From: Burkholderiales bacterium
GTDB lineage: Bacteria; Pseudomonadota; Gammaproteobacteria; Burkholderiales; SG8-39
NCBI GenBank assembly: GCA_035499735.1
Contig: DATJYC010000049.1
Span: 147,070-211,069, forward strand
Direction of reading: 5' to 3'
DNA: 64,000 nt
Shown here: positions 1-64,000 of the stretch, in pieces
How the letters are laid out: every line of letters begins with the position of its first letter
Position numbering within the stretch: the first letter of the stretch is position 1
Program-made: the position numbers and the translations under genes
The notes under the pieces: model-generated
Database searches by the model: none
What the model was told of the DNA's origin: nothing
Seen by the model: the letters and a program-made list of their open reading frames with translations, nothing else

Positions 1-39
1 CGGATATGGTAGCTTAGCGGCCTCCTTCCAGGTCGATCG

Positions 40-579
40 ATGCGCTCGCTGCTAGCGTTTCTTCTAGGTGCCGTCGTATGCGCGCCCGCCGCCGCGGCGT
101 GCCCGGCGCTTCTCGGCTACACCTTTCCGAGCCTGGTCGACCAGCCCACACCGCTGTGCCGGTTCGAGGGGAAGGTCTTGCTCGTCGTGAATACGGCGAG
201 CGAGTGCGGCTACACGCCTCAGTACGAAGGCTTGGAAGCGCTGTATCGTCGCTATCGCGACAAGGGCCTGGTCGTGCTCGGCTTCCCCGCGAACGATTTC
301 GGTGGGCAGGAGCCCGGCAGCAACCGCGAGATCGCCAAGTTCTGCGAGGTCAACTACGGCGTGAGCTTCCCGATGTTCGCGAAGTCGGGGGTATCGGAGA
401 GCAACGCGAACCCGTTCTACGCCTCGCTCGCCAGGAAGACCGGCGCGCGGCCCCGCTGGAACTTCCACAAGTACCTCATCGACCGCTCGGGCGAGACGGT
501 GCTGTCGTTCGACAGCGCAATTGAGCCCGGCGACCGCAAGCTGGTCTCCGAAATCGAGCGCATGCTCGCGGAGCGCTAG
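40..579 (+). CDS. Glutathione peroxidase family protein with N-terminal signal-like peptide
   Basis: ATG at 40. Family motifs VNTASECGYT (catalytic Cys), LGFPANDFGGQEP and WNFHKYL are present. Confidence 0.9.
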   Translation: MRSLLAFLLGAVVCAPAAAACPALLGYTFPSLVDQPTPLCRFEGKVLLVVNTASECGYTPQYEGLEALYRRYRDKGLVVLGFPANDFGGQEPGSNREIAKFCEVNYGVSFPMFAKSGVSESNANPFYASLARKTGARPRWNFHKYLIDRSGETVLSFDSAIEPGDRKLVSEIERMLAER

Positions 580-589
580 CGCGCTCCGC
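568..589. terminator. GC-rich hairpin spanning the convergent stop codons of gpx and dolP (possible bidirectional terminator)
   Basis: Inverted repeat GCGGAGCGC-TAGC-GCGCTCCGC (9-bp arms). Both stop codons lie in the central CTAG. There is no U-tract. Confidence 0.3.
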
Positions 590-1190
590 TGGTCTCCGGC
601 TTCTTGGCGGGCGGGGTCACGTATTCGAAGACGCGAACCACCTTGGTCACGCCGCCCGTGCCCCGGGCGATCTCGGTCGCGGCATCGGCCTCCTCATGCG
701 TTACCAGGCCGAGCAGGTACACGACGCCGGCTTCGGTCACCACCTTGACGTCGGTCGGCTTGACCTTGCCGTTCCCCAGCAGATTGCTCTTGACCTTGCT
801 CGTGATGTAGGCATCGTTGCTGCGCGAGCCCGCGGAACTGGCGCCGGCGACCTGCAGCTCGTTGACGACGGTCTTCACGCTGGGAACGCCCTGGACGGCT
901 TTCTCCGCGTCCGCCCTGGCGGCCGCGGACGGAACCTCGCCCGTTAGGAGCGCCGTGTAGTTGTAGCTGGTGACGTTGACGTGTCCCTGCCCCTTGAGGG
1001 TGTCGTCGATCCGGTCGCCGGCCGCGAATTCGATCCGCTGGTCGTCGAGCATGACCTCGGCCTGGCGGCGGTCCGCGGCCATAACCACGCCCGCGGTCAC
1101 GCCTCCGACGATGAGCGCCTGCGCGCAGGCCTGCAGGATCGCGGCGGAAACGAGCAGCAGCGCCGCCGCAACCCAGGCCTTCAACCTCAT
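576..1190 (-). CDS. dolP: BON-domain outer-membrane lipoprotein (DolP/YraP/OsmY family)
   Basis: Internal ATG at 1190 gives MRLKAWVAAALLLVSAAILQAC, a lipobox-like signal, followed by two BON-like repeats. Synteny lpoA-yraN-diaA-dolP matches E. coli. The track ORF extends to 1214. Confidence 0.8.
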   Translation of the reverse strand: MRLKAWVAAALLLVSAAILQACAQALIVGGVTAGVVMAADRRQAEVMLDDQRIEFAAGDRIDDTLKGQGHVNVTSYNYTALLTGEVPSAAARADAEKAVQGVPSVKTVVNELQVAGASSAGSRSNDAYITSKVKSNLLGNGKVKPTDVKVVTEAGVVYLLGLVTHEEADAATEIARGTGGVTKVVRVFEYVTPPAKKPETSGAR

Positions 1191-1200
1191 TCGGGCCCTC

Positions 1201-1839
<639 letters not shown>

Positions 1840-1862
1840 CTACCGCAAGCGTCGGGCGGCTC

Positions 1863-2201
1863 TCAGGCGGAGAAGGCGTCGCGTATCCATTCGATCCGCG
1901 GAGGCTCGATGCGCTCGAGCAGGACCACGTCGAACCTGCAGGGCGATTCCCGCGTGCCTGCAAGATAGTGGCGCGCCGTCGCGATGATCCGCGCCTGCTT
2001 GCGCCTGTCGACGCTGTAGGAAGCTCCTCCGAAATCCTTCGATTGGCGCAGCCTGACCTCGGCGAAGACGACCGTGTCGCGGTCCCGGAGGATCAGGTCG
2101 ATCTCGCCCCAGCGGCAGCGGTAGCGGCTCTCGATCACGGCCAGGCCCTTGCTTTGCAGGTAGGCGGCGGCGATGCGCTCGGCGCGATCGCCGGAGCTCA
2201 T
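1863..2201 (-). CDS. yraN: YraN family (UPF0102) endonuclease-like protein
   Basis: 112-aa product starting MSSGDRAERIAAAYLQSKGL...WGEIDLI...VFAEVR, typical of UPF0102. Its ATG overlaps the lpoA stop (ATGA at 2198-2201). The track ORF 1863-3206 is an upstream over-extension. Confidence 0.85.
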   Translation of the reverse strand: MSSGDRAERIAAAYLQSKGLAVIESRYRCRWGEIDLILRDRDTVVFAEVRLRQSKDFGGASYSVDRRKQARIIATARHYLAGTRESPCRFDVVLLERIEPPRIEWIRDAFSA

Positions 2202-3295
2202 TTCGCGCCTTCGAACGAAACACCCACGCCGTCGCGGAACACCGCCTGCACCGGCTCGCGCTGAAGCGAGCTGCCTCCGCGGTAGGAGATCCTTCCGGTT
2301 ACTCCGTCCAGGTTGATGGTCTGCTGTCCGGATAGCAACTGCCCCGCGATGCGGCAGGCGTCGATTCCGAGCGCGTAGAAGCGCTGCAGATCGGTGGACA
2401 GCCCCTCGGGCCGCGGATAAACCATGACCGCCGCGTGGTCGGGCTGCACCAGCCAGGGCATGTCCACGAAGCGAATGCCGTTGAGATCGCCGTTGGCGAG
2501 CGGATCGTTCTTGCCGTCGTTGATCTGCGATGTCGCATAGACCTGAATCTGGTTGTTGAGGTAGGGGCGCACCGTGCGGGCCTGGTCCGCTTCCGCCGCG
2601 AGAAAGATGAGCTGCGCCTGCGAGTCGGCAAGTCCGCGCCTCATGTCGACAAGATCGCCGCGCGGCCCGAATTCCCTGACATCGCTGATTTTCCCGCCGA
2701 GGGTTAGCCATTCGTCCGCGAAGGCTCGGGCGACGCGCTTGGCGAAGATCGTCGACGCCTCCACCACGATGCCCTCGCGCAGGCCCCCCCGGCCGAACGC
2801 GGCCCGCGCCACTGCGCGCGCCTCCGACTCGGCGGAAAGGCCGAAGGTGTAGAGACGGGGGGGGAGGGGCGAGTCGCCGTCGGCGACGTTGAGCGCCAGC
2901 GTGACGACGGTGATATGTCCGGCGGCGGCGAGGGCCGTGACGCCGGAGCGCGTGAGCGGACCGACCATCACGGCGGCGCCGCGCTGCACAGCGGCCTCGT
3001 ATTCGGAAATGATGCTCGAAGCCTGCGCGTCGGTGCGTACCACCTGCATCGTCTGACGATTCTCCATGTGGTTGAGCGCCGCCTGGCAGCCCAGTTGGAC
3101 GGCCTCGGCGGCTCGCGAAAATTCCGGCGCGTTGAGCGGGAGCAGCAGCCCGATGAAGGGCGGCTCGACGGGCGGCCGGCTTGCCGGATCGTCGACGGCC
3201 GCGCACAATGCCGGACTCAACAACGCCAACAGAGCGAAACAGATTTGGGCGCAGTGACCGGCAGCCATGGCGGGAGCCCGAACGGGGCGGGTCAA
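2198..3295 (-). CDS. lpoA: Penicillin-binding protein activator LpoA-like periplasmic binding-fold protein
   Basis: Signal peptide plus a type-1 periplasmic-binding fold sequence. Conserved position upstream of yraN and divergent from rsmI. The start may instead be the second Met (3268). Confidence 0.65.
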   Translation of the reverse strand: MTRPVRAPAMAAGHCAQICFALLALLSPALCAAVDDPASRPPVEPPFIGLLLPLNAPEFSRAAEAVQLGCQAALNHMENRQTMQVVRTDAQASSIISEYEAAVQRGAAVMVGPLTRSGVTALAAAGHITVVTLALNVADGDSPLPPRLYTFGLSAESEARAVARAAFGRGGLREGIVVEASTIFAKRVARAFADEWLTLGGKISDVREFGPRGDLVDMRRGLADSQAQLIFLAAEADQARTVRPYLNNQIQVYATSQINDGKNDPLANGDLNGIRFVDMPWLVQPDHAAVMVYPRPEGLSTDLQRFYALGIDACRIAGQLLSGQQTINLDGVTGRISYRGGSSLQREPVQAVFRDGVGVSFEGAK

Positions 3296-4123
3296 TTATA
3301 TGTGGTGGCGACGCCCATTGGGAACCTCGAGGACATCAGCCTGCGCGCGCTCGACTCGCTCGCCCGCGCCGATGCGATCGCCGCCGAAGATACGCGGGTG
3401 ACGGCGCGGCTGCTCGAGCACCACCATCTGCGCGCCAGGCTCATCGCCGTGCACGAGCACAACGAGCGGCAATCCGCCGAGAAGATCGTGAGGGAGCTCG
3501 CGCAGGGCAGGAACGTCGCGCTCGTGACCGACGCCGGGACGCCGGGCGTGGCCGATCCGGGAGCCTTCGTGGTCGCGAAAGCGCGCGCCGCCGGATTCCG
3601 GGTAGTCCCCATCCCCGGGCCCAACGCCGCCGTGACGGCGCTGTCGGCGGCGGGATTGCCGGACGGGCCGTTTCTCTTCGCCGGGTTCCTGCCGCCCAGG
3701 CCCGCGGCGCGCCGCAAGGCGCTCGAGCCCCTGCGCGCGCTGCCGTATGCCCTGGTGTTCTACGAGGTGCCGCACCGGATCGTCGAGTCGGTCGAAGACC
3801 TCGCCGCGGTGCTCGGTGCGGAGCGCCAGATTGTTCTGGCGCGGGAGCTCACCAAGATGTTCGAGGAGATCCACCGCTGCCGCCTGGGCGACGCGGCAGC
3901 ATGGCTGAAGGAGAACCCGGACCGCCGGCGCGGGGAGTTCGTGCTCGTTCTCGGGGCCGCTCCGGCAAGCCGGTCCGATGACCACTGGGAGCCGCTGCTG
4001 ACGGCGCTCCTCTCGGAGCTGCCGCTCGCGCGGGCGGTGAAGCTCACCTGCGCGATCGCGGGCGCGAGGAAGAAAGCGGTCTACAAGCGCGCTCTGAGCC
4101 TCGCGGGCGCCGGGCGCGGCTGA
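3254..4123 (+). CDS. rsmI: 16S rRNA (cytidine1402-2'-O)-methyltransferase RsmI
   Basis: LYVVATPIGNLEDISLRAL...AAEDTR N-terminus and tetrapyrrole-methylase fold. The start is uncertain (GTG 3254 or GTG 3302). The track ORF start at 2915 is an over-extension into lpoA. Confidence 0.85.
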   Translation: MTGSHGGSPNGAGQLYVVATPIGNLEDISLRALDSLARADAIAAEDTRVTARLLEHHHLRARLIAVHEHNERQSAEKIVRELAQGRNVALVTDAGTPGVADPGAFVVAKARAAGFRVVPIPGPNAAVTALSAAGLPDGPFLFAGFLPPRPAARRKALEPLRALPYALVFYEVPHRIVESVEDLAAVLGAERQIVLARELTKMFEEIHRCRLGDAAAWLKENPDRRRGEFVLVLGAAPASRSDDHWEPLLTALLSELPLARAVKLTCAIAGARKKAVYKRALSLAGAGRG

Positions 4124-4129
4124 GCGGCG

Positions 4130-5170
4130 ATGCGGACGCTTACGATCGGCCGGCCCGACGACTGGCACCTCCATCTTCGCGACGGCGCCGAGATGGGGTC
4201 GGTGCTCGCGCATACCGCGCGGATCTTCGCCCGCGCCATCGTCATGCCGAACCTGAAGCCCCCGGTCACCACCACCGCGATGGCCGCCGCCTACCGCGAC
4301 CGCATCAGAGCGGCCCTGCCGAAGGGCTCTTCGTTCGAGCCGCTCATGACGCTCTATCTCACCGACAACACGAGCGCCGAGGAAATCGCGCGCGCGAAGC
4401 GCTCGGGCCTGGTCTTCGGCGTGAAGTACTATCCCGCCGGCGCGACCACGAACGCGGATTCGGGCGTGACGCGTATCGAGCGCGCCCGCCCGGCGCTCGA
4501 GGCGATGCAGGAGCACGACCTGCCCCTGCTGGTCCACGGCGAGGTGACGACGCCGGGAGTGGACGTCTTCGACCGCGAGCGCGTGTTCCTCGAGACGGTC
4601 CTGTCCGGCATCGTGCGAACCTGCCCGCAGCTCCGCGTCGTCGTCGAGCACGCGAGCACCCGCGAGGCCGTCGAGTTCGTATCCGCGGGCGGTCCGCGAA
4701 TCGCGGCGACGATCACCGCGCATCATCTGCTGTACAACCGAGGTGCGCTCTTCGCCGGCGGCTTCCGTCCTCACTACTATTGCCTGCCGGTTCTCAAGCG
4801 CGAGGAGCATCGCGCGGCGCTGATTCAAGCCGCAACGGGTGGCAGCCCCCGGTTCTTTCTCGGCACCGACAGCGCTCCGCACGCGCGCGCCGACAAGGAG
4901 GCGCCTTGCGGGCACGCCGGCATCTTCTCCGCGCACGCCGCGCTCGAGCTCTACGCGGAAGCCTTCGAGCAGGCGGGCGCGCTCGACAGGCTCGAGGGGT
5001 TCGCGAGCGTTCACGGCCCCGCCTTCTACCGCCTGCCGCGGAACAAGGGTTCGATCACGCTGCGCAAGGAGGCCTGGACGGTCCCGGCGGAGCTCGGGTT
5101 CGGCCCCGCCGCCGTCGTGCCGCTGCGGGCGGGCGAGTCGATCGGGTGGCGGGTCGCGGGGGATGAGTAG
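4130..5170 (+). CDS. pyrC: Dihydroorotase, homodimeric type
   Basis: [10 protein letters not shown] metal-binding motif, MPNLKPP and overall PyrC-like sequence. Confidence 0.9.
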
Positions 5171-5966
5171 CGGCCCCTGGAGCGAGGCGCTCGCCGCTCC
5201 GATCTTCGAATCCCTGCGGCCGTCGCTCGCGCGCCTGGCGCCGGGCGCGTTTCCGCGGCTGGAGCAGCTCAACGCGCTTGCCGGTCCCTCGGCGCTGAGC
5301 GGAGGGGGCGCGCCGATCCGCTTCGTGCATCCCGCCACGGGCCGAGAAGCCGCGGGCTCTTACGAGATGCGCATTTTCGAATCCGGCGAAGTACAGACGC
5401 GTCCGGACAGCTGGCATGACCTGTTCAACGCGCTCGTGTGGCTTGCGTTCCCGAGAACCAAGGCGGTGCTGAACCGTCACCATCGCGCCGAGATCATCGC
5501 GCGCCGCGGCGAGCCGCAGCGGGGCACGGCCCGCGACGTGCTCACGTTGTTCGACGAGGGCGGGGTGCTGGTCGGCTCCACCGACGCCGGGCTCTCGGAG
5601 CTGCTGCTTCGATCCAGGTGGAAGGAGCTTTTCTGGGCGCGCCGCGAAGACGTGCGGCGGTCGATGCGCTTCCATGTCTTCGGGCACGCCATCTACGAGA
5701 AAGCCCTCGCCCCCTACAAGGGCGTGACCGCGAAGGCGCTGATCGTCGACCTTCCGCCCGGTATGCTCGGCGCGCCCGTCGACGCGCAGCTCGCCGAGCT
5801 CGACGCGCGAGCCGCGCTGCACTTCTCACGCGCGGATGCGCTCGCCTCGACGCGCAGCCTGCCGCCGCTCCCCATCCTGGGCATACCCGGATGGGAGCCC
5901 GCGAACGAGCGCGAGGAGTACTACGACGACGCCTCGCAGTTCAGGCCGGGACGGGCAGGCCCCTAG
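5163..5966 (+). CDS. DUF3025-like protein
   Basis: ATG at 5163 overlaps the pyrC end by 8 nt. The [17 protein letters not shown] region resembles the DUF3025 family. Confidence 0.6.
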
Positions 5967-6475
5967 GGGAACGCGGGGAGCGTCGGCTCGATGCCGTGGT
6001 CAGTAGCCTCCGGATGGCGGCGGTGGACCAGCTCCTGGATCTCGTCGATGCGCGAGGGCGGAACATCCACCATGAGCAGTATCTTGCCCGACTCGATTTC
6101 GCCGTGGAACGGCTTCAGGCGCGAATTCGGTACCGACATCGCCACGAGGCTGGCAGCCCACGCTCCGAACACCGCCCCGATGACCGTGCCGATCAGCACC
6201 GTGACGAGCTGCAGCGATACGCCGTCGGGAGGAGTGAGGTAGATATAGATGCCGATCAGGAATCCGCCCAGGCCTCCGAGCACGAAGCCGACCTCGGCTC
6301 CGTGGACGGCGTCGGATTTCTGAAGGTAGCTCGCCTCATGCAGCTTTCCGAGGGACATGCCGCGGCGCGCGAGGAAATGCATGGCGGCGTCCTCAACGCG
6401 CGCGAGCAGCAGATCGTTGGCCGTCTGAATCGCGCTGCCCAGATCGGGAAGCAGGAAGTACAGTCTGCGTCTCAT
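5963..6475 (-). CDS. Membrane protein with glycine-zipper TM pair (DUF1269-like)
   Basis: 170 aa with a soluble N-terminus, two Gly-rich TM helices (GFVLGGLGGFLIGIYIYL, LIGTVIGAVFGAWAASLV) and a C-terminal soluble domain. Confidence 0.6.
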   Translation of the reverse strand: MRRRLYFLLPDLGSAIQTANDLLLARVEDAAMHFLARRGMSLGKLHEASYLQKSDAVHGAEVGFVLGGLGGFLIGIYIYLTPPDGVSLQLVTVLIGTVIGAVFGAWAASLVAMSVPNSRLKPFHGEIESGKILLMVDVPPSRIDEIQELVHRRHPEATDHGIEPTLPAFP

Positions 6476-6570
6476 CGCGACCTCCTTTGAGCAAGACTGT
6501 CTGATCCTTCATACGCCGCCCGGTTCCCGAAATCAAGCCCGATCGGTCCGGATGCGCTAAAATTGGGTGC

Positions 6571-6860
6571 GAAGTTGGCCAGACAGTCGCTGGTATGCGG
6601 CACCGCCAGAGGAAAGTCCGGGCTCCGCAGAGCAGGGTGCTGGGTAACACCCAGGCGTCGCGAGACGACGATTAGGGCCACAGAGACGAGCCGGTTCAGT
6701 CCGGAGTGAAACGCGGCAACCTCCACCCGGAGCAACATCAAATAGGCGGACAACGACGTGGCTCGCCGAGTCCGCGGGTAGATGGCTCGAGCCTCGGGGC
6801 AACCCGGGGCCTAGAGGAATGACTGTCCACGACAGAACCCGGCTTACCGGCCAACTTCAC
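6571..6860 (+). ncRNA. rnpB: RNase P RNA, bacterial type A (compact)
   Basis: P1 pairing GAAGUUGGCC...GGCCAACUUC. Universal P4 strands GAGGAAAGUCCGGGCUCC and ACAGAACCCGGCUUA. Also GGGUAACACCC and GGGCCACAGAGACGAG elements. Ends are good to within a few nt. Confidence 0.9.
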
Positions 6861-6898
6861 ACTTTCTTCGCGCTGGCCGCTGCCGGCGCGATTTGCTT

Positions 6899-7264
6899 CT
6901 AGCCGACTGCGCGCTTCACCCACGCTGCGATCGCCGCGACGATCTCAGGTGCATCGCCCAGCGCGGGCGTCACACGGAACTCCGTGCCCGGGTGTTTGCG
7001 CGCGATCGCGGCGACTTTCCCGGGCAGATCGCGCTTGACGTGTCCGCCCTGGGCGAGGAACAGCGGCACGACCGTGACGGTCGTGTGGCCCTCGGCGGCG
7101 AGCATGCGCGCCGCCTCCTCCAGCGACGGCGTCATGATCTCGAGGAAAGCGAGCTCGGCTCGAGCGCCCTGCGATCGGAGCCGGTTAAGCACCTCCTCGA
7201 ACGGCCGCGCCCATTCGGACTCGCGCGCGCCGTGAGCGAAGAGGATGACGGCGCTCGAAGACAT
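6899..7264 (-). CDS. CbiX/SirB-type (sirohydro)chlorin chelatase-like protein, short form
   Basis: 121-aa product MSSSAVILFAHGARESEW...VVPLFLAQGGHVKRDLP, typical of CbiX-S. The track ORF 6899-8662 is an over-extension. Confidence 0.75.
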   Translation of the reverse strand: MSSSAVILFAHGARESEWARPFEEVLNRLRSQGARAELAFLEIMTPSLEEAARMLAAEGHTTVTVVPLFLAQGGHVKRDLPGKVAAIARKHPGTEFRVTPALGDAPEIVAAIAAWVKRAVG

Positions 7265-7372
7265 GCGAGGCAGCTTAGCGGTCGCCGGCCGCGCGGTCAA
7301 AAGGGCGCTATGGCCCCGTGGACCCGGGCGCGAGTGAGTGTACGATGGCGCTGGCGCCCCGCGCGACAGGCC

Positions 7373-8296
7373 ATGGACAGCATCATCCTCACCGCCAAGA
7401 ACGACAAGCGCGTCGAGTTCTACGACGCGGCGACGCATCGCAGGACCGCGGCGCTCGACATGCCGGCGCCGGTGCACGAGCTCGCGCTGACGCCCGAGCG
7501 GGCGTACGGGACGGTCTACGGGGGCGGCGTGTTCGGCAAGAACAAGGACCCGGATCATCGCGTGGTGGTGATCGATCTCGCGGCGCGCGAGGTCGACGGC
7601 TTCATCGACGTCGGCGCCTACCTCGCGCCGCACGGGCTCATGTTCGGCGCGGATGGCCTGCTGTGGGTCACCGCGGAGCTGAGCAACGCCATCGTGGGCA
7701 TCGACGTGACGCGGCGCAAGGTCGCCGCCGTCATCGACACCGGCGGCGCGGCGCACTGGCTGACGGTCTCCCCCGACGGCAGGCGCGCGTACGTCTCGCA
7801 CAAGCAGACGCCCTGCCTCGCCGTCGTCGACCTGCTCGGCCTGCGCGTGGCCGGGCAGGTGGACATCCCGAACCGCTGCGAAGGCGTCGCGCTGTCGAGG
7901 GACGGCGCCCGCCTGTACGTGGCCTCGCACGCCGCGGCGGAGCTGAACGTCATCGACACCCGCAGGGACAGGCTGATCCGGAGCGTCCGCGTCGAGGGTG
8001 GCGGCGAGGACAGAACGCAGTTGCGCCGCGTGCGCATCTCCCCGGATCAGCGCTGGCTGCTGTTCTCGTCGCACCTCGACTGCAACGTGGCGGTCTTCAG
8101 TCTGCCCGATCTCGAGCAGACCGCGCTCGTCAAGGTCGGCAAGGCTCCGATGGGATTCGGATTTCCGGCGGTCGCGGACCGGGCGCTGGTGTGCAATCAC
8201 GACGACGGCGTCGTGTCCATGCTCGACCTGTCCACCGGCACCGTCGCGGCTTCGTTCGCCAGCGGCGACGGCTGCGAGTTCGTCGAGTACTACTGA
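7373..8296 (+). CDS. YncE/YVTN-type beta-propeller repeat protein
   Basis: Repeated xPDGxxxYV blades (SPDGRRAYVSH, SRDGARLYVAS, SPDQRWLLFSS). ATG at 7373 lies inside the longer track ORF. Confidence 0.7.
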   Translation: MDSIILTAKNDKRVEFYDAATHRRTAALDMPAPVHELALTPERAYGTVYGGGVFGKNKDPDHRVVVIDLAAREVDGFIDVGAYLAPHGLMFGADGLLWVTAELSNAIVGIDVTRRKVAAVIDTGGAAHWLTVSPDGRRAYVSHKQTPCLAVVDLLGLRVAGQVDIPNRCEGVALSRDGARLYVASHAAAELNVIDTRRDRLIRSVRVEGGGEDRTQLRRVRISPDQRWLLFSSHLDCNVAVFSLPDLEQTALVKVGKAPMGFGFPAVADRALVCNHDDGVVSMLDLSTGTVAASFASGDGCEFVEYY

Positions 8297-9294
8297 AGGG
8301 CCTCGATTTCCCTCGCCACGCGCTCGGGCAAGAGCTCGTTCATGCACTTGAAGTGGCCTAGAGGGCACTCGCGCGCATAGCACGGGCTGCACTCGATCCC
8401 GGTATTGACCAGTCGCGCTCTGCGCGACAGCGGCGGCGTATGCTCGGGGCTGGAGGACCCGTACAGCGCGACCACCGGGCGCCCTACCGCCGCTGCGACG
8501 TGCATGAGGCCCGAGTCGTTGCTCACCACGACCTCGGCGAGCGACATCAGGTCGATCGCGCTCCCGAGATCGGTCCTGCCGCAGAGGTTGACCGCGGCGC
8601 CCCTCGAGAGGTGGACGATCAGCTCGCCGATCTCCGCGTCCTTGCCCGAACCGAACAGCCATACGGCGCGACCTCGCGCGGCGAGGGTGATCGCGAGCTC
8701 GGCGAAATGGCGCTCGGGCCAGCGCTTGGCCGGGCCGTACTCGGCCCCCGGACAGAAGGCGATGACGGGTTTCGAGGGGGAGAGACCCAGGCGCGCGAGC
8801 GCCTGAGCGAGATTCTCCGGATCGACACGCAGCTTAACGTCGGGCAGGGGCTTATTCACCGGCGCGCCCGGTGCTTCCGCGAGCTGCGCGTAGCGCTCGG
8901 ACATGAGCGGCAGAGCCTTCTCGTCCAGCCGGTGCACGCGGTTGAGAAGGCCGTGGCGCAGTTCCCCGACGAATCCCGTCCGGACCGGGATGCCGGCGAT
9001 AAAAGGGATCAGCGCGGACTTGAGGGTGTTGGGGAGAACGACGGCTTCGTCGTAGGCGCGCGGGCGCAGCGTCCGGGCGAGCCGCCAGCGCCGGGCCAGC
9101 CCGAGCTCGCCGTGCCCGAAGGGCGCATCGATCACTTCGCGGATCTCGGGCATCCTGCGCAGCACCGGCGCGGTCCAGCTCGGGGCGAGCGCGTCGAGGC
9201 TCGTCCCCGGGAGCCTTTGTCGCAGGCGCGCGAACAGCGGCTGGGCGAGGAGGGCGTCGCCGATCCAGTTCGGCGCGACGATGAGAATCTTCAC
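8290..9294 (-). CDS. waaF: ADP-heptose--LPS heptosyltransferase II
   Basis: MKILIVAPNWIGDALLAQPL N-terminus and GT9 family sequence throughout. Confidence 0.88.
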   Translation of the reverse strand: MKILIVAPNWIGDALLAQPLFARLRQRLPGTSLDALAPSWTAPVLRRMPEIREVIDAPFGHGELGLARRWRLARTLRPRAYDEAVVLPNTLKSALIPFIAGIPVRTGFVGELRHGLLNRVHRLDEKALPLMSERYAQLAEAPGAPVNKPLPDVKLRVDPENLAQALARLGLSPSKPVIAFCPGAEYGPAKRWPERHFAELAITLAARGRAVWLFGSGKDAEIGELIVHLSRGAAVNLCGRTDLGSAIDLMSLAEVVVSNDSGLMHVAAAVGRPVVALYGSSSPEHTPPLSRRARLVNTGIECSPCYARECPLGHFKCMNELLPERVAREIEALQ

Positions 9295-9300
9295 CGGGCG

Positions 9301-9498
9301 CTAATGGCCCTTCGGCTTCCGGCCCTTGTAGACGTAGCGCGTGCCGCAATAGGGGCAGAGCATCTGGCCCGCCTTGGCGACGTCCAGGAATACTCGCGGG
9401 TGCATGCACCACACCGGCGATTTCGGCGTGGGGCAGTGAAGCGGTAGATCGGACTCGGTGACCTCGACGAGGCGGCCCGCCGGCTCGGTCGCCGCCAT
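9301..9498 (-). CDS. Small zinc-finger (zf-CHCC-like) protein
   Basis: 65 aa with LHCP...CPYCGTRY Cys pairs. Conserved betaproteobacterial position between ilvE and waaF. Confidence 0.65.
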   Translation of the reverse strand: MAATEPAGRLVEVTESDLPLHCPTPKSPVWCMHPRVFLDVAKAGQMLCPYCGTRYVYKGRKPKGH

Positions 9499-10457
9499 CA
9501 GGCCTTCTCTCTCGAGACCTTTGCCGCCTTCTTCTCGGTGACCGGGGAGAGCCAGTCCTTGTGCTTCGCGACCCTGCCGGCCACGACGTCGAAGAAGAGC
9601 TTCTGTATCCTGGTGGTGACCGGTCCGCGCGCGCCCGAGCCGATCACGCGCCCGTCGAGCTCGCGGATCGGCGTTACTTCGGCGGCCGTGCCGGTGAAGA
9701 AGGCCTCGTCGGCGATGTAGATGTCGTCGCGCGTGATACGGCGCGAGACGACCTCGTAGCCGAGCTCGTTCGCCAGCGTGATCACCGAGGCGCGCGTGAT
9801 GCCGGACAGGGCGGAAGTCAACTCGGGCTCGTGCAGCTTGCCGTCCTTGACGATGAAGAGATTTTCTCCCGAACCTTCGGCGACGAAACCGTCGACGTCG
9901 AGCAGCAGTCCCTCGTCGTAGCCGTGCTGCGTCGCCTCGAGGTTTGCGAGGATGGAGTTCGGATAGGTTCCCGCCATCTTGGCGCGCGCCATGGTCACGT
10001 TGATGTGATGGCGCGCGTACGAGGAGGTCTTCACGCGGATGCCCTTCACGATCGCCTCCTGCCCCAGATACGCGCCCCAGGGCCAGGCTGCGATCGCGAC
10101 GTGCACCGATGCGCCGACCGGCGACACGCCCATCTTCTCCGAGCCGTAGAAGGCGATCGGGCGGATGTAGCAGGATTCGTGCTGGTTGGCCCGCACCACT
10201 TCCTTCTGCGCCTCCACGAGAACTTCCCGCGTGTAGGGGATCTTCATCATGTAGATGTGCGCCGAGTTGAACAGCCTCTCAGTATGGTCGGCGAGCCTGA
10301 AGATGGCCGTCCCTTCGATGGTCTTGTAGGCGCGCACGCCCTCGAATACCGCGAGACCGTAGTGCAGCGAATGGGTGAGGACGTGGATCGTCGCGGAACG
10401 CCAAGGCACGAGCTTGCCGTCGTGCCAGATGAATCCGTCGCGATCGGCCATCGACAT
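9498..10457 (-). CDS. ilvE: Branched-chain amino acid aminotransferase
   Basis: Class IV aminotransferase sequence (HYGLAVFEGVRAY, ...EGSGENLF...TGTAAEV). Confidence 0.9.
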   Translation of the reverse strand: MSMADRDGFIWHDGKLVPWRSATIHVLTHSLHYGLAVFEGVRAYKTIEGTAIFRLADHTERLFNSAHIYMMKIPYTREVLVEAQKEVVRANQHESCYIRPIAFYGSEKMGVSPVGASVHVAIAAWPWGAYLGQEAIVKGIRVKTSSYARHHINVTMARAKMAGTYPNSILANLEATQHGYDEGLLLDVDGFVAEGSGENLFIVKDGKLHEPELTSALSGITRASVITLANELGYEVVSRRITRDDIYIADEAFFTGTAAEVTPIRELDGRVIGSGARGPVTTRIQKLFFDVVAGRVAKHKDWLSPVTEKKAAKVSREKA

Positions 10458-10714
10458 GGGAAGATCTCCGGGAAGCCCTCGAGAAACGCCTATTCTATCG
10501 GAAAGGCGCGCGGTACCGCGGGCCGGCCCGAAAGGGCGGAAATGCGAAGAGCTTCAGCGGCTTGTCAGTATTTTTTCGGGGCGCGCGAGAGAGCTTGCGG
10601 GTAGAATGTTTCCATCGCTTGTGTCGTCGCGACGCGGTGCTATCGCGTTGATCCCTCGTCCGCCATGACCGGCCCGGTGCCGGGACCACATTCCCGGGCG
10701 GGCATGACCGAATC

Positions 10715-13700
10715 TTGAACCAGCCGCTTGAAAAACTAGAGCAGCTCGAGCACGCGATCGAGGAAACGATCGACGAGGCCATTCCGCCCAGGAGCGGCTG
10801 GGCGGTGGCCGCGCGCGTCGCCGCGTGGGCTCTCTTCGCGTTGTATCTGCTGTTCGCCGGGGTATTGCTGCTGCTTCGCTACTACGTCCTTCCCCAGGCG
10901 TCGCAACACCGGGGCGACGTCGAGCGGATAGCGTCGCAGGCCCTCGGGCAGCGCATCACAGTCGGCTCCATCGACGCGGATTGGCAGGGCCTGCGCCCGG
11001 AGCTCCTTCTGGGAAATGTGACCGTCTACGATCACGACGGCCGCGCCGCCCTGTCGCTGCCCGGAATCGAGGCGACCGTCGCCTGGAGCTCGCTGGTGGT
11101 CTGGGCCCCGAGATTCTATTCGCTCATATTCGAGCGGCCGCGGCTCGAGATTCGCCGCGACGAGGCCGGCAAGTTCCACGTTGCCGGAATCGAGCTGCAC
11201 CCGGCCCAGGGGGGAGACGTCGGCATCGCGCAGTGGGTGCTCTCGCAGCGCGAGATCACCATCCGCGACGCGAGCGTCAGCTGGGAGGACAAGCTCCGCG
11301 GAGCGCCTCCGCTCGAGCTGCATACGCTCAATTTCGTGCTGCGCAACGGCTTTCTCGGCCACCGCTTCGCCTTCAAGGCCAAGCCGCCCGCAGACCTCGC
11401 CTCGACGCTCGACGTGCGCGGCGACCTGAGCGGCGGGAATCTCGGCGACTGGGCGGCGTGGAGCGGGCGCTTGTACGCCGAGCTCGAATACGCCGACCTC
11501 GCGGTGTGGAGGCGCTGGGTGGACTATCCGATCGACATTCGCGCCGGCAAGGGTGGAGTGCGCGTATGGGTCGACCTCGACGGCAAGAGCCGCTCCGAGG
11601 CGACCGCCGACGTCGCGCTCTCCCAGGTCGCGGTCCGCCTCGCCAAGGACGCACCGGTGCTTGATCTGGACTATCTTCGCGGGCGCTTGGGGGCGAGCCA
11701 ACGCGCGGCCAGGGGCTTCGAAGTGTCCGGCCGAAGGGTGATGCTGAGGACCGACTCCGGGATAGAAGTGCCGCCTGCGGATTTCCGGGTGCTCTGGGAG
11801 ATGGCGGAAGGGGGCTCCACCGTCGGCGGCGAGGTCGAAGCCAACGCGATCGAACTCGCTCCGCTTGCCAAGCTCGCGGGCTACTTCCCCTTCTCGGGCG
11901 CCGTGCGCGAGCGCCTCACCGGAAGCGATCCCCGCGGCAGCATCCACAACCTCAAGGCCACCTGGACCGGCGAGCCAGACGATCCGCAGCATTTCGACGT
12001 GCGCGGAAGCTTCCGCAGGCTGGCGGTCCGGGCGCACGAGAAGATTCCGGGGATGTCGGGCCTGACGGGCAGGTTCGAAGCGAACGAGAAAGGCGGGAGC
12101 GTCGTTCTCGGCTCGGAGCGCGTGTCGTTCGAGCTGCCCGGGATCGTCGCCGACGGCGGTGCGCAGGTCGACACGCTGAGTGCGCAGATCACGTGGAATC
12201 TAGCGCCGGACCGCCTCGAGGTCGGCTTCGGCAACCTTTCCTTCTCCAACGCCGACGTGTCGGGAACGCTCTTCGGCAGTTTCTCGAAGCCGCGGGATGC
12301 GGGCGGGACGATCGACCTCACGGGCAACTTTTCCCGCGTCGATGGCCGCGCCGTATACCGCTACATTCCGCGCCTGCCCCAGCCGGTGGTCGACTATTTG
12401 AAGGCGTCGATACGCGCCGGTCGCTCGAACGACCTCAAGCTGCGCCTCAAGGGCGCGCTCGCCCAGTTTCCCTTCGACGAGCCGGGCACCGGGACCTTTC
12501 AGATCATCGCCAAGGTCGCGGACGCGGATTTCCGCTACGCCGAGGGCTGGCCGGCGGCGACGGGCCTGACCGGCGACCTGATCTTCGAGGGCAAGGCGAT
12601 GCGCATCCTCGCCTCGCGCGGCGAGCTGGCGGGCGTGCAGACGAGCAGCGTGCGGGCGACCATCCCGGACCTCTATCACGGAAACGCGCACGTGCTGCTC
12701 GAAGTGCGCGCCGAGGATCAGACCGCCGACTTCCTTCGGTTTATCGCCGTGAGCCCGGTGACGGGGTTCCTCGACGGGGCGACCGAGGGGATGACGGCGA
12801 AGGGCCTGGGACGCCTGGAGCTCCAGCTCGACGTGCCGATCGGAAAGCCGGACGCGTTCAAGCTCTCCGGCGATTACCAGTTCGTCGAGAACGAGATAGC
12901 GGCCGGCGCCGATGCGCCGCCGTTCAGCGGTGTGAACGGGCAGATCCAGTTCACCGAGTCCGGCATCGCCGTGCGCAGCCTCACGGCCAAGATCCTCGGG
13001 GGGCCGGCCACGCTGTCGGTGGCGACCCGTGGAGACGGAACGATCGCAGTCAGCGCCCAGGGCACTGCGACCGCGCCGCAGATGCTCCACTTCTTCGGCG
13101 ACAACCTGCTGCGCCACGTGTCGGGCGCCGCGGCCTGGCAGGGCACGCTGACCGGAGGCCGCGGCAGGCCCGTGACCCTGGTCGTGCAATCGCAGCTCGT
13201 CGGGATCGCCGCGGATCTGCCGCCTCCCCTGAGCAAGGCGGCGGTCGAGCCGATGCCGCTTCGCCTGGAGCGCGTGATCCCGGGCAGATCTCAAGGGGAT
13301 TTGATCAAGGTTTGGCTGGGATCGGCGATCGAAGCGTATTTCCAGCGCAGGCGCGAGGGCGCGCAGTACGTCATGGAGCGCGGCGTGATCAGCGTGAATC
13401 AGCCGGCCGTGCTGCCCGACCGGGACGGCATGACGGTGACAGGCAGCCTGCCTTATGCGGACGCGGACCGGTGGCGCGCCCTTTTCGGGGGAAAGGACCC
13501 CACGGGCTCGTCGCTCTCCTCGGCGTTCGACCTCAAGATCGCGGAGCTGGATTTCGCTGGCCGGCGCCTGAACGACGTGGCGCTCAGGGCGGGCACGAGC
13601 GGCAACGTGTGGATCGCGAACGTGGCGTCGAAGGAGCTCGCCGGCGAGATCGCCTGGCGCCCCGAGGGTTTCGGGCGCCTGATCGCGCGCCTGAAGTATT

Positions 13701-14584
13701 TCAGCCTGCCCGATGCCACCCCGGGCAGGGAGGAGGAGCCGCCGCCGCGCGACCTGCCGGCGCTCGATATCATCGCCGACAAGCTGATCCTGGGCGGGAA
13801 CGACCTCGGCAAGCTCGAGCTCGTCGCCGTCAACAAGGCGCTCGACTGGCGCATCGAGAAGCTCGTGCTGACTGGGCCGGAGAGCACGCTCACCGCGGAT
13901 GGCGTGTGGCAGAGCTGGCGGCTCCAGCCCAAGTTCAACGTCAACATCACCGGGCTCGAGGTCAACGATATCGGACGGTACCTGGAGCGGATGGGGTATC
14001 CCAAGAGCATCGACGAGGGGCGTGCGACGCTGAAGGGCAACCTCAGCTGGGCGGGAAGTCCGCAATCCATCGATTATGCGACGCTGACCGGACACCTCGA
14101 CCTGAGCGCCGAGAAAGGGCAGTTTCTGAAGGCGCAGCCTGGAGCAGGGCGGCTCGTCGGAATCCTCAGCGCGCCGCTCACGCTCGATTTCCGGGAGCTC
14201 CGGGACCGGGGGTTTGCTTTTGATTCTCTGGCGACCGGCGTGGATATCAGCAACGGTACCATGACCACCAAGGACTTCCGCATGAGCGGGCCCTCGGCGC
14301 AGGTGACCATGTCGGGGCGCGTCGACGTCGTCAACGAGACACAGGACTTGTACGCGCACGTCGAGCCATCGGTCGGCGAGAGCACGGCTCTGGTCGTCGC
14401 CGCCGTGGTCAACCCGGTCTGGGGCCTGGGTGCGCTGCTGCTGCAAAAGATACTCAAGAACCCCCTAGGGCAGGTGCTCTCCTTCGAGTACCATGTCACC
14501 GGAACCTGGGCCGAGCCGAAAGTCGATCGCCTCAAGGCGGACGTGCGCGCCGTGAGGGAAGCCCCCCAGCCCTCGCTACCATGA
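10715..14584 (+). CDS. yhdP: YhdP family (TIGR02099/AsmA2-like) large envelope protein
   Basis: 1289 aa with an N-terminal TM anchor and a long beta-rich body. Conserved position upstream of the nitrilase-family gene and tldD. TTG start as in the track; the start is uncertain. Confidence 0.8.
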   Translation: MNQPLEKLEQLEHAIEETIDEAIPPRSGWAVAARVAAWALFALYLLFAGVLLLLRYYVLPQASQHRGDVERIASQALGQRITVGSIDADWQGLRPELLLGNVTVYDHDGRAALSLPGIEATVAWSSLVVWAPRFYSLIFERPRLEIRRDEAGKFHVAGIELHPAQGGDVGIAQWVLSQREITIRDASVSWEDKLRGAPPLELHTLNFVLRNGFLGHRFAFKAKPPADLASTLDVRGDLSGGNLGDWAAWSGRLYAELEYADLAVWRRWVDYPIDIRAGKGGVRVWVDLDGKSRSEATADVALSQVAVRLAKDAPVLDLDYLRGRLGASQRAARGFEVSGRRVMLRTDSGIEVPPADFRVLWEMAEGGSTVGGEVEANAIELAPLAKLAGYFPFSGAVRERLTGSDPRGSIHNLKATWTGEPDDPQHFDVRGSFRRLAVRAHEKIPGMSGLTGRFEANEKGGSVVLGSERVSFELPGIVADGGAQVDTLSAQITWNLAPDRLEVGFGNLSFSNADVSGTLFGSFSKPRDAGGTIDLTGNFSRVDGRAVYRYIPRLPQPVVDYLKASIRAGRSNDLKLRLKGALAQFPFDEPGTGTFQIIAKVADADFRYAEGWPAATGLTGDLIFEGKAMRILASRGELAGVQTSSVRATIPDLYHGNAHVLLEVRAEDQTADFLRFIAVSPVTGFLDGATEGMTAKGLGRLELQLDVPIGKPDAFKLSGDYQFVENEIAAGADAPPFSGVNGQIQFTESGIAVRSLTAKILGGPATLSVATRGDGTIAVSAQGTATAPQMLHFFGDNLLRHVSGAAAWQGTLTGGRGRPVTLVVQSQLVGIAADLPPPLSKAAVEPMPLRLERVIPGRSQGDLIKVWLGSAIEAYFQRRREGAQYVMERGVISVNQPAVLPDRDGMTVTGSLPYADADRWRALFGGKDPTGSSLSSAFDLKIAELDFAGRRLNDVALRAGTSGNVWIANVASKELAGEIAWRPEGFGRLIARLKYFSLPDATPGREEEPPPRDLPALDIIADKLILGGNDLGKLELVAVNKALDWRIEKLVLTGPESTLTADGVWQSWRLQPKFNVNITGLEVNDIGRYLERMGYPKSIDEGRATLKGNLSWAGSPQSIDYATLTGHLDLSAEKGQFLKAQPGAGRLVGILSAPLTLDFRELRDRGFAFDSLATGVDISNGTMTTKDFRMSGPSAQVTMSGRVDVVNETQDLYAHVEPSVGESTALVVAAVVNPVWGLGALLLQKILKNPLGQVLSFEYHVTGTWAEPKVDRLKADVRAVREAPQPSLP

Positions 14585-15408
14585 GCCCGAGCGCTCCGTA
14601 TCGCGTCGCCCTTGTGCAAATGGTGTCCACGCCTGTCGTTGCGGAGAATCTGGACGCCGCGGAGGGCCTCGTGGCACAGGCGGCGGCGGGCGGGGCGAAG
14701 CTGGTGGCGCTCCCCGAGTATTTCTGCATTCTCGGGATGCGCGACACCGACAAGCTGGCCGCGCGGGAGAAGGACGGCGCCGGCCCCGTCCAGGAATTCC
14801 TGGCGGGAACGGCCAGGCGACACGGCATCTGGCTTGTTGGGGGATCGGTGCCGCTCGAGTGCGCCGACCCGGGCAAGGTGCGCAACAGCTGCCTCATCTA
14901 CGACGCCGAGGGAAGGCGCGTCGCCCGCTACGACAAGATTCACCTGTTCGGGCTGGAGCTGGGGGCCGAGCAGTTCGACGAGGGCCGGACCATCGAAGCA
15001 GGGACGGCGCCCTGCGCCATCGAGTCGCCGTTCGGGCGCATCGCCGTTTCGGTGTGCTACGACGTGCGTTTCCCCGAACTGTACCGCGCGCTCGCACCCA
15101 TGGACCTCATCCTCGTGCCGTCGGCGTTCACCGCGACCACCGGACGCGCGCACTGGGAAACGCTGCTTCGAGCCCGCGCGATCGAGAATCTCGCCTGGGT
15201 TCTGGCGCCCGCGCAGGGCGGCACCCACGCGAGCGGCCGGCAGACGCACGGGCACACCATGGTGGTCGACCCCTGGGGCAAGATCGTCGCCGAGCGCGCG
15301 ACCGGAGCGGGCATCGTACTGGCCGACATCGACCCTTCCTTCCAGTCGCAGATGCGCAGGAGCCTCCCGGCGCTCGCGCACCGCGTCATGCAGGCCCGTC
15401 GGAGCTAG
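14581..15408 (+). CDS. Carbon-nitrogen hydrolase (nitrilase superfamily) protein
   Basis: Glu-Lys-Cys triad context ([24 protein letters not shown]). ATGA overlap with the yhdP stop. Confidence 0.85.
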
Positions 15409-15442
15409 AATATCGGGCGTATCGCCCCCACGTTTCGGATCC

Positions 15443-16888
15443 ATGGATACCAGAGAGCAGCTCCTTTCCACGGCGCAATCCTTCTTGCTCGCCCCGCACG
15501 ACCTCGAGGCAGGAAAGCTCGAAAGCGTGTTCGGCTCCCTGCTGACGCACCGGCTCGACTACGCGGACCTGTACTTCCAGTACGCGCGCAGCGAGGGCTG
15601 GAGCCTGGAGGAGGGTATCGTCAAGTCGGGCAGCTTCAGCATCGACCAGGGGGTGGGCGTGCGCGCGATCGCGGGAGAAAAAACCGCGTTCGCGTATTCC
15701 GACGAGATCAGCCTTACCGCGCTCGAAGACGCGGCCCGGGCCACGCGCGCGATCGCAGCCGGCGGCGGAGCGCGGCACCCGGTGGCGGCGCGGCCGAGCT
15801 CGGGGCTGCAGCTCTACCGCCCGATCGACCCGCTCGCATCGCTCGAGGACGCGAGGAAGGTGAAGCTTCTCGAGCGCCTGGAAAGCCTGTGCCGCGCGCG
15901 CGACCCGCGCATCATCCAGGTCATGGCGAGCCTCGCCGCAGAATACGAAGTCGTGCTCGTTGCGCGCTCGGACGGCGCACTCGCGGCAGACGTGCGGCCG
16001 CTGGTGCGCATGTCGGTGCAGGTCATCGCCGAGGAGAACGGGCGCCGCGAGCAGGGCTCCTCAGGCGGAGGCGGGCGAGGCGACTACGCGTACTTCAGCG
16101 AGCAGCGGCTGCAGGAATACGCGAACCACGCCGTGGACCAGGCAATCGTGAACCTGAGGTCGCGGCCGGCGCCCGCCGGGACGATGACGGTCGTGCTCGG
16201 GCCGGGGTGGCCGGGCGTACTGCTTCACGAGGCCATAGGCCACGGCCTGGAAGGCGACTTCAACCGCAAGGGCTCGTCGGCGTTCGCGGGCAAGATCGGC
16301 AGGAAAGTCGCGGCAAAGGGCGTCACCGTGGTCGACGACGGGACCCTGCCCGGAAGGCGCGGATCGCTGAACATCGACGATGAGGGCAACCCCACGCAGC
16401 GCAACTTCCTCATAGAGGACGGCGTGCTGCGCGGCTACATGCAGGACAGCCTGAACGCGCGCCTGATGGGCGTGCCGGTGACCGGGAACGGCCGGCGCGA
16501 ATCCTTCGCGCACGTCGTAATGCCGCGAATGACGAATACCTACATGCTGAACGGCGACAAGGATCCCGAGGAGATCATCGCTTCCGTGAAGAAGGGTCTC
16601 TACGCAGTCAACTTCGGCGGCGGACAGGTCGACATCACGAACGGCAAGTTCGTGTTCTCGGCCTCGGAAGCGCACATGATCGAGAACGGCAAGGTCACCT
16701 ATCCCGTGAAGGGCGCGACCCTGATCGGCAACGGCCCTGATGTGCTCACGCGCGTCTCGATGATCGGCAACGACCTCGCGCTCGACACCGGGGTCGGTAC
16801 CTGCGGCAAGGAGGGCCAGAGCGTTCCCGTCGGCGTGGGTCAGCCGACGCTTAGGATCGACGGCTTGACGGTGGGCGGCACGGCCTGA
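15443..16888 (+). CDS. tldD: Metalloprotease TldD
   Basis: ATG at 15443 inside the longer track [12 protein letters not shown] zinc motif and TldD-like sequence to the C-terminus. Confidence 0.9.
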
Positions 16889-16934
16889 CACGTCGCGGTC
16901 GCGGATTTCACCTGCTCGAAGCGCTCGGCGCGCC

Positions 16935-18092
16935 ATGGCTGACATCGAACTCATGTCCGGACAGGTCCTGTTCCAGGAAGGCGCGGCCAGCCGGCATATC
17001 TACCGCGTCGTTTCAGGCGAGATCGAAGTCAGCCGTCGGATGGGGGACGGCGTTGCCGTCCTGGGGCGCGTCGGGTCCGGGAGCTTCGTCGGCGAGATGG
17101 GCACTCTGGTGTGGGCGCCCCGCAGCGGCACGGCGCGGGCCGTCTCGGACACGGTTCTGAGACGCTACCGCCGCAGCGAGTTTCTCGCGGAAATCGTCCG
17201 CGACCCGGATCTCTCGGCGCAGGTGCTCAACGGCCTGAGCCTTCGTTCGCGCGCGCAGATTGAGTTTCTGCGCGGCGCGCCGGCGCCGAGCAGGCGCGCG
17301 TCGGGTCTCCAACGCTTCATCGAGGCATTGCGCTCGCTCCTCAAGCGGGCGCCGCACCAGGGCGCGCTGCGCGTCGCCATCGAGAGATCCGGATTCACGC
17401 GCTGCGAATTCGAGCCGGGATGCGCCCTGTTCGAGGAAGGCTCGCCATCCGACAGCGTCTTCTGGATCGAGTCCGGTCGGGTCCTCGTCCGCACCCGGGA
17501 CAACAGCGGAGCCGACCGGCGCGCAGGGCACGCCCGAGCCGGCGAATTTCTCGGCGAGATGGGAGTGCTCGAGTCGCTGCCCCGCTCGGCCACCGCGATC
17601 GCCGCCGCGGAGGTGGCGGCCTACAGGATGTCCCCCGAGGAGTTCAGCGCGCTGCTGCGGCGCTCGCCCGCCGCGGTGCTCACTGTGATCGACGCGCTTT
17701 GCGAGCGCGCGCGACGCACCCACAGGCGCAGCGCCGCCTGGGACGGCCGTGCCGGCAACCTGCTCGATGCCCTGCGTACCGTGGACAGCATGGCGCAGCT
17801 GGCCGAGCAGCGGCTCGTGGACGAGGCGCACCGCGTCCGCGCCTACGTCGCGGTACAGTGGGGACGCGGGAAAGCCATGACCGCGACCTACCACAAGTAC
17901 CTGCGGGGCGCGGCCACCCGCGAGGAGATGGAGCAGGCGAACGCGGTGCTGCGCGACTACCTCAAGATCGCGGGCCTCGGCACCCTGCTCATCCTGCCCG
18001 GCGCGCCCGTCACCATTCCCCTGGTCGCGAAGCTCGGCAAAGCGCTCGGCGTCGACATCTTCCCGAAGGACGTGGAAGCGGAGACGAACTGA
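16935..18092 (+). CDS. Protein with two cyclic-nucleotide-binding domains and a LETM1-like C-terminal segment
   Basis: Two cNMP-binding-like modules (FQEGAAS...FVGEMG and FEEGSPS...FLGEMG). The C-terminal KYLRGAATREEMEQANAVLRDYLKIAGLGTLLILPGAPVTIPL segment resembles LETM1-type motifs. Confidence 0.7.
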   Translation: MADIELMSGQVLFQEGAASRHIYRVVSGEIEVSRRMGDGVAVLGRVGSGSFVGEMGTLVWAPRSGTARAVSDTVLRRYRRSEFLAEIVRDPDLSAQVLNGLSLRSRAQIEFLRGAPAPSRRASGLQRFIEALRSLLKRAPHQGALRVAIERSGFTRCEFEPGCALFEEGSPSDSVFWIESGRVLVRTRDNSGADRRAGHARAGEFLGEMGVLESLPRSATAIAAAEVAAYRMSPEEFSALLRRSPAAVLTVIDALCERARRTHRRSAAWDGRAGNLLDALRTVDSMAQLAEQRLVDEAHRVRAYVAVQWGRGKAMTATYHKYLRGAATREEMEQANAVLRDYLKIAGLGTLLILPGAPVTIPLVAKLGKALGVDIFPKDVEAETN

Positions 18093-18093
18093 C

Positions 18094-19716
18094 TCAGATG
18101 TCCGTCCGCCGGCGCCGATCCTGCCTGCGGCGGTTGCCATCGAGAACGGACGCGTCGCCGGACCGCTGCTCGGCGCCGGTCGCGACGTCCCGGCGGTCCC
18201 GGCCCCTGCGGCGATCAACGAAAGCGGCCTTCTGCCCCGCCTTCAGCGCGGCAAGCCAGCGAATTCCCTCGCGATCGATGTAGTAGCACTCGGAGAAATC
18301 GATGACCACCTCTTCCGTGCCTGCGAGAGCTCTGTGATACATGGACTCGATCACCGGAAGCGAGCCGTAGTAGATGTTGCCCCGGATCTTCAGGACGTTG
18401 CCGCGCAGGCTGATGTCGGGATGCGCCTGCTGCCACTTGGAATAGGCGATGGCAAGCGCCGAGCCGACGAGAACGGCCTCGAAGAGATCGAGGAAAAGAA
18501 CCGAGAGGAAGGACGCCATGAACACGGTTGCTTCGTGCCGGCTCTGGAGGTGCGGCTTGATGTCTTCCCAGTTGATCATATTGGCGCCGAGCAGCACGAT
18601 GATCCCTGCCATCGCGGGCATGGGTATGACCGCGATCGCCCTGGCGAGAAACACCACCAGCAGCAGCAGCCACAGCGCGGAGCTAGCAATCGCGATACGG
18701 CTGTGTATCCCCAGCTTGTTCACGAGCCACATGCGGTTGAAAGACGCGCAGGTGGGCAGCGAGGATAGAAACGGCAGAAGGCAGTTGGAGACGGCATCGG
18801 AGAAAATGGCTTTGCGGCTGTCCGTAAAGCCGCCGACCTTGCGGCTCATGCGGCGCATGGCCGCCACCGTCTGAAACAGCCCGAGCAGGGCCAGTGTCAG
18901 GGCGCCGGGGAGGATGGAGATGACATCCGGCATCGACTCCTGATTGAACAGCGGCATTGACGGCAGTACGAAGCCGATGGAAGACAGGTTGCCAATCTGC
19001 TCGATCAGCGTGTTCTGTAGTCCCAGCGTCGCGTTCAGGTACTGCGAGTAGAGCGTGCCGGCCGCGATGCCGAAAAGGATCGCCCAGTTTCGCAGCCGCT
19101 CGAACTGCTGGACGACGACGCAGGTCAGCAGCGTGACGAGCCCGATCTGGATCGCGTAAAGGTTGCCGATCTCCAGCAATGCGAGAAGCGACTGCCAGGC
19201 GATCCACAGCGGCCACTCCACCTCGGTGTTGAGCGGCAACCCGGCGAACGTGGTCAGCGACCGGAAGATCAGGATCAGGCCGATGCCGCAGATCATGCCG
19301 TTGATCACGGGCTCGCTGATGAGGTCCAGCATGCGGCCCAGGGGACGGACGAGGTAGAACATCAGCTGGATCAGCCCGGCCATGAGGCCCAGGGTGAGCG
19401 CGAGGCCCATGTATTCCGCGCCGAACGGCGGGGCCGTGGGTAGCAGGGTGACCCCGATCGAGGCCGACATGGCGGTATTGGGTCCTCCGTGGAAGACCCG
19501 CGACGGGTTGAGCAGGCTGCAGAACAGCACGCCCCAGATGGCGGCATAGATGCCGAAGTGCGGAGGCACGCCGGCAAGGGTGACGGAAAAGGCCACCGCC
19601 TGCGGCAGCGTCACCAGAGCCAGGGTCAGGCCGACCACCAGATTGCGGCTTAGCCCGGGCCAGCGCTCGACGACGAAGGCCCGGTATTTTCCCGCAAGCG
19701 CCGCCGACTTCATCAT
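18094..19716 (-). CDS. SulP-family anion permease with C-terminal STAS domain and Arg-rich tail
   Basis: Start MMKSAALAG at 19716 overlaps the upstream stop (ATGA). Multi-TM SulP sequence, STAS-like segment (VVIDFSECYYIDREGIRWL) and RRRGRDRR...RRRQDRRRR tail. The track ORF to 20082 is an over-extension. Confidence 0.85.
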   Translation of the reverse strand: MMKSAALAGKYRAFVVERWPGLSRNLVVGLTLALVTLPQAVAFSVTLAGVPPHFGIYAAIWGVLFCSLLNPSRVFHGGPNTAMSASIGVTLLPTAPPFGAEYMGLALTLGLMAGLIQLMFYLVRPLGRMLDLISEPVINGMICGIGLILIFRSLTTFAGLPLNTEVEWPLWIAWQSLLALLEIGNLYAIQIGLVTLLTCVVVQQFERLRNWAILFGIAAGTLYSQYLNATLGLQNTLIEQIGNLSSIGFVLPSMPLFNQESMPDVISILPGALTLALLGLFQTVAAMRRMSRKVGGFTDSRKAIFSDAVSNCLLPFLSSLPTCASFNRMWLVNKLGIHSRIAIASSALWLLLLVVFLARAIAVIPMPAMAGIIVLLGANMINWEDIKPHLQSRHEATVFMASFLSVLFLDLFEAVLVGSALAIAYSKWQQAHPDISLRGNVLKIRGNIYYGSLPVIESMYHRALAGTEEVVIDFSECYYIDREGIRWLAALKAGQKAAFVDRRRGRDRRDVATGAEQRSGDASVLDGNRRRQDRRRRTDI

Positions 19717-20810
19717 CGGCCCTGTTCTGGCCCCGCCCGGGGTTCGTCGCCGCGCGCCGATCCGCTCATCCGCAGCAGGGGAGGCAGGACCTTCATCAGG
19801 ATCTGCTGGACGAGCGCGACGACAGGCCCCTGTCGGTCGCCCGCAGGCCTGGGCAGGTTGCTGAGGTAGTAGGCGATATCGCGGCATTCCTGGTTGGGCA
19901 AGGTGTTCTCCTTCCCCAGGGGCATATTCCGGCAGATGAACCCGGGGAGGATCGTCGAGACGTAATAGAAATAGTTGCGCGACTGCATGTTCCAGGCATT
20001 GGGCCCGGCGATCGCGGGCGCCACGAGATGGCCCTCTGCGTCCACCACGCCGAAGGCCTGGGGGCCGTGGCAGCTGGCACACTTGTGCTTGTAGAGCGCT
20101 TCGCCGCGAACATAATCGTCGCCCTGCTTGGGCGTGGCGGACGCGGGAATCTCGTCGATACCCTGCTCGTCGTAGCGGTTGCCTATCTTCATGTCCAGCG
20201 CGGCCGAGAGGAAGCGGCTATAGGACGTGACGTCGCGTATGACGTCATCGGCGATGTTGGGCTTGTAGCCGTTGGACGAGTTGATGTAGCACTGCATCTG
20301 CCGCAGCTCGAAGGGCAGCAGCAGCCCGGTAAAACGGTCGTACATGTCCGCCATCGTCCACGAGGCGCCGAGATTCAGCGAGCCGACCAGCCGGTTGCCT
20401 GCCGGATCCTGCTTGTCCCCGATGCTCTGGTGGCAGTGCCGGCACGCCGTATGGGAACCGCGGATGAACCGCTTGGCATTCCAGCGCTCGTGGTCGGGAT
20501 CGCTGGCTAGGCGCCCCTGGGTGTCATCGATGATGTTGCACCCGCGCTGGATGGCGCGAACATCGTCGTCGGAGTAGCCGCGTGCAGTGACCTTTGCGCC
20601 GGTGCGCTGCAGGACGTAGGGGGACTGGTAGACCTCGCCGCTCTCGAGGCCGTAGCGCGCGAGCTTTTCGGTGCAGGCCGGCGTCAGCGAGACCTCCGCG
20701 TGCCGGATGGCTTCCCTTTGGGCGTGTTCGTAGGTCGCCAGGAGGTAAAGTCCTCCGCAGGCGATTGCCAGCACCAGAAGCTTCATGAGTCTTTCGGCGA
20801 GCATGGACAT
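19713..20810 (-). CDS. Membrane-anchored diheme c-type cytochrome, TsdA (thiosulfate dehydrogenase)-like
   Basis: N-terminal TM helix and two CxxCH motifs (CRHCH, CASCH). A conserved Cys (RQMQCYINSSNG) lies downstream of heme 1. The C-terminal half resembles TsdA domain II (GEALYKHKCASCHG...ICRNMPLG...ECRDIAYYL). Confidence 0.75.
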   Translation of the reverse strand: MSMLAERLMKLLVLAIACGGLYLLATYEHAQREAIRHAEVSLTPACTEKLARYGLESGEVYQSPYVLQRTGAKVTARGYSDDDVRAIQRGCNIIDDTQGRLASDPDHERWNAKRFIRGSHTACRHCHQSIGDKQDPAGNRLVGSLNLGASWTMADMYDRFTGLLLPFELRQMQCYINSSNGYKPNIADDVIRDVTSYSRFLSAALDMKIGNRYDEQGIDEIPASATPKQGDDYVRGEALYKHKCASCHGPQAFGVVDAEGHLVAPAIAGPNAWNMQSRNYFYYVSTILPGFICRNMPLGKENTLPNQECRDIAYYLSNLPRPAGDRQGPVVALVQQILMKVLPPLLRMSGSARGDEPRAGPEQGR

Positions 20811-20813
20811 AGG

Positions 20814-21368
20814 CTATTTGGCTTTCCTCAGGGCGCCTTCGCTGAGCTGCAGGTGATGCGAGACCGTGCGTGCGAAAAGGCGAATGTCGCGGACCGCAGG
20901 CTCGTAGATGGTTGGCACGAAGCCGTTCATCGGGCCGGCGTAGCAACGCCTCACCCTGTCCTCGAAGGACAGTCGAATTCCAAGCTTGGGGTCGACGCGG
21001 TCGGAGTTGACGAAGGCATAGGCCATATCCTCCGCCGTATGACAGGAGCCGCAGGCGTTGACGCGGTCGCCGGCGGTCTTGCGTGTGAAGCGCGGCGCGT
21101 ATTTGTAAGTGTAGAAGACGAGGTTGTATCCGCTCTGGACCGCGCGCACGAACTGGCCGTCATCTCCGAAGTAGCTGACCCCGTACTCGGCGCTGAACTT
21201 CTCCCATCCGGGCTCCGACGACACTTCAGAGCGAAACGTTTGCACGCCCGACCCCAGATGCGCCCAGAGAACGAAGGCGACAATCAGTCCGACGACCGCG
21301 AACACCCCGCGCCGCGTCGGCTCCACGGACCCTTCGCGCTCCGTCTCCGTCGCCTCGTCCATAGCCAT
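20814..21368 (-). CDS. Membrane-anchored monoheme c-type cytochrome, TsdA domain-I-like
   Basis: TM helix and a single CGSCH motif. Also SGYNLVFYTYKYAPRF...ACGSCH and RVRRCYAGPMNG motifs as in TsdA/SoxA-type heme domains. The start is ATG 21368 or GTG 21401. Confidence 0.7.
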   Translation of the reverse strand: MAMDEATETEREGSVEPTRRGVFAVVGLIVAFVLWAHLGSGVQTFRSEVSSEPGWEKFSAEYGVSYFGDDGQFVRAVQSGYNLVFYTYKYAPRFTRKTAGDRVNACGSCHTAEDMAYAFVNSDRVDPKLGIRLSFEDRVRRCYAGPMNGFVPTIYEPAVRDIRLFARTVSHHLQLSEGALRKAK

Positions 21369-21378
21369 GGTTCTAGGT

Positions 21379-22236
21379 CTACCGCGCGATGCCTTCCGCA
21401 CCGAAGACCGCGGTCGTCATGCGGCGATGGGGCTCGTAGTCTCGGTCTCCCGCTCTCCCGAGCTTGGTCGTTCCGGCGGCCTTGAGCACCTCGCGGCCGG
21501 CAGCGCTATTGCCGAGGTCCACCAGGACTGCCTGGACCTCCTGGCGCAGCTTTGCCGGCATGGAGCGCTTCACGGCCCACGGCAGGAAAAGCAACGGCTC
21601 AGTCGACGCCAGGACTCTGAGTTGCTGCGTGTCAATCGCCTTCCTCACCACCGGGAGGTCGACGAGAATGTCTCCGCCGCCGGCGGCATCGGCCTGCTTG
21701 TGGTAGAGAGCGATCAGTGCATTCGGGGGGTTGACCGCGAGCTCGGTCTTGAAATCCCCTTCCTTCAGCCCGGCCCGCATGAGCAAATACCGCGGGGCGA
21801 TATAGCTGAGCATCGCGTCCCTGCCGCCGCCGAAGATGATCGTGCGCCCGCGCAGCTGGGATACCTTGGTGATGCCGCTGTCCTTGCGCACGTAGAGCGC
21901 GCCTGCGACCGCGTCCTTGCCGAACTCCTGGCTGTGGGCGATCACCTGATAGCTCTGGGCCGAGCGGATGAAGTGGTACTGGTTGTAGTGGACGATGTCG
22001 TAGCGCCGGCTGGTGACTCCTTCCCAGAAGGAGTCGAAATCCTTGGACGTGAGGAGCGCGACTTTGCGGCCGAGCTTCTCGCCCAGGTAGTTGGCGAGAG
22101 GTGAGAACTTCGTGATCGTTTCGGTGGCCTTGTACCGCGGGAAGATCCCCATGGTCAAAGAATCGTCCGCGGCGTGGACGACGGGCGCCACTGCGGCCAT
22201 CGCGATCAACCCGAGCGCGGGGATGAATCGATTCAT
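21379..22236 (-). CDS. PhnD-type (phosphonate-binding fold) periplasmic binding protein, copy 2
   Basis: Start MNRFIPALGLIAMAAVAPVVHA (signal peptide) at 22236, with ATGA overlap to the copy 1 stop. PhnD-like sequence. No ABC permease or ATPase lies nearby. Confidence 0.8.
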   Translation of the reverse strand: MNRFIPALGLIAMAAVAPVVHAADDSLTMGIFPRYKATETITKFSPLANYLGEKLGRKVALLTSKDFDSFWEGVTSRRYDIVHYNQYHFIRSAQSYQVIAHSQEFGKDAVAGALYVRKDSGITKVSQLRGRTIIFGGGRDAMLSYIAPRYLLMRAGLKEGDFKTELAVNPPNALIALYHKQADAAGGGDILVDLPVVRKAIDTQQLRVLASTEPLLFLPWAVKRSMPAKLRQEVQAVLVDLGNSAAGREVLKAAGTTKLGRAGDRDYEPHRRMTTAVFGAEGIAR

Positions 22237-23102
22237 GGAACGGCGCGGACCGTGCGCCTGGCCGGGCGCTCCGAACCGAATACCGCGGCCACCATTCTGC
22301 GATGCGGGTCGTAGTCCCGGTCTTCGGCTCTTTCCATTCCGGTCATGGTGGCTGCCTTGAGGACATCCCTCCCGGCCTCGCTGTCCGCGAGATGCACGAG
22401 CAGCGATTGAATGGACTCCCGCAGCTTTGCCGGCATGGAGCGCTTCACGGCCCACGGCAGGTACAGCAGCGGCTCGCTCGTCGCCAGGACTCTGAGCTGC
22501 TGCGTGTCGATCGCATTCTTCACCACGGGTTGCTCGATGAGCAGCTCTCCGCCGCCTGCGGCGTCGGCCTGCTTGTGGTAGAGAGCGATCAGCGCGTTCG
22601 GGGGGCTCACGGCGAGCTCGGTCTTGAAGTCCTCTTCCTTCAGCCCGGCCTGCATGAGCAGATACCGCGGGGCAATGTAGCTGAGCATCGCGTCCTTGCC
22701 GCCGCCGAAGATGATCGTGCGCCCGCGGAGCTGGGTTACCTCGGTGATGCCGCTATCCTTGCGCACGTAGAGCGCTCCAGCGACGGCGTTCTTGCCGAAC
22801 TCCTGGCTGTGGGCGATAACCTGATAGCTCTGGGCCGAGCGGATGAAGTGGTACTGGTTGTAATGGACGATGTCGTAGCGCTGTACGCTGACCGCGTTCC
22901 AGAACGACTCGAAATTCTTGGATGTAACCAACGTCACCTCGCGGCCGAGTCGCTCGCCAAGATACGCCGCCATCGGCGCAAATTGCCGTACCGTTTCCGC
23001 GGAATTGTTTCGGGGGAAGACGCTCAGGGTCAGCGGTTCTTCGGCGGCTTGGGCGATGCCCGCGGCGGCGAGCGCGGCCAAGGCGAGAGACCGGATCCTC
23101 AC
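22233..23102 (-). CDS. PhnD-type periplasmic binding protein, copy 1
   Basis: GTG start at 23102 (VRIRSLALAALAAAGIAQA signal) overlaps the TGA of the GGDEF-EAL gene (GTGA). Paralogue of copy 2. Confidence 0.8.
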   Translation of the reverse strand: MRIRSLALAALAAAGIAQAAEEPLTLSVFPRNNSAETVRQFAPMAAYLGERLGREVTLVTSKNFESFWNAVSVQRYDIVHYNQYHFIRSAQSYQVIAHSQEFGKNAVAGALYVRKDSGITEVTQLRGRTIIFGGGKDAMLSYIAPRYLLMQAGLKEEDFKTELAVSPPNALIALYHKQADAAGGGELLIEQPVVKNAIDTQQLRVLATSEPLLYLPWAVKRSMPAKLRESIQSLLVHLADSEAGRDVLKAATMTGMERAEDRDYDPHRRMVAAVFGSERPARRTVRAVP

Positions 23103-25204
23103 TCTCGTTCCTTCTTCGAGTGCAACAGGGGTTCCTCGATCGCCAGGGAGTTCGCGCGGCCCCTGCGTGCGAAGGACATCCGGGGCGCCTCCGGTCGAGC
23201 CTGCAGACCTTTCAGGTAGTCGAAGTAAGCCTCGTCGGTCATCGGCTTGCCGAAGAGATAGCCCTGCGCGAAGTCGCACCCCTGCGACGAGACGAACCCC
23301 AGCTGGTCCTCGTTCTCGACACCCTCCGCGACCATGGCGAGGTCCAGCCCCTTGGCCATCGCCAGGATCGCCTTGACGAGCAGGACGTCGTCCTCGTTGT
23401 CCGGTAGCCCGGCGACGAAGCTGCGGTCGATCTTCAGCACGTCGAAGCGGAAACGCTTGAGATAGCTGAGCGACGAGTAGCCGGTGCCGAAGTCGTCCAG
23501 CGACAGCTTGACCCCAGTGGCGCGCAAGCGGTCCAGTTCCTCGGCCACCTGGTGGTGATCGTCGAGCAGGACGCTCTCGGTGATCTCCAGCTCGAGCGCT
23601 TCGGGAGGCACGCCGTAGGCCGACATCAGCTCCGTGAGCCGCGCCGAGAATCGCCGCCGGAACTGAATGCGGGAAATGTTGATGGCCAGGAAGCCCGGGT
23701 GGATCCCGCTTTCCCGCCACGTCGACCAGCTGCGGCAGGCCTGCTCGAGAACCCAGTCGCCGATGCCGACGATCTGGCCGTCGTTCTCCGCGATCGGAAT
23801 GAATTCCGCGGGGCTGATCGCGCCCCTCTCGGGATGATTCCAGCGCAGCAGCACCTCGGCGCCACGGTGCCGCCGGGCGGCCGTGTCGACGATGGGCTGG
23901 AAGGCGAGCTTAAGCTGTCCCGCCTCGATCGCGCCGCGAAGGTCCTGCTCGAGCTGGACGCGCTTTCGCAGCCGCGTGTTCATCTCGTTCGTGAAGAAGG
24001 TGAAGGAGCCGCGGTGATTCGTCTTCGCCTGGTACATGGCGTTGTCGGCGTTGGCGACAAGGGTTTCCGCGTCCTCGCCGTTGTCCGGGAAGAGCGCGAT
24101 GCCGATGCTGGACTGGGCGATGACCCTGCGCCCGCCGAGTTCCTGCGGCTCGGCCACGGCCAGCAGCAGTCGCTCCGCGATCTTCTCCACGTGCATTTCG
24201 CCCACGATGTCGGAGGCCAGCACCAGGAATTCGTCCCCGCCGAGGCGCGCGACCGTGTCCCCCTCCCGCAAGGCGGCCTGCACGCGGTTCCCGATCGCGA
24301 TCAGCAGCCGGTCGCCCACCGCATGACCCAGCGTATCGTTGACGTTCTTGAAGTTGTCGAGGTCGACGAAGAACACGGCGAATTTCTGCCCCGACCGCCT
24401 GGCCCGGTTGATCTCGACGTTGATCCGGTCGAACGCCATCAGCCGGTTGGGCAGACCGGTCAGCGTGTCGAAATTGGCCTGGCGGTGAAGCTTGTCCTGC
24501 TCCTCCCTCACGCCCTCGGCCATGGTGTTGAAGGCCCGTGTAAGGAGCCCCAGCTCGTCCGAGGACTTTACTTCCACGAGGGCGTGAAGACCCCGGCCCA
24601 CGTCGCGCGAGGCGGCGATCAGCTTCTGCACCGGCTGCAGCACGCGGTAGCGGAAGACGGTGTGGATCGCAATGCTCAGAAAGAGGACGACGCCGGCGAG
24701 GGCCAGCAGCTTGACCGCAAGCTGGCGGCGGAATTCATCGTGCAGGGCCTCGCGGCTCAGCCCCACCAGAAAATGCCCCAGGATCTTTCCGTCGTGGCTG
24801 ATGGGAAAGCGCAGGTTGATGAGCTCTTCGCGGGCGACCGGGAGCTTCAGGAGCTCGACGACGTTGCGCGGGGCGTTCTGCATGTACTTCTTGACGAACG
24901 GCTCGCTGTCGTCGACATGAGAGCTCAGGATCTCGCCCTCCGGGCTCATGATTGCACCGTAGACCACGTCCGGCTGAGTGCTGACCTCGCGCGTGTAGTC
25001 GTTGAGCAGCAGGAAATCGAAGCCGAGGATCGCCTCCGGGCTCACCAGGGCGATCAGGCGGCCGAGCGCGCGCCCGCGTTCGATCAGCTGCTGCTCGTGG
25101 AAACGCGCCGACGCCTCGAGATCGTAGAGCGTATTTGCCGCCGTGGTGACGGCCAAGAAGATCAGGACGGTGAGGGTGAATTTCGCGCCCAGACCAAGCC
25201 GCAT
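23099..25204 (-). CDS. Membrane sensor with periplasmic domain, HAMP, GGDEF (with RxxD I-site) and EAL domains
   Basis: Start MRLGLGAKFTLTVLIFLAV at 25204 and a second TM (LLALAGVVLFLSIAI). Also HAMP, REGDTVARLGGDEF, and the EAL signatures LEITES, DDFGTGYSSL, KIDRSF and EGVE. The track ORF to 25597 is an over-extension. Confidence 0.88.
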   Translation of the reverse strand: MRLGLGAKFTLTVLIFLAVTTAANTLYDLEASARFHEQQLIERGRALGRLIALVSPEAILGFDFLLLNDYTREVSTQPDVVYGAIMSPEGEILSSHVDDSEPFVKKYMQNAPRNVVELLKLPVAREELINLRFPISHDGKILGHFLVGLSREALHDEFRRQLAVKLLALAGVVLFLSIAIHTVFRYRVLQPVQKLIAASRDVGRGLHALVEVKSSDELGLLTRAFNTMAEGVREEQDKLHRQANFDTLTGLPNRLMAFDRINVEINRARRSGQKFAVFFVDLDNFKNVNDTLGHAVGDRLLIAIGNRVQAALREGDTVARLGGDEFLVLASDIVGEMHVEKIAERLLLAVAEPQELGGRRVIAQSSIGIALFPDNGEDAETLVANADNAMYQAKTNHRGSFTFFTNEMNTRLRKRVQLEQDLRGAIEAGQLKLAFQPIVDTAARRHRGAEVLLRWNHPERGAISPAEFIPIAENDGQIVGIGDWVLEQACRSWSTWRESGIHPGFLAINISRIQFRRRFSARLTELMSAYGVPPEALELEITESVLLDDHHQVAEELDRLRATGVKLSLDDFGTGYSSLSYLKRFRFDVLKIDRSFVAGLPDNEDDVLLVKAILAMAKGLDLAMVAEGVENEDQLGFVSSQGCDFAQGYLFGKPMTDEAYFDYLKGLQARPEAPRMSFARRGRANSLAIEEPLLHSKKERE

Positions 25205-25442
25205 TACGTCTCCCCTAGTCCCGTACAGTGCGGGTGTGCGTTCATTTGAAGCGAGCCGATGTGCCCGGACAGGCGGGCAGCCAATCGGCGCTGCGGAGTT
25301 TAGTTTACCCCAAGGTCCGACGGAAGCCCCTTGGTTTGTTTGGGCAATATCGGGAATTCCGGAACTAGTCGGCGGCGGGCGTCGTTCAGGAGCACCCGGA
25401 CCCGTACCTGACAAGAATAGTAGGGTTTCCCCCACGTGGGAC

Positions 25443-26930
25443 TCAGCTTTTCGCCCAGCTTTTCGCCCGGTCCAGCGCCCGCTTCCACTCTCCCATCCGG
25501 CGCTCGGCTTCCGGGCGCTGCATCCTCGGGTCGAAGCGCCTGGCGATCTTCCATTGCCTGGCGATCTGCTCGCGGCTGGTCCACACGCCGGTCGCAAGGC
25601 CCGCGAGGTAGGCCGCGCCGAGCGCGGTGGTCTCGAGCACCTTCGGGCGCACCACCGGCACCCCGAGCAGGTCCGCCTGGAACTGCATGAGCAGGTTATT
25701 CGCCGCCGCGCCGCCGTCGACGCGCAGTTCGGTCGAAGCCTGTCCCGAGTCCTGCTCCATGGCGCGCAGGAGCTCGGCCGATTGGAACGCGATCGACTCG
25801 AGCGCGGCGCGGGCGATGTGGCCGGCGGTCGAGCCGCGCGTGAGCCCGATGATCGTGCCCCGCGCGTACGGATCCCAGTGGGGGGCGCCCAGCCCCGCGA
25901 ATCCCGGAACGAACACGATGCCGCCCGAGTCGCGCACGCTCCTCGCGAGCCTTTCGACCTCCACCGACTTCCTGATGATCCTCAGGCCGTCCCTCAGCCA
26001 CTGCACCACCGCGCCCCCGATGAAGACACTGCCCTCGAGCGCGAATTGCTTCGGTCCGGCTTCCGCGGCGCAGGTGGCTACGAGACCGCTCCTGGACTCG
26101 ATCGGCCGGCTACCGGTGTTGAGGAGCAGAAAGCATCCGGTGCCGTAGGTATTCTTCGCCATCCCCGCCTCGTGGCATCCCTGGCCGAAGAGAGCCGCCT
26201 GCTGGTCGCCCGCGATTCCCGCAAGCGGGATTTCCGCCCCGAGCATGGGCCTTGCCGTGGCGCCGTAGATGTGCGAAGAGGGCAGCACCTCGGGCAGCAT
26301 CGCGCGCGGAACGCCGAAGATGTCCAGCAGGTCCCCGTCCCAATCGCCCTTGTGAATGTCGTAGAGCTGGGTGCGCGACGCGTTCGAGGGGTCGGTAACG
26401 TGGAGCCTCCCGCCGCTGAGCTTCCACGCCAGCCAGCAGTCGATCGTCCCGAAGAGGAGGTCGCCCTTTTCCGCGCGCGCCCTCAGCCCCGGCACGTTCG
26501 CCAGCAGCCATTCGACCTTGGTCGCCGAGAAATAGGGGTCGATCACCAGGCCCGTCTTCGCCCGGATCTCGTCCGCGAGGCCTTCCTTGACGAGGATCTC
26601 GCAGCGGTCGGCGGTCCGCCGGTCCTGCCAGACGATGGCGCGGTGCGCGGGCTTGCCGGTGCGCTTGTCCCAGACGACCGTGGTCTCCCTCTGGTTGGTG
26701 ATGCCGATCGCCGAGATACGCGAGGAAGAAAGGCGCGCTTTCCTGAGCGCAGCCCGGGCACAGGCGAGCTGCGAGCGGAAGATTTCCTCGGCGTCGTGCT
26801 CGACCCAGCCGGGCTGGGGAAAGAACTGGCGAAACTCGCGCTGCGCCGCCGCGACCGGAGCGCCCTTCTCGTCGAACACGATGGCGCGCGAGCTGGTGGT
26901 ACCCTGATCGAGGGCGAGCACGTAGCGCAT
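25443..26930 (-). CDS. glpK: Glycerol kinase
   Basis: [20 protein letters not shown] start at 26930. [13 protein letters not shown] and FGGY-family sequence throughout. Confidence 0.92.
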
Positions 26931-26966
26931 GAAAAATTCTAGCAGGGCTTCGTGTCGGGGGAGCCG

Positions 26967-27971
26967 GTGGCGAGAATCGGGGTGATCGGCGGAGGCGCCT
27001 TCGGCACGGCGATGGCATGCGTGCTGCGGCGCGCCGGGCACGAGATCTCGATCTGGGCGCGCGAGCCCGAGGTCGTCGCCGCGATCAACCGCGAATCCCT
27101 GAATCCGGTGTTCCTGCGGGGAATACCGCTCCCGGCGGGAATCGCCGCGACCGTCGACCTGGGCGCAGCGACGGCCGGAACCGAATTCCTCGTCCTCGCG
27201 CCGCCGGCTCAGCACATGCGTAGCGTCGCGGGGCAGCTTGCGCCGTTCGTAAGGGAAGGACTGCCGCTCGTGTCCTGCTCCAAGGGCATCGAGCGCGGCA
27301 GCTGCGCGTTCATGTCGCAGGTCATCGCCGAGACTGTTCCCGGCGCGCGCGTCGCGGTGCTTTCCGGGCCCTCGTTCGCCCACGACATCGCCGCCGACCT
27401 GCCCGCGGGAGTGACTCTTGCGTGCCGGGATGGGGCGCTCGCCGTGCGGCTCGCCCGGGCGATCGGAACGCCGCGCTTTCGCGTCTACCTGTCGCACGAC
27501 GTGGTCGGGGTGCACCTGGGGGGAGTGATGAAGAACGTCCTCGCCATCGCCTGCGGCATCGCAACCGGAAGGAAGCTCGGCGAATCGGCGCGCGCCACGC
27601 TGTTCGCGCGCGGGCTCGCGGAGATGGCGCGGCTCGGCATCGCGCTCGGCGCGCGCCTCGAGACCTTCCTCGGCCTCTCCGGGGCGGGGGATCTTGCCCT
27701 GTCCTGCAACAGCGCGGCGTCGCGAAACACGTCGCTCGGCATCGCGCTCGGAGAGGGTAGGAAGCTCGATGACATCCTGCGCGAGCGGGTCACGGTCCAG
27801 GAAGGCGTGCACTCGGCCGAGTCCGTGGCCGAGCTCGCGAGACGGCAGGGCGTGCGCATGGCGATCAGCGGTGCCGTCGACGACGTGCTCAACCGCGGCT
27901 GCGCCGTCGAGGAGGCGATCGGCCGGCTGCTCGCGCGCCCTACCGGAGACGAGCTGGGCGGGGCGGCTTGA
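26967..27971 (+). CDS. gpsA: NAD(P)H-dependent glycerol-3-phosphate dehydrogenase
   Basis: [17 protein letters not shown] Rossmann N-terminus. GTG 26967 is preceded by a GGGGGAG SD. The track start is GTG 26952, so the start is uncertain. Confidence 0.88.
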
Positions 27972-27981
27972 TCTGCATCAA
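27968..27981 (+). promoter_or_regulatory. Perfect FNR-consensus palindrome TTGAT-CTGC-ATCAA upstream of the ABC transporter operon
   Basis: Read directly from the sequence. It overlaps the gpsA stop codon. A TATAAT hexamer lies at 28028-28033 and an AGGAGGA SD precedes ATG 28053. The box centre is about 53 nt upstream of the -10 hexamer, a class-I-like distance. Confidence 0.5.
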
Positions 27982-28052
27982 GAAGGGCGGCTCAGGGTCC
28001 GGCACGATGATGAGCGCAAGCTGACCCTATAATCGTCCCAGGAGGAGAAGCC

Positions 28053-29177
28053 ATGATCCGCGCATTGAAGCAGTTGGCCGTGGCCTTGACCGCGGCGCTT
28101 GCGCTCGCCGCGCAGGCCGCGGCCCAGCCCATCGAGAGCGAGCTCGTTCTCATCACCCCGGTCGCGAAGACCCTTACCGACCCTTCGCTCGCCGAGTTCG
28201 CCAAGTACGCCAAGGAGCGCTGGAACGTCACGGTCAAGACGAGCGCGCTCGCGGCCGGCACGCCGGTCGCCTACGGCCAGATCGTCGAATGGAAAGGCCG
28301 GCCCCAGGCCGACATCTTCTGGGGCGGCGAGAGCGCGCTCTTCGACAAGCTCGCAGACCAGAATCTCCTCGCCAAGCTCGATCTGTCCAAGGCGGTCGTC
28401 GACGCGGTCCCCGCGAGCATCGGCAAGCCCAAGCCCATACCGCTCAAGGACCCGCGGGGCTTCTGGATCGGAACGGTGCTCGAGCCCTACGGCCTGGTCT
28501 ACCATCCGCGGCTGCTCGCGCGCCTGGGCGTTCAGCCGCCCAAGGACTGGGACGACCTGCTCGATCCCAAGCTCAAGGGCAACGTCGCCCAGTGCGCGCC
28601 GACGCGCTCCTCCAGCAGCCACGCGACCTACGAGGTCATCCTGCAGCGCGACGGCGACGCCAAGGGCTGGGAGTTCCTGAAGCACCTGGGCGGCAACACG
28701 GGCATCTTCACAGCGCGCAGCCGTGACGTGCCCTCGGTCGTCGCCAAGGGCGAGTTCGCGGCGGGCTTCGCCGTGCCGAGCTACATGGCCTTCGAGGACC
28801 GTCTTTCGGGCTTCGACATCAAGTTCGTCGCGCCGAAGACCGCGTGGATCACGCCCGAACCGATCGCGGTAATCGCAGGTGCGCCACACCCCAAGGCGGC
28901 GCGCGCCTTCATCGAGTTCATGCTCGCCGAGCGCGGGCAGAAAGTCGCGATGGAACGGGGCGTGTTCCCGATCACGCCCAAGTACCGCGTTCAGGGCGCG
29001 CCGGGCTCGCCTGCGGAGATGGCGGTCGAGTTCACCGGGGGCCTGCGCTCCTACTTCGACGTCGAAGTAAACAATATCTATGACGACTCGATCGCGCAGA
29101 AGCGCTACGAGGAGGTCAACGCCCAGTACCGCAAGGATATCGAGTCGGTTGCCGAGGAGCTGAAGAAGAAATACTGA
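28053..29177 (+). CDS. ABC transporter periplasmic substrate-binding protein (family-1, Fe3+/2-aminoethylphosphonate-like)
   Basis: Signal peptide MIRALKQLAVALTAALALAAQAAA and SBP family-1-like sequence. It is the first gene of an SBP-ATPase-fused permease operon. Confidence 0.8.
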   Translation: MIRALKQLAVALTAALALAAQAAAQPIESELVLITPVAKTLTDPSLAEFAKYAKERWNVTVKTSALAAGTPVAYGQIVEWKGRPQADIFWGGESALFDKLADQNLLAKLDLSKAVVDAVPASIGKPKPIPLKDPRGFWIGTVLEPYGLVYHPRLLARLGVQPPKDWDDLLDPKLKGNVAQCAPTRSSSSHATYEVILQRDGDAKGWEFLKHLGGNTGIFTARSRDVPSVVAKGEFAAGFAVPSYMAFEDRLSGFDIKFVAPKTAWITPEPIAVIAGAPHPKAARAFIEFMLAERGQKVAMERGVFPITPKYRVQGAPGSPAEMAVEFTGGLRSYFDVEVNNIYDDSIAQKRYEEVNAQYRKDIESVAEELKKKY

Positions 29178-29181
29178 AGCT

Positions 29182-30249
29182 GTGCGGATCAGCGTCCACG
29201 AGATCACCAAGCGGTTCGGAAAAAACGAGGTCGTCGGGCGCTCGAGCTTCTCGATCGGGGAGGGGGAGCTGTTCACCCTCCTCGGTCCCTCGGGCTGCGG
29301 GAAAACGACGCTACTGCGGCTGATCGCGGGCTTCTACACCCCGGACGAGGGCGAGATACGCTTCGACGGCGTTCGCGTGAACGAGATGCCGCCGCACGAG
29401 CGCGGCATCGGCATGGTGTTCCAGAACTATGCGCTTTGGCCGCACATGACGGTGCACAGCAACGTCGCTTACGGCCTGAAGCTGCGCGAGGTCGGGCGCG
29501 CCGATATCCAGAGGCGGGTAGAGGGCGTTCTCGACAAGGTGCGGCTCGCCGGGCTGGGCGAGCGCTACCCCGGCCAGCTCTCCGGCGGCCAGCAGCAACG
29601 CGTGGCGCTCGCCCGGGCGCTCGTGCTCAACCCCAAGATCCTGCTGCTCGACGAGCCGCTGTCCAACCTCGACGCCAAGATCCGCGTGCAGGTGCGTGCG
29701 GAGATCAGGAAGCTCCAGAAAGAGCTCGGCATCACCACGGTCTACGTGACGCACGACCAGGAGGAGGCCCTCACGCTCTCGGATCGCATCGTGGTGTTCA
29801 ACCAGGGGCGGGTGTTCCAGATCGGCGCGCCGAAGGATCTCTACGAGCGGCCGAGAAACCGTTTCGTCGCGGACTTCATCGGCATCAACAATCTGCTCGA
29901 CGGAACGGTGCGCTCGGCCGAGACAGGATTTCTGGTCGTCGATACGGCGCTGGGGCCGATTCGCGCCATGCCGAATGCCGAGCTTCACGCGGGCAACAGA
30001 TGCGTGATCTGCGTGCGCCCGGAGAACATCGCCGTCGGCGGCGCAGGCGCCGAGCCCAACATCGCGCGGGGGAACATCGCCTTCGCCGCGTACCTGGGGA
30101 ACACGCTGCGCTACGACGTCGACCTCGGACAGGGGATCACTTTCAAGGTCGACGACCGCGATCCCTGGCAGCACGAGCAGCGCGCGATGGGCAGCGCGGT
30201 GGAGCTGGGCTTTTCGGTCGCGAGCACGCTGGCGATTCCGGCGGAATGA
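29182..30249 (+). CDS. ABC transporter ATP-binding protein (PotA/FbpC-like with C-terminal TOBE-like domain)
   Basis: Walker A GPSGCGKTT, signature LSGGQQQRVALARAL and Walker B LLLDEPLS. GTG start. Confidence 0.9.
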   Translation: MRISVHEITKRFGKNEVVGRSSFSIGEGELFTLLGPSGCGKTTLLRLIAGFYTPDEGEIRFDGVRVNEMPPHERGIGMVFQNYALWPHMTVHSNVAYGLKLREVGRADIQRRVEGVLDKVRLAGLGERYPGQLSGGQQQRVALARALVLNPKILLLDEPLSNLDAKIRVQVRAEIRKLQKELGITTVYVTHDQEEALTLSDRIVVFNQGRVFQIGAPKDLYERPRNRFVADFIGINNLLDGTVRSAETGFLVVDTALGPIRAMPNAELHAGNRCVICVRPENIAVGGAGAEPNIARGNIAFAAYLGNTLRYDVDLGQGITFKVDDRDPWQHEQRAMGSAVELGFSVASTLAIPAE

Positions 30250-31919
30250 AGCTGCCCCGCTCTCCGCTCGCGGCTCTCGGATTTACCCTGATCTGGATGT
30301 TCCTGATCGTTTTCGTCTTCTACCCGCTCACCCGGATCTTCTACGACGCCTTCACCGACGAGGCGGGGCGGGCGACGCTCGCGAACTTCCACGAGTTCTT
30401 CACCGATTCGTTCTATCTGCGGTCGCTGTGGAAATCGCTCGCGCTCGGGGCCGCCGCGGTGATCACGACCTCGGTCGTGGGGATCGCGGTGGCCTTCCTG
30501 ATCCTGCGCTACGAGTTTCCGTACAGGAACCTCTTCTCCTACCTCACCATGCTGCCGATGATCCTCCCGCCGCTGGTGGGCGTGCTCGGCTTCGTCTTCA
30601 TCCTCGGCCGCGCGGGAACGGTGAACGTGCTTCTCGAGGAATGGCTGGGCCTCGCGCACCCGGTGAATTTCATGTACGGAGTTCACGGCGTGCTGCTCGT
30701 CGAGACCGTGCACCTCTTCCCGATGATGACGCTCAGCATTCTCGATTCGCTCGCCAAGGTCGATCCTTCGCTCGAGGAGGCGGCGCAGGGCATGGGCGCC
30801 AGAGGGTGGCGCAGGTTCTGGGACGTGACGCTGCCGCTGACCACTCCGGGCTACGTGTCGGGGGCGCTGCTCGTCTTCATCTGGACCTTCGCCGATTTCA
30901 TCACACCGCTGGTCCTGGGGGTGCAGGACCTGCTCGCCCCGCAGGCCTACCTGAACATCGTGCAGTTCGTCGACCGGCGCATCTTCCGCATGGGAATCGT
31001 CATCTCGGCGCTGCTCGTCCTCCTCGCGATAGTCTTCGTTCTTGCGGCGCGCCAGTACGTCGCGATCAAGGACTACAGCTCGCTAGCCTATTCCAGGGTC
31101 GAGCGCCGGCGCCTGGGGCCCGTGGCCCGCTGGGCCGCTGTGGGCTTCCTGTCGACGCTCATGTTCGTATCGCTCGTGCCGCAGGCGGGCGTGCTGCTTG
31201 CGGCGGTGGGCCGCGGCTGGTCGCTCACCCCGTTCCCGCTTCACTACACGCTGGAGTTCTTCGACCAGGTGAGCGTGGAGACGCCGAAGTTCATCGTGAA
31301 CTCGCTCCTCTTCTGCGGCGTCGCCGTGTTCCTGTGCCTGGCGATCGGCGTGCCGATGGCGTGGATCATGGGGCGAACGAACGCCCCCGGGCGCGGCGCG
31401 ATGGACGCGCTCACCACGCTGATGCTCGCCATTCCGGGAACCGCGGTCGGCATCGCCTACGTGCGCGCCTTCAATTTCCCTCTGCCGGTCCTCGACGTCC
31501 CGCTTACCGGCATGTGGCTGATACTTCCGCTGGTCCTCGCCGTTCGCCGCCTGCCCTACACCGTGCGCGGAAGCTACTCGTCGCTGCTCCTGGTGCACAG
31601 ATCCATGGAGGAAGCGGCGGAGAACGTCGGCGCAACCAAGCTACGCACCTTCCGCGACATCACCGTGCCCCTCGTATGGAAGGGCATCTTCGTCGGCGGC
31701 CTGTTCTCCTTCATCACCTCGATCCAGGAGGCTTCCGCGACGATATTCCTCACCCTGGGCGGGCGCGAGATGATTCCCTACGGCATCTTCAGCTTCTACA
31801 TCGCCGGCTCGCAGAGCCAGGCCGCCGCGCTGGGTGTGATCCTGATCGCGGTGTGCGCGCTGAGCCTGTTTATAGTCAACCGCGTCGCTGGCGCGCGCGT
31901 CGGCGGACTCTTCGGCTGA
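30246..31919 (+). CDS. ABC transporter permease, fused two-domain type
   Basis: ATG 30246 overlaps the upstream TGA (ATGA). About 557 aa with about 12 TM segments, resembling FbpB/ThiP/PhnU2-type fused permeases. Confidence 0.85.
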   Translation: MKLPRSPLAALGFTLIWMFLIVFVFYPLTRIFYDAFTDEAGRATLANFHEFFTDSFYLRSLWKSLALGAAAVITTSVVGIAVAFLILRYEFPYRNLFSYLTMLPMILPPLVGVLGFVFILGRAGTVNVLLEEWLGLAHPVNFMYGVHGVLLVETVHLFPMMTLSILDSLAKVDPSLEEAAQGMGARGWRRFWDVTLPLTTPGYVSGALLVFIWTFADFITPLVLGVQDLLAPQAYLNIVQFVDRRIFRMGIVISALLVLLAIVFVLAARQYVAIKDYSSLAYSRVERRRLGPVARWAAVGFLSTLMFVSLVPQAGVLLAAVGRGWSLTPFPLHYTLEFFDQVSVETPKFIVNSLLFCGVAVFLCLAIGVPMAWIMGRTNAPGRGAMDALTTLMLAIPGTAVGIAYVRAFNFPLPVLDVPLTGMWLILPLVLAVRRLPYTVRGSYSSLLLVHRSMEEAAENVGATKLRTFRDITVPLVWKGIFVGGLFSFITSIQEASATIFLTLGGREMIPYGIFSFYIAGSQSQAAALGVILIAVCALSLFIVNRVAGARVGGLFG

Positions 31920-32699
31920 ATGAGGCCGCTCGCAGAGCTCGACTCTCGCGGCGTGAAGGCCGTGCTCGTGGACATCGACGAGACGCTGACCACCCGGGGC
32001 AGGCTCACCGCGGATGCCTACGCCGCGCTCGAGCGGCTGCACTCGCACGGCAGGATAGTCGTGCCCGTCACCGGACGCCCCGCGGGCTGGTGCGACCATA
32101 TCGCGCGCATGTGGCCGGTCGACGCCGTGGTGGGCGAGAACGGCGCGTTCTACTTCTTCTACTCCGACGGCAGGCTTCACAAGCGCTTTCTCGAAGACGG
32201 GGCGGCGCGTGCGCAGAAGCGCGCCCGCCTCGACGAGATCGCCAGGCGGATCCTCAGAGATATCCCAGGCAGCGCGCTTGCGGCCGATCAGGCGTACCGC
32301 GAGACCGATCTCGCGATCGACTACTGCGAGGACGTCCCCGCGCTGCCGCTCGGGGCGGCGGAGCGCATCGCGGCGCTGATGGAGGAGCGCGGGCTCAAGG
32401 CGAAGATCAGCTCGATCCACGTCAACGGCTGGTTCGGTAGCTACGACAAGCTCGCGACCAGCCGGCTCGCATTCGCCGAGCGCTTCGCCCTGGACCTCGA
32501 TGCCTCGAACCGGGAATGCGTGTTCGTGGGCGACTCCGAGAACGACGCGCCGATGTTCGGCTTCTTCCAGAATTCGGTAGGCGTCGCCAATGTCCGCCGC
32601 TTCGAGAGTCGACTCGCCGCCGCGCCGAAGTATGTGACGCGCGAGGCGGCTGGCGCCGGTTTCGTAGAGCTCGCCGAGCATCTGCTCGGCCGCGACTGA
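31920..32699 (+). CDS. HAD-IIB family hydrolase (sugar-phosphate phosphatase-like)
   Basis: The DxD motif VLVDIDETLT, VPVTGRP and the C-terminal GDSENDAPMF motif are present. The ATG directly abuts the permease stop. Confidence 0.8.
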   Translation: MRPLAELDSRGVKAVLVDIDETLTTRGRLTADAYAALERLHSHGRIVVPVTGRPAGWCDHIARMWPVDAVVGENGAFYFFYSDGRLHKRFLEDGAARAQKRARLDEIARRILRDIPGSALAADQAYRETDLAIDYCEDVPALPLGAAERIAALMEERGLKAKISSIHVNGWFGSYDKLATSRLAFAERFALDLDASNRECVFVGDSENDAPMFGFFQNSVGVANVRRFESRLAAAPKYVTREAAGAGFVELAEHLLGRD

Positions 32700-32716
32700 G
32701 ATGCCCTGTGGCCGAC

Positions 32717-33160
32717 TCAGCGCCGCTTGGCGCGGGTGAGCAGCACCGGCACCGGCGAGCGGCGTACCACCTGCTCGGCGTCGCTCCCGAGGGCGAGCCG
32801 CGTGATCCCGCGACGTCCGTGCGTGCCCATGACGATGAGGTCGGCGCGCCACCGCTTCGCCTCCTTGACGATCACCTTGGCGGCCCGACCGGCAATCGCG
32901 ACGTAGAGCGCAGTCTGGGGAGTGACTCCTCGCCGCAGGCACAGGCGCTCGTACCGCCGCAGAAGCTCCTCGCCGCGCTCCTTCACTCGGGCGTACAGTT
33001 GCGAGGCGGGGACGTCTCCATTGCGCGTTGGCGCGAGCTCCCGCGAGAGGTGCACTAGCCGCAGGCGCGCCTTGCGCTCGCGAGCGAGCGACAGCGCAAC
33101 GCGCAGGCCCGCGGTGGAAGGCCCGCTTCCGTCAACCGGCACGAGGATGCGTCGGAACAT
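32717..33160 (-). CDS. Universal stress protein (UspA family)
   Basis: 147 aa: MFRRILVPVDGS...ADLIVMGTHGRRG...LGSDAEQVVRRSPVPVLL. Confidence 0.85.
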   Translation of the reverse strand: MFRRILVPVDGSGPSTAGLRVALSLARERKARLRLVHLSRELAPTRNGDVPASQLYARVKERGEELLRRYERLCLRRGVTPQTALYVAIAGRAAKVIVKEAKRWRADLIVMGTHGRRGITRLALGSDAEQVVRRSPVPVLLTRAKRR

Positions 33161-33288
33161 TCGTCCTGCTCCGGCGAAATGATGCCCGGTTTCGCGCGAC
33201 TCTGCTGCGCTCTGCCGGGCGCTCCGTCGTGCTAACATTCGGCGCTTCGCCCCTCCAGGGCAGCGGTCTCGGTGGAGCCGTACCGAAG

Positions 33289-34290
33289 ATGTCCACACCG
33301 GAGCTCCTCCTGGTGCTGCTCGCGGTTGCGTTCGCTTTCGATTTCCTCAACGGCGTGCACGACAGCGCGGACGCGGTCGCGACCATCATCGCCTCGCGCG
33401 CGATGAGCGCGCGGGGCGCGCTCGCCCTGGCTGCTGCCGCGAGCCTCGCGGGCCCGTTCCTCTTGGGTATCGCGGTCGCCGAGACAGTCGGCGCTGGCTT
33501 GGTGCGCCCGCAGTCGATCACCATTGCAGTCGTGATCGCAGCGCTACTTGCCGCGGGACTGTGCAACGCGGTGACCTGGTACATCGGCGTTCCGGTGAGC
33601 TCGTCGCACGCGCTGATCGGCGGCGTGGTCGGCGCGGCCGCCGCCGGCTCCGGGCTCGCCGCGGTCCAGGCGCAGGGACTGTGGAAGGTCGCGCTCGCCT
33701 TGCTCTTGTCGCCTCTGCTCGGCTTCGTCGCCGCCCTCGCGGTGATGCACGTCCTGTGGTGGCTCTTGCGCGAGGCGACTCCCAAGGCCAACGTCGCCCT
33801 CTCCAGGGCGCAGGTGCTCGCCGCGGCGGCCCTCGCCATGAGCCAGGGCGCCAACAACGCGCAGAAGACGGCCGGCATGATCTCGCTGGGACTGGTGACG
33901 CTGGGAGTGACGCCGGCATTTGCCGTGCCCTGGTGGGCTATCGCATTGAGCGCGTCGGCGATTGCGCTCGGGACGGCTGTCGGAGGACGGCGCATCATCC
34001 GCACGCTGGGAGTGCGCCTCTACCGGATCCGTCCGATCCACAGCTTCGCCGCGCAGACGTCCTCGGCGGCGGTGATCCTGGGGATGTCGTTCGCCGGAGG
34101 CCCCGTCAGCACTACGCAGGTAACCAGCCTCGCGATCGTCGGTGCGGGGGCGGCCGAGCGCAAGTCGCAGGTACGCTGGTCGGCCTTGGCGCAGATCGCC
34201 ATCGCCTGGGTGCTGACCCTGCCGGCCGCGATGCTGCTGGCGATACCGCTGCATTACCTTGTCGAGGTGATGGTGAAGCACGGAGGCTGA
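33289..34290 (+). CDS. Inorganic phosphate transporter, PiT family
   Basis: AFDFLNGVHDSADAVAT signature and a second half with GANNAQKT. ATG at 33289 lies inside the longer track ORF. Confidence 0.88.
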   Translation: MSTPELLLVLLAVAFAFDFLNGVHDSADAVATIIASRAMSARGALALAAAASLAGPFLLGIAVAETVGAGLVRPQSITIAVVIAALLAAGLCNAVTWYIGVPVSSSHALIGGVVGAAAAGSGLAAVQAQGLWKVALALLLSPLLGFVAALAVMHVLWWLLREATPKANVALSRAQVLAAAALAMSQGANNAQKTAGMISLGLVTLGVTPAFAVPWWAIALSASAIALGTAVGGRRIIRTLGVRLYRIRPIHSFAAQTSSAAVILGMSFAGGPVSTTQVTSLAIVGAGAAERKSQVRWSALAQIAIAWVLTLPAAMLLAIPLHYLVEVMVKHGG

Positions 34291-34292
34291 CG

Positions 34293-34919
34293 ATGGGATG
34301 GTTCGACGGACGCGTGAAGGAAGGCAACAAGTTCATCACGATGCTGGTTGCGCAGGCCGCGAAGTCAATAGAGGGGGTACGCTACCTTGAGGGAACGCTG
34401 GCACGGGTCGATACCGGAACCGTCGACGAGCTGCGCAGGCTCGCCGACGGCGCGAGCGAGCTGCGCAGCGTCCTCATCGACGAGCTGCACAAGACGTTCA
34501 TCACCCCCATCGACCGCGAGGATATCTTCAACCTGTCGCACTGCTACGAGGACATGGTGACGTACGCGCTCACGACCATGGAAGAGATGCATATCCTCAA
34601 GGTGGACTCCGACGACCACATTCGCAGGATGGTCGAGTTCGTCCGCCAGGAAACGCAGCAGCTGGAGCTGGCGATTCAGCGCCTAGCTGGGAACCCCCGG
34701 GTCGCCGGCGATCACGCCCGCGATGTCCACCAGATGGAACGTGAGGTCGAGCGTCTCTACCGCACGGCGATCAAGGACCTGTTTGCTCGCGCCACCGAGG
34801 CGGAGCGGCTTCCCGGGCTGTTCTACCGCCGCGAGGTCTACCGGCACATCTCGAACATGTCGGACCGGGCCGACTTTGCCGCCAATGTTCTCGGCATGAT
34901 CGTGATGAAGCTCGCCTAG
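34293..34919 (+). CDS. DUF47/PhoU-like phosphate transport regulator
   Basis: The ATG lies 2 nt after the PiT stop. TPIDREDI and VYRHISNMSDRADFAANVL motifs are typical of TIGR00153/DUF47 PiT partners. Confidence 0.8.
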   Translation: MGWFDGRVKEGNKFITMLVAQAAKSIEGVRYLEGTLARVDTGTVDELRRLADGASELRSVLIDELHKTFITPIDREDIFNLSHCYEDMVTYALTTMEEMHILKVDSDDHIRRMVEFVRQETQQLELAIQRLAGNPRVAGDHARDVHQMEREVERLYRTAIKDLFARATEAERLPGLFYRREVYRHISNMSDRADFAANVLGMIVMKLA

Positions 34920-34936
34920 GGCGCGATGGCAGGCGC

Positions 34937-34950
34937 TTGACGCGGGTCAA
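34937..34950 (+). promoter_or_regulatory. Crp/Fnr-type palindrome TTGAC-GCGG-GTCAA upstream of sucC
   Basis: Perfect inverted repeat read from the sequence. A weak -10-like GATGAT at 34974-34979 lies about 30 nt from the box centre. Confidence 0.5.
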
Positions 34951-35005
34951 TGAGCGCCCGCACTGCTCGCGGCGATGATTGCGGCTACACTCCGGGACGC
35001 AGGCG

Positions 35006-36271
35006 ATGAAAATCCACGAATACCAGGCCAAGGAAATACTGCGGAAGTACGGCGTCGCCACGCCCCGCGGCGTCCCCTGCTTCTCGGTCGACGAGGCGGT
35101 GAGAGTCGCGCGCGAGCTGGGCGGCAAGGTGTGGGTGGTCAAGGCGCAGATCCACGCCGGCGGCCGCGGCAAGGGCGGCGGCGTGAAGGTCGTGAGAACC
35201 GAGGGAGAAGTGCGCGAATGGGCCGGCAGGATCCTCGGGATGATGCTGAAGACGCATCAGACCGGGCCCGAAGGGCAGAAGGTTCGCAGGCTCCTCGTGG
35301 AGGAGGGCGCAGACATCAGGAAGGAGCTCTACGTCGGCATGGTGGTCGACCGCAGCACGCAGCGGGTCGCGCTGATGGCTTCCAGCGAAGGCGGCATGGA
35401 CATCGAGGAAGTCGCCGCGCACGCGCCCGAGAAGATCCATACTGTGTTCGTCGACCCGGGCACGGGGCTGAAGGACTCGGAGGCCGACGGCCTCGCGAGG
35501 AAGATCGGCGTGCCGGACGCGAGCGTGCCGCAGGCGCGCGCGATCCTCAAGGGCCTGTACCGCGCATTCGACGAGACCGACTGCAGCCTCGCCGAGATCA
35601 ACCCGCTGATCCTCACCGGCGACGGCCGTGTGGTCGCGCTCGACGCGAAGATCAACTTCGACGACAACGCGGCTTTCCGCCACCCGGAATGGCGGCAGCT
35701 GCGCGACCTCGACGAGGAGGACCCGCAGGAAGTCGAGGCCTCGAAGTACGACCTCAACTACATCCAGCTCGACGGCGACATCGGCTGCCTCGTGAACGGC
35801 GCGGGCCTCGCCATGGCGACCATGGACATCATCAAGCTGTACGGCGGGTCGCCCGCCAACTTCCTCGACGTCGGCGGCGGCGCGACCACCGAGAAGGTCA
35901 CCGAGGCCTTCAAGATCATGCTGCGCATCCCGCACCTGAAGGCGATCCTCGTGAACATCTTCGGCGGCATCATGAAGTGCGACGTGATCGCCGCGGGCGT
36001 GGTCGCGGCGGCGAAACAGGTGAGCCTGCGCGTGCCGCTGGTCGTGCGCCTCGAAGGCACCAACGTCGACCTCGGCAAGAAGATCCTCGCGGAATCCGGC
36101 CTGCCGATCATCTCGGCGAGCAACATGGCCGACGCCGGGAAGAAGGTCGTCGCGGCGGCGGGAGGAAGACCGAAGGCCAAGTCGAAGCCGACGCCGAAGA
36201 AGAAGGCGAAGAGCAGGACGCCGAAGGGGAAACCGGCGAAGAAGGCAAAGAGGAAGAAAGGGAAGCGCTGA
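35006..36271 (+). CDS. sucC: Succinate--CoA ligase (ADP-forming) beta subunit with a lysine-rich C-terminal extension
   Basis: [42 protein letters not shown] and [10 protein letters not shown] motifs. There are an extra 36 C-terminal residues, [37 protein letters not shown] malate-thiokinase-type specificity cannot be excluded from sequence alone. Confidence 0.88.
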
Positions 36272-37149
36272 TGTCCATCCTCATCGGCAAGAACACCCGG
36301 GTGATGACGCAAGGCATCACCGGGAAGACCGGGATGTTCCATACCAAGATGGGCAAGGAATACGCGAATGGCCGAGCGTGCTACGTCGCGGGCGTCAATC
36401 CGAAGAAGCCGGGCGAGTCCTACGAGGGCATTCCCATCTTCGGCACCGTGAAGGAGGCGAAGCAGCACACCGGCGCGAACGTCTCGGTGATCTACGTGCC
36501 GCCGCCCTTCGCCGCTGCGGCGATCGACGAGGCGGTCGAGGCCGACCTCGACCTCGTGATCTGCATCACCGAGGGCATACCGGTGCGCGACATGATCCGC
36601 ACGAAATACAAGATGCAGGGCCGGCGCACCCGGCTCATCGGCCCGAACTGCCCGGGGATCATCACGCCGGACGAGATCAAGATCGGCATCATGCCCGGCC
36701 ACATCCACAAGAAGGGCCGCATCGGCGTGGTGTCGCGCTCGGGCACGCTCACGTACGAGGCGGTCGGCCAGCTGATGGAGCTGGGCCTGGGACAGTCCTC
36801 GTGCGTCGGCATCGGCGGCGACCCGGTGAACGGCATGAAGCACGTCGATGTGCTGAAGCTCTTCAACGACGATCCGGAAACGGACGCTGTCATCATGGTC
36901 GGCGAGATCGGCGGCTCGGACGAGGAAAACGCCGCGCGCTGGGTGAAGGCGAACATGAAGAAGCCGGTCGTCGGGTTCATCGCCGGCGTCACCGCGCCTC
37001 CGGGCAAGCGCATGGGGCACGCGGGCGCCATCATCTCTGGGGGCAAGGGCACCGCGCAGGAGAAGCTCGCGGTGATGGAGGAGTGCGGGATCAGGACCAC
37101 GAAGAATCCCGCGGAGATGGGGAAGCTGCTCAAGTCCGTCCTGAAGTAG
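36271..37149 (+). CDS. sucD: Succinate--CoA ligase alpha subunit
   Basis: [16 protein letters not shown] and the phosphohistidine loop GHAGAII. The ATG overlaps the sucC TGA by 1 nt. Confidence 0.92.
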
Positions 37150-37161
37150 CGCGCGCGGGAC

Positions 37162-39030
37162 GTGGCCAGCCCGAGCGACCTTGCCGACGTGCTGATCGCC
37201 GAAGGCAACCGGGCGGAGGATGCGGGGAGGCTGGCCGAGGCCTGCGACCTCTACCGCAAGGCCGTCGCCGCCGCGCCGCGCTACGCCAAGGCTCACCTCA
37301 ACCTCGGCATAGGCCTGGACGCCGCGGGCGACGCGGCCGGCGCGGCCGAGGCGTTCGAGGCGGCGCTCGCGGTCGAGCCCGACAATCCCTTCGCCAACTA
37401 CAACTTCGGCGGTCTGCTGTTCAGGCGCGGCGACCTCGGCCGCGCCGAGGAGCGGCTGCGGCGCGCGCTGCGGGCGAAGCCCGGGTTTCCGGAGGCCCAG
37501 GTCGCCCTGTCGAACGTGCTCGACGCGCGCGGGGATCTCGTTTCCGCGGCGGCGGCGCTCGAGACCGCGCTGGAGGCGCGGCCGGACTACGTGGGCGCGC
37601 TCTACAGCTACGGGGCGGTGCTGGCGAAGCTGCGCCAGCCCGCACAAGCGGAAGCGGCGCTGCGCCGCGCGATCGGGCTCGATCCCCGGTGCCTGCCGGC
37701 CTACGAGGTTCTCGGGGGCGTGCTGCGCGGGCAAGCGCGCATCGACGAAGCGCTCGACTGCTTCGGCTCGGCCCGAAGGCTCGCCCCGGAGAAACCCGAG
37801 CTCGAGTCCGCCGAGCTGTTCACGCTCAATTTCTCGGAGAAGATTTCCGCCGACGCGCTGTTCCAGCGGCACAAGGCGTTTGGAGAGCGCCTGGAGCGCG
37901 CCCATCCGCCGCGCTTCCGGCCGTTCCGCAATGCGCGCGACCCGGAGCGGCGCCTGCGGGTCGGCTACCTGTCGGGCGATCTGTGGCGGCACCCGGTGTC
38001 GCTTTTCCTGATCCCGGTGCTCGAAAGGCACGACCGGGAGGCGTTCGAGGCGCGCTGCTACGCGACCGGAACGACGAAAGACGAGGTCACGCAGGCCCTG
38101 GTGGACCGCGCCGACGTCTTTCGCGATGTCGCGTCCCTCCCGGACGACGAGGTCGCCGACGCGATTCACGCCGACGGTATCGACATCCTGGTCGATCTTT
38201 CCGGCCATTCCGGCGTGTATCGCCTGGGCGTGTTCGCGCAGCAGCCGTCCCCTGTCCAGGCGAGCTGGCTGGGATACCTCAATACCACGGGCCTCACCCG
38301 GATCCAGTACCGCGTCAGCGACCGCCACTGCGACCCCGAGGGCCCGGCCGATGCGGTGCACACGGAGAAGCTCGTCCGTCTTCCCCACAGCCAGTGGTGC
38401 TACCGGCCGTTCATCGCGGACAGTCCGCTAGCGGATCCGCCCGCGGCGAAGAAGGGGTTCGTCACCTTCGGGTCGTTCAACCACGTCTCTAAGATCTCGC
38501 CGGGGATACGCAGGCTGTGGGCCGCCATCCTCGGGCGCGTTCCGGACTCGCGCCTGGTGCTGGCCGGCGTCCCGCCGGGAGCCGCCGGCGAGCAGCTGCT
38601 CGCCGACCTGGGAGCGCCGGCCGGGAGGATCACGGCGCTGCCGCACGCGGGTCTCGACCAGTACCTGCGCTCGATCGGCGGCGTGGACATCGCGCTCGAC
38701 ACCACTCCCTACAGCGGAGGCACGACCACCTGCGACGCCCTGTGGATGGGAGTGCCCGTGCTGACGCTCGCGGGCTCGCGCTCGGTCTCGCGGAGCGCGG
38801 CCAGCGTTCTTTCGACGGTCGGGCTGCAGGAATGGATCGCGCCAACCGCCGAGGACTACGTGAGGCTGGCGGTCGAATTCGCGCGCGACCGGGACCGCCT
38901 CGCCGGCCTGCGCCGGTCGCTGCGCCAGAAGATGCGGGGTTCGCCTATCATGGACGAGGCGGGCTTCGTGCGCGATCTCGAGGGCGCCTACCGGGCGATG
39001 TGGCGAGCGTGGTGCGAGGGCGGTCCCTAG
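37162..39030 (+). CDS. TPR-repeat protein with C-terminal GT41 (O-GlcNAc transferase/SPINDLY-like) domain
   Basis: N-terminal TPR repeats. The C-terminal half carries GYLSGDLWRHPV, DILVDLSGHS, FGSFN and DTTPYSGGTTTCDALWMGVPVLT, which are characteristic of bacterial OGT-like proteins. The GTG start lies 12 nt after sucD. Confidence 0.8.
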   Translation: MASPSDLADVLIAEGNRAEDAGRLAEACDLYRKAVAAAPRYAKAHLNLGIGLDAAGDAAGAAEAFEAALAVEPDNPFANYNFGGLLFRRGDLGRAEERLRRALRAKPGFPEAQVALSNVLDARGDLVSAAAALETALEARPDYVGALYSYGAVLAKLRQPAQAEAALRRAIGLDPRCLPAYEVLGGVLRGQARIDEALDCFGSARRLAPEKPELESAELFTLNFSEKISADALFQRHKAFGERLERAHPPRFRPFRNARDPERRLRVGYLSGDLWRHPVSLFLIPVLERHDREAFEARCYATGTTKDEVTQALVDRADVFRDVASLPDDEVADAIHADGIDILVDLSGHSGVYRLGVFAQQPSPVQASWLGYLNTTGLTRIQYRVSDRHCDPEGPADAVHTEKLVRLPHSQWCYRPFIADSPLADPPAAKKGFVTFGSFNHVSKISPGIRRLWAAILGRVPDSRLVLAGVPPGAAGEQLLADLGAPAGRITALPHAGLDQYLRSIGGVDIALDTTPYSGGTTTCDALWMGVPVLTLAGSRSVSRSAASVLSTVGLQEWIAPTAEDYVRLAVEFARDRDRLAGLRRSLRQKMRGSPIMDEAGFVRDLEGAYRAMWRAWCEGGP

Positions 39031-39041
39031 CGGAGGTTCCG

Positions 39042-39377
39042 ATGTTCGGTGACTGGTTCAATTGCAAGGAAGTCGACGCGCTGGTGGACTCGATCGTCGC
39101 GGATCTGGTCAAGCGATTTCCTCCCGGACAGGTCGACCTTCCCGTCGAGAAGGCGGCGAAGCGCCTGAAGGGCGTGCACAACGAGGCGTTCAACCGCGTC
39201 GAGAACTTCGCCCGGACCCGGCCGCTGAACCTGTACAAGAAGGCGCACCTGGGCAACCGCTTCAAATGGTCGCTGCGGGAGGCGGGCTACGCCGGCGAGT
39301 TCGCCGACGCGGTCGCGTCAGAGTTCCTCACGCTCGCGACATACGCTTCTGCGGCGCGGAACAAGCCGAAATCCTGA
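39042..39377 (+). CDS. Hypothetical protein (111 aa)
   Basis: ATG preceded by a GGAGG SD at 39033-39037. No recognisable family. It sits 11 nt downstream of the OGT-like gene. Confidence 0.55.
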   Translation: MFGDWFNCKEVDALVDSIVADLVKRFPPGQVDLPVEKAAKRLKGVHNEAFNRVENFARTRPLNLYKKAHLGNRFKWSLREAGYAGEFADAVASEFLTLATYASAARNKPKS

Positions 39378-39405
39378 TCCTTCTCGTGGGCTGATGCCCA
39401 TGAAC

Positions 39406-39419
39406 TTGATTCGAGTCAA
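39406..39419 (+). promoter_or_regulatory. Crp/Fnr-type box TTGAT-TCGA-GTCAA upstream of the formate dehydrogenase genes
   Basis: Read from the sequence. A TAGAAT -10 hexamer at 39443-39448 lies about 30 nt from the box centre, a class-II-like geometry. Confidence 0.6.
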
Positions 39420-39454
39420 GCTTTTGCGCGCGCGCTCGGACGTAGAATGGGCGC

Positions 39455-41149
39455 ATGAACGACCGGGCATCCGCAACGGCTCCGCCGCAGGGAAAGCGCT
39501 CCCGCGTGCGCGCCACCCCCAAGGGCCGCCAGGTCGATCCCAAGGCGCGGGACGAGGTCCGCGCGCTGCTCAAGGATGATCCGCGCCGGCGCGACCTGCT
39601 GATCGAATACCTGCACCGCATCCAGGACCGCTACGGGCACCTGTCGGCGCGCCATCTGGTCGCGCTCGCCGACGAGATGAAGCTCGCGATGACCGAGGTC
39701 TACGAGGTCGCGACGTTCTACCACCACTTCGACGTGGTGAAGGAAGGCGAGGCTGCGCCGCCGGCGATCACCGTGCGCGTATGCGACTCGATCTCCTGCG
39801 AGATGGCGGGGGCGAACGCGCTGCTCGCCAAGCTTCCCGGCATCCTCGGCAAGGACGTGCGCGTGCTGCACGCGCCGTGCATCGGGCGCTGCGAGGCCGC
39901 GCCGGCCGCAGTCGTGGGGCAGAACCCGGTCCCGCACGCGAACGCCGAGAAGATCGCCGCGCTGGTGAAGGGCAAGGCCGTGAAGCATCCGACGCAGGCC
40001 TATATCGACTACTCGGCCTACCGCGCGAAGGGCGGCTACACGCTCGCCAAGGCCTGCCTCGACGGAGCGAGGAAGCGCGAGGACGTGATCGCAACGATGG
40101 AGAACTCCGGCCTTCGCGGTCTTGGCGGCGCCGGCTTCCCGGCCGGGCGCAAGTGGAAGGCGGTCGCCGCCGAGCCGGCGCCGCGCCTGATGGCGATCAA
40201 CATCGACGAAGGCGAGCCGGGCACCTTCAAGGACCGCTGGTACCTCGAGCGCGATCCGCACCGTTTCATCGAGGGCGCGCTCATCGCCGCGTGGGCGGTC
40301 GGTATCGACGAGATCTACGTGTACCTGCGCGACGAATACCACGGCTGCCGCGCGATCCTGGAGAGGGAGCTTGCGGCGCTCAAGGCCGACCCGCCGTGCA
40401 CGATGCCGCCGATCCACCTGCGCCGCGGCGCAGGCGCCTACATCTGCGGCGAGGAATCGGCGATGATCGAATCGATCGAGGGCAAGCGCGGCATGCCGCG
40501 CCTGCGCCCGCCCTATGTCGCGCAGGTGGGACTCTTCGACCGGCCGACGCTCGAGCACAACATGGAGACGCTGCACTGGGTGCGCGAGATCCTGGAGCGC
40601 GGCGCGGAGTGGTTCTCCTCGCAGGGCAGGAACGGCCGCAAGGGCATGCGCTCGTTCTCGGTGAGCGGCCGCGTGAAGAAGCCCGGCGTCCACCTCGCGC
40701 CAGCCGGCATCACCGTGAAGGAGCTCATCGCCGAGTACTGCGGCGGGATGCAGAACGGCCACGCGTTCTACGGCTACCTGCCCGGCGGCGCCTCCGGCGG
40801 GATACTGCCGGCGTCGATGGCGGACATCCCGCTCGACTTCGATACGCTCAACCAGTACGGCTGCTTCATCGGCTCGGCCGCGGTGGTGATCCTCTCCGAC
40901 AAGGACCGAGCGACGACCGCCGCGCGCAACCTGACCCGGTTCTTCTCCGAGGAATCGTGCGGCCAGTGCACGCCCTGCCGCGTGGGCACAGCGAAGACGC
41001 TCAGGCTCATCGCGGAGAAGAAGTGGGATCAGCCCCTGCTCAAGGAACTTTCCGCGGCGATGATGGACGCATCCATATGCGGGTTGGGGCAGGCGGCGCC
41101 CAACCCCGTGCTTTCCGTAATGAAGTACTTCCCGAACGAGGTCGCATGA
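39455..41149 (+). CDS. fdsB: NAD-dependent formate dehydrogenase beta subunit (fused NuoE-like and NuoF-like modules)
   Basis: The N-terminal thioredoxin-like 2Fe-2S module (CDSISC...CIGRC) is fused to an FMN/NADH-binding module (GLRGLGGAGFPAGRKW, ESCGQCTPCRVG). This resembles the two-subunit Fdh1B/FdsGB-fusion type. Confidence 0.85.
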   Translation: MNDRASATAPPQGKRSRVRATPKGRQVDPKARDEVRALLKDDPRRRDLLIEYLHRIQDRYGHLSARHLVALADEMKLAMTEVYEVATFYHHFDVVKEGEAAPPAITVRVCDSISCEMAGANALLAKLPGILGKDVRVLHAPCIGRCEAAPAAVVGQNPVPHANAEKIAALVKGKAVKHPTQAYIDYSAYRAKGGYTLAKACLDGARKREDVIATMENSGLRGLGGAGFPAGRKWKAVAAEPAPRLMAINIDEGEPGTFKDRWYLERDPHRFIEGALIAAWAVGIDEIYVYLRDEYHGCRAILERELAALKADPPCTMPPIHLRRGAGAYICGEESAMIESIEGKRGMPRLRPPYVAQVGLFDRPTLEHNMETLHWVREILERGAEWFSSQGRNGRKGMRSFSVSGRVKKPGVHLAPAGITVKELIAEYCGGMQNGHAFYGYLPGGASGGILPASMADIPLDFDTLNQYGCFIGSAAVVILSDKDRATTAARNLTRFFSEESCGQCTPCRVGTAKTLRLIAEKKWDQPLLKELSAAMMDASICGLGQAAPNPVLSVMKYFPNEVA

Positions 41150-41165
41150 CGGCCGGAGGCGACAC

Positions 41166-43970
41166 ATGGACCGCATAAGCACCGCGCAGGCGGCGACGAT
41201 GCCCGTCGAGTTCAAGCTGAACGGCAGGAGCGTCGTCGGCCGGTCGGACGAAACCATCATCGAGACCGCCCAGCATTACGGAATCGACATCCCGCACCTC
41301 TGCTACAAGGAAGGGCTGCGGCCCGACGGCAACTGCCGCGCCTGCGTGGTCGAGATCAAGGGCGAGCGGGTGCTCGCGCCCTCGTGCTGCCGCACGCCCA
41401 AGGACGGCATGGAGGTCACCACCGACAGCCCGCGCGCCGTCGCGAGCCAGAAGATGGTGCTCGAGCTGCTGCTGTCCGACATCCCCGAAAAATCGTACAC
41501 GCTGAACTCCGAGCTCGACCGCTGGGCGAAAGATCTGAAGGTCGGCAAGCCCAGGTTCGAATCGCGCCACCAGCCGGAGGCGGATTGCTCGCACGCGGCG
41601 ATCGCGGTGAACCTGGACGCGTGCATACAGTGCACGCGCTGCCTGAGAGCCTGCCGCGAGGAGCAGGTCAACGACGTCATCGGCTACGCCTTCCGCGGCG
41701 AGCACTCGAAGATCGTCTTCGACCTCGACGACCCGATGGGGAATTCGACCTGCGTCGCCTGCGGCGAGTGCGTCCAGGCCTGCCCGACGGGCGCGCTGAT
41801 GCCGGCGCGCGAGGTCGGCAAGATCGTCGCCGACAAGACCGTGGATTCGGTCTGCCCCTACTGCGGCGTGGGCTGCCTGCTCACCTACAACGTCAAAGGC
41901 AACAAGATCCTCTGGGTGCAGGGCCGCGAGGGTCCCGCCAACAGCAACCGGCTGTGCGTGAAGGGGCGCTACGGCTTCGACTACGTGCAGCACAAGCACC
42001 GCCTCACCCGGCCGCTCATCCGCAAGCCGGGCGTGAAGAAGCACAAGGACTTCAGGGTCGATCCCGACAACTGGGCGGAAGTGTTCCGCCAGGCGAGCTG
42101 GGAAGAGGCGCTCGACTTCGCCGCGAAGGGGCTGCGAGACATCCGCGATACCCAGGGCAAGAAGGCGCTCGCCGGCTTCGGCTCGGCGAAGGGCACGAAC
42201 GAGGAGGCCTACCTCTTCCAGAAGCTCGTGCGCACGGGCTTCGGCTCGAACAACGTCGACCACTGCACGCGCCTGTGCCACGCCTCCTCGGTCGCGGCGC
42301 TCATGGAGGGCATCAACTCGGGCGCGGTATCGAACCAGGTGCGCGACGTGATGAAGGCGGAAGTGATCTTCCTGATCGGCGCCAACCCGACGGTGAACCA
42401 CCCGGTCGCCGCGACCTGGATGAAGAACGCCGCCAAATCCGGCGTGAAGCTCATCGTCGCCGACCCGCGCCGCGGCGAGCTCGCGCGCCATGCGACCTAT
42501 AACCTGCAGTTCAAGGCGGACACCGATGTCGCGCTGCTGAACGCGATGTTGCACACGATCGTCGAGGAAGGACTCGTGAACGAGGCCTTCATCCGCGACC
42601 GCACCTCGGGCTACGAGGCGCTCGCCGAGAACGTCAGGAAATTCACCCCGGAGGCGATGGCGCCGATCTGCGGCATCGACGCGCAGACGATCCGCGAAGT
42701 CGCGCGGCTCTATGCGACCTCCAAGGGCTCGATGATCATGTGGGGCATGGGCATCTCGCAGCACGTTCACGGCACCGACAACGCGAGGTGCCTCATCGCG
42801 CTGGCTCTTTCGACCGGCCAGATCGGCAAGCCGGGCTCGGGGCTGCATCCGCTTCGCGGACAGAACAACGTGCAGGGCGCCTCGGACTCGGGTCTGATCC
42901 CGATGTTCTATCCGGACTACCAGCGCGTGGCGACGCCCGAGGCGAAGGCGCGCTTCGAGAAGCTCTGGGGCACGGAGCTCGATCCCAAGCCCGGCCTCAC
43001 CGTGGTCGAGATCATGAACGCCGCGAAGAAGCGCGAGATCCGCGGCATGTACATCATGGGCGAGAACCCGGCGATGTCCGACCCCGACGTCGACCACGCG
43101 CGCGAGGCACTCGCGTCGCTCGATCACATGGTGGTGCAGGACATCTTCCTCACGGAAACGGCGTATCTCGCCGACGTGGTGCTGCCGGCGACCGCGTGGC
43201 CGGAGAAGGTCGGAACCGTCACCAACACCGATCGCATGGTGCAGCTCGGCCGTAAGGCGATCGAGCCGCCGGGCGAGGCGAAAGAGGACTTCTGGCTCCT
43301 CAACGAGCTTGCCAGGCGCATGGGCCTGCCGTGGAACTACACGCATCCGCGCGAGGTGTTCGACGAGATGCGCCAGTGCATGGACTCGATCGCCGGAATC
43401 ACCTGGGAGCGCCTCGAGCGCGACTCCTCGGTCACCTATCCTTGCGAGAAGGAAGGCGATCCGGGTGAGCCGGTCGTGTTCACTACGCATTTCCCGACGA
43501 CCACCGGCCGCGGCAAGTTCGTTCCCGCGGACCTGATCCCGGCGGCGGAGCGTCCGGACGAGCAGTATCCGATGGTCCTCATCACAGGCCGCCAGCTCGA
43601 GCACTGGCACACCGGCGCGATGACGCGCCGCGCCAGCGTGCTCGACCACATCGAGCCCGAACCGGTCGCCTCCTTCCATCCGCTCGACCTCGACCGCTTC
43701 GGCGCGAAGCCCGGCGACATCGTCACCGTCGAGTCGCGCCGCGGCAAGATCTCGCTCTACGCCCGCGCCGACGAGGGCACGCCTCAGGGTGCGCTGTTCA
43801 TCCCGTTCTGCTACTACGAGGCGGCGGCGAACATGCTCACCAACCCGGTGCTCGATCCCTTCGGAAAGATCCCCGAGTTCAAGTACTGTGCTGTCAGAGT
43901 AACGAGAGGCGGGCTCGAGCCGGTGCACGCGAGCTACGGCGGCGGCAAGGCGCTGGCCGAACTGCGGTAG
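41166..43970 (+). CDS. fdsA: NAD-dependent formate dehydrogenase alpha subunit (Mo/W-bis-MGD, Cys type)
   Basis: GGAGG SD 7 nt upstream. N-terminal 2Fe-2S and 4Fe-4S Cys clusters plus a molybdopterin oxidoreductase body. The active-site region VDHCTRLCHASS has Cys (TGC), not a TGA codon. Confidence 0.9.
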   Translation: MDRISTAQAATMPVEFKLNGRSVVGRSDETIIETAQHYGIDIPHLCYKEGLRPDGNCRACVVEIKGERVLAPSCCRTPKDGMEVTTDSPRAVASQKMVLELLLSDIPEKSYTLNSELDRWAKDLKVGKPRFESRHQPEADCSHAAIAVNLDACIQCTRCLRACREEQVNDVIGYAFRGEHSKIVFDLDDPMGNSTCVACGECVQACPTGALMPAREVGKIVADKTVDSVCPYCGVGCLLTYNVKGNKILWVQGREGPANSNRLCVKGRYGFDYVQHKHRLTRPLIRKPGVKKHKDFRVDPDNWAEVFRQASWEEALDFAAKGLRDIRDTQGKKALAGFGSAKGTNEEAYLFQKLVRTGFGSNNVDHCTRLCHASSVAALMEGINSGAVSNQVRDVMKAEVIFLIGANPTVNHPVAATWMKNAAKSGVKLIVADPRRGELARHATYNLQFKADTDVALLNAMLHTIVEEGLVNEAFIRDRTSGYEALAENVRKFTPEAMAPICGIDAQTIREVARLYATSKGSMIMWGMGISQHVHGTDNARCLIALALSTGQIGKPGSGLHPLRGQNNVQGASDSGLIPMFYPDYQRVATPEAKARFEKLWGTELDPKPGLTVVEIMNAAKKREIRGMYIMGENPAMSDPDVDHAREALASLDHMVVQDIFLTETAYLADVVLPATAWPEKVGTVTNTDRMVQLGRKAIEPPGEAKEDFWLLNELARRMGLPWNYTHPREVFDEMRQCMDSIAGITWERLERDSSVTYPCEKEGDPGEPVVFTTHFPTTTGRGKFVPADLIPAAERPDEQYPMVLITGRQLEHWHTGAMTRRASVLDHIEPEPVASFHPLDLDRFGAKPGDIVTVESRRGKISLYARADEGTPQGALFIPFCYYEAAANMLTNPVLDPFGKIPEFKYCAVRVTRGGLEPVHASYGGGKALAELR

Positions 43971-44019
43971 ACTCCCGTCGTAGGCCCGCGTCCGCCGGGT
44001 CGTGTCTGGGAGGACAAGC

Positions 44020-45078
44020 ATGAAAGCCATTGGAATCGCGCTCGCGCTCGCCTGCGCGGCGTCTCTTTCGTTTGCAGCCGGCACCGACGACCTGTGGGAG
44101 GTCACCACGCAGATGAACGTGCCGGGGATGCCCCCCGGAATGGGCGGAAACACCTCGCAGCAATGCTACGAGAAGGACATGCGCAAGAACGTCACGAAGG
44201 GCAAAAACGCGCAGGGATGCACCGTGACGGACTACAAGGAGTCCGGGAACAAGATCACCATCACGATGAGCTGCAAGAACAACCGGTCGGCGGTCATGGA
44301 ATACGTGTTCAACCCGGGCCGCACCGAATACAAGGGCACGATGCGCATGAAGGACGGCGGCCGGGACATGGTCATGAACATGAGCGGCAGGAAGATCGGC
44401 GCCTGCGACGCGCAGCAAGCGAAGAGCGAGCGGGAGCAGGCGAGGAGCGAGCGCGAAGGGCAGATCGCCGCCATGAAGGCCCAGGCCGATGCCGCGCGGG
44501 CCCAGGGCGAGCAGGCCAGGAAGCAGGCCTTCGACGCCCAGATCGCGGAATGCAGCAAGGCGGTCGACACCATGGACATGGGCAAGCTCGGCATGTACGG
44601 GCGCTGCTACAAGAAGAGCGACGATACCTGCAAGACCATCATGAGCAACGCCGCCATGACCTCGCCCGAGGTGCGGTCGGCCTGCACCGCGAAGGCGGCC
44701 GAATTCTGCAAGCGCTACCAGACCCAGGACGGCTTCGCCAAGGCCAGGGGCGACAAGAACGCGGCGGAGATGTGCGGCCTGTCCGCGGACCAGGTGAAGG
44801 CGTCGCTGTGCCCGGGCGCGGCGAAGGCCGAGTCGCTCGATTTCGTCGGCCGCTATTGCCCGAACGAGGCCAAGCCGCTGGCGAAGAAATATTGCACCGG
44901 CCGCGACTACACCTCGAGGGACGGCGGGAAATATGCGGCCCTGTGTTCGAGCTATGCCCTGGAATCCACTACGCCGCAGCGCCCGGCAAGCAGCGGGCAG
45001 TCCACCCCCGCTAAGAGCGCAGTCCAGCAGGGTGTCGACCAGGGCGTCAACAAGCTGAGAGGGCTGTTCGGGAGATAG
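44020..45078 (+). CDS. Secreted protein with DUF3617-like N-terminal domain, coiled-coil and Cys-rich C-terminal region
   Basis: GGGAGGA SD and signal peptide MKAIGIALALACAASLSFA. The DLWEV...C...C... pattern resembles DUF3617. There is a Q/A/R/E-rich helix followed by 10 Cys in the C-terminal half. Confidence 0.6.
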   Translation: MKAIGIALALACAASLSFAAGTDDLWEVTTQMNVPGMPPGMGGNTSQQCYEKDMRKNVTKGKNAQGCTVTDYKESGNKITITMSCKNNRSAVMEYVFNPGRTEYKGTMRMKDGGRDMVMNMSGRKIGACDAQQAKSEREQARSEREGQIAAMKAQADAARAQGEQARKQAFDAQIAECSKAVDTMDMGKLGMYGRCYKKSDDTCKTIMSNAAMTSPEVRSACTAKAAEFCKRYQTQDGFAKARGDKNAAEMCGLSADQVKASLCPGAAKAESLDFVGRYCPNEAKPLAKKYCTGRDYTSRDGGKYAALCSSYALESTTPQRPASSGQSTPAKSAVQQGVDQGVNKLRGLFGR

Positions 45079-45085
45079 CCCGGCC

Positions 45086-45877
45086 GTGCTGCGCCGGCTC
45101 GCGCTCCTCGCGCTCGTCGCCGCGGGCTGCGCGCAAGCCGAAGAGGACCGCTATCCGCAGGTCGCGGATGCCTACCTCGTGAAGCGCGACGGCGTGCTGC
45201 TGTGGGCAGGCAGGCCGAGGGACAGGCTGCCCCCGGCGAGCCTCGCCAAGATGATGACGGCGCTGCTAGTGCTCGAGCGCGGCGATCTCGACCGCGTCAT
45301 CGAATTGGACGGTGGCGTGGCGCTCGAGACGGGACGGCGACTCGGTCTCAGGCCCGGAGAAAGATGGCGCATTCGCGACCTGTTCGCCGCCATGGTGGTC
45401 CGCTCTGCGAATGACGCCTGCCGCGCGCTGGCGGACGACATGGGCCGGACCGTCCCGAGGTTCGTCGCGATGATGAACCGCCGCGCCGCGGCGCTTGAGC
45501 TCCGGGACACACACTTCGTCGATCCCTGCGGGCACGACCGGAAGCGGCAGTTCTCCACCGCCCAGGATCTCGCTCGGCTCGCCGAGGAAGTCATCAGGCA
45601 TCCGGGCTATCTCCGGCTGGCGGGAATGCCGCGGGCCGCGATCAGCAGCGCCGACGGAACGCACATCTTCGAGTTCGACAACACGAATGCCCTCATCGGG
45701 CGGTATCCGGGCGCCATCGGCGTAAAGACCGGGTATACCGAGCTGGCGGGGACCTGCCTCGTGGCGCTCGCCGAGCGCGACGGCGTGCGAGTTCTGGTGG
45801 TGATGCTCAACGCCCGCAACCGGTGGTGGCACGCCGTGGGACTGCTCGATCGCGCCTTCGACGCCCGGCCGCAATGA
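45086..45877 (+). CDS. D-alanyl-D-alanine carboxypeptidase (peptidase S11) family protein
   Basis: SxxK (SLAKMMT), SxN (SAND) and KTG motifs. Signal or lipoprotein-like N-terminus LVAAGC. GTG start. Confidence 0.85.
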   Translation: MLRRLALLALVAAGCAQAEEDRYPQVADAYLVKRDGVLLWAGRPRDRLPPASLAKMMTALLVLERGDLDRVIELDGGVALETGRRLGLRPGERWRIRDLFAAMVVRSANDACRALADDMGRTVPRFVAMMNRRAAALELRDTHFVDPCGHDRKRQFSTAQDLARLAEEVIRHPGYLRLAGMPRAAISSADGTHIFEFDNTNALIGRYPGAIGVKTGYTELAGTCLVALAERDGVRVLVVMLNARNRWWHAVGLLDRAFDARPQ

Positions 45878-47211
45878 CGGTCCGGCGCGAGGCGTGGGTG
45901 CCGGCGATCGTCGCTTTCGCCGCCTACCTGCCGTCGTTCGCCGGCGTGTTCCAGTTCGACGACTACAACGTCATCGTCAACGCCCCGGCGGTGCATTCCT
46001 GGCAGGCGCTGGTCGGCAACCTCGGGGTGCGGCCGCTCCTCAAGGCGAGCTACGTGCTGAACTGGACGCTCGCTCCTGGAGAGTTCGGTTTTCACCTTGT
46101 CAACATCGCGGCGCACGCGCTCAACGCGGCGCTGCTCTACCTGGTCGGCTTCACGCTGTGCGTGCGCTGGTTCGGGGAGGCGGATCCGGACCGGTCGCGC
46201 GGCGTGGCGCTCGCCGCGGCCCTGCTCTTCGCGCTGCACCCCGCGCAGACCGAGGCGGTGACCTACATCAGCGGGCGCTCGGTATCCCTCATGGCGACCT
46301 TCTATCTCGGCGCCGTGCTCGTGTATCTACGCCGCGGGCATTGGGCCGTGTCGGCGCTGCTCTTCGCGCTCGCGCTGGCGACGCGCGAGACCGCGGTCAC
46401 CCTGCCGGCGGCGCTGATCCTGTGCGAGCTGTGCGGCGGAGGCCCGCGAAGCTGGAAGGACGTGCTGCGGCGGCAGGCAGCGCATTGGGCGGTGCTGACG
46501 GCGGCGACCGCGATCGCGCTGCTGCACCCGGGCTACGCCGAGCTGCTGAGCTACGGGTTTACGCGGCGAAGCGCCCCTGAGAACCTGCTCACCCAGGTGG
46601 GCGGCATCGCCTACCTCGTCTCGCGCCTCCTCGCGCTGCGCGGCTACAACATCGACCCGGCGCTCCCGCCGCTCGCCGGATGGGACGCGGAGCTGGCCGC
46701 GCAGGCGGCGCTGCTCGCCGCGCTGTTCGCGCTCGGTGTTGGCAGCGCGCGCTCGCGCCCGTGGATCGCGTTCGGAATACTCTGGTTCTTCCTTCAGCTC
46801 GCGCCGACGAATTCGATCGTTCCGCGCCTGGACGTCGCGAACGACCGCCAGCTCTACCTCTCGGCATGGGGGCTGTTCCTCGCGCTCGGCGCGCAAGCCT
46901 CCCGACTCAGGCCGCCCCCGGCGGCGGCGCGCGCGGCGACCGGTATCCTGCTCGGACTGTGCGCTGTCTCATGCGTTCTGCGGCAGCTCGACTACGCCAG
47001 CGAGATCTCGCTCTGGGAATCGAGCGTGCGCGAAGCGCCTTGGAACGCCCGCGCGCACGGCAACCTCGGCTACGCGTACCATCTCGCCGGACGAACCGCG
47101 GACGCGGAGCGCGAGTATCGATCAGCGCTTATCCTGCGGCCGGGTTACGGGAAGGCGCGAATGAATCTCAAGGCGCTCGAATGGGATCGCGAGGGTGCGC
47201 CGCAGCAGTGA
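45874..47211 (+). CDS. Polytopic membrane protein with C-terminal TPR repeats (TMTC/PMT-like glycosyltransferase fold candidate)
   Basis: ATGA overlap with the upstream stop. N-terminal FQFDDYNVIVNAP motif, about 9-10 TM helices and C-terminal TPRs (NARAHGNLGYAYHLAGRTADAEREYRSAL). Confidence 0.6.
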   Translation: MTVRREAWVPAIVAFAAYLPSFAGVFQFDDYNVIVNAPAVHSWQALVGNLGVRPLLKASYVLNWTLAPGEFGFHLVNIAAHALNAALLYLVGFTLCVRWFGEADPDRSRGVALAAALLFALHPAQTEAVTYISGRSVSLMATFYLGAVLVYLRRGHWAVSALLFALALATRETAVTLPAALILCELCGGGPRSWKDVLRRQAAHWAVLTAATAIALLHPGYAELLSYGFTRRSAPENLLTQVGGIAYLVSRLLALRGYNIDPALPPLAGWDAELAAQAALLAALFALGVGSARSRPWIAFGILWFFLQLAPTNSIVPRLDVANDRQLYLSAWGLFLALGAQASRLRPPPAAARAATGILLGLCAVSCVLRQLDYASEISLWESSVREAPWNARAHGNLGYAYHLAGRTADAEREYRSALILRPGYGKARMNLKALEWDREGAPQQ

Positions 47212-47244
47212 GGCCCGAGCCCCGCGCCCTGCGCCGCAACCCTC

Positions 47245-47258
47245 TTGATTTCCGTCAA
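47245..47258 (+). promoter_or_regulatory. Crp/Fnr-type box TTGAT-TTCC-GTCAA upstream of fhs
   Basis: Read from the sequence. A TATAGT -10 hexamer at 47282-47287 lies about 30 nt from the box centre. An AGGAG SD precedes ATG 47335. Confidence 0.6.
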
Positions 47259-47334
47259 TGTCCGGCCAAATGCACACACCGTATAGTGCTCCTCCGCCAC
47301 GACCGATCGTTCCGGAAGCCCACAGGAGCCGTAG

Positions 47335-49005
47335 ATGCCCTCCGACATAGAAATCGCGCAGAAAGCCAAACTCGAACGCATCTCGAAGGTCGCGCTGTCG
47401 AAGCTCGGAATTCCCGAGGAGCATCTGGAGCCCTACGGGCACTACAAGGCGAAGGTCTCGCTCAAGTACCTCGACGGGCTGAAGGCGAAGCCCGACTCCA
47501 AGCTCGTGCTGGTCACGGCGATCAGCCCCACGCCTGCCGGCGAGGGCAAGACGACGACGACGGTGGGGCTGGGCGATGCGCTCAACCACATCGGCAAGAA
47601 GGCGATGATCTGCCTGCGCGAGCCTTCGCTCGGGCCCGTATTCGGCATGAAGGGCGGGGCCGCCGGCGGCGGCTACGCCCAGGTCGTCCCGATGGAAGAC
47701 ATCAACCTGCACTTCACGGGCGACTTCAACGCGATCGCGCTCGCGAACAACCTGCTTGCCGCGATGCTCGACAACCACATCCATCACGGCAACGAGCTCG
47801 GGATCGACGTGCGCCGCATCGCCTGGCGGCGCGTCGTGGACATGAACGATCGCGCGCTGCGCGACATCACGGTGAGCCTCGGCGGACCCGGCAACGGCTA
47901 CCCGCGCCAGGACGGATTCGACATCGTCGTCGCTTCCGAAGTCATGGCGATCTTCTGCCTGTCGACCTCGCTCGAAGACCTGAAGGAGCGCCTGGGCAAG
48001 ATCGTCGTCGGCTACACCCGCGACCTGAAGCCTGTTCTGGCGAAGGACCTCGGCGCCCACGGCGCCATGACGGTGCTGCTCAAGGACGCGATCCAGCCGA
48101 ACCTGGTGCAGACGCTCGAGAACAACCCCGCGTTCATCCACGGCGGCCCGTTCGCCAACATCGCGCACGGCTGCAATTCGGTGATCGCCACCAGGGCGGC
48201 GATGAAGCTCGTCGACTACGTGGTGACGGAAGCGGGCTTCGGTGCCGACCTGGGGGCGGAGAAGTTCATCGACATCAAGTGCCGCAAGTCCGGGCTGCGA
48301 CCGAGCGCCGCCGTTATCGTCGGCACGGTGCGTGCGCTGAAATACCACGGGGGCGTAGACCTGAAAGCGGTCAATCAGGAGAACATGGCCGCGCTCGAGC
48401 GGGGCATCGTGAACCTCGAGCGGCACGTCGAGAACGTGAGCAAGCACTATGGCATTCCTTGCGTGGTGTCCATCAACCGCTTCACCTTCGATACGCCACG
48501 CGAGCACGACTTCATCAAGGCGAGGATGGCCAAGCTCGGTGTCCCGGCGGTGATCGCCACGCACTGGGGCGACGGCGGCAAGGGCGCCGCCGAGCTCGCG
48601 AAGATCGTCGTCGGCCTGTGCGAGACGAAGAACAGCTTTCACTTCGTCTACGGCGAGAACGATTCCTTGTGGGAGAAGATCACAGCGATCGCCCAGCGCA
48701 TCTACCGGGCCTCGGAAGTCACCGCGGACGCCAAAGTGCGTGGCCAGATCAAGAAGCTCCAGGAAGACGGGTATGGGCATTATCCCGTGTGCGTCGCCAA
48801 GACCCAGTACTCCTTCTCGACGGATCCGCAGCTGCGCGGCGCCCCGGACAACCACGTGATCAACATCCGCGAGGTGCGCCTGGCGGCGGGCGCCGAGTTC
48901 ATCGTGATGATCTGCGGAGACGTCATGACCATGCCGGGGCTGCCCAAGGTGCCGTCGGCGGTCAAGATCGATCTGGTCGACGGAAAAGTGGTCGGCTTGT
49001 TCTGA
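47335..49005 (+). CDS. fhs: Formate--tetrahydrofolate ligase
   Basis: [14 protein letters not shown]-terminus, P-loop [14 protein letters not shown] and FTHFS sequence throughout. Confidence 0.93.
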
Positions 49006-49036
49006 TCGCGTAACTCCAGGTCCGGGAGACGAGTGA

Positions 49037-49771
49037 ATGCAAGAGCTGGTCACCTCGCAATTCTGGCTGGGGCTTCTGGCGATCATCTGGGTGAACGTCA
49101 TCCTGTCCGGGGACAACGCGGTCGTGATCGCGTTGGCTGCGCGGTCCCTGCCCGTGCATCAACAGAAGCGGGCGGTGTTCTGGGGCGCGGCCGCCGCGGT
49201 GGTTCTGCGGATCGTTCTGACCATCGTCGCGGTGGAGCTGCTCAAGCTTCCCTACCTCAAGCTCATCGGCGGGGCGCTCCTCTTCTGGATCGCGGTGAAG
49301 CTGCTCGTGCCGGAGGACAGCGAGGGGGACGACGTCGTCTCGAGCTCCCATCTGATCGGCGCTATCAAGACCATTCTGATCGCAGACCTGGTGATGAGCC
49401 TGGACAACGTCATCGCGGTCGCCGCGGTGGCCAAGGGCAGCATCGTGCTGCTCGTGCTCGGCTTGCTGATCAGCATCCCGATGGTGGTATACGGGGCGAC
49501 CATGCTGATGAAGCTGATGGACCGCTTCCCGGTGATCGTCACGGTTGGCGCCGCGCTCATCGGCTTCGTGGCAGGAGAGATGATCGTGACCGATCCGGTC
49601 GTGATCGAATGGTTCAAGGCGAACGCACGCTGGATGATCGATATCGAAGTGTTCCGCGCTTTCGGTTACAAGCTGGAGGTATCGGTGGCGGGCCTCATCG
49701 GCGCGGTGCTGGTGGTCCTCGCCGGAAAGTGGTTGGCGGGGGGCAGCAGACCGGAGGGGCAGGCGAGCTAG
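49037..49771 (+). CDS. TerC/YjbE family integral membrane protein
   Basis: LSGDNAVVIA and a second LSLDNVIAVAAV repeat, characteristic of the TerC family. Confidence 0.85.
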   Translation: MQELVTSQFWLGLLAIIWVNVILSGDNAVVIALAARSLPVHQQKRAVFWGAAAAVVLRIVLTIVAVELLKLPYLKLIGGALLFWIAVKLLVPEDSEGDDVVSSSHLIGAIKTILIADLVMSLDNVIAVAAVAKGSIVLLVLGLLISIPMVVYGATMLMKLMDRFPVIVTVGAALIGFVAGEMIVTDPVVIEWFKANARWMIDIEVFRAFGYKLEVSVAGLIGAVLVVLAGKWLAGGSRPEGQAS

Positions 49772-49849
49772 TCTGGATATAATGGCCGGGTGCGGAAACG
49801 CAGCCGGATGTCAGGAAGCAGCAGGCAGTTCCAACAAAGGAGGAGAGAC

Positions 49850-50863
49850 ATGCAGTTCTATATCGAGCGGGCTTCACGCTGGAACGCTTCATTGTTGGCT
49901 GTCCTTGCGGTGGCGGGTGCTCCGCAGGCGTCATGGGCGGCCTGGGAGCCGAACAAGACCGTGGAATTCATCGTGCCCGCGGGAACGGGCGGTGGAGCCG
50001 ACCAGATGGCGCGGTTCATCCAGGGCATCGTCGCCAAGCACAAGCTGATGAAGCAGCCGATGGTCGTCATCAACAAGGCGGGCGGCGCGGGCGCCGAGGG
50101 CTTCCTCGACGTCAAGGAGGCCAAGGGCGACGCGCACAAGCTGATCATCACGCTGTCGAACCTGTTCACCACGCCCCTGGCGACCCATACGCCGTTCAAC
50201 TGGCGCGATCTGACGCCGGTGCAAATGATGGCGCTCGACAATTTCGTCCTCTGGGTCAACGCCGAGACGCCTTACAAGACGCCGAAGGACTACATCGCGG
50301 CAGTGAAGGCCGCCGGCGGCAAGTTCAAGATGGGCGGCACGGGGTCCAAGCAGGAGGACCAGATCATCACCGTGGCCATAGAGCGGCAGACCGACGCCAA
50401 GTTCACCTACATCTCGTATCGGGGCGGCGGCGAGGTCGCGGTGCAGCTCGTCGGCAAGCACATCGATTCCACGGTCAACAACCCGATCGAGGCGGTGGCG
50501 CAGTGGCGGGCGGGCACTCTGCGCCCCCTGTGCGTGTTCGACTCCAAGCGCATGCCCTACAAGGCGAAGGTGACGAAGACCATGTCGTGGTACGACATCC
50601 CGACCTGCAAGGAGACGGGACTCGACGTCGAGTACGTCATGCTGCGCGGCATCTTCATGCCGGGAGGCGTGACCCCTGATCAGGTGCAGTACTACGTGGA
50701 TCTCCTGAAGAGAGTGCGCGAGACCCCGGAGTGGAAGGATTTCCTCGAGCAGGGCGCGTTCAACCAGACGACCCTGAACGGCAAGGACTACGAAGCGTGG
50801 GTGGCGCGCGAAGAAGCGCGGCACATCCTGCTCATGAAAGAGGCGGGGTTCCTCGCGCGATGA
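49850..50863 (+). CDS. tctC: Tripartite tricarboxylate transporter substrate-binding protein (Bug/TctC family)
   Basis: AAGGAGGAGA SD before ATG 49850, a signal peptide, and the motifs VEFIVPAGTGGGADQMAR and INKAGGAG. The track start at 49790 is an over-extension. Confidence 0.85.
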   Translation: MQFYIERASRWNASLLAVLAVAGAPQASWAAWEPNKTVEFIVPAGTGGGADQMARFIQGIVAKHKLMKQPMVVINKAGGAGAEGFLDVKEAKGDAHKLIITLSNLFTTPLATHTPFNWRDLTPVQMMALDNFVLWVNAETPYKTPKDYIAAVKAAGGKFKMGGTGSKQEDQIITVAIERQTDAKFTYISYRGGGEVAVQLVGKHIDSTVNNPIEAVAQWRAGTLRPLCVFDSKRMPYKAKVTKTMSWYDIPTCKETGLDVEYVMLRGIFMPGGVTPDQVQYYVDLLKRVRETPEWKDFLEQGAFNQTTLNGKDYEAWVAREEARHILLMKEAGFLAR

Positions 50864-50930
50864 GCTTGTCGCACGCGGGGTGATCCCCCGCGCGGCGCAG
50901 GGCCGGCGGGCGAATCGAAGAGGCGAGGGC

Positions 50931-51434
50931 GTGGAAAACGGAACGGATCGTTCTGCGGCGTCAACGCGGGCCGTGGAAATCGGCGTCGCGGCGATCATCC
51001 TGCTGTTCGGCCTGGTGGTGGTGATCGACAGCTACCGGCTGGGCGCAAGGTGGGGCGATGACGGGCCCCAGCCGGGCTATTTCCCCTTCTACGTCGGCCT
51101 GCTGATCTGCGCCTCGAGCGTCGCGATTCTGATGCGCGCCCTGCGCAATCCGGCGCTCGCGGAAGAGTCCTTCGTGTCGCGCGGGGAGCTGAAGAAGATC
51201 TTCACCGTGCTGGTGCCGACCATCGTCTACGTCGCGCTCATCGCCTGGCTCGGATTCTACGTTGCGTCGACCCTGTACATCGCGTATTTCATGTGGCGGC
51301 TCGGCAAGTACTCCTGGCTCAAGACCGTGCCGGTTTCGGTGGGCGTGAGCGTCGCCTTCTTCCTGATTTTCGAGATCTGGTTTTCGGTGCCGCTGCCGAA
51401 GGGGCCTCTGGAGTCGGCCCTGGGCCTGGGTTGA
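50931..51434 (+). CDS. tctB: Tripartite tricarboxylate transporter small membrane subunit (TctB family)
   Basis: Four predicted TM helices and a conserved position between tctC and tctA. The start is uncertain (GTG 50931 or the track start 50880). Confidence 0.7.
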   Translation: MENGTDRSAASTRAVEIGVAAIILLFGLVVVIDSYRLGARWGDDGPQPGYFPFYVGLLICASSVAILMRALRNPALAEESFVSRGELKKIFTVLVPTIVYVALIAWLGFYVASTLYIAYFMWRLGKYSWLKTVPVSVGVSVAFFLIFEIWFSVPLPKGPLESALGLG

Positions 51435-51439
51435 CCTGA

Positions 51440-52960
51440 GTGGAAGAGATCAACGCACTCCTGGGGGGATTCGGCGTCGCCTTCACCCCCTTCAACCTGA
51501 TGCTGATGTTCGTGGGCGTCATCCTCGGCATCATCATCGGCGTGCTTCCCGGGCTGGGCGGTGCGAACGGCGTCGCGATCCTCCTGCCCCTGACCTTCTC
51601 CATGTCGCAGCAGCCGGGCGGCACAACCTCGGCGATCATCCTGCTGTCGTGCATCTACTGGGGAGCGCTTTTCGGCGGCGCCATCACCTCGATCCTCTTC
51701 AATATACCGGGCGAGCCCTGGTCGGTCGCGACGACCTTCGACGGTCATCCGCTCGCGCAGCACGGGCGCGCGGGCAGCGCCCTGACTGCGGCATTCACCT
51801 CGTCGTTCGTCGGGGCGCTGATCGCCGTGATCATGATCACCTTCCTGTCGCCGGTCGTGGCGAGCTTCGCGCTGAAGTTCGGGCCGCCCGAGTTCTTCTC
51901 CGTCTACCTGCTGACGTTCTGCGCGTTCGTCGGAATGAGCGGCGGCAACGCCGCCAAGACCGTCGCCTCGATGATGATCGGCTTCGCTCTCGCCGCGGTC
52001 GGCCTGGACAGCGTCACCGGGACGCTTCGCCTCACGTTCGGCTTCACCTCGCTCCTCAAGGGGTTCGACTTCCTGATCGCGGTCATCGGCCTGTTCGGCA
52101 TCGGCGAGATCCTGGAGACGCTCGAGGAGGGCCTCGCTTTCAAGGGAGCGAGCGCGAGGATCAACGCGAAGGTGGTGCTCGAGACCTGGAAGGAGCTTCC
52201 GATGTACTGGGTGACCTCGCTGCGCAGCGCCGCGGTGGGCTGTTTCATGGGCATCGTGCCGGGCGGGGCGACCCCGGCGTCTTTCATGAGCTACGGCCTC
52301 GCCCGGCGCCTGTCCAAGGACGGCAAGGATTTCGGCAACGGCAAGGTCGAGGGGGTCGTCGCGCCGGAGACGGCCGCGCACGCCGCGGGCACCTCGGCGC
52401 TGCTGCCGATGATCACGCTCGGCGTGCCGGGTTCGCCCACCGCCGCGGTGCTCCTCGGAGGCCTGCTGATCTGGGGACTGCAGCCGGGCCCGCTGCTCTT
52501 CGTGGAGAAGCCGGATTTCGTGTGGGGCCTCATCGCCAGCATGTACCTGGGCAATATCGCCGGGCTGATCGTGGTCCTGACCTGCGTGCCGCTGTTCGCG
52601 GCCATCCTGCGCATCCCGTTCTCCATCATCGCGCCGGTGATCATCGTGATCTGCGCGATCGGCGCGTATACCGTGCACAACTCGATGTTCGACGTGTACC
52701 TGATGGTGATCTTCGGAGTGATGGGGTACGCATTCAAGAAGCTGGGGTACCCGCTCGCGCCCTTGGTGCTCGCCCTAGTGCTGGGCGACCGCGCGGAGGA
52801 GAACTTCCGCAACGCCATCAAGGGCTCGCAGGGCGATCTCCTGGTGTTCTTCTCGAACGGCCTGGTCGGCAGCCTGACCGCGCTGGCTCTGCTCCTGCTG
52901 TTCTGGCCCCTGTTGCGGGCGCTGTGGGCGCGCGTGTTGTCGGGGAGGCGCGGCGCCTAG
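51440..52960 (+). CDS. tctA: Tripartite tricarboxylate transporter large permease (TctA family)
   Basis: 506-aa polytopic protein with the GVLPGLGGANGVAILLPLTF motif typical of TctA. GTG start. Confidence 0.88.
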   Translation: MEEINALLGGFGVAFTPFNLMLMFVGVILGIIIGVLPGLGGANGVAILLPLTFSMSQQPGGTTSAIILLSCIYWGALFGGAITSILFNIPGEPWSVATTFDGHPLAQHGRAGSALTAAFTSSFVGALIAVIMITFLSPVVASFALKFGPPEFFSVYLLTFCAFVGMSGGNAAKTVASMMIGFALAAVGLDSVTGTLRLTFGFTSLLKGFDFLIAVIGLFGIGEILETLEEGLAFKGASARINAKVVLETWKELPMYWVTSLRSAAVGCFMGIVPGGATPASFMSYGLARRLSKDGKDFGNGKVEGVVAPETAAHAAGTSALLPMITLGVPGSPTAAVLLGGLLIWGLQPGPLLFVEKPDFVWGLIASMYLGNIAGLIVVLTCVPLFAAILRIPFSIIAPVIIVICAIGAYTVHNSMFDVYLMVIFGVMGYAFKKLGYPLAPLVLALVLGDRAEENFRNAIKGSQGDLLVFFSNGLVGSLTALALLLLFWPLLRALWARVLSGRRGA

Positions 52961-53601
52961 GCGACCCGCTGTCGCAGGCGCGACAGCGTCTCCGGCGTCA
53001 GATTGAGATAAGACGCAAGCTCCTTCTTGGGGATGCGTCCGAGCAGGTCGGTGTGCTTGCGCATGAAGCGCGCAAGCCGCCCGGGAGCGTCGAGGAGATG
53101 CAGCGTGATCGTGTGGGCCATGACCTCGGACATGAGGCGCATCACCTCGTATTCGAAGCGGAGCTTCACTTCAGTGTGGCGCTCGAGGAACTCGACCCAG
53201 TTGGGCATGGACAGGCGGGCGACCCGCACCTTGGTCACCGCAGCGATGCTGTAGGGCATGGGTGTCTTCATCCGCCATGCGGCATAGGAGGTGTCCATGT
53301 CGGTCTCGGCGGCGAAGCGCAGGATCATCTCCTTGCCCTGGGGATTGCTGACTACGCGCTTGAGGATGCCGTCCAGGATGAAGAATTGCTCCATGTTCGT
53401 TCCGCCCTGTCGGACCAGCGGCTCGCCCTTGCGGTACTCGGCGACCTCGAGCTGCGGCTCGAGGTCCTCCCAGGCAGGTACCGCCATTTCGCGCAGAATC
53501 AGGTTTTGTTTTAGCTGGAGGCGAATCGTGTTGCGCTGGGGGTGATTGAGGATGGCCGACACGGACGGCAGCGGGCGCGCGAACGAACGGTGGACCGGCA
53601 A
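52957..53601 (-). CDS. Crp/Fnr family transcriptional regulator (no Fe-S cysteine cluster)
   Basis: cNMP-binding-like beta-roll ([12 protein letters not shown]...FFILDGILK) and a C-terminal HTH with the FNR-type recognition motif ExxSR ([11 protein letters not shown]). There are no Cys residues. TTG start as in the track. Confidence 0.85.
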
Positions 53602-53615
53602 TTAAGCGGGATTTA

Positions 53616-53629
53616 TTGACTCCAGTCAA
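53616..53629. promoter_or_regulatory. Perfect Crp/Fnr-type palindrome TTGAC-TCCA-GTCAA between the divergent regulator gene and oxc
   Basis: Read from the sequence. A TACACT -10-like hexamer at 53652-53657 lies about 30 nt from the box centre. The box also sits about 15-28 nt upstream of the regulator start codon. Confidence 0.65.
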
Positions 53630-53717
53630 GGTTGAGGCCGCGGCACGACCTTACACTTTTCAGCCGGCAAATCCGGAGACCGCGCCCGCGCGGTCCGCAC
53701 AACGCAAGGAGACCACC

Positions 53718-55478
53718 ATGGGAACAGTCGAGCCGCAAGTCGCGTCGGGTCCCGACGCGCAGACGCAGCAGCTGACCGACGGCTTTCAGCTGGTCATCGA
53801 TGCCCTGAAGCTGAACGGGCTCGATACGATCTACGGCCTGCCCGGCATCCCGATCACTGACCTGACGCGCCGGGCGCAGGCCGCGGGGCTGCGCGTGCTT
53901 TCGTTCCGCCACGAGCAGAGCGCCGGCTATGCCGCCTCCATCGCCGGCTTCCTGACGCAGAAGCCGGGCATATGCCTGACGGTATCGGCGCCGGGCTTCC
54001 TGAACGGGCTCAACGCGCTCGCCCACGCCACCGTCAACTGCTTCCCGATGATCCTCATCTCGGGCTCCTCCGAGCGCGAAATCGTCGACCTGCAGCAGGG
54101 CGACTACGAGGAGCTGGACCAGCTCGCGATCGCCAAGCCGGTCGCCAAGGCCGCGTTCCGCGTGCTGCATGCCGAGGATATCGGCGTCGGCATCGCGCGC
54201 GCTATCCGCGCCGCCGTGTCCGGCCGCCCGGGTGGCGTGTACCTCGATCTGCCGGCGAAGCTCTTCGCACAGAGCGTCGATGCGGAGCTGGGAACGAAGA
54301 GCCTGATCAAGGTCGTCGATCCGGCGCCGAAGCAGATTCCCGCGCCCGAAGCCGTGAAGCGCGCCATCGATCTTCTCAAGAGCGCGAGAAAGCCGCTCAT
54401 CATCCTCGGCAAAGGCGCCGCCTACGCCCAGGCCGACGCTGAAATCCGTTCCCTGGTCGAGAAGACCGGGATCCCCTACCTGCCGATGTCGATGGCGAAA
54501 GGCCTGCTCCCCGACACGCACGAGCAGTGCGCCTCTGCGGCGCGCTCCTTTGTGCTTCCCGCAGCCGACGTCGTGATGCTGGTCGGCGCGCGTCTCAACT
54601 GGCTTCTGTCGCACGGAAAGGGCAAGACCTGGGGCGGCAAGGGCCACAAGGACTGGGGCGGTCAGAAGTTCATCCAGATCGACATTTCGCCGCAGGAGGC
54701 CGACAGCAACGTGCGCATCGACGCACCGCTGATCGGCGACATCGGCTCGTGCGTCTCAGCGCTGCTCGCGGGCATCGACAAGAATGCGGGCTTGCTGCCC
54801 AGGCCGCCCGCGGATTGGCTGAACGCCGTCGCCGAGAAGAAGAAGGGCAACGTCGCGAAGATGGCCGAGACGCTGGCCAAGAATCCGTCTCCGATGAACT
54901 TCCACAGCGCGCTGAGCGTCGTGCGCGACATCGTGAGGGCGAACCCGGATGCGATGTTCGTGAACGAGGGCGCCAACGCGCTCGACTTCACGCGCTCGAT
55001 CGTCGACATGTACAAGCCGAGGAAGCGCATCGACGTCGGAACGTGGGGAATCATGGGGATCGGCATGGGCTACTGCGTGGCTGCCGCAGTGGTGACCAAG
55101 CAGCAGGTGATTGCCATCGAGGGCGACAGTGCTTTCGGCTTCTCGGGCATGGAGGTGGAGACGATTTGCCGCTACGACCTGCCGGTGTGCATCGTGGTGA
55201 TGAACAACAACGGAGTCTACAAGGGCACCGACACGGATCCGAGCGGCCGCGATCCGGCGCCCACCGTGTTCGTGAAGGGCGCGCGCTACGACAAGCTGAT
55301 CGAAGCTTTCGGTGGCTTGGGCGTGAATGCCGCCACGCCGGCCGAGCTGAGGAAGGCAATGGAGAACGCGATTCGCTCGAGAAAGCCGACGCTCATCAAC
55401 GCTGTGATCGACGAGACCGCCGGCACCGAGAGCGGCCGCATCACCGGCCTGAATCCGACGGCGGCGAAGAAGAAGTAG
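53718..55478 (+). CDS. oxc: Oxalyl-CoA decarboxylase (ThDP-dependent)
   Basis: AAGGAGA SD before ATG 53718. [29 protein letters not shown]-terminus and ThDP motif [18 protein letters not shown]...NNNG. Confidence 0.9.
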
Positions 55479-55494
55479 GTTTCCGGAGGTTCGA

Positions 55495-56766
55495 ATGGAA
55501 GCGCTCAAGGGAGTCCGCATTCTCGACATGACGCACGTTCAGGCGGGCCCGACCTGCTCGCAGCTCCTGGCCTGGATGGGCGCGGATGTCATCAAGTTCG
55601 AGAATCCGCAGGGTGACGCGACGCGCGGCCAGCTGCGCGACGTGCCGAACGCGGATTCTCTCTACTTCACGATGCTCAACTGCAACAAGCGCTCGATCAC
55701 GGTGAACATGAAGAGCGCGGAAGGCAAGACGGTGTTCGTCGATCTCCTGAAGAAGTGCGACATCGTCATGGAGAACTTCGGCCCGGGCGTGCTCGACCGC
55801 TTCGGCTTCACGTGGGAGAGGATCCACGAGCTCAATCCCAAGATCGTGATGGGCTCGATCAAGGGCTTCGGCTCGTCGGGCCCCTACGCCGATTTCAAAG
55901 CCTACGAGAACGTGGCGCAGGCGATGGGCGGCGCGATGAGCACGACCGGGGTTCCCGACGGTCCTCCCTTCGTGACCGGCGCGCAGATCGGCGACTCCGG
56001 CACCGGCCTGCATCTCGCGATCGGGCTGCTCGCCGCGCTGCGCCACGCGGAGAAGACCGGGAAGGGACAGTACGTCGAGGTGGCGATGATGGACGGCGTG
56101 ATGAACCTGTGCCGCGTGAAGTTCCGCGACCACCAGCGGCTGACGCGCGGGTCGCTGTCGGAGTACTCGGTGCCGACGTACCAGGGCATGGGTGAGGTGC
56201 CGCGCGCGGGCAACGATTCCGGCGGCGGGCAGCTCGGCAACGCGATCCACTGCAAGCCGCACGGCGCGAACGACTGGCTCTACGTGGTCGTCCAGGAAGC
56301 CGTGTGGGAGGACCTCGCGAAGCGTATCGGGCCGGAAGTGGGCGTGCCCGAGCTCGCGTCAGATCCGCGCGTGTCGAGCATCGGCGAGCGGCGCAAGAAC
56401 CAACAGCTCGTGTGGACGCTGCTCAACAAGTTCGCCGAGAAGTACACCAAGCGCGAGCTGATGGCCATTCTGAATCCGCTCGACGTGCCCTGTGGCCCGA
56501 TCATGTCCACCGAGGATCTCGCGACCGACGAGCACGTGCGCGGGCGCGACATGTGGGTCGAGCTCGACCATCCCAAGCGCGGCAAGTGGTACAACGTGGG
56601 CATGCCGATCAAGCTGTCGGCCTCGCCCGCCGTGATCAAGCGCTCGCCGATGCTCGGCGAGCATACCGATGAAATCCTCCGCGAGGTCCTGGGCTACGAC
56701 GAATCCAAGGTCGCCGTCCTCAAGCAGGCCGGCGCGTTCTCGATTCCACCGAAGAAGGCGGCGTAG
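55495..56766 (+). CDS. frc: Formyl-CoA:oxalate CoA-transferase (class III CoA-transferase)
   Basis: LKGVRILDMTHVQAGPTCSQLLAWMGADVIKFE N-terminus and Frc-like sequence throughout. Confidence 0.9.
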   Translation: MEALKGVRILDMTHVQAGPTCSQLLAWMGADVIKFENPQGDATRGQLRDVPNADSLYFTMLNCNKRSITVNMKSAEGKTVFVDLLKKCDIVMENFGPGVLDRFGFTWERIHELNPKIVMGSIKGFGSSGPYADFKAYENVAQAMGGAMSTTGVPDGPPFVTGAQIGDSGTGLHLAIGLLAALRHAEKTGKGQYVEVAMMDGVMNLCRVKFRDHQRLTRGSLSEYSVPTYQGMGEVPRAGNDSGGGQLGNAIHCKPHGANDWLYVVVQEAVWEDLAKRIGPEVGVPELASDPRVSSIGERRKNQQLVWTLLNKFAEKYTKRELMAILNPLDVPCGPIMSTEDLATDEHVRGRDMWVELDHPKRGKWYNVGMPIKLSASPAVIKRSPMLGEHTDEILREVLGYDESKVAVLKQAGAFSIPPKKAA

Positions 56767-56769
56767 GCG

Positions 56770-57702
56770 ATGAGGATAGCCATCATCGGCCAGCAGGACT
56801 TCGGCAAGGCGGTGCTCGAGGCCTTCCTCGCGCGCGGCGACCAGGTTACGGGCGTGTTCTGTGCGCCGGAGAAGGAGGGCGCCAAGGCGGACGTCCTCAA
56901 GGTGGCGGCGCAGGAGAAGGGCGTGAAGGTGTTCCAGTTCCCGTCGCTCCGGGACAGGCAGGCCCAGGACACGATGCGCTCGCTCGGCGCCGATATCGGG
57001 GTGATGGCTTATGTGCTGCAGTTCGCGCCCCAGGACATCGTCAACATCCCGAAGAAGGGCACGATCCAGTACCACCCGTCGCTCCTTCCCAGGTACCGCG
57101 GCCCGAGCTCCATCAACTGGCCCATCATCCGCGGCGACACCAGGACCGGCCTCACCATCTTCCGCCCGAACGATGGCCTGGACGAGGGCCCGGTGATCCT
57201 GCAAAAGGAAACGCCGATCAGCGCCGACGATACGCTGGGGAGCGTGTACTTCGACCGTCTCTTCCCCATGGGCGTGAAGGCGATGCTGGAGGCCGCCGAC
57301 CTGGTGGTGGCGGGCAAGCACAGGGAGACCGTCCAGGACGAGTCCCAGGCGAGCTACGAGGGCTGGTGCCGCGCCGCCGAAGCCAAGATCAACTGGGCGA
57401 ACCACGTCGATTTCATCTACAACCTGATACGCGGCTGCAATCCCGCCCCCGGCGCTTGGACCACGGTCAACGGGAAGAAGCTGCAGATTTTCGACAGCCG
57501 CAAGCACACGATACGCACCTTCGGCGCCGTGAGAGGCAAGATCGGCGAGATCTCCGAAATCGGCCCGCAGAGCTTCTACGTGACCGCCCAGGGAGGGCGC
57601 ATCGAGGTGCTCAAGGCCAAGCACGAAGAGGGCAAGAAAGTCTCCGCGCCGGAATTCGTCGCGCAGCACGGCATCGCCGCCGGCACGCTCCTCGGCGGCT
57701 AG
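56770..57702 (+). CDS. Stand-alone formyltransferase resembling the N-terminal hydrolase domain of 10-formyl-THF dehydrogenase
   Basis: MRIAIIGQQDFGKAV...VFCAPEKEGAKAD...YHPSLLPRYRGPSSINW...NDGLDEGPVILQKE...AKINW...IRGCNPAPGAWT. By recollection this aligns better with the FDH/ALDH1L1 N-domain than with Fmt. The ATG lies 3 nt after the frc stop. Confidence 0.75.
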   Translation: MRIAIIGQQDFGKAVLEAFLARGDQVTGVFCAPEKEGAKADVLKVAAQEKGVKVFQFPSLRDRQAQDTMRSLGADIGVMAYVLQFAPQDIVNIPKKGTIQYHPSLLPRYRGPSSINWPIIRGDTRTGLTIFRPNDGLDEGPVILQKETPISADDTLGSVYFDRLFPMGVKAMLEAADLVVAGKHRETVQDESQASYEGWCRAAEAKINWANHVDFIYNLIRGCNPAPGAWTTVNGKKLQIFDSRKHTIRTFGAVRGKIGEISEIGPQSFYVTAQGGRIEVLKAKHEEGKKVSAPEFVAQHGIAAGTLLGG

Positions 57703-57934
57703 GCCGCCCGCCCCACCCGTTTCGCGCCCGTCGGCAGGATTTGACGGGTCCAGCATTCACTGTAAGAATGCCGCCCAGGGTTCTGTTTATTCAGTAACTT
57801 ACGAATGCTTTTGGATTCGCGGGCGAACCCGCGCGGGTTCCGGCGTCCGGGCAAATCACTGAGGCGGGTGGCGTAGAATGCGAAACGGGGACAAGACCCC
57901 TCGCTAACAACAATAAGAACAAGCGGGAGAGGCG

Positions 57935-60502
57935 ATGAGCAAAGCGGGCTTCTGGAAAAAAGACTGGTTTCTGGGTCTGGTGGTGTCGCTCGTGCTTCTG
58001 TTCTCGGGGGGCTCGCAGCTCATCCAGGGCCTGGAGCGCACCGCCTACGATTGGGGCGTCAAGGCTTCATCGAGGACTCCCTCCGACAAGGTCGCGATCA
58101 TCGCGATCGACAAGCAGAGCATAGACAACATCGGGCGCTGGCCGTGGTCGCGCGAGATCCACGCGAAGATGATTGACCGCCTCGCGAGCGCAAAGGCCAA
58201 GGTCATTGGCTACACCGTGTTCTTCTCGGAGCCGCAGATCGATCCGGGGCTCACTTACATCAACCGGCTGCTCGAGACCTACCACAAGATCGTCCCGGCC
58301 GATGCGAGCGCGCCGCCGCGCGGCGTTTCCCCCGAGGTCCTCGAGATGGGGGCGACCCTCCAGGAAGCCGAGACCACGCTCAATACCGACCGCAAGCTCG
58401 CGGACAGCTTTTCCAAGGCGGGCAACGTGGTCCTGCCGATGCTGTTTACTTTCGGCGAACCGCGTGGCAAGCCCGACAAGCCTCTTCCCGATTACGTTCG
58501 CAGGAATGCCGTGTCGATCCAGGGCAAGAGCGACGACATCCCCCTGCAAACGGCCGGAGTCGAAGTCCCGGTCGTCGATAGCCTGGGCGCGGCCGCGGCG
58601 GCGGTAGGGCATCTGAACGCCGTGCCCGACGTGGACGGCGCAATCCGGACCGAGGCGCTCGCCGTCACCTATTACGACGAGTTCTATCCGTCGCTGGCGG
58701 CGATGCTGGTCGCGAAGAGCCTCAACCTGTCAGCGAAGGACATCCAGATCCGCCCGGGCGAAGCGCTGCAGATCGGCAATTTCAAGGTGAGCGCCGACCC
58801 GACGATGCAGATGTTCACCTATTTCTACAAGGACCGCGACGGCAAGCCCGCGATCCAGGAGGACTCGTTCTTCGACGTGGCGACCGGCAAGATTCCGGCG
58901 GAAAAGTACCGCGACAAGATCGTGCTCATCGGGCCGACCGCGGCCGGGGTCGGCAGCATATTCGTGACGCCGGTGAATCCGGCGACCCCGGCGGTCGAGC
59001 TCCTGGCCCACACGGTTTCCTCGCTCCTGCAGGGGCACTTCTTCGTCGTCCCCACCTGGGGCTGGATCGTCGAGAGGCTGGTTTTCCTGCTCGTCGCCGC
59101 GTACCTGATCGCCCTGCTTCCGCGCCTGTCGGCGGGACTGGGGGCCGGTGTCACCGGCGGCATCGTGGCGTTGCTGCTCGCGGCGCACTTCGTCCTGATG
59201 ACGGGCCAGGGGATGTGGCTGCAGTTCATGCTTCCGCTCACGCTGCTCGTCGTGGGGCACGTGCTGCTGGTCACCAAGCGCTTCATGGTCACCGAGCGCG
59301 GCAAGGAGGTCTCCGACGCCCAGTCCGCCGCCAACGCGCGCATGCTCGGCCTCGCGTTTCAGGGTCAGGGCCAGCTCGACATGGCCTTCGACTACTTTCG
59401 CAAGGTGCCGCTTGACGACACCGTCATGGATAACCTGTACAACCTCGCTCTGGACTTCGAGCGCAAGCGCCAGTTCAACAAGGCCGAGGCCGTGTTCGGC
59501 TACATGGCCGGCTACAACCCGAAGTTCCGCGACCTCGAAGCCAAGCTCTCGCGCGCCAAGCAGATGTCGGAGACCGTCATTCTTGGAGGGGCGACGACCC
59601 ATCCAGGCGGAACCCTCGCGCTGGGCGGCGGGACCGAGAAACCCATGCTCGGGCGCTATCAGGTCGAGAAGGAGCTCGGCAAGGGCGCCATGGGCGTCGT
59701 GTACCTTGGCAAGGATCCAAAGATCGGCCGCGTCGTGGCCATCAAGACCATGGCGCTCTCGCAGGAGTTCGAGCCCGACGAGCTCGCCGAGGTGAAGGAG
59801 CGCTTCTTCCGGGAAGCCGAAACGGCTGGGCGGCTGAGCCACCCGAACATCGTCACCATCTTCGACGCAGGTGAAGAGCATGACCTGTGTTACATCGCCA
59901 TGGAGCTCCTCAAGGGCAAGGACCTGATCCCCTACACCAAGGCCGGCAGCACCCTGCCGCTCGACAAGGTCGTATCGATCGTCGCGCGCGTGGCGGATGC
60001 TCTGGGCTACGCGCACAAGCACAACGTGGTTCACCGCGACGTCAAGCCGGCCAACGTCATGTATGAGCCCGAAAACGACGTGGTCAAGGTGACCGACTTC
60101 GGCATTGCCCGGATCACCGATTCGTCCAAGACCAAGACGGGGATGGTGCTGGGAACACCTTCGTACATGTCCCCGGAGCAGCTGCAGGGGAAGAAGATCG
60201 ACGGCCGCAGCGACCTTTTTTCGCTAGCGGTGAGCCTGTACCAGCTCGCGTGCGGGGAGCTGCCATTCAAGGGAGACTCGATGGCGCAACTCATGTTCAA
60301 GATCGCCAACGAGAACGCCTCGGACATCCTCCAGTACAACCCCGCGCTTCCCCCGGCGTTGGTCGCCTTTCTCGACAAGGCCATGGCGAAGGAGGCCGAC
60401 CAGCGGTATCAAACGGGCGAGGAATTCGCTTCCGAACTGCGGGCCGCCTTCGGGGGCACCGGCGCCGCGGCATCCGGCACCGGGGTCGATATCACCCTCT
60501 AA
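57935..60502 (+). CDS. CHASE2-domain membrane sensor fused to TPR-like linker and Hanks-type Ser/Thr protein kinase
   Basis: N-terminal TM, CHASE2 motifs (IIAIDKQSIDNIGRWPWSR) and 3 TM helices. Kinase motifs are GKGAMGVVYLG, AIK, HRDVKPANV, DFGIAR and GTPSYMSPE. Confidence 0.88.
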   Translation: MSKAGFWKKDWFLGLVVSLVLLFSGGSQLIQGLERTAYDWGVKASSRTPSDKVAIIAIDKQSIDNIGRWPWSREIHAKMIDRLASAKAKVIGYTVFFSEPQIDPGLTYINRLLETYHKIVPADASAPPRGVSPEVLEMGATLQEAETTLNTDRKLADSFSKAGNVVLPMLFTFGEPRGKPDKPLPDYVRRNAVSIQGKSDDIPLQTAGVEVPVVDSLGAAAAAVGHLNAVPDVDGAIRTEALAVTYYDEFYPSLAAMLVAKSLNLSAKDIQIRPGEALQIGNFKVSADPTMQMFTYFYKDRDGKPAIQEDSFFDVATGKIPAEKYRDKIVLIGPTAAGVGSIFVTPVNPATPAVELLAHTVSSLLQGHFFVVPTWGWIVERLVFLLVAAYLIALLPRLSAGLGAGVTGGIVALLLAAHFVLMTGQGMWLQFMLPLTLLVVGHVLLVTKRFMVTERGKEVSDAQSAANARMLGLAFQGQGQLDMAFDYFRKVPLDDTVMDNLYNLALDFERKRQFNKAEAVFGYMAGYNPKFRDLEAKLSRAKQMSETVILGGATTHPGGTLALGGGTEKPMLGRYQVEKELGKGAMGVVYLGKDPKIGRVVAIKTMALSQEFEPDELAEVKERFFREAETAGRLSHPNIVTIFDAGEEHDLCYIAMELLKGKDLIPYTKAGSTLPLDKVVSIVARVADALGYAHKHNVVHRDVKPANVMYEPENDVVKVTDFGIARITDSSKTKTGMVLGTPSYMSPEQLQGKKIDGRSDLFSLAVSLYQLACGELPFKGDSMAQLMFKIANENASDILQYNPALPPALVAFLDKAMAKEADQRYQTGEEFASELRAAFGGTGAAASGTGVDITL

Positions 60503-60517
60503 ACCGAGCCGAGGACC

Positions 60518-61342
60518 ATGACCTTGTCGGGAGCGCTGGAGATCGCGAGTTGCACGGATCCCGGCATGGTGCGCGCGCACAACGAGGACTCGATCGCCTC
60601 CGATGGGCGCAAGGGGCTGGTCGTGCTCGCCGACGGCATGGGGGGGTACAACGCGGGCGAGGTCGCGAGCGGCATGGCGACCACGGTGATCATCACCGAG
60701 CTGCAGCAGTTGCTCGAGAAGTCCCCGCCGAACGAGACCGACCCTGCCAGCGGCCAGCTGGTTGCACACAAGCTCCTGCACGAGCAGATCGCCAAGGCGA
60801 ACACCTCGATCTACCAGGCCGCGCAGAGCCAGCCCCAGTATGCCGGCATGGGCACGACCCTCGTGGTCGCCCTGTTCTACGACAACAAGATGACGGTCGC
60901 CCACATCGGCGATTCACGCCTGTACCGCCTGCGGGGCGACGAGCTGAAACAGATCACCAAGGATCATTCCCTGCTGCAGGAGCAGATCGACAGCGGGGTC
61001 ATCACCCCGCAGCAGGCAAGGCAATCACAGAACAAGAATCTGGTCACGCGTGCACTCGGCATCGACCCGACGGTCGAACCGGAGATACACGATCACGACA
61101 CGCAGCCGGGGGACATCTACCTGCTCTGCTCGGACGGCCTTTGTGATATGGTTGGCGACGAGGACATCGGCCTGGCGCTGCAGACGCTGAGTTCCAATCT
61201 GAAGCTGTGCGCACAGCATCTGGTGCAGACGGCGAACGACAACGGGGGCCGGGACAACATATCGGTGATACTGGTCCGGGTGCTGCGGGATTTCCCCGCA
61301 TCCCGCGGCATCGTGAGCAAGCTGATGGGCTGGTTTAGATAG
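60518..61342 (+). CDS. PP2C-family Ser/Thr protein phosphatase
   Basis: RAHNEDS, LADGMGG, GMGTTLV and SDGL...DNISVILV motifs. Confidence 0.9.
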   Translation: MTLSGALEIASCTDPGMVRAHNEDSIASDGRKGLVVLADGMGGYNAGEVASGMATTVIITELQQLLEKSPPNETDPASGQLVAHKLLHEQIAKANTSIYQAAQSQPQYAGMGTTLVVALFYDNKMTVAHIGDSRLYRLRGDELKQITKDHSLLQEQIDSGVITPQQARQSQNKNLVTRALGIDPTVEPEIHDHDTQPGDIYLLCSDGLCDMVGDEDIGLALQTLSSNLKLCAQHLVQTANDNGGRDNISVILVRVLRDFPASRGIVSKLMGWFR

Positions 61343-61362
61343 TTGAGCAGAGGGATACTGCT

Positions 61363-62130
61363 ATGGCGAAGCTGATACTGAGCATGGACGGCCTGGTCCT
61401 GAAGGAAATCAACCTGACCAAGGAACGTACCACCATCGGCCGCAAGCCGCACAACGATATCCAGATCGACAACCTGGCGGTGAGCGGGGAGCACGCCGTC
61501 ATCGTCACCATCCTTCAAGATTCGTTCCTCGAGGACCTCGGAAGCACGAATGGAACGGTTGTCAACGGGCAGTCGGTTAAGAAGCACTTCCTCCAGAACA
61601 ACGACATCATCGAGCTCGGGAAATACAAGCTCAAGTACGTGAACGAATCGCCTGCCGGAGTGGCGAAGGCCGCTGATTTCGAGAAGACCATGGTGCTGCG
61701 CCCGGGGGCCGCGAAACCCGCACCCGCGCCGGCGCCCGCTCCCGCCGCTCCGCCCGCCGCCGCGGCCGCGCCGGCGGCGGCAAAGTCCTTCGGGGACACC
61801 GCCGCGGGTCCGGGGCCGGCCACGACCATGCCTCCGGCTTCGGCCAGGCCGGCGGTCGCGGCGCAGAAGGCCGCTGCGCTGCAGCTTCTATCGGGCGCCA
61901 ACGCCGGAAAGGAGCTCGATCTCACCAAGCCGCTCACCACGCTTGGCAAGCCCGGCGTGCAGGTGGCCGTCATCACGCGCCGGCCCCAGGGCTTCTTCAT
62001 CACCCACGTCGAGGGCGCCAGCTTTCCCGTGGTGAACGGGAAGCCCCTCGACGCCCAGGCCCACGCCCTCAACGATCACGACGTCATCGAACTCGCCGGG
62101 GTGAAGATGGAATTCTTCCTCAAGGCGTGA
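61363..62130 (+). CDS. Double FHA-domain protein with Ala/Pro-rich linker
   Basis: FHA1 is canonical (TIGRKPHNDIQI...SGEHAVI...GSTNGTVVNG). The linker is PAPAPAPAPAAPPAAAAAPAAA. FHA2 is degenerate and lacks the GR, SxxH and NG(T/S) signatures. Confidence 0.85.
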   Translation: MAKLILSMDGLVLKEINLTKERTTIGRKPHNDIQIDNLAVSGEHAVIVTILQDSFLEDLGSTNGTVVNGQSVKKHFLQNNDIIELGKYKLKYVNESPAGVAKAADFEKTMVLRPGAAKPAPAPAPAPAAPPAAAAAPAAAKSFGDTAAGPGPATTMPPASARPAVAAQKAAALQLLSGANAGKELDLTKPLTTLGKPGVQVAVITRRPQGFFITHVEGASFPVVNGKPLDAQAHALNDHDVIELAGVKMEFFLKA

Positions 62131-62165
62131 GCCCTGGTCCCTAGACCCAGAGCGGGGGAGGCCGC

Positions 62166-64000
62166 CTGAAGCAGCACATCGTCCGCATCGTATTGGGTCT
62201 CATCGTCACACTGGTATTCCTGGGGCACGCGGCAAGGTTCTACCAGTTCGGGTTCATCACCCGCCTCGACAACATCATCTACGACTACCGGCTGCGCTCC
62301 ACGATGCCGCGCGGCGTCGATGACCGGATCGTAATCCTGGACATCGACGAGCGCAGCCTCGACCCGCGCGCGCTCGGCCGCTGGCCCTGGAGCCGCGACA
62401 AGATCACCGCGCTCCTGCAGAAGCTGTTCGAGAAGTACGGCGTGCTGATCGTAGCTTTCGACGTCGTCTTTGCCGAGCCGGACGAGAGTTCCGGGCTCCC
62501 CGTGCTCGAGCGGCTGGGAAAGACGCGGCTGAAGGACGTGGGGGCGTTCCAGTCGGCGCTCGCGCATCTGCGCCCGGAGCTCGACTACGACACCACGTTC
62601 GCGAATTTCATTCGCGGCCGGCCGGTGGTCCTCGGCTACTACTTCAACAGCGATAAGAACGCGGTCGAGAGCGGCGCGCTCCCCGAGCCGGTGCTCCCCG
62701 CAGAGACCTTCACTGGAAGGAAGATTACGATTCTCGACTGGCGCGGCTATACGGGCAACCTGCCCGAGTTCCAGACGCCCTCGGTCAGCGCGGGCCACTT
62801 CAACCCCAGGGTCGACGACGACGGCGTCTCGCGCCGCGTTCCGATGCTCGCCGAGTACAAGGGCAAGTACTACGAGTCCTTCTCGCTGGCGATCGCGCGC
62901 CTGTACCTCGGCATCCAGGAGGCGGCGCGCAGCAAGAGCTCGGTGGTCAAGCTGCCCGACGTCACGATCAACGCCATACCGGAGCGCTTCGTCACCCGCG
63001 GGTACACCGGCGTGGAATGGCTGGAGGTCGGGCCGCTCAAGATTCCGGTGGACGACGAGCTCACGACGCTCGTGCCTTACCGCGGCCCGCGCGGAAGCTA
63101 TCCGTACATCTCGTTCGCCGACCTCTGGGCGGACCAAGTCCCCGTCGACAAGCTCCGGGGGAAGATCGCTCTTATCGGCGCCACCGCGCCGGGGCTGTTC
63201 GACCTGCGCTCCGCGCCGGTGGACAACGTCTACCCGGGCGTGGAGATCCACGCGAACCTGGTCGCGGGGATGCTCGACGGCAAGTTGAAGCAGAAGCCTC
63301 CCTACATGCTCGGTGCCGAGGTGATCTTGCTCATCATCGGCGGCATCGCGCTCACGTTCCTGATCCCGCTTCTCGCGCCGCTCTGGGCCTCGGCGGCGGC
63401 GCTCATCGGGATGGTCCTGATCACGGCCCTGGACGTCGCGCTGTGGTACTACACCGGCCTGGTGCTGCCGCTCGCGGCCTCGGTGTTGATGACCGCGACC
63501 CTGTATACCGTCAACATGGCCTACGGATACTTCGTTGAGGCGCGCTCCAAACGGCAATTCACGGAGCTCTTTGGGCAATATGTCCCGCCCGAGCTCGTGG
63601 ACAAGATGGCCGAGGATCCCGAGCAGTATACGATGGAGCCGCACAATGCCGACCTCACGATTTTGTTCTCCGACGTCCGCGGCTTCACGAGCATTTCCGA
63701 GGCGCTCAGCCCCGAGCACCTGCGCGAGTACATCAATGAGTACTTGACCGAAATGAGCGACATCATCCGGTCGAAATACCGGGGGACGCTGGACAAGTAC
63801 ATCGGCGACGCCATCATGGCCTTTTGGAACGCGCCGGTCGAAGACAACTTTCATCCGCGCAGCGGCATCCTCGCGGCGATGGAGATGCTGCGCCAGTGCG
63901 ACTCGCTCAACCAGAAGTTTGCGGCGCGAGGGTGGCCGACTCTGAAAATCGGCATAGGCGTGAACTCGGGAAGCGTGCGCGTCGGAGACATGGGTTCGAA
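62166..64000 (+). CDS. CHASE2-domain membrane sensor fused to class III adenylate/guanylate cyclase (3' end outside window)
   Basis: Not in the ORF track because there is no stop in the window. My translation reads LKQHIVRIVLGLIVTLVFLGHAARF...ILDIDERSLDPRALGRWPWSRD (CHASE2), then 3 TM helices, then LTILFSDVRGFTSISE...DKYIGDAIMAFWNAP...IGIGVNSG (cyclase). An in-frame TAG lies at 62142. The only plausible start is CTG 62166, behind a GGGGGAGG SD. Confidence 0.85.
   Translation, partial: MKQHIVRIVLGLIVTLVFLGHAARFYQFGFITRLDNIIYDYRLRSTMPRGVDDRIVILDIDERSLDPRALGRWPWSRDKITALLQKLFEKYGVLIVAFDVVFAEPDESSGLPVLERLGKTRLKDVGAFQSALAHLRPELDYDTTFANFIRGRPVVLGYYFNSDKNAVESGALPEPVLPAETFTGRKITILDWRGYTGNLPEFQTPSVSAGHFNPRVDDDGVSRRVPMLAEYKGKYYESFSLAIARLYLGIQEAARSKSSVVKLPDVTINAIPERFVTRGYTGVEWLEVGPLKIPVDDELTTLVPYRGPRGSYPYISFADLWADQVPVDKLRGKIALIGATAPGLFDLRSAPVDNVYPGVEIHANLVAGMLDGKLKQKPPYMLGAEVILLIIGGIALTFLIPLLAPLWASAAALIGMVLITALDVALWYYTGLVLPLAASVLMTATLYTVNMAYGYFVEARSKRQFTELFGQYVPPELVDKMAEDPEQYTMEPHNADLTILFSDVRGFTSISEALSPEHLREYINEYLTEMSDIIRSKYRGTLDKYIGDAIMAFWNAPVEDNFHPRSGILAAMEMLRQCDSLNQKFAARGWPTLKIGIGVNSGSVRVGDMGS

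Follow-up and report, generated by a model that had tools for sequence, protein, structure and literature searches.

The window considered here, a stretch of 64,000 nucleotides from contig DATJYC010000049.1 of a Burkholderiales bacterium, carries six consecutive genes (G1 to G6) on its minus strand, next to glpK. The features below were defined from the sequence and, for the genes, from the list of open reading frames.

25205..25442, minus strand: spacer of 238 nt between the glpK stop (25443) and G1
23099..25204, minus strand: G1, 701 aa, with the Pfam domains HAMP (aa 184-233), GGDEF (aa 243-398) and EAL (aa 420-654)
24740..25117, minus strand: predicted periplasmic sensor domain of G1, about aa 30-155, with a TM helix on each side
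22233..23102, minus strand: G2, 289 aa, PhnD-fold binding protein
21379..22236, minus strand: G3, 285 aa, PhnD-fold binding protein
20814..21368, minus strand: G4, 184 aa, monohaem cytochrome c
19713..20810, minus strand: G5, 365 aa (363 aa from the second ATG), TsdA-like dihaem cytochrome c
18094..19716, minus strand: G6, 540 aa, SulP-STAS permease
18097..18216, minus strand: cytoplasmic C-terminal tail of G6, rich in Arg, aa 501-540 (DRRRGRDRR...RRRQDRRRRTDI)

The GTG start of G2 at 23102 overlaps the stop of G1 (GTGA, 23102-23099), the ATG of G3 at 22236 overlaps the stop of G2 (ATGA, 22236-22233) and the start of G6 at 19716 overlaps the stop of G5 (ATGA, 19716-19713). Gaps of 10 nt (21378-21369) and 3 nt (20813-20811) separate G3 from G4 and G4 from G5 respectively, the second being 9 nt if G5 starts at the alternative ATG 20804. 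The sequence-only reading had listed these overlaps and gaps as well as the 238-nt spacer; the sequence bears out both, and the six coupled genes also agree with the open reading frames and with independent gene calls on identical public contigs, which give the same models (701/289/285/184/363/540 aa). In the spacer, a pattern scan marked a terminator-like hairpin just past glpK (25435-25420), which is weak evidence because such sites are no more numerous than in shuffled sequences. A strong Shine-Dalgarno sequence, AGGGGAG, lies 6 nt upstream of the G1 ATG, and no Rfam family matched the spacer.

About 80 species-level genomes of Beta- and Gammaproteobacteria carry this cassette. Its overlaps are kept among them, and the flanks are unrelated. 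Cultured carriers include Aromatoleum (A. toluclasticum ATCC 700605), Marinobacterium (M. rhizophilum DSM 18822) and Motiliproteus. When the six proteins were used in a tblastn search, the cassette was found to be co-directional at almost every one of 82 independent loci, with a median G4-G5 gap of 3 nt and a median G5-G6 gap of -4 nt (77 loci), the ATGA overlap being conserved. This arrangement lies far beyond chance, and the six genes, read earlier as one module, form a conserved unit. A literature search found no paper describing the gene set, in line with the earlier remark that no characterised system of this composition is known. It can be said that the operon is real, widely conserved and without prior characterisation.

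Every cassette contains a core triad of the 184-aa monohaem cytochrome, the TsdA-like dihaem cytochrome and the SulP-STAS permease. The sensor pair comprises the HAMP-GGDEF-EAL enzyme and one orphan PhnD-fold protein, which is duplicated in this window. In the tally of gene orders, G1-G2-G4-G5-G6 appears at about 45 loci and G2-G1-G4-G5-G6 at 20, and five loci (L062, L065, L066, L069 and L071) hold G4-G5-G6 only; at L062 and L066 a scan of the flanks showed no relation to the cassette. Wherever the contig extends far enough upstream, G1 and G2 are adjacent and either both present or both absent. The PhnD-type gene always accompanies the GGDEF-EAL gene, in either order of the two, which fits the proposal of the sequence-only reading that the PhnD-type proteins are sensor partners. 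As the triad also occurs without the sensor, the c-di-GMP enzyme is an add-on to a self-sufficient unit, and the role once given to the GGDEF-EAL protein, that of reporter of the cytochrome and transport module, is not obligatory.

G6 is a SulP/SLC26-type permease (Pfam Sulfate_transp, 1.8e-44) with a compact cytoplasmic STAS domain, whose STAS and STAS_2 matches fall just under the Pfam cut-offs. Its scores lie far below the NCBIfam cut-off of every named SulP subfamily (sulP, DauA, BicA). The Arg-rich tail, with a median of 14 Arg and the terminal motif DRRxR[ST][ED][FIL], is found at all 66 loci which have G1/G2, is missing in the core-only loci L065, L066 and L071 and is shortened in L062; it is also missing in L081, whose contig is too short upstream to tell if G1/G2 are present. 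A full tail is seen only together with the c-di-GMP enzyme.

G5 consists of an N-terminal membrane anchor, a conserved extension (about 90 aa) and a dihaem cytochrome c (Pfam Cytochrom_C) with the haem motifs CRHCH (aa 123-127) and CASCH (aa 244-248), for which Cys174 (haem 1) and Met296 (haem 2) are the candidate ligands. Among PDB entries it matches Allochromatium vinosum TsdA at 1.5e-19 over aa 118-323, that is, over both haem domains. Equivalents of Arg119, Cys123 and Ser127 (R170, C174 and S178) and the motif NMPLG are kept across the G5 family, so that both CxxCH motifs, the Cys and Met ligands and the Arg/Ser pair are shared with TsdA of A. vinosum and Campylobacter jejuni; the Asn preceding the haem 2 Met is that of the C. 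jejuni enzyme. Judged by sequence, the TsdA relationship of G5 is genuine. Unlike canonical TsdAs, to which its identity is about 27-31 %, G5 has the anchored N-terminus and the extension, and its constant partners are a monohaem SoxA-like protein and a SulP permease instead of TsdB. With some 30 % identity to characterised TsdAs and this extra region, its substrate could differ from theirs. The same architecture might serve other chemistry, in which the cytochromes and the permease handle some other anion or thiol compound, such as sulfite, selenate/selenite, arsenite, or an organic thiosulfonate or persulfide, and this is what the binding protein senses. The distinct subfamily of G5, the failure of G6 to fit any named SulP subfamily, a G2 pocket unlike all characterised PhnD-family pockets and the weak similarity of G2 to the putative selenate-binding protein TIGR04553 (NCBIfam, 1e-14) and to TtrS (NCBIfam, 2.7e-6), with ArrX and AioX as detectable relatives, speak for such a variant. 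It is nevertheless held to be unlikely: the thiosulfate contacts of A. vinosum TsdA, including the reactive Cys, are kept in G5, and to our knowledge all characterised SoxA-family enzymes act on thiosulfate.

In G4, an N-terminal hydrophobic anchor or signal precedes a monohaem cytochrome c with the motif CGSCH at aa 106-110. Residues C106, C109, H110 and C142 are invariant in the family, which is small (44 clusters among 1.84 billion representatives), and Cys142 is the candidate sixth ligand. Profile assignment, recommended earlier for each protein, succeeded for G1, G2, G3, G5 and G6, but G4 found no match in Pfam or NCBIfam. It is related to the N-domain of G5 in BLASTP (7e-10), an hhalign profile comparison gave 99.4 % probability (E 4e-21), and a Foldseek search with its AF2 model had TsdA, TsdBA and SoxA as the only meaningful matches. 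Pairwise, profile and structural comparisons agree in the prediction that G4 is the N-terminal (catalytic) SoxA/TsdA domain alone. The Arg invariant in TsdA and SoxA is, unlike in those proteins, not conserved in it. The description of two TsdA-like cytochromes consequently holds for G5, a full dihaem homologue, and not for G4, which is half-size, monohaem and SoxA-like; on these features and the absent Arg, G4 was rejected as a second TsdA. The kinship of both cytochromes with TsdA/SoxA stands, G5 keeping the Cys/Met ligands and Arg119/Ser127 equivalents and G4 matching the shared domain. G4 shares with SoxAX the fold of the SoxA/TsdA catalytic domain, a CxxCH motif and a conserved Cys. Trihaem SoxAX contains two His/Cys haems and one His/Met haem, and a complex of G4 and G5 would have the same complement, G5 supplying a His/Cys haem at the active site and a His/Met haem for electron transfer, and G4 a SoxA-like His/Cys haem. 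No soxYZ, soxB or soxCD genes were seen in the annotated flanks of cassette loci.

Since G4 is without the catalytic Arg, it might have no enzymatic role. G1 could then be informed of the redox state of the periplasm or of respiration by the low-potential His/Cys haems in G4/G5, either directly or via the PhnD-fold proteins as adaptors, with the SulP protein as co-sensor in the manner of DauA, a co-sensor for DctA/DcuS. A complex is favoured by the membrane anchoring that G1, G4, G5 and G6 have in common, and the hydrophobic G2 pocket is unlike an anion site. Such redox sensing is distinctly unlikely, however, as G5 keeps a complete TsdA active site and the triad stands without G1/G2 at all five core-only loci, therefore having a function independent of the sensor.

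G2 and G3 both belong to Pfam Phosphonate-bd (G2 at 3.9e-50) and have signal peptides, that of G2 being of Sec type and the protein periplasmic. G2 matches PtxB (8.7e-19) and ArrX (4e-7) in the PDB, where AioX is a further similar entry. A protein identical to G2 is present in a Burkholderiales MAG. G3 is a paralogue with 75 % amino acid identity (BLASTP 6e-156), the two fall into different paralogue clades, and their DNA identity is a mosaic, reaching 88-97 % centrally but 52-72 % towards either end. The phosphite/phosphonate contacts are replaced in both (D16 to R, Y49 to F, Y94 to V, STS to AM[LIM], H155 to P, Y203 to L), and the remodelled pocket is strictly conserved (R31, N82, Q83, GGGxDAM, Y142, P167, N169). 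With every PtxB/PhnD-type contact residue exchanged, phosph(on)ate was ruled out as ligand on sequence grounds. The STS-H/Tyr anion site, rich in hydroxyl groups elsewhere in the PhnD family, has become largely hydrophobic, hence the pocket gives no clear sign of an oxyanion ligand; the idea of oxyanion binders receives no support from it, and gene context is the sole ground for this designation. ABC components occur within ±10 kb at only 12 of the 82 loci and are adjacent at none, so the PhnD-type proteins are indeed orphans. That they feed an anion to the SulP permease, or are ordinary phosphonate/phosphite binders which pair with distant phnCE genes (an objection raised by the sequence-only reading itself), is barely credible. 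The Pfam assignment, the PtxB similarity and the operon shared with a transporter would suit these possibilities, but core-only loci have SulP without any PhnD-type gene, this gene keeps beside G1 and not G6 when the order changes, the phosphonate contacts are gone and ABC genes are not conserved nearby.

The architecture of G1 is TM, periplasmic PDC/Cache-like domain, TM, HAMP, GGDEF and EAL. GGDEF and the RxxD I-site are each conserved in 63 of 63 family members, as are E[VA]LLRW, DDFGTG, KID and EGVE across the same family; the signatures are therefore intact, as was claimed, and G1 is a predicted bifunctional c-di-GMP synthase/phosphodiesterase. A word-indexed search with the periplasmic domain, which reaches close relatives only, gave 54 matches of at least 51 % identity, mostly fragments. 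In the AF2 model (pLDDT about 71-89), Foldseek matched this domain to the WalK model 9a5d, to histidine-kinase and DctB sensor domains and to CdgS9, a LapD orthologue, in its periplasmic output domain (4u64, target TM-score 0.74), so the modelled fold is similar to that of the PDC domains with which WalK and LapD bind their partners. The domain order is also identical to that of LapD. G1 might then work from inside out, sensing cytoplasmic c-di-GMP through its conserved I-site or EAL domain and capturing or releasing G2/G3 or the cytochromes by its periplasmic domain, by which the periplasmic reaction would be controlled. In LapD-type receptors the GGDEF and EAL motifs are degenerate, whereas all catalytic residues of G1 are conserved; with the LapD model of NCBIfam it scores 156, where the cut-off is 1020, and no LapG-like protease was seen among annotated neighbouring genes. 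This mode of action is highly unlikely.

Closer parallels are the binding-protein-controlled GGDEF-EAL enzymes NspS-MbaA of Vibrio cholerae and Sinorhizobium and PruR-DcpA of Agrobacterium (PMC8079147, PMC8967002, PMC11194511). There, as here, the gene of a transporter-less binding protein adjoins that of a TM-periplasmic-TM-HAMP-GGDEF-EAL enzyme with both catalytic domains intact, and the two are co-transcribed, as is predicted for the present pair. The fold differs, being PhnD here, PotD-like in NspS and pterin-binding in PruR, and unlike those pairs the present one shares its operon with the two cytochromes c and the SulP permease. For the PhnD-like sensor domains of TtrS and ThsS, tetrathionate or thiosulfate has been proposed as the ligand (PMC5408782), and TtrRS of V. 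parahaemolyticus controls tsdBA (PMC11293645). By analogy with these and with the arsenic oxyanion sensors AioX/ArrX, the PhnD-fold module would serve sensing and not transport, although here it is free-standing and paired with a c-di-GMP enzyme instead of a histidine kinase.

The preferred reading, to which a probability of about 45 % is given, is that the six genes form one operon of two modules, in which a ligand-gated c-di-GMP switch of NspS-MbaA type (module B, G1 with G2/G3) is joined to a thiosulfate/tetrathionate-type redox and transport unit (module A, G4-G5-G6). Module A would be membrane-associated and act in the periplasm, where G4/G5 most likely interconvert thiosulfate and tetrathionate or carry out a closely related S-S bond-forming or -breaking reaction, and the translationally coupled G6 would transport the anion, be it substrate or product, through the inner membrane. 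The orphan PhnD-fold protein would bind a small molecule, probably one that module A consumes or produces, and dock onto the PDC-like periplasmic domain of G1, shifting the balance between c-di-GMP synthesis and hydrolysis; the paralogues G2 and G3 may read two different ligand forms. A c-di-GMP output alone does not explain why the sensor would be co-transcribed with the enzymes, and c-di-GMP may also feed back on the G6 permease. From sequence and gene context, on which the functional reading as a whole rests, we infer a physical interaction of G2 with G1, a G4-G5 complex and the transport direction, and the substrate would be a sulfur oxyanion. The operon may thus link periplasmic sulfur-oxyanion chemistry to c-di-GMP, the signal which controls biofilm and motility.

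The six genes of the cassette (G1 to G6) are joined on the minus strand by overlaps or very short gaps, and the coordinates which the sequence-only reading had given for them all match the ORF list and the minus-strand sequence.

Genes of the cassette, with the junction that precedes each
25204..23099, minus strand: G1, HAMP-GGDEF-EAL enzyme of 701 aa (ORF list and sequence)
23102..22233, minus strand: G2, PhnD-fold binding protein, GTG start, GTGA overlap with the G1 stop
22236..21379, minus strand: G3, second G2-type copy, ATGA overlap with G2
21368..20814, minus strand: G4, monohaem SoxA-like cytochrome, 10-nt gap before the start
20810..19713, minus strand: G5, TsdA-like dihaem cytochrome, 3-nt gap before the start
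19716..18094, minus strand: G6, SulP-STAS permease, ATGA overlap with G5

A spacer of 238 nt separates G1 from the stop of glpK (25443). A strong Shine-Dalgarno sequence (AGGGGAG) is found only at G1 and several internal starts have none at all, which fits translational coupling. In identical public contigs (a Burkholderiales MAG) the independently called genes encode 701, 289, 285, 184, 363 and 540 aa, the sole discrepancy being a G5 begun at the second ATG. A search of the 238-nt leader and the cassette for RNA elements such as riboswitches gave no Rfam match at E ≤ 1, and a sigma-70 promoter scan returned no sites, such a scan being uninformative at a genome G+C of 65-70 %. Directly after the glpK stop (25420-25435, minus strand) lies a terminator-like hairpin with a T-rich tail, which is consistent with a separate cassette transcript; such sites are no more numerous here than in shuffled controls. 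On the opposite side of the cassette a convergent plus-strand gene (16935-18092) codes for 385 aa that include two cyclic-nucleotide-binding domains. The gene ends at 18092 with its stop codon, and only base 18093 lies between it and the SulP stop, whose last base is 18094, so that there is room for no intergenic terminator between the two genes. This neighbour is absent from the three other cassette loci with annotated flanks. Farther away, at 28053-34290 of the plus strand, lies a separate ABC importer (SBP_bac_1 binding protein, ATPase with TOBE, fused double permease), and after it come genes for a HAD-type hydrolase and a PHO4 phosphate transporter. This stretch seems to have no connection with the cassette and possibly represents a cluster for phosphorus-related uptake.

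Metagenomes contain many close homologues of G5 (72-97 % identity), often under the JGI label “thiosulfate dehydrogenase”, and three of them that lie on long contigs belong to a cassette of the same five genes, flanked in each case by entirely different DNA. When one genome per GTDB species was scanned with the G5 alignment as the query, 80 loci were returned. The gene set does recur in other genomes, which the sequence-only reading had proposed to check. Most of these loci belong to uncultured Burkholderiales, and Acidiferrobacteraceae and Ectothiorhodospiraceae MAGs are also among them. The cultured carriers are Aromatoleum toluclasticum, A. toluvorans, A. diolicum, A. toluolicum, Azoarcus sp. 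Aa7, Marinobacterium profundum, M. sedimentorum, M. rhizophilum and Motiliproteus sediminis. Scoring of the arrangements by tblastn with the window proteins gave the order G1-G2-G4-G5-G6 in about 45 loci, mainly from Burkholderiales and other betaproteobacterial MAGs, the order G2-G1-G4-G5-G6 in 20 loci, mainly from Aromatoleum, Azoarcus, Marinobacterium and Motiliproteus, and the core triad G4-G5-G6 without the sensor pair in five (L062, L065, L066, L069 and L071); in L062 and L066 the scanned flanks were unrelated to the cassette. The PhnD-type gene is doubled in seven loci beyond the window. Median junction gaps are 3 nt for G4-G5, -4 nt for G5-G6 and 13 nt for G2-G4. Because the cassette is conserved, its flanks vary and its junctions are tight, the operon is regarded as real and old.

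In both gene orders G1 and G2 are adjacent wherever either occurs with enough contig, and in the core-only loci they are lost jointly. From these arrangements, the operon is best described as a cytochrome-cytochrome-permease triad with a sensor pair whose parts are acquired, lost and rearranged together. The place of the binding-protein gene beside G1, and not beside the permease, argues that the PhnD-type protein serves the c-di-GMP enzyme. The G+C content of the cassette (positions 18000-25000) is 0.63-0.66 against 0.67-0.71 in the flanking 5 kb on each side, and third-position GC is also lower in several cassette genes; the lower G+C and the fact that the flanks are unrelated elsewhere suggest that the module moves between genomes. 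On the plasmids searched there was no cassette, only distant TsdA homologues (< 31 % identity). In a Sedimenticolaceae MAG (L085) a distant G5-like gene (35 % identity) is followed by a SulP gene (47 %) and then by a GGDEF-EAL-like gene on the opposite strand, possibly a far-diverged form of the module. Three Burkholderiales loci carry an extra PhnD-like gene directly downstream of SulP (L034 6323-7075, L035 13025-13765, L044 13180-13947), very distant from G2 at 24-25 % identity.

Pfam recognises only generic cytochrome c domains in G5. In a phmmer search of PDB sequences it matched the A. vinosum enzyme (AvTsdA) with an E-value of 1.5e-19 (aa 118-323 against 44-236), both haem domains included. 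The haem motifs CRHCH and CASCH are invariant across the G5 family. Cys174, aligned with AvTsdA Cys96/123, is the candidate haem-1 ligand, and Met296 in “RNMPLG”, aligned with AvTsdA Met209, is the candidate haem-2 ligand, a methionine that is strictly conserved among TsdAs (PMC5146829). A verified TsdA is recognised by two haem motifs, the axial ligands and Arg119, and in AvTsdA thiosulfate is bound by Arg109, Arg119 and Ser127 beside the reactive Cys123 (Grabarczyk et al., PMC4423706). Arg119 is an invariant active-site residue and Ser127 is invariant among TsdAs; their equivalents in G5 are R170 and S178, and both are, with C174, invariant in the family alignment. By homology, motifs and active-site residues G5 is assigned to the TsdA group of SoxA-family dihaem cytochromes. 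The residue before the haem-2 methionine is an Asn as in Campylobacter jejuni TsdA, whereas the A. vinosum enzyme has a Lys (PMC5146829). In contrast to the characterised TsdAs, G5 possesses an N-terminal hydrophobic anchor and a conserved extension of ~90 residues, and its identity to canonical TsdAs, including that of A. vinosum, is only ~27-31 %.

The sequence-only reading spoke of two TsdA-like cytochromes, which holds for G5 but not for G4, a SoxA-domain monohaem protein that corresponds to the N-terminal domain only. No Pfam or NCBIfam model matched G4; its homology to the N-terminal catalytic half of G5 is seen by BLASTP (7e-10) and by profile-profile comparison with hhalign (probability 99.4 %, E 4e-21). 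The family is small, comprising 44 clusters at 50 % identity among 1.84 billion representatives, and C106, C109, H110 and C142 are invariant in it, C142 being aligned with the haem-ligand Cys of TsdA. Foldseek matches of the AlphaFold model (pLDDT 76) in the PDB are TsdA, TsdBA and SoxA only; these make up the top 11 matches, at weak E-values of 0.02-0.6, and the superposition on 4wq7 has an rmsd of 3.0 Å over 130 columns. Since the position of AvTsdA Arg119 is not invariant in the G4 family (R, H, Q, S or K), G4 is called SoxA-like in its predicted fold, not a proven catalytic member. A role as TsdB or as a second TsdA was ruled out, G4 being a monohaem, His/Cys-type protein with a match to the N-terminal domain only. 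The “17 stretches” of P0162 (4960 aa) that matched G4 were dismissed as spurious, since this protein has no CxxCH motif. Together G4 and G5 are predicted to carry two Cys-type haems and one Met-type haem. Redox sensing by means of haem is an unlikely explanation of the operon.

G2 and G3 both carry Sec signal peptides and match Phosphonate-bd (PF12974) with E-values of 3.9e-50 and 4.1e-47, a type II binding-protein fold; PtxB in the PDB was matched by the PhnD-fold query at 8.7e-19, and at 2.8e-24 with a profile. A word-indexed search with G2 found close relatives only (≥ 69 % identity). The phosphite and phosphonate contact residues of PtxB and PhnD (PMC5700983) were mapped onto G2 by pairwise and profile alignments, with the following result.

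Ligand-contact and capping positions of PtxB (Ps_PtxB) and their counterparts in G2
D16 of Ps_PtxB, R31 in G2: position replaced
Y49 of Ps_PtxB, F64 in G2: contact replaced
Y94 of Ps_PtxB, V107 in G2: contact replaced
S124-T125-S126 of Ps_PtxB, A138-M139-L140 in G2: S-T-S motif replaced
H155 of Ps_PtxB, P167 in G2: contact replaced
Y203 of Ps_PtxB, L215 in G2: contact replaced

These replacements are invariant in 75 family members, as are N82, Q83, the GGGxD loop, Y142 and N169. Since all the contacts are replaced, G2 and G3 are therefore predicted not to be phosphate or phosphonate binders, and the NCBIfam PhnD score of 97.7 lies below the cut-off of 261. The absence of an ABC partner noticed in the sequence-only reading was borne out: the cassette has no ATPase or permease of the phnC/phnE type, the nearest ABC system in the window (28053-31919, plus strand) has its own SBP_bac_1 protein, and ABC-like sequence within ±10 kb occurs in 12 of 82 loci and is never adjacent. 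Phosphonate-binding paralogues working with distant phnCE genes, which that reading had named as the case against itself, are excluded by the replaced contacts. Phosphonate or phosphite uptake or oxidation was ruled out as the task of the operon, as the ligand-contact residues are gone and the ABC partner is missing. A SulP that depends on a binding protein, or ordinary phosphonate uptake, would account for a PhnD-fold protein encoded in one operon with a permease, but the PhnD-type gene stands beside G1, the contacts are replaced and there is no ABC partner, which makes this explanation highly improbable.

The two copies are 75 % identical as proteins, and their DNA (21379-23102) is a mosaic with 88-97 % identity over aligned nt ~240-690 and 52-72 % at both ends. 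A recent, lineage-specific duplication was rejected because G2 and G3 fall in different, old paralogue clades, and the near-identical centre, corresponding to the central lobe, looks like gene conversion.

Pfam assigns HAMP, GGDEF and EAL domains to G1. The catalytic signatures described as intact in the sequence-only reading proved to be conserved in the family, with GGDEF and the RxxD I-site present in 63/63 full-length homologues each and with the EAL signatures E[VA]LLRW, ELE[IV]TE, DDFGTG[YF]S, KID[RQ]SF and AEGVE; as these motifs are kept, G1 is predicted both to make and to break c-di-GMP. In the structural model the periplasmic domain (aa ~30-155, pLDDT ~71-89) is a single PDC/Cache-like fold whose best matches are the extracytoplasmic domain of WalK and the periplasmic output domain of a LapD orthologue (4u64, target TM-score 0.74); it also matches histidine-kinase and DctB sensor domains. 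Extracytoplasmic domains of WalK and LapD work through the binding of partner proteins. In a word-indexed search the domain found close relatives only (≥ 51 % identity). The structural match to the LapD orthologue brings to mind inside-out signalling of the LapD kind, but LapD-type receptors have degenerate GGDEF and EAL domains and the G1 motifs are intact and conserved, and the score of 156 against the NCBIfam LapD model is far from the cut-off of 1020, so that this possibility is very unlikely.

Bifunctional GGDEF-EAL enzymes can be gated by an orphan periplasmic binding protein, as in NspS-MbaA and PruR-DcpA. G1 and G2 share with the NspS-MbaA type an orphan binding-protein gene beside a TM-periplasmic-TM-HAMP-GGDEF-EAL enzyme. 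The PhnD-like sensor domain of TtrS has been proposed to detect tetrathionate, PhnD-like sensor domains guided the discovery of the thiosulfate sensor ThsS, and TtrRS of Vibrio parahaemolyticus activates tsdBA. In Erythrobacter flavus, a diguanylate cyclase and c-di-GMP signalling are reported to be linked to TsdA-dependent thiosulfate oxidation.

G6 is recognised as a SulP/SLC26 permease by Sulfate_transp (Pfam, 1.8e-44), and probably has a cytoplasmic STAS domain, which is marginal by HMM (STAS 22.0 against a cut-off of 22.6, STAS_2 23 against 29.2), a conserved “YIDxEGIRWL” block fitting a compact STAS. In all 66 of 66 loci carrying G1/G2 the SulP has an Arg-rich cytoplasmic tail beyond STAS (18097-18216 in the window), with a median of 51 residues past a conserved Trp and a median of 14 Arg; it includes a “DRRxGxDRR” block and closes with the motif “DRRxR[ST][ED][FIL]”. 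In the sensor-less L065, L066 and L071 the protein ends 14-16 residues past the conserved Trp with ≤1 Arg, and sensor-less L062 has a short version of the tail; the SulP of L081 is also tail-less, on a contig too short upstream to judge the presence of the sensor pair. The loci without the sensor pair count among the family's most divergent members, their G6 having ~56-60 % identity to that of the window, and are perhaps inter-related, so the correlation of tail and sensor may reflect few evolutionary events. No other sequence feature was found to link the c-di-GMP enzyme with the triad, and the correlation of the tail with the sensor pair suggests that the permease is controlled post-translationally. 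Nucleotide binding is reported for the STAS domains of other SLC26 proteins (PMC5613929). The correlation may open a route to control of an SLC26-family transporter by a nucleotide second messenger.

From the observed gene structure, homology, conservation and motif integrity we infer the substrate, the interactions and the direction of a four-step mechanism, to which as a whole a probability of about 0.45 is given. G5 and G4 would catalyse, on the outer side of the inner membrane, a reaction of the SoxA-family type, most probably interconversion of thiosulfate and tetrathionate; the coupled SulP would carry the anion in or out; the PhnD-fold protein would bind the relevant small molecule and dock on the PDC domain of G1; and the docking would shift G1 between synthesis and hydrolysis of c-di-GMP. 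Residue mapping of the G2/G3 pocket gave no positive sign of an oxyanion ligand, and the sulP, DauA and BicA models of NCBIfam all scored far below cut-off for G6; the same architecture serving a different anion is an unlikely alternative. A bolder reading, a self-contained local c-di-GMP circuit, is improbable. In such a circuit the PhnD-fold protein would read a periplasmic sulfur oxyanion made or consumed by G4 and G5 as a new SoxAX-like trihaem pair and would gate the bifunctional GGDEF-EAL enzyme, and local c-di-GMP or direct contact with the enzyme would act post-translationally on the co-encoded SulP via STAS and the Arg-rich tail. If this proved true, there would be no earlier example of an SLC26/SulP transporter under c-di-GMP control, or of thiosulfate/tetrathionate chemistry as an input to c-di-GMP.

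It can be said that the genes and junctions of the sequence-only reading stand and that its interpretation is only partly supported. Judged by sequence, the system is assembled from components of known kinds, namely a GGDEF-EAL enzyme predicted to be gated by a binding protein, a cytochrome pair of the TsdA/SoxA family and a SulP permease. The cassette is widespread and uncharacterised; in the literature found there is no description of the gene set G1-G6, in agreement with the earlier remark that no characterised system is known to have such a composition. For annotation it means that a large clade labelled “phosphonate ABC transporter substrate-binding protein” is predicted to be unable to bind phosphonate, and that “TsdA”, labelled thiosulfate dehydrogenase in metagenome pipelines, includes the distinct G5 subfamily, which is membrane-anchored, always occurs with a SulP and a monohaem protein of the SoxA-like kind, and possibly has a role other than the canonical one. 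Enzymes of c-di-GMP turnover are abundant, and the signals read by most of them are unknown. The four-step mechanism would give c-di-GMP a defined input, a periplasmic binding protein tied to sulfur-oxyanion redox chemistry. This candidate input is conserved in 80 or more species, among which Burkholderiales MAGs from soil and freshwater are numerous, and the cultured carriers (four Aromatoleum, Azoarcus sp. Aa7, three Marinobacterium and Motiliproteus sediminis) make experiments feasible.

Follow-up and report, generated by a model that had tools for sequence, protein, structure and literature searches.

The earlier note on the stretch of DNA analysed here (64,000 nucleotides, hereafter the window) predicted that short palindromes in promoter regions join sucCD, formate dehydrogenase, fhs, oxc-frc and an ABC importer in one Crp/Fnr-type regulon. 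This raises the question whether these palindromes are operators at all, which protein would read them, and to what effect.

Boxes and operons in the window

An exhaustive scan of both strands of the 64 kb for TTGAYNNNNRTCAA (TTGAYN4RTCAA) returned exactly five matches, at 27968, 34937, 39406, 47245 and 53616, which are the same five palindromes that the note had listed. They are located as follows (no strand is assigned to the boxes):

27968..27981: box 1, TTGATCTGCATCAA, upstream of the ABC operon, where it overlaps the stop codon of gpsA; lowest score, 14.6 bits
34937..34950: box 2, TTGACGCGGGTCAA, upstream of sucC
39406..39419: box 3, TTGATTCGAGTCAA, upstream of fdsGB
47245..47258: box 4, TTGATTTCCGTCAA, upstream of fhs
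53616..53629: box 5, TTGACTCCAGTCAA, in the divergent intergenic region between the regulator gene and oxc; top score, 27.8 bits

The note's estimate that far fewer than one such match should occur per 64 kb held as well, since the expectation per window is 0.07, and none of 100 dinucleotide-preserving shuffles gave five sites. A relaxed scan of the window found, next to the five exact boxes, only six sites with one mismatch and 45 with two, and the small number of one-mismatch sites means that the exact boxes are strongly over-represented. When the window was scored with a position weight matrix built from orthologous sites, the five boxes reached 14.6 to 27.8 bits and were separated by a clear gap from all other positions, the next best match (8.4 bits) lying within the fhs coding sequence. 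No one-mismatch site in a coding region exceeds 8.4 bits, and neither does the one at 21622. All five exact boxes are noncoding, box 1 overlapping the TGA stop of gpsA, and each lies upstream of an operon on the + strand; the scatter of equivalent matches through coding regions that the note had named as counter-evidence is thus not seen. Among the orthologous sites, C and G are favoured at positions 5 and 10 (83%) and the flanks are conserved, such that the box is best written TTGA(C>T)-N4-(G>A)TCAA. A search against Rfam found no known RNA element in any of the promoters or leaders, its sole match in the window being an RNase P RNA at 6571-6862.

The gene identities given in the note (sucCD, an NAD-type formate dehydrogenase, fhs, oxc, frc and an ABC importer) were confirmed, in the case of oxc (982 bits), frc (573 bits) and Fdh-alpha (TIGR01591, 760 bits) by profile matches exceeding the cutoff. 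The operons and their predicted -10 elements are:

28053..32699, + strand: probable target operon, ABC importer (substrate-binding protein, ATPase, permease, HAD-IIB hydrolase)
34974..34979, + strand: predicted -10 of the sucC promoter, GATGAT, 23 nt past the box; identical in loci L081 and L082
35006..37149, + strand: sucCD operon (sucC 35006-36271, 582 bits; sucD 36271-37149, 472 bits; both exceeding their cutoffs)
39443..39448, + strand: predicted -10 of the fds promoter, TAGAAT, 23 nt past the box
39455..43970, + strand: NAD-type formate dehydrogenase operon (NuoE/NuoF-like fusion 39455-41149, Fdh-alpha 41166-43970)
47282..47287, + strand: predicted -10 of the fhs promoter, TATAGT (conserved), 23 nt past the box, whose centre is at -42.5
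47335..52960, + strand: target operon fhs-yjbE-tctCBA, five genes (fhs 47335-49005, yjbE/TerC-family gene 49037-49771, tctC 49851-50863, tctB 50880-51434, tctA 51440-52960)
53652..53657, + strand: predicted -10 of the oxc promoter, TACACT, 22 nt past the box, whose centre is at -41.5
53718..57702, + strand: target operon of oxc (53718-55478), frc (55495-56766) and an fmt-like formyltransferase gene (56770-57702)

Promoter geometry and conservation in relatives

In the window, the hexamers GATGAT (34974), TAGAAT (39443) and TATAGT (47282) begin 30.5 nt from the box centre, and for TACACT (53652) the distance is 29.5 nt; the note had these spacings right. Its reading of them as class II geometry is likewise supported, because the spacing of 22-23 nt is fixed and no -35 element is recognisable at the box-bearing target promoters, with the -10 hexamers being predictions only. 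Relative to these predicted hexamers, sites 2 to 5 of the window fit a class II arrangement with the box centre at -41.5 or -42.5, and transcription would start near 34986 (sucC), 39455 (fds), 47294 (fhs) and 53664 (oxc). The half-site TTGAC was considered as a -35 element of the target promoters and was ruled out by its spacing of 30 nt to the -10. The same geometry is found in relatives, where a -10-like hexamer lies 22-23 nt past the box in 63/63 unique orthologous oxc promoters, 36/37 fhs promoters and 15/17 frc promoters, and 21-23 nt past it in 24 of the 31 tctC promoters.

For this comparison, 80 genomes with an orthologue of the adjacent regulator (62-96% identity) were used, whose loci had been gathered by searching for the regulator. 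An exact box is present between the regulator and oxc or frc in all 79 of the 79 loci that hold DNA upstream of the regulator, a count to be read in the light of their having been chosen via that gene. The regulator loci, in a total of 1.18 Mb, contain 160 exact boxes, only one of which lies inside a mapped gene, with four more unassigned. The gene order oxc-frc-formyltransferase is kept in most orthologous loci. Orthologous promoters have retained their boxes although the surrounding intergenic DNA diverges: an exact box precedes fhs in 36/41 orthologous loci and a box precedes tctC in 31/53, whereas the window genome has lost a separate tctCBA box by deletion. Upstream of fdsGB the box is conserved in L013, L081, L082 and L091. 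A metagenome search with SucC listed mostly distant matches, of which only about ten were near enough to be informative; among the matches listed, the sucC box is exact in L081, L082, L083, L084, L086 and L089, and it is missing from some 70 more distant sucC loci, which serve as negative controls. Judged by its boxes, the predicted regulon of the relatives also takes in tctCBA and, at one locus (L013), a PanE/ApbA-like reductase gene with a box of its own, which fits a regulon for oxalate assimilation.

At the fds promoter, the ATG at 39455 follows only 6 nt after the predicted -10, which is why the fds mRNA is probably leaderless; L081, L082 and L013 share this arrangement. The ABC box is the least secure member of the regulon, because it has the lowest score, its distance to the hexamer GATGAT is off-optimal (24 nt), a consensus TATAAT is present farther downstream, and a single orthologous locus is at hand (L082, with an exact box upstream of the gene for the substrate-binding protein and 22 nt to a weak -10). 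As to the regulon that the note had proposed, its oxc-frc, fhs, fds and sucCD members thus gain support from conservation of the box, and the ABC importer is its weakest part.

The adjacent regulator and rival readings of the boxes

The protein that would read the boxes is encoded next to box 5, together with a candidate element of its own promoter:

52957..53562, - strand: Crp/Fnr-family regulator of 201 aa, starting with GTG at 53562; cNMP-like domain and a helix-turn-helix with an invariant ETLSR, without cysteine
53601..53606, - strand: candidate -10 of the regulator promoter, CTTAAT, 9 nt past the box, whose centre would be near -28.5

The note had described a Crp/Fnr regulator with an ExxSR helix, and both the open reading frame and the motif (ETLSR) are there. 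It had extended the frame to a TTG at 53601, however, and this start was rejected because the homologues have their ATG start where the window has GTG 53562. A cNMP-binding-like beta-roll domain is present at the N-terminus (PF00027, 38.8 bits against a cutoff of 27.5). The helix-turn-helix scores below the Pfam cutoff (PF13545, HTH_Crp_2, 20.1 bits against 27), and alignments to 3DN7 and DNR span it; the protein aligns to the structures of CRP, DNR (3DKW, E = 2e-5, a distant similarity) and 3DN7. An AlphaFold2 model made from 30 close homologues has a mean pLDDT of 55.9, with the beta-roll below 50, a quality too low for reading the fold or a ligand pocket from it. The ETLSR motif of the recognition helix is unchanged in 81/81 orthologues. 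There is no cysteine in the window protein, 48/81 orthologues are likewise cysteine-free, and no cysteine column is conserved, so that the regulator is not an Fe-S, oxygen-sensing FNR; none of the NCBIfam Fnr models detects it. Nor is it a CRP, since the cAMP-contact residues E72/R82/S83 are unmatched in a HMMER alignment to CRP; against the CRP equivalog model NF008732 it scores 27.9 bits, where the cutoff is 266. By these sequence criteria, the protein belongs to the Crp/Fnr superfamily as a new, so far uncharacterised member. The Crp/Fnr-type regulon of the note is supported, though the low-oxygen test suggested there is not implied by a cysteine-free protein.

We put the probability that the five boxes are operators of this adjacent regulator at about 0.78. 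A box that stands in for the -35 element at approximately -41.5 or -42.5 makes a class II activator its most likely role. A dimer would bind TTGAC-N4-GTCAA through the recognition helix with its invariant E-x-x-S-R, the box being centred some 41.5-42.5 bp upstream of the start at oxc-frc-fmtL, fhs(-yjbE-tctCBA), fdsGBA and sucCD, and probably also at the ABC operon. The box would take the place of a -35 element, and the bound protein would recruit RNA polymerase in the manner of class II activation. The situation at the regulator's own divergent promoter would be different. A class II promoter in this direction was ruled out, because no -10 lies 22-23 nt from box 5; relatives have TAAAAT, TAGAAT or TACAAT 5-12 nt past the box. 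Since box 5 would fall between the -35 and -10 positions there, the regulator probably represses itself.

Three other readings of the boxes have to be weighed. They could serve a global, oxygen-responsive regulator of the Fnr/Anr type that is encoded outside the window and causes induction of the formate and oxalate genes at low oxygen, with the adjacent protein binding elsewhere or competing for the sites. The core TTGA-N6-TCAA is indeed the generic Fnr/Anr/FixK box, site 1 (TTGAT-N4-ATCAA) is identical to the FNR consensus in its classical form, and as the Anr consensus of P. aeruginosa is reported to be TTGac-N4-gtCAA (PMC4974557), an Fe-S paralogue of Anr or Fnr elsewhere in the genome could read the same sequence. 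We nevertheless regard this as unlikely, because the box adjoins this very regulator gene in each of the 79 loci (again, loci chosen via the regulator), boxes in the regulator loci are almost wholly confined to oxalate and formate genes, and the neighbouring protein has a matching ETLSR helix in 81/81 cases. The preference for C and G at positions 5 and 10, at 83%, and the conserved flanks point in the same direction, and no typical gene of anaerobic respiration in the window has a box.

Alternatively, the adjacent regulator might bind the boxes as a repressor that occludes the -35 region until it is released by an inducer. This would agree with the overlap between box and -35 position at every target promoter, and with box 5 overlapping core elements of the promoter of the regulator gene itself, which is likely to be repressed. 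Still, it strikes us as very unlikely for the target operons, in whose promoters a -35 is not recognisable and the -10 elements are mostly weak (such as GATGAT, TACACT and TAGACT), as is typical of activator-dependent promoters; moreover, the rigid spacing of 22-23 nt is needed for class II activation and not for simple occlusion. That the palindromes arose by chance or are non-regulatory, for example as remnants of a repeat element, is a reading for which only the small number of sites speaks, and its likelihood is negligible. It is refuted by the shuffle statistics and by the conservation of the sites at orthologous promoters amid diverging intergenic DNA, and the flanks of the five window sites are unrelated to one another.

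If the adjacent regulator does act as an activator, the functions under its control would form a pathway. Frc and Oxc would cover the activation and decarboxylation of oxalate, and the resulting formate would be disposed of by NAD-linked oxidation (fds) and by entry into the folate C1 pool (fhs). The tctCBA genes would provide the tripartite carboxylate transporter arm of the regulon, and succinyl-CoA synthetase would give a CoA-thioester donor, thereby priming or replenishing the Frc/Oxc cycle. Because the regulator has neither cysteines nor the cAMP-contact residues, its cNMP-like domain probably binds one of the pathway's metabolites (oxalate, oxalyl-CoA, formyl-CoA or formate) as the signal.

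Relation to known regulators and to oxalotrophy

FNR of E. coli and Anr of Pseudomonas are the Fe-S oxygen sensors of the Crp/Fnr family. The system described here resembles them in its E-x-x-S-R helix, the motif TTGA(T/C)-N4-(A/G)TCAA, class II sites at -41.5 and a site over its own promoter, but it differs in the missing N-terminal Cys cluster, in favouring C/G at positions 5/10, and in a window regulon of oxalate and formate catabolism instead of anaerobic respiration. FixK, Dnr and NnrR also lack the Cys cluster and yet combine a TTGA-N6-TCAA box with E-x-x-S-R and activation from about -41.5; however, their sequence similarity to our regulator is distant only, as seen with DNR, their targets are others, and no haem/NO or FixLJ context is visible in the window. 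With CRP/CAP, the regulator shares the two-domain architecture and the class I/II activation paradigm, and is set apart by its low equivalog score, the unconserved E72/R82/S83 and a motif that is not TGTGA-N6-TCACA. CprK of Desulfitobacterium is a pathway-specific Crp/Fnr activator with a small-molecule effector and reads TTAAT-N4-ATTAA. Compared by description, it is similar in being a local Crp/Fnr activator beside a catabolic operon with a 5-N4-5 palindrome at -41.5, and dissimilar in box, effector and pathway.

The genes themselves are under other control elsewhere: fds in Cupriavidus necator is regulated by the LysR-type FdsR, and yfdXWUVE (oxc/frc) in E. coli by EvgA. These regulators likewise govern formate dehydrogenase and oxc/frc genes, respectively, though their families and operators are unrelated to those of the window, and to our knowledge neither joins oxalate, formate, fhs and sucCD in one regulon. 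In the searchable literature, we found no transcription factor for oxc/frc-based oxalotrophy in Proteobacteria, except for the acid-response control in E. coli. The comparative data now define a candidate regulator, an operator and a coherent regulon in which the decarboxylation of oxalate goes together with formate oxidation, entry into the folate C1 pool, a transporter of the TTT type and succinyl-CoA synthetase. Since the mechanism would be that of a textbook Fnr-like class II system, this is useful more than surprising, and it offers a candidate oxalate-responsive pair of promoter and regulator. Direct sensing of an oxalate-pathway metabolite, if true, would mean an effector class undescribed for the family and would make for a ready-made oxalate-responsive genetic switch.

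By turning over oxalate, soil bacteria contribute to the oxalate-carbonate pathway and to interactions between plants and microbes. It is quite possible, though somewhat less likely than not, that this cysteine-free regulator subfamily acts as master activator of oxalotrophy among soil and freshwater Burkholderiales, sensing oxalate, oxalyl-CoA or formyl-CoA directly. The regulator is very common in soil metagenomes and is carried by many soil and freshwater Burkholderiales, including cultured ones such as Hylemonella gracilis and Pseudoduganella sp., in which the regulation of oxalotrophy becomes directly testable.

Five candidate operators in the window

Searched on both strands, the 64 kb window has exactly five matches to TTGAYNNNNRTCAA, at 27968, 34937, 39406, 47245 and 53616, where chance would give 0.07 matches and none of 100 dinucleotide-preserving shuffles gave five. 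The earlier note had read these five palindromes by eye in intergenic DNA and expected far fewer than one by chance; both points hold in this exhaustive scan, which covers coding DNA as well. One- and two-mismatch versions are so few (6 and 45) that the exact boxes are strongly over-represented. With a position weight matrix (PWM) derived from orthologous sites, the boxes score 14.6-27.8 bits; coding DNA holds no equivalent match, the best non-box position, which lies there, reaching 8.4 bits. A chance origin of the five boxes is excluded.

Features of the window (coordinates, strand, identity)
26952-27971, +, gpsA
27968, box 1, overlapping the gpsA TGA
28053-29177, +, ABC substrate-binding protein
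29182-30249, +, ABC ATPase
about 30260-31919, +, ABC permease
31920-32699, +, HAD-IIB hydrolase
up to 34919, +, Pit-type transporter and DUF47
34937, box 2, before sucC
35006-36271, +, sucC
36271-37149, +, sucD
37162-39030, +, TPR protein
39406, box 3, before the NuoE/NuoF-like fusion
39455-41149, +, NuoE/NuoF-like fusion (FdsG/B-like)
41166-43970, +, Fdh-alpha
between Fdh-alpha and box 4, +, three unrelated genes
47245, box 4, before fhs
47335-49005, +, fhs
49037-49771, +, yjbE/TerC-family gene
49851-50863, +, tctC
50880-51434, +, tctB
51440-52960, +, tctA
53562 (GTG) to 52957, -, Crp/Fnr regulator, 201 aa
53616, box 5, between regulator and oxc
53718-55478, +, oxc
55495-56766, +, frc
56770-57702, +, fmt-like formyltransferase
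after the fmt-like gene, +, Ser/Thr kinase, PP2C phosphatase and FHA protein

Elsewhere the window is chromosomal DNA of ordinary housekeeping character, with genes for YhdP, a heptosyltransferase and, at 6571-6862 (230.9 bits), the bacterial class A RNase P RNA. A 385-aa protein encoded at 16935-18092 contains a pair of cNMP-binding domains, with no DNA-binding domain detected.

Conservation of the operator and its spacing

Searching one genome per GTDB species gave 80 loci with regulator orthologues (62-96% identity). Nearly all belong to uncultured Burkholderiales of soils, groundwater and lakes; Hylemonella gracilis and Pseudoduganella sp. UC29_106 are among the cultured carriers. When the window proteins were mapped onto these loci and every exact box was listed, 160 boxes were found in 1.18 Mb, only one inside a mapped gene and four unassigned. 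The divergent spacer between the regulator and oxc (or frc) carries a box in 79 of the 79 loci with DNA upstream of the regulator. A box precedes fhs in 36 of 41 loci, the exceptions mostly having fhs directly behind fdsA, and tctC in 31 of 53, with a one-mismatch version in four more. The operator is tied almost entirely to oxalate/formate genes and to the regulator gene. The Fmt-like gene, whose 310-aa product scores under the Fmt equivalog cutoffs, directly follows frc in nearly all of the 80 loci.

Promoters were aligned on the box, oriented toward the gene, and a -10-like hexamer had to agree with TATAAT at four or more of its six positions, A2 and T6 included. Counted from the box to its start, the distance is 22 or 23 nt in 63/63 unique oxc, 15/17 frc and 36/37 fhs promoters, and 21-23 nt in 24/31 tctC promoters; in these alignments no other offset is enriched and no -35 hexamer is found. 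The operator is conserved with fixed activator-type spacing, which is kept across regulators up to 38% different in sequence.

Predicted promoters of boxes 2-5 (box centres presume the -10 hexamer at -12 to -7)
sucC: GATGAT, start 34974, box centre -42.5
fds: TAGAAT, start 39443, box centre -42.5
fhs: TATAGT, start 47282, box centre -42.5
oxc: TACACT, start 53652, box centre -41.5

Judged by these predicted hexamers, boxes 2-5 have the class II arrangement of Fnr-/Crp-activated promoters, as had been proposed for them. Box 1 differs in having GATGAT 24 nt downstream (-43.5), and a consensus TATAAT at 28028 would put it at -65.5; both its half-sites are of the rarer T/A type.

The matches listed from a metagenome search with SucC comprise a few close relatives and about 70 distant loci. 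L081 (SucC 93% identical) has a sucC box identical to the window's and an fdsGB box, and L082 (89%) has boxes before the ABC substrate-binding gene, sucC and fdsGB. Further sucC boxes occur in L083, L084, L086 and L089, and fdsGB boxes in L091 and L013; among the matches listed, loci with SucC at or below 75% identity have no sucC box. Of the regulon first outlined, the sucC, fdsGB, fhs and oxc boxes are kept in relatives. For the off-pattern ABC box a single orthologous locus was available, L082, which has it (22 nt to a weak CAGCAT), and the ABC operon is a probable but unproven member.

The conserved ATG of the FdsG/B-like gene lies a mere 6 nt past the fds -10, TAGAAT or TAAAAT (window 39443-39457; L081 4738+, L082 12135+, L013 20489-), so that the formate dehydrogenase mRNA is probably leaderless; relatives differ further downstream by an in-frame indel. 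In L086 and L089, sucC starts 7-9 nt past its -10. The oxc leaders (window 53661-53717 and orthologues) contain GC-rich hairpins, such as GACCGCG...CGCGGTC in the window's leader and GACCGCA...TGCGGTC in that of L002. These leaders cannot be aligned across the wider set and have no match in Rfam.

The regulator and its likely mode of action

The regulator carries a cNMP-binding-like domain (PF00027 above cutoff) and, in its C-terminal helix, P-E-T-L-S-R; the FNR-type ExxSR motif noticed earlier is present as ETLSR and invariant in 81/81 orthologues. By sequence it belongs to the Crp/Fnr family, and its DNA-reading helix is probably of Fnr type. ATG-starting homologues open with MSAI(I/L)NHPQ, which rules out the previously assigned start, TTG 53601, in favor of GTG 53562. 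Although a member of the Crp/Fnr superfamily, it is not an Fe-S FNR, since the defining Cys cluster is missing: the window protein and 48/81 orthologues have no cysteine, and the 81 share no conserved cysteine column. Nor is it a cAMP-CRP, as the cAMP contacts E72, R82 and S83 of E. coli CRP are unmatched in a HMMER alignment and the CRP equivalog model gives 27.9 bits against a cutoff of 266. The closest solved structure is 3DN7, an uncharacterised structural-genomics protein (E = 8e-10), and CRP and DNR structures match at about 1e-5 only; the AlphaFold2 model is of low confidence (mean pLDDT 55.9). In its presumed action at class II promoters the system resembles Fnr, FixK and Dnr. It represents an uncharacterised subfamily, whose regulon is newly defined here, and in the non-subscription full-text literature searched no such regulator is described for oxc/frc.

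We infer that the regulator binds the box via ETLSR and activates by class II contacts. The lack of -35 elements and the strictly kept box-to-hexamer spacing are hard to square with a pure repressor. The core could also be recognised by a global Anr/Fnr paralogue, and cross-talk may occur; for P. aeruginosa an Anr consensus TTGac-N4-gtCAA is reported (PMC4974557). Linkage to the local gene in 79/79 loci and confinement of the boxes to the oxalate/formate pathway make the local protein the more likely primary reader.

Toward the regulator, no -10 lies at class II distance from the spacer box. If the -10 is instead one of the AT-rich hexamers 5-12 nt after it (CTTAAT in the window; TAAAAT, TAGAAT or TACAAT in relatives), the box falls at about -24 to -29, such that a bound dimer should repress this candidate promoter and the regulator its own gene. 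With a redox-sensing cluster and a cAMP site both missing, its effector would be a pathway metabolite. Membership of sucCD would be in keeping with Frc, which reportedly can use the succinate/succinyl-CoA pair: oxalyl-CoA drained to glyoxylate for assimilation would spend a thioester, which would need replacing. The original observation is confirmed and its interpretation supported with amendments; it is a solid and testable finding of ecological relevance, though mechanistically conventional.

History of the neighbourhood and variant loci

The order sucCD-yjbE-Ser/Thr kinase-PP2C is found in many distant loci (within L092-L160, e.g., L096, L112, L120, L122). In the window's lineage (window 35006-62130 compared), sucCD and yjbE are separated by fds and fhs, and yjbE and the kinase by tctCBA, the regulator and oxc-frc-fmtL. 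This arrangement points to insertion of the formate and oxalate genes into a neighbourhood that predates them.

The window (49740-49860) lacks the tctC box that 31/53 relatives carry. Alignment with L010, L002 and L003 places a deletion of ~55-60 nt after the yjbE stop and ahead of the -10 region, leaving a consensus TATAAT (49778-49783) straight after yjbE; tctCBA is probably expressed constitutively or by read-through from the fhs promoter. The real tctC start is ATG 49851, preceded by AAGGAGG.

In L013 (10663-13181), one of the four unassigned boxes (11778) precedes a PanE/ApbA-family reductase gene, which together with an adjoining MFS transporter stands in place of tctCBA. Methylobacterium extorquens has PanE2 as its oxalyl-CoA reductase, and the L013 protein is a candidate for the same activity, which fits an oxalate-assimilation regulon. 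In some relatives, paired boxes 40-54 nt apart (L068 19453/19507, L070 18886/18931, L055 15712/15752) precede fhs or occupy the gap that separates a second frc paralogue from a Zn-dehydrogenase, and may serve divergent promoters or act as tandem sites.

Follow-up and report, generated by a model that had tools for sequence, protein, structure and literature searches.

In the 64,000-nt stretch of Burkholderiales DNA analysed here (the window), the genes for oxalyl-CoA decarboxylase (Oxc) and formyl-CoA:oxalate CoA-transferase (Frc) are followed directly by a third gene, FT, whose product resembles a formyltransferase. This raises the question of which acceptor FT formylates and what its role next to Frc could be. 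Current reviews of the oxalate pathway include Oxc, Frc, oxalyl-CoA reductase and FDH and no formyltransferase, and our literature search found no description of the FT gene or of a free formyl-CoA:tetrahydrofolate (THF) formyltransferase.

FT as the third gene of an oxc-frc operon

The genes of the operon are as follows.

53718..55478, + strand: oxc, oxalyl-CoA decarboxylase, gene 1 of the oxc-frc-FT operon (TIGR03254, 971 bits, cut-off 739)
55495..56766, + strand: frc, formyl-CoA:oxalate CoA-transferase (TIGR03253, 558 bits, cut-off 504)
56770..57702, + strand: FT, stand-alone formyltransferase resembling the N-terminal domain of 10-formyl-THF dehydrogenase, candidate formyl-CoA:THF formyltransferase (310 aa)

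Both oxc and frc scored above their NCBIfam equivalog cut-offs. The start of oxc, which has an AAGGAG ribosome-binding site, was taken as on identical contigs. The ATG of FT lies 3 nt past the frc stop codon, in agreement with the position within the oxc-frc unit given by the first-pass annotation of this locus, and a Shine-Dalgarno-like element (GAAGG) is located 12-16 nt upstream of it. The GC3 of FT (0.92) is similar to that of the adjoining genes. The stretch from oxc to FT was free of CRP/FNR-type boxes and of other promoter-like sites, a scan 3' of FT revealed no convincing terminator, and the operon contains no gene for a phosphopantetheine-binding (PP-binding) or aldehyde dehydrogenase (Aldedh) protein. 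As the third gene of the operon, FT would share the promoter of oxc and would be translationally coupled to frc.

Family placement and active site

FT consists of two formyltransferase domains only, PF00551 Formyl_trans_N (106.8 bits, cut-off 26.1) and PF02911 Formyl_trans_C (63.0 bits, cut-off 21.1), with no carrier or aldehyde dehydrogenase fusion. When compared with PDB sequences by phmmer, it was most similar to Nt-FDH, the N-terminal domain of 10-formyl-THF dehydrogenase (ALDH1L1), with 203-212 bits and an E-value of about 1e-61 over residues 1-247. Scores were lower for the E. coli methionyl-tRNA formyltransferase Fmt (142 bits), ArnA (94 bits), HypX (36 bits), PurN (34 bits) and PurU (23 bits). 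Identity was about 40% to Nt-FDH over the trimmed alignment and about 31% to Fmt. The first-pass annotation had reported a match to Nt-FDH along the whole length of FT and a closer relationship to it than to Fmt, and all the motifs it listed (HPSLLPRYRG, GLDEG, IIGQ..FG, GVF..P.K.G.KAD, LQKE, AKINW and PGAWT) were seen in FT. The closer relationship was confirmed by the scores (212 versus 142 bits), the signatures described below and the neighbor-joining (NJ) tree. As for the whole-length match, the resemblance is real but the strong alignment stops at residue 247; the last ~60 residues align weakly to Nt-FDH in sequence, whereas the Foldseek alignment spans the whole length.

FT scored under every NCBIfam formyltransferase cut-off. 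The best model was TIGR00460 (Fmt; 161.8 bits, cut-off 201.5), followed by the models of ArnA and sugar N-formyltransferases (129.5 bits, cut-off 777, and 28.4 bits, cut-off 238) and those of PurU (21.4-23.1 bits, cut-offs 223-286). PurU shares the Formyl_trans_N catalytic core with FT; however, it has an N-terminal ACT domain and no Formyl_trans_C, and FT shows the reverse. ArnA and the sugar N-formyltransferases occur with a dehydrogenase fusion or in a nucleotide-sugar context, neither of which applies to FT. In the NJ tree, FT was located inside an FDH-N-like group (56% bootstrap) and the Fmt clade was separate (64%), so that FT falls outside both the Fmt and the ArnA groups, a placement on which the first-pass reading depended. 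It should be noted that the deep nodes of this tree are without resolution and that it does not establish the frc-linked proteins as monophyletic; P0154 and P0178, which among stand-alone proteins come closest to the ALDH1L1 N-domain, are not frc-linked.

Structural comparison was less informative than sequence comparison, which favoured Nt-FDH. The AF2 model of FT (pLDDT 94.4) could be aligned by Foldseek with Nt-FDH, Fmt and ArnA across about 310 columns, with TM-scores of 0.89-0.93 for Fmt, 0.83-0.86 for Nt-FDH and 0.67 for HypX (16-17% identity), and the 3Di+AA E-value was the sole Foldseek measure that put Nt-FDH first. Judged from this model, the fold by itself does not tell Nt-FDH from Fmt. 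The longer homologues comprised ALDH1L1-type proteins (FT + PP-binding + Aldedh), tandem duplications and fragments, and fusions of FT with Frc, with Fhs or with a CoA-binding module were absent from them. On the basis of sequence comparison, FT is a stand-alone relative of the N-terminal, folate-binding domain of animal ALDH1L1 and not an Fmt.

Examination of individual residues gave the same picture. His102/Ser104/Asp138, Arg110, Phe85 and Tyr196 of FT were invariant in all 79 clade 1 and all 80 clade 2 sequences, and they match His106/Ser108/Asp142, Arg114, Phe89 and Tyr200 of ALDH1L1, the importance of which has been shown by mutagenesis. At the position of the invariant Asn of Fmt and ArnA, FT has Gln100 (159/159 relatives) and ALDH1L1 has Ile (position 104). 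The beta2-alpha2 loop comprises 13 aa in FT and 12 in ALDH1L1 versus 18 in Fmt, whose loop insert (E. coli residues about 36-53, RGKK) makes contact with the acceptor end of the tRNA; the 5-aa RGKK-type insert is missing from all 160 FT sequences. A 1-aa insertion before LFP.G is common to FT and ALDH1L1 and absent from 10/10 Fmt sequences, and the YHPS and RG.S.INW signatures are likewise found in FT and Nt-FDH and not in Fmt. The charge of the C-terminal subdomain did not separate FT from Fmt, and an analysis of specificity-determining positions provided a conserved Lys13 in the beta1-alpha1 loop as a weak lead for a CoA contact.

These data make it highly improbable that FT is a methionyl-tRNA formyltransferase, for example a second one that is induced by oxalate. 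It is true that JGI and Prokka name it Fmt, that fmt is its highest-scoring NCBIfam model, and that the two proteins share the domain architecture, a TM-score of about 0.9, the SLLP motif and the catalytic His and Asp. However, that model is sub-threshold, Nt-FDH scores 70 bits above Fmt, and FT lies outside the Fmt clade and has neither the tRNA-recognition insert nor the catalytic Asn. Its context also differs: FT is found with oxc and frc and never beside def, in contrast to the def-fmt arrangement, and the label 'fmt_2' given to it in the marine strain La 6 (see below) implies a separate housekeeping fmt.

With regard to the acceptor, Nt-FDH is the most instructive relative. It shares with FT the two-subdomain fold, the His/Ser/Asp triad, the short loop, the 1-aa insertion and the loss of the catalytic Asn, and presumably also the chemistry, that is, transfer of the N10 formyl group to a pantetheine thiol. 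On the other hand, in ALDH1L1 the domain is fused to a 4'-phosphopantetheine carrier and an aldehyde dehydrogenase, the acceptor is the tethered 4'-phosphopantetheine, and the formyl group is oxidised to CO2, whereas FT is a free-standing bacterial protein whose proposed acceptor is free CoA and whose product would be released into oxalate/formyl-CoA metabolism. Considering that the natural acceptor of this closest characterised relative is protein-bound, and that the wider stand-alone family in unrelated gene contexts suggests acceptor diversity, FT might instead formylate holo-ACP, pantetheine, a low-molecular-weight thiol or an oxalate- or glyoxylate-linked amine. We regard this as improbable. 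The frc-linked clades showed no associated gene for ACP or a PP-binding protein and no such fusion (the fusions found were of the ALDH1L1 type only), the enzymes encoded next to FT produce and consume formyl-CoA, and an amine acceptor is disfavoured because the Asn of amine-formylating enzymes has been lost.

The N-domain of HypX/HoxX (PDB 6J0P), which participates in synthesis of the CO ligand of O2-tolerant [NiFe] hydrogenase, offers a functional precedent for CoA as acceptor. Among the described formyltransferase-fold domains it is the only one for which synthesis of formyl-CoA, with 10-formyl-THF and CoA as substrates, has been proposed, and it has the conserved His and Asp of FT. Nevertheless, the scores and identity given above make it only a distant relative, it has Asp80 in place of the triad Ser that FT retains, and it forms one polypeptide with an enoyl-CoA-hydratase-like decarbonylase, to which CoA is bound as a prosthetic group. 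HypX is encoded in hyp/hox operons and formyl-CoA is its bound intermediate, whereas FT stands alone in an oxalate operon.

Gene neighbourhood and a shared operator

Linkage was counted in loci with at least 1.5 kb of upstream sequence (n=146). In 142 of these 146 informative loci frc was directly upstream of FT, and the linkage spans two clades whose mutual identity is only about 52%. It is retained in a rearranged order (TauE-FT-Tct-Crp-Oxc-Frc) and in an order without oxc (OxlT-TauE-Frc-FT); in some FT loci a HACL-like TPP enzyme replaces Oxc, and the order Frc-FT-SDR was seen at 42% identity. Thus, the co-occurrence with frc and oxc by which the first-pass annotation had proposed to check its reading holds across deep clades and rearranged gene orders. 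FT is near-constant in the oxc-frc operons of abundant Burkholderiales-type lineages from soil, peat and freshwater, and the two 90%-identity clusters of clade 2 that were examined hold 1,095 and 654 sequences. On a plasmid of the cultured Paracoccaceae strain La 6, a marine alphaproteobacterium, the order is oxc-frc-'fmt_2'-fhs_2, in which FT is LA6_005544, with a PanE/ApbA reductase gene near FT and serine-cycle-type genes (glyA2, ppc and sucCD-like) flanking the cluster. A PanE/ApbA reductase gene adjoins FT in 10 loci, and FT-PanE pairs were observed in L022 and L069. Four stand-alone relatives (P0130, P0138, P0154 and P0178) were located in unrelated gene contexts, which indicates that the FT-type fold does not dictate the function proposed for FT.

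The gene for formate-tetrahydrofolate ligase (fhs) is a second frequent neighbour. The order frc-FT-fhs was found in 62 of the 80 clade 2 loci; in L081 a 4-nt overlap joins FT and fhs, and in L105 the FT-Fhs pair is kept without Frc. Within 10 kb of the Ferrovaceae-type and Gallionella-type FT loci no fhs was detected, and the Ferrovaceae loci contain OxlT. In the window, fhs is separated from the operon by transporter and regulator genes and appears to be connected to it by a common operator. The features concerned are listed below.

34937..36271, + strand: CRP/FNR-type box (34937-34950), then the succinate-CoA ligase beta subunit gene (pattern search)
34979-36271, + strand: ADP-forming succinate-CoA ligase beta subunit (NF001913, 582 bits, cut-off 370)
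39406..43970, + strand: CRP/FNR-type box (39406-39419), then NAD-linked molybdo-formate dehydrogenase genes (Pfam; pattern search)
39455-41149, + strand: FdsB-like gene (Pfam)
41166-43970, + strand: FdsA-like gene (Pfam)
47245..47258, no strand: CRP/FNR-type operator TTGATTTCCGTCAA, 77 nt upstream of fhs (pattern search)
47335..49005, + strand: fhs, formate-tetrahydrofolate ligase (PF01268, 885 bits; NF010030, 903 bits)
49037..52960, + strand: terC and tctC-tctB-tctA, tripartite transporter, presumed oxalate uptake (Pfam TerC, TctC, TctB, TctA)
52957..53601, - strand: divergent Crp/Fnr-family regulator (Pfam cNMP_binding + HTH_Crp_2)
53616..53629, no strand: CRP/FNR-type operator TTGACTCCAGTCAA in the crp-oxc divergent promoter region (pattern search)

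The operator palindromes, of the 5-4-5 form TTGAY-N4-GTCAA, were spotted by eye and then confirmed by pattern search, which yielded 4 distinct sites across the 64 kb, compared with an expectation of 0.10. The same operator type is therefore present upstream of both oxc and fhs. Of the related loci, 45 of 47 had a box at most 250 nt ahead of oxc, 12 of 16 had one upstream of fhs and 23 of 35 had one upstream of tctC. The terC-tct genes lie between fhs and the regulator; clade 1 and some of clade 2 show synteny for them. A Crp/Fnr-family regulator adjoins the cluster in 55 of 80 loci, those of Ferrovaceae among them. Because the regulator in the window has no Cys residues at all, it is not an O2-sensing FNR. 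According to these sites, one predicted regulon comprises oxc-frc-FT, fhs and the transporter genes, joined in this window by formate dehydrogenase. Since fhs either adjoins FT or shares the regulation of the operon, FT is not an alternative to Fhs.

Proposed formyl transfer between THF and CoA, and its direction

It has been documented, as the first-pass annotation assumed, that Nt-FDH hands its formyl group to the 4'-phosphopantetheine thiol. The 'hydrolase' activity of the isolated domain depends on sulfhydryls, whose role is filled by 4'-phosphopantetheine in vivo. Because Nt-FDH formylates thiols and the N-domain of HypX has been proposed to do likewise for CoA, the best reading of FT is a reversible formyl-CoA:THF formyltransferase, which would catalyse 10-formyl-THF + CoA <-> THF + formyl-CoA in either direction by means of His102/Ser104/Asp138, as in the ALDH1L1 N-domain. 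We assign a probability of about 0.6 to this activity, in which both free CoA as the acceptor and reversibility are inferred from relatives and gene context. Such a link between the CoA formyl and THF pools has probably not been described previously.

A different outcome of the same active site would be hydrolysis, with FT serving as a PurU-like relief valve that regenerates THF and formate, possibly in a thiol-dependent manner. Isolated Nt-FDH does hydrolyse 10-formyl-THF in vitro, and FT has the same catalytic residues. However, that activity requires high, non-physiological thiol concentrations and its physiological relevance has been doubted, a hydrolase co-expressed or translationally coupled with Fhs would create an ATP-wasting futile cycle, the near-obligate adjacency to Frc would be left unexplained, and the PurU models score far below their cut-offs. 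Hydrolysis is therefore quite improbable as the function of FT.

As to the net direction of formyl-CoA:THF transfer, the priming of the oxalate cycle is a recognised problem, for which YfdE has been proposed as the primer, and formyl-CoA decays with a half-life of 1.9 h. We propose that FT may supply the missing thioester together with Fhs. First, Fhs would convert formate derived from the pathway to 10-formyl-THF at the expense of 1 ATP. Second, FT would hand the formyl group to CoA. Third, Frc would activate oxalate with the resulting formyl-CoA. The three enzymes together would represent an ADP-forming, THF-mediated oxalyl-CoA synthetase, which could start the Oxc/Frc cycle, make good the thioester lost by formyl-CoA hydrolysis and replace that withdrawn for assimilation by reduction of oxalyl-CoA to glyoxylate (PanE2/ApbA2-type; ApbA2/PanE2 is an oxalyl-CoA reductase). 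Standard free energies probably favour the transfer from the formyl thioester to N10 mildly, so the THF-to-CoA direction would need a downstream pull, which the irreversible decarboxylation by Oxc could provide. Both characterised relatives, Nt-FDH and HypX, operate from THF to a thiol. The combination of this chemistry with a net flow from Fhs via FT to Frc is a tentative proposal, and its overall balance, oxalate + ATP + CoA -> oxalyl-CoA + ADP + Pi with formate and THF as catalytic carriers, would be a previously unrecognised reaction sequence that we consider somewhat doubtful.

Other known solutions bear on this proposal. Some oxc clusters carry a second class III CoA-transferase, a primer with acetyl-CoA as donor, whereas none was present in 160 FT loci; it would do the same job as FT and Fhs if the favoured role is right, although it belongs to an unrelated protein family and uses different chemistry. 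Two observations argue against a priming role. Succinate-CoA ligase, a possible other source of the priming thioester, is under the same operator and could, with a promiscuous Frc, prime the cycle without FT. In addition, there are the Ferrovaceae-type and Gallionella-type loci with no fhs within 10 kb.

The opposite net flow, as suggested by the first-pass annotation, would use the same chemistry: formyl-CoA from Oxc and THF would give 10-formyl-THF and CoA, and the 10-formyl-THF would feed C1 biosynthesis or the serine cycle, bypassing free formate and the ATP-dependent Fhs step. In a variant, Fhs would run in reverse (overall formyl-CoA + ADP + Pi -> formate + ATP + CoA), for example where a PanE2-type enzyme oxidises glyoxylate to oxalyl-CoA. 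The evidence from family placement and gene linkage fits this flow equally well, and it is the direction that the free energies probably favour. Moreover, serine-cycle-type genes lie beside the La 6 cluster, the Ferrovaceae loci with OxlT would gain a formate-independent C1 source, and the FT-PanE pairs would suit a route from glyoxylate via oxalyl-CoA to formyl-CoA in which Frc lacks an acceptor acid. On the other hand, by stoichiometry, each formyl-CoA diverted in this way would cost Frc its CoA donor for the next oxalate, and the ATP spared at Fhs would be spent on re-activation, so that the shuttle would save no ATP. FT would also be redundant, since an adjacent or co-regulated Fhs yields the same product, and the constant neighbour of FT is Frc rather than Oxc, yet Frc and FT would compete for formyl-CoA. 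Flow from CoA to THF is thus unlikely, though credible, and the idea of an ATP-saving shuttle that dispenses with Fhs is arguably disfavoured; supply of formyl-CoA and oxalyl-CoA through Fhs, FT and Frc is slightly favoured over it.

If the supply of formyl-CoA by Fhs and FT is true, a missing enzyme would be added to the textbook oxalate pathway, and the recognised gap in it, the priming of the autocatalytic Oxc/Frc cycle and the replacement of thioester lost to assimilation or hydrolysis, would be addressed. Many soil oxalotrophs would possess a net source of CoA-thioester that lets them start the cycle and withdraw oxalyl-CoA, and with FT a free-standing metabolic enzyme that makes or uses formyl-CoA from the folate pool would be recognised for the first time. 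A natural enzyme interconverting 10-formyl-THF and formyl-CoA would also be of direct use in synthetic one-carbon metabolism, where formyl-CoA elongation pathways depend on making this thioester cheaply from formate; with Fhs plus FT, the expense would be one ATP converted to ADP. In addition, our data correct a systematic misannotation of thousands of proteins labelled 'methionyl-tRNA formyltransferase'. Finally, they provide a bacterial functional context for the lineage that gave rise to the folate domain of ALDH1L1, whose thiol chemistry, if FT acts as proposed, would already have existed in bacterial stand-alone enzymes.

The formyltransferase gene and its family

The gene next to frc encodes a candidate formyl-CoA:THF formyltransferase (hereafter FT):

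56770..57702, + strand: FT, 310 aa, with Pfam Formyl_trans_N and Formyl_trans_C domains

Its ATG lies 3 nt beyond the frc stop codon (end 56766), with a GAAGG element 12-16 nt 5' of the ATG. This placement within the oxc-frc unit, as described in the first-pass annotation, was borne out, and both upstream genes scored above the curated NCBIfam thresholds, for oxalyl-CoA decarboxylase (Oxc, 971 versus 739 bits) and formyl-CoA transferase (Frc, 558 versus 504 bits). Every motif block quoted there was also found in FT. The GC3 of FT (0.92) was similar to that of neighbour genes in this high-GC window (66.6% G+C), whose closest relatives are MAGs of uncultured soil and freshwater Burkholderiales-type bacteria (Burkholderiales/Betaproteobacteria). 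Many long ORFs that overlap real genes, either out of frame or in antisense, were observed window-wide (for example, 46680-49013 (+), 47122-49116 (-) and 56359-57756 (-)), including one of 465 aa antisense to FT; their GC3/GC2 patterns were not coding-like, and they are artefacts of the kind usual in DNA of 67% G+C, where stop codons are scarce.

The previously noticed resemblance to the N-terminal domain of 10-formyl-THF dehydrogenase (ALDH1L1 or FDH; Nt-FDH), rather than to methionyl-tRNA formyltransferase (Fmt), is real. Among all PDB sequences, ALDH1L1/FDH N-terminal domains matched FT best (203-212 bits, E about 1e-61), against 142 bits for E. coli Fmt, 94 for ArnA, 36 for HypX and 23 for PurU. 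FT reached none of the NCBIfam cut-offs for formyltransferase equivalogs (161.8 versus 201.5 for fmt, 129.5 versus 777 for ArnA), and it fell far short of those for PurN, PurU and sugar formyltransferases. In a Foldseek search with the AlphaFold model (pLDDT 94.4), Nt-FDH structures ranked first by E-value but Fmt gave equal or higher TM-scores; fold comparison did not discriminate between Nt-FDH and Fmt. A neighbour-joining tree (39 sequences, 200 bootstraps; distance-based, with weak deep support) was built from full-length representatives retrieved by exhaustively searching 1.84 billion proteins, together with Fmt and ArnA of E. coli. This Fmt fell within the Fmt clade (64%), and FT outside it, in an FDH-N-like group with the ALDH1L1 N-domains (56%) whose deep nodes were not resolved.

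Discrete characters concurred. A loop of 18 aa in Fmt, including an RGKK-type insert that is absent from 160/160 FT sequences, has 13 aa in FT and 12 aa in the ALDH1L1 N-domain; these two also share the YHPS and RG.S.INW signatures and a one-residue insertion before LFP.G, which was seen in none of 10 Fmt sequences. Where Fmt and ArnA have an invariant Asn, 159/159 FT relatives have Gln100 and ALDH1L1 has Ile; mutation of this Ile back to Asn crippled ALDH1L1. Residues known from structures and mutagenesis to be important in Nt-FDH (His106, Ser108, Asp142, Arg114, Phe89 and Tyr200) have equivalents that are invariant across both FT clades. Although public sources label FT-type proteins only as 'methionyl-tRNA formyltransferase', it is extremely improbable that FT is a true Fmt.

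Four stand-alone members of the wider family (P0130, P0138, P0154 and P0178) are not frc-linked. P0138 (loci L085-L089), the sister of FT in the tree with 44% identity, has RPYEG instead of GLDEG (the catalytic Asp being lost) and IHA instead of YHP, and neighbours aldolase_II and GntR genes. It probably represents an offshoot that is inactive or altered in catalysis. The existence of such members, one without the catalytic Asp, indicates a functionally diverse superfamily.

Conserved linkage and shared regulation

The linkage survey covered 80 loci each of clade 1 (GTDB species genomes, 75-88% identity to FT) and clade 2 (soil and peat metagenomes, about 52% identity). The Frc of clade 2 shares only about 53% identity with that of the window. 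Clade 1 loci typically have the order fhs-terC-tctCBA / crp(-) / oxc-frc-FT, and clade 2 loci [tctCBA or oxlT]-oxc-frc-FT-fhs, fhs encoding formate-tetrahydrofolate ligase. Of the 146 loci with 1.5 kb or more of upstream sequence, 142 had Frc immediately 5' of FT. The linkage also persists in rearranged orders, namely TauE-FT-TctCBA-Crp-Oxc-Frc (63% identity to FT), OxlT-TauE-Frc-FT-Crp in Ferrovaceae (no oxc within 10 kb), a Gallionella-type HACL/PRK05858-like TPP enzyme-Frc-FT-PanE and Frc-FT-SDR (42% identity). In loci L022 and L069, FT is paired with PanE and the opposite strand encodes the TPP enzyme, OxlT and Frc; L105 has an FT-Fhs pair without Frc.

The TPP enzyme adjoining Frc-FT in Gallionella-type and some Burkholderiales loci (L009 6426-8138, L043 640-2442, L080 3019-4740, L037, L022 and L069) was rejected as canonical Oxc (242-261 bits, well under cut-offs). 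It resembles PRK05858/2-hydroxyacyl-CoA lyase (about 500 and 359 bits, each under its cut-off) and could decarboxylate oxalyl-CoA in place of Oxc or be some other lyase that yields formyl-CoA. A TauE/SafE-family membrane protein recurs beside Frc-FT or FT (L017 6131-8330, other Ferrovaceae loci, and L083 1217-2017), in Ferrovaceae just 3' of a genuine oxalate:formate antiporter, OxlT (599 bits). The TauE/SafE protein could serve the pathway as a further anion permease, for formate or oxalate.

Only four distinct sites of the CRP/FNR-type palindrome TTGAY-N4-GTCAA were found in the 64-kb window, versus 0.10 expected.

Regulatory sites, regulator and signalling genes in the window
27968-27981: relaxed CRP/FNR-type site, upstream of ABC-transporter binding protein
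34937-34950: box, 29 nt 5' of ADP-forming succinate-CoA ligase
39406-39419: box, 36 nt 5' of NAD-linked formate dehydrogenase
47245-47258: box, 77 nt 5' of fhs
52957-53601: Crp-family regulator, cysteine-free, cNMP-binding domain
53616-53629: box, 89 nt 5' of oxc, common to the divergent regulator
57935-60502: CHASE2-Ser/Thr kinase
60518-61342: PP2C
61363-62130: FHA
62193 to beyond window end: CHASE2-nucleotidyl cyclase

The palindrome marks a small regulon of succinate-CoA ligase, NAD-formate dehydrogenase, fhs-terC and oxc-frc-FT. Across 80 related loci, the relaxed box TTGAY-N4-RTCAA occurred upstream of oxc (45/47), fhs (12/16) and tctC (23/35), and never upstream of FT (0/78), terC (0/34) or the downstream kinase (0/46). 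Since the box precedes oxc and fhs but never FT, FT is expressed from the oxc promoter, with fhs in the same regulon. The Crp-family protein is likely the regulator acting at these boxes and, having no cysteine, is not an oxygen-sensing FNR. The syntenic signalling cluster directly 3' of FT (57935-64000) extends further on longer identical contigs (L091 15424-19528), encoding a CHASE2-guanylate/adenylate cyclase along with a class II phosphodiesterase and a cNMP-binding/rhodanese protein. In view of the regulator's cNMP-binding domain, its ligand might come from this cluster. The gene for a TerC-family membrane protein (49037-49771) keeps its place between fhs and tctC in 34 loci of clade 1 and is apparently co-transcribed with fhs. 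Directly 5' of fhs, ORF 45823-47211 (445-462 aa) has a coding-like GC3 of 0.87, and identical public contigs likewise carry a gene call there; a Pfam search gave no match.

Candidate reaction and direction of flux

In ALDH1L1, a 4'-phosphopantetheine arm receives, on its thiol, the formyl group that the N-domain takes from 10-formyl-THF, and the HypX N-domain, a more distant relative, has been proposed to formylate CoA. FT is free-standing, without a carrier domain, and its constant neighbour makes and uses formyl-CoA; thus, free CoA is its most plausible substrate. By analogy, we propose, with a probability of about 60%, that FT catalyzes 10-formyl-THF + CoA <-> THF + formyl-CoA. Nt-FDH and HypX are precedents for this chemistry, whereas FT would differ from both in being free-standing, with a candidate diffusible CoA substrate, and embedded in oxalate catabolism. 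Use of another formyl acceptor, conceivable in so diverse a superfamily, seems improbable beside the constant Frc neighbour. A hydrolase would recall the activity of isolated Nt-FDH, but that activity depends on non-physiological thiols at high concentration, 2-mercaptoethanol having been modelled as the attacking nucleophile in place of 4'-phosphopantetheine; we consider this reading quite improbable. A full-text literature search found no description of the FT gene or of a free formyl-CoA:THF formyltransferase, and recent oxalotrophy reviews list no formyltransferase among the enzymes.

With regard to direction, in the THF-to-CoA sense the products of the three adjacent genes would catalyze successive steps: Fhs would form 10-formyl-THF from formate, ATP and THF, FT would pass the formyl group to CoA, and Frc would turn formyl-CoA plus oxalate into oxalyl-CoA plus formate (net: oxalate + ATP + CoA -> oxalyl-CoA + ADP + Pi). 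This route would prime the Oxc/Frc cycle and make good the thioester lost by formyl-CoA hydrolysis (half-life 1.9 h versus 92 h for acetyl-CoA) or by reduction of oxalyl-CoA to glyoxylate, the reaction of PanE2/ApbA2-type reductases, a gene for which adjoins FT in ten loci of clade 1. That the cycle needs a primer has been recognised, and YfdE (acetyl-CoA:oxalate CoA-transferase) was proposed to meet it. We advance the priming role tentatively. It is favoured by the THF-to-thiol direction of both characterised relatives, Nt-FDH and HypX, and by the finding that none of 160 FT-bearing loci had a second class III CoA-transferase. On the other hand, standard free energies probably favour mildly the transfer from thioester to N10, the co-regulated succinate-CoA ligase together with a promiscuous Frc could be an alternative primer, and some FT loci have no nearby fhs.

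The first-pass annotation had proposed the opposite direction, from formyl-CoA to 10-formyl-THF, as an ATP-saving bypass of Fhs. This appears rather unlikely as the main role. As fhs is adjacent or co-regulated, Fhs and FT would be partners and not alternatives. Moreover, on stoichiometric grounds, the number of thioesters in the Oxc/Frc cycle is constant and each formyl-CoA withdrawn would cost the next oxalate its CoA donor, so that withdrawal would save nothing.

A cultured carrier

An FT cluster is also present in the cultured marine alphaproteobacterium Paracoccaceae strain La 6:

plasmid pLA6_002 (CP031587.1, L176 1-18912): ydfH-oxc-frc_5-fmt_2-fhs_2-USP-Tct

The suffix of fmt_2 implies a separate housekeeping fmt. 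Upstream are ppc and sucCD-like genes (a fourth sucCD-like pair, which could be a malate thiokinase), and downstream a ketopantoate-reductase-like gene (the PanE2/ApbA2 type) and glyA2. These genes around oxc-frc-FT-fhs point to a serine-cycle-type setting and plasmid-borne oxalate assimilation, in a strain that is tractable for genetics.
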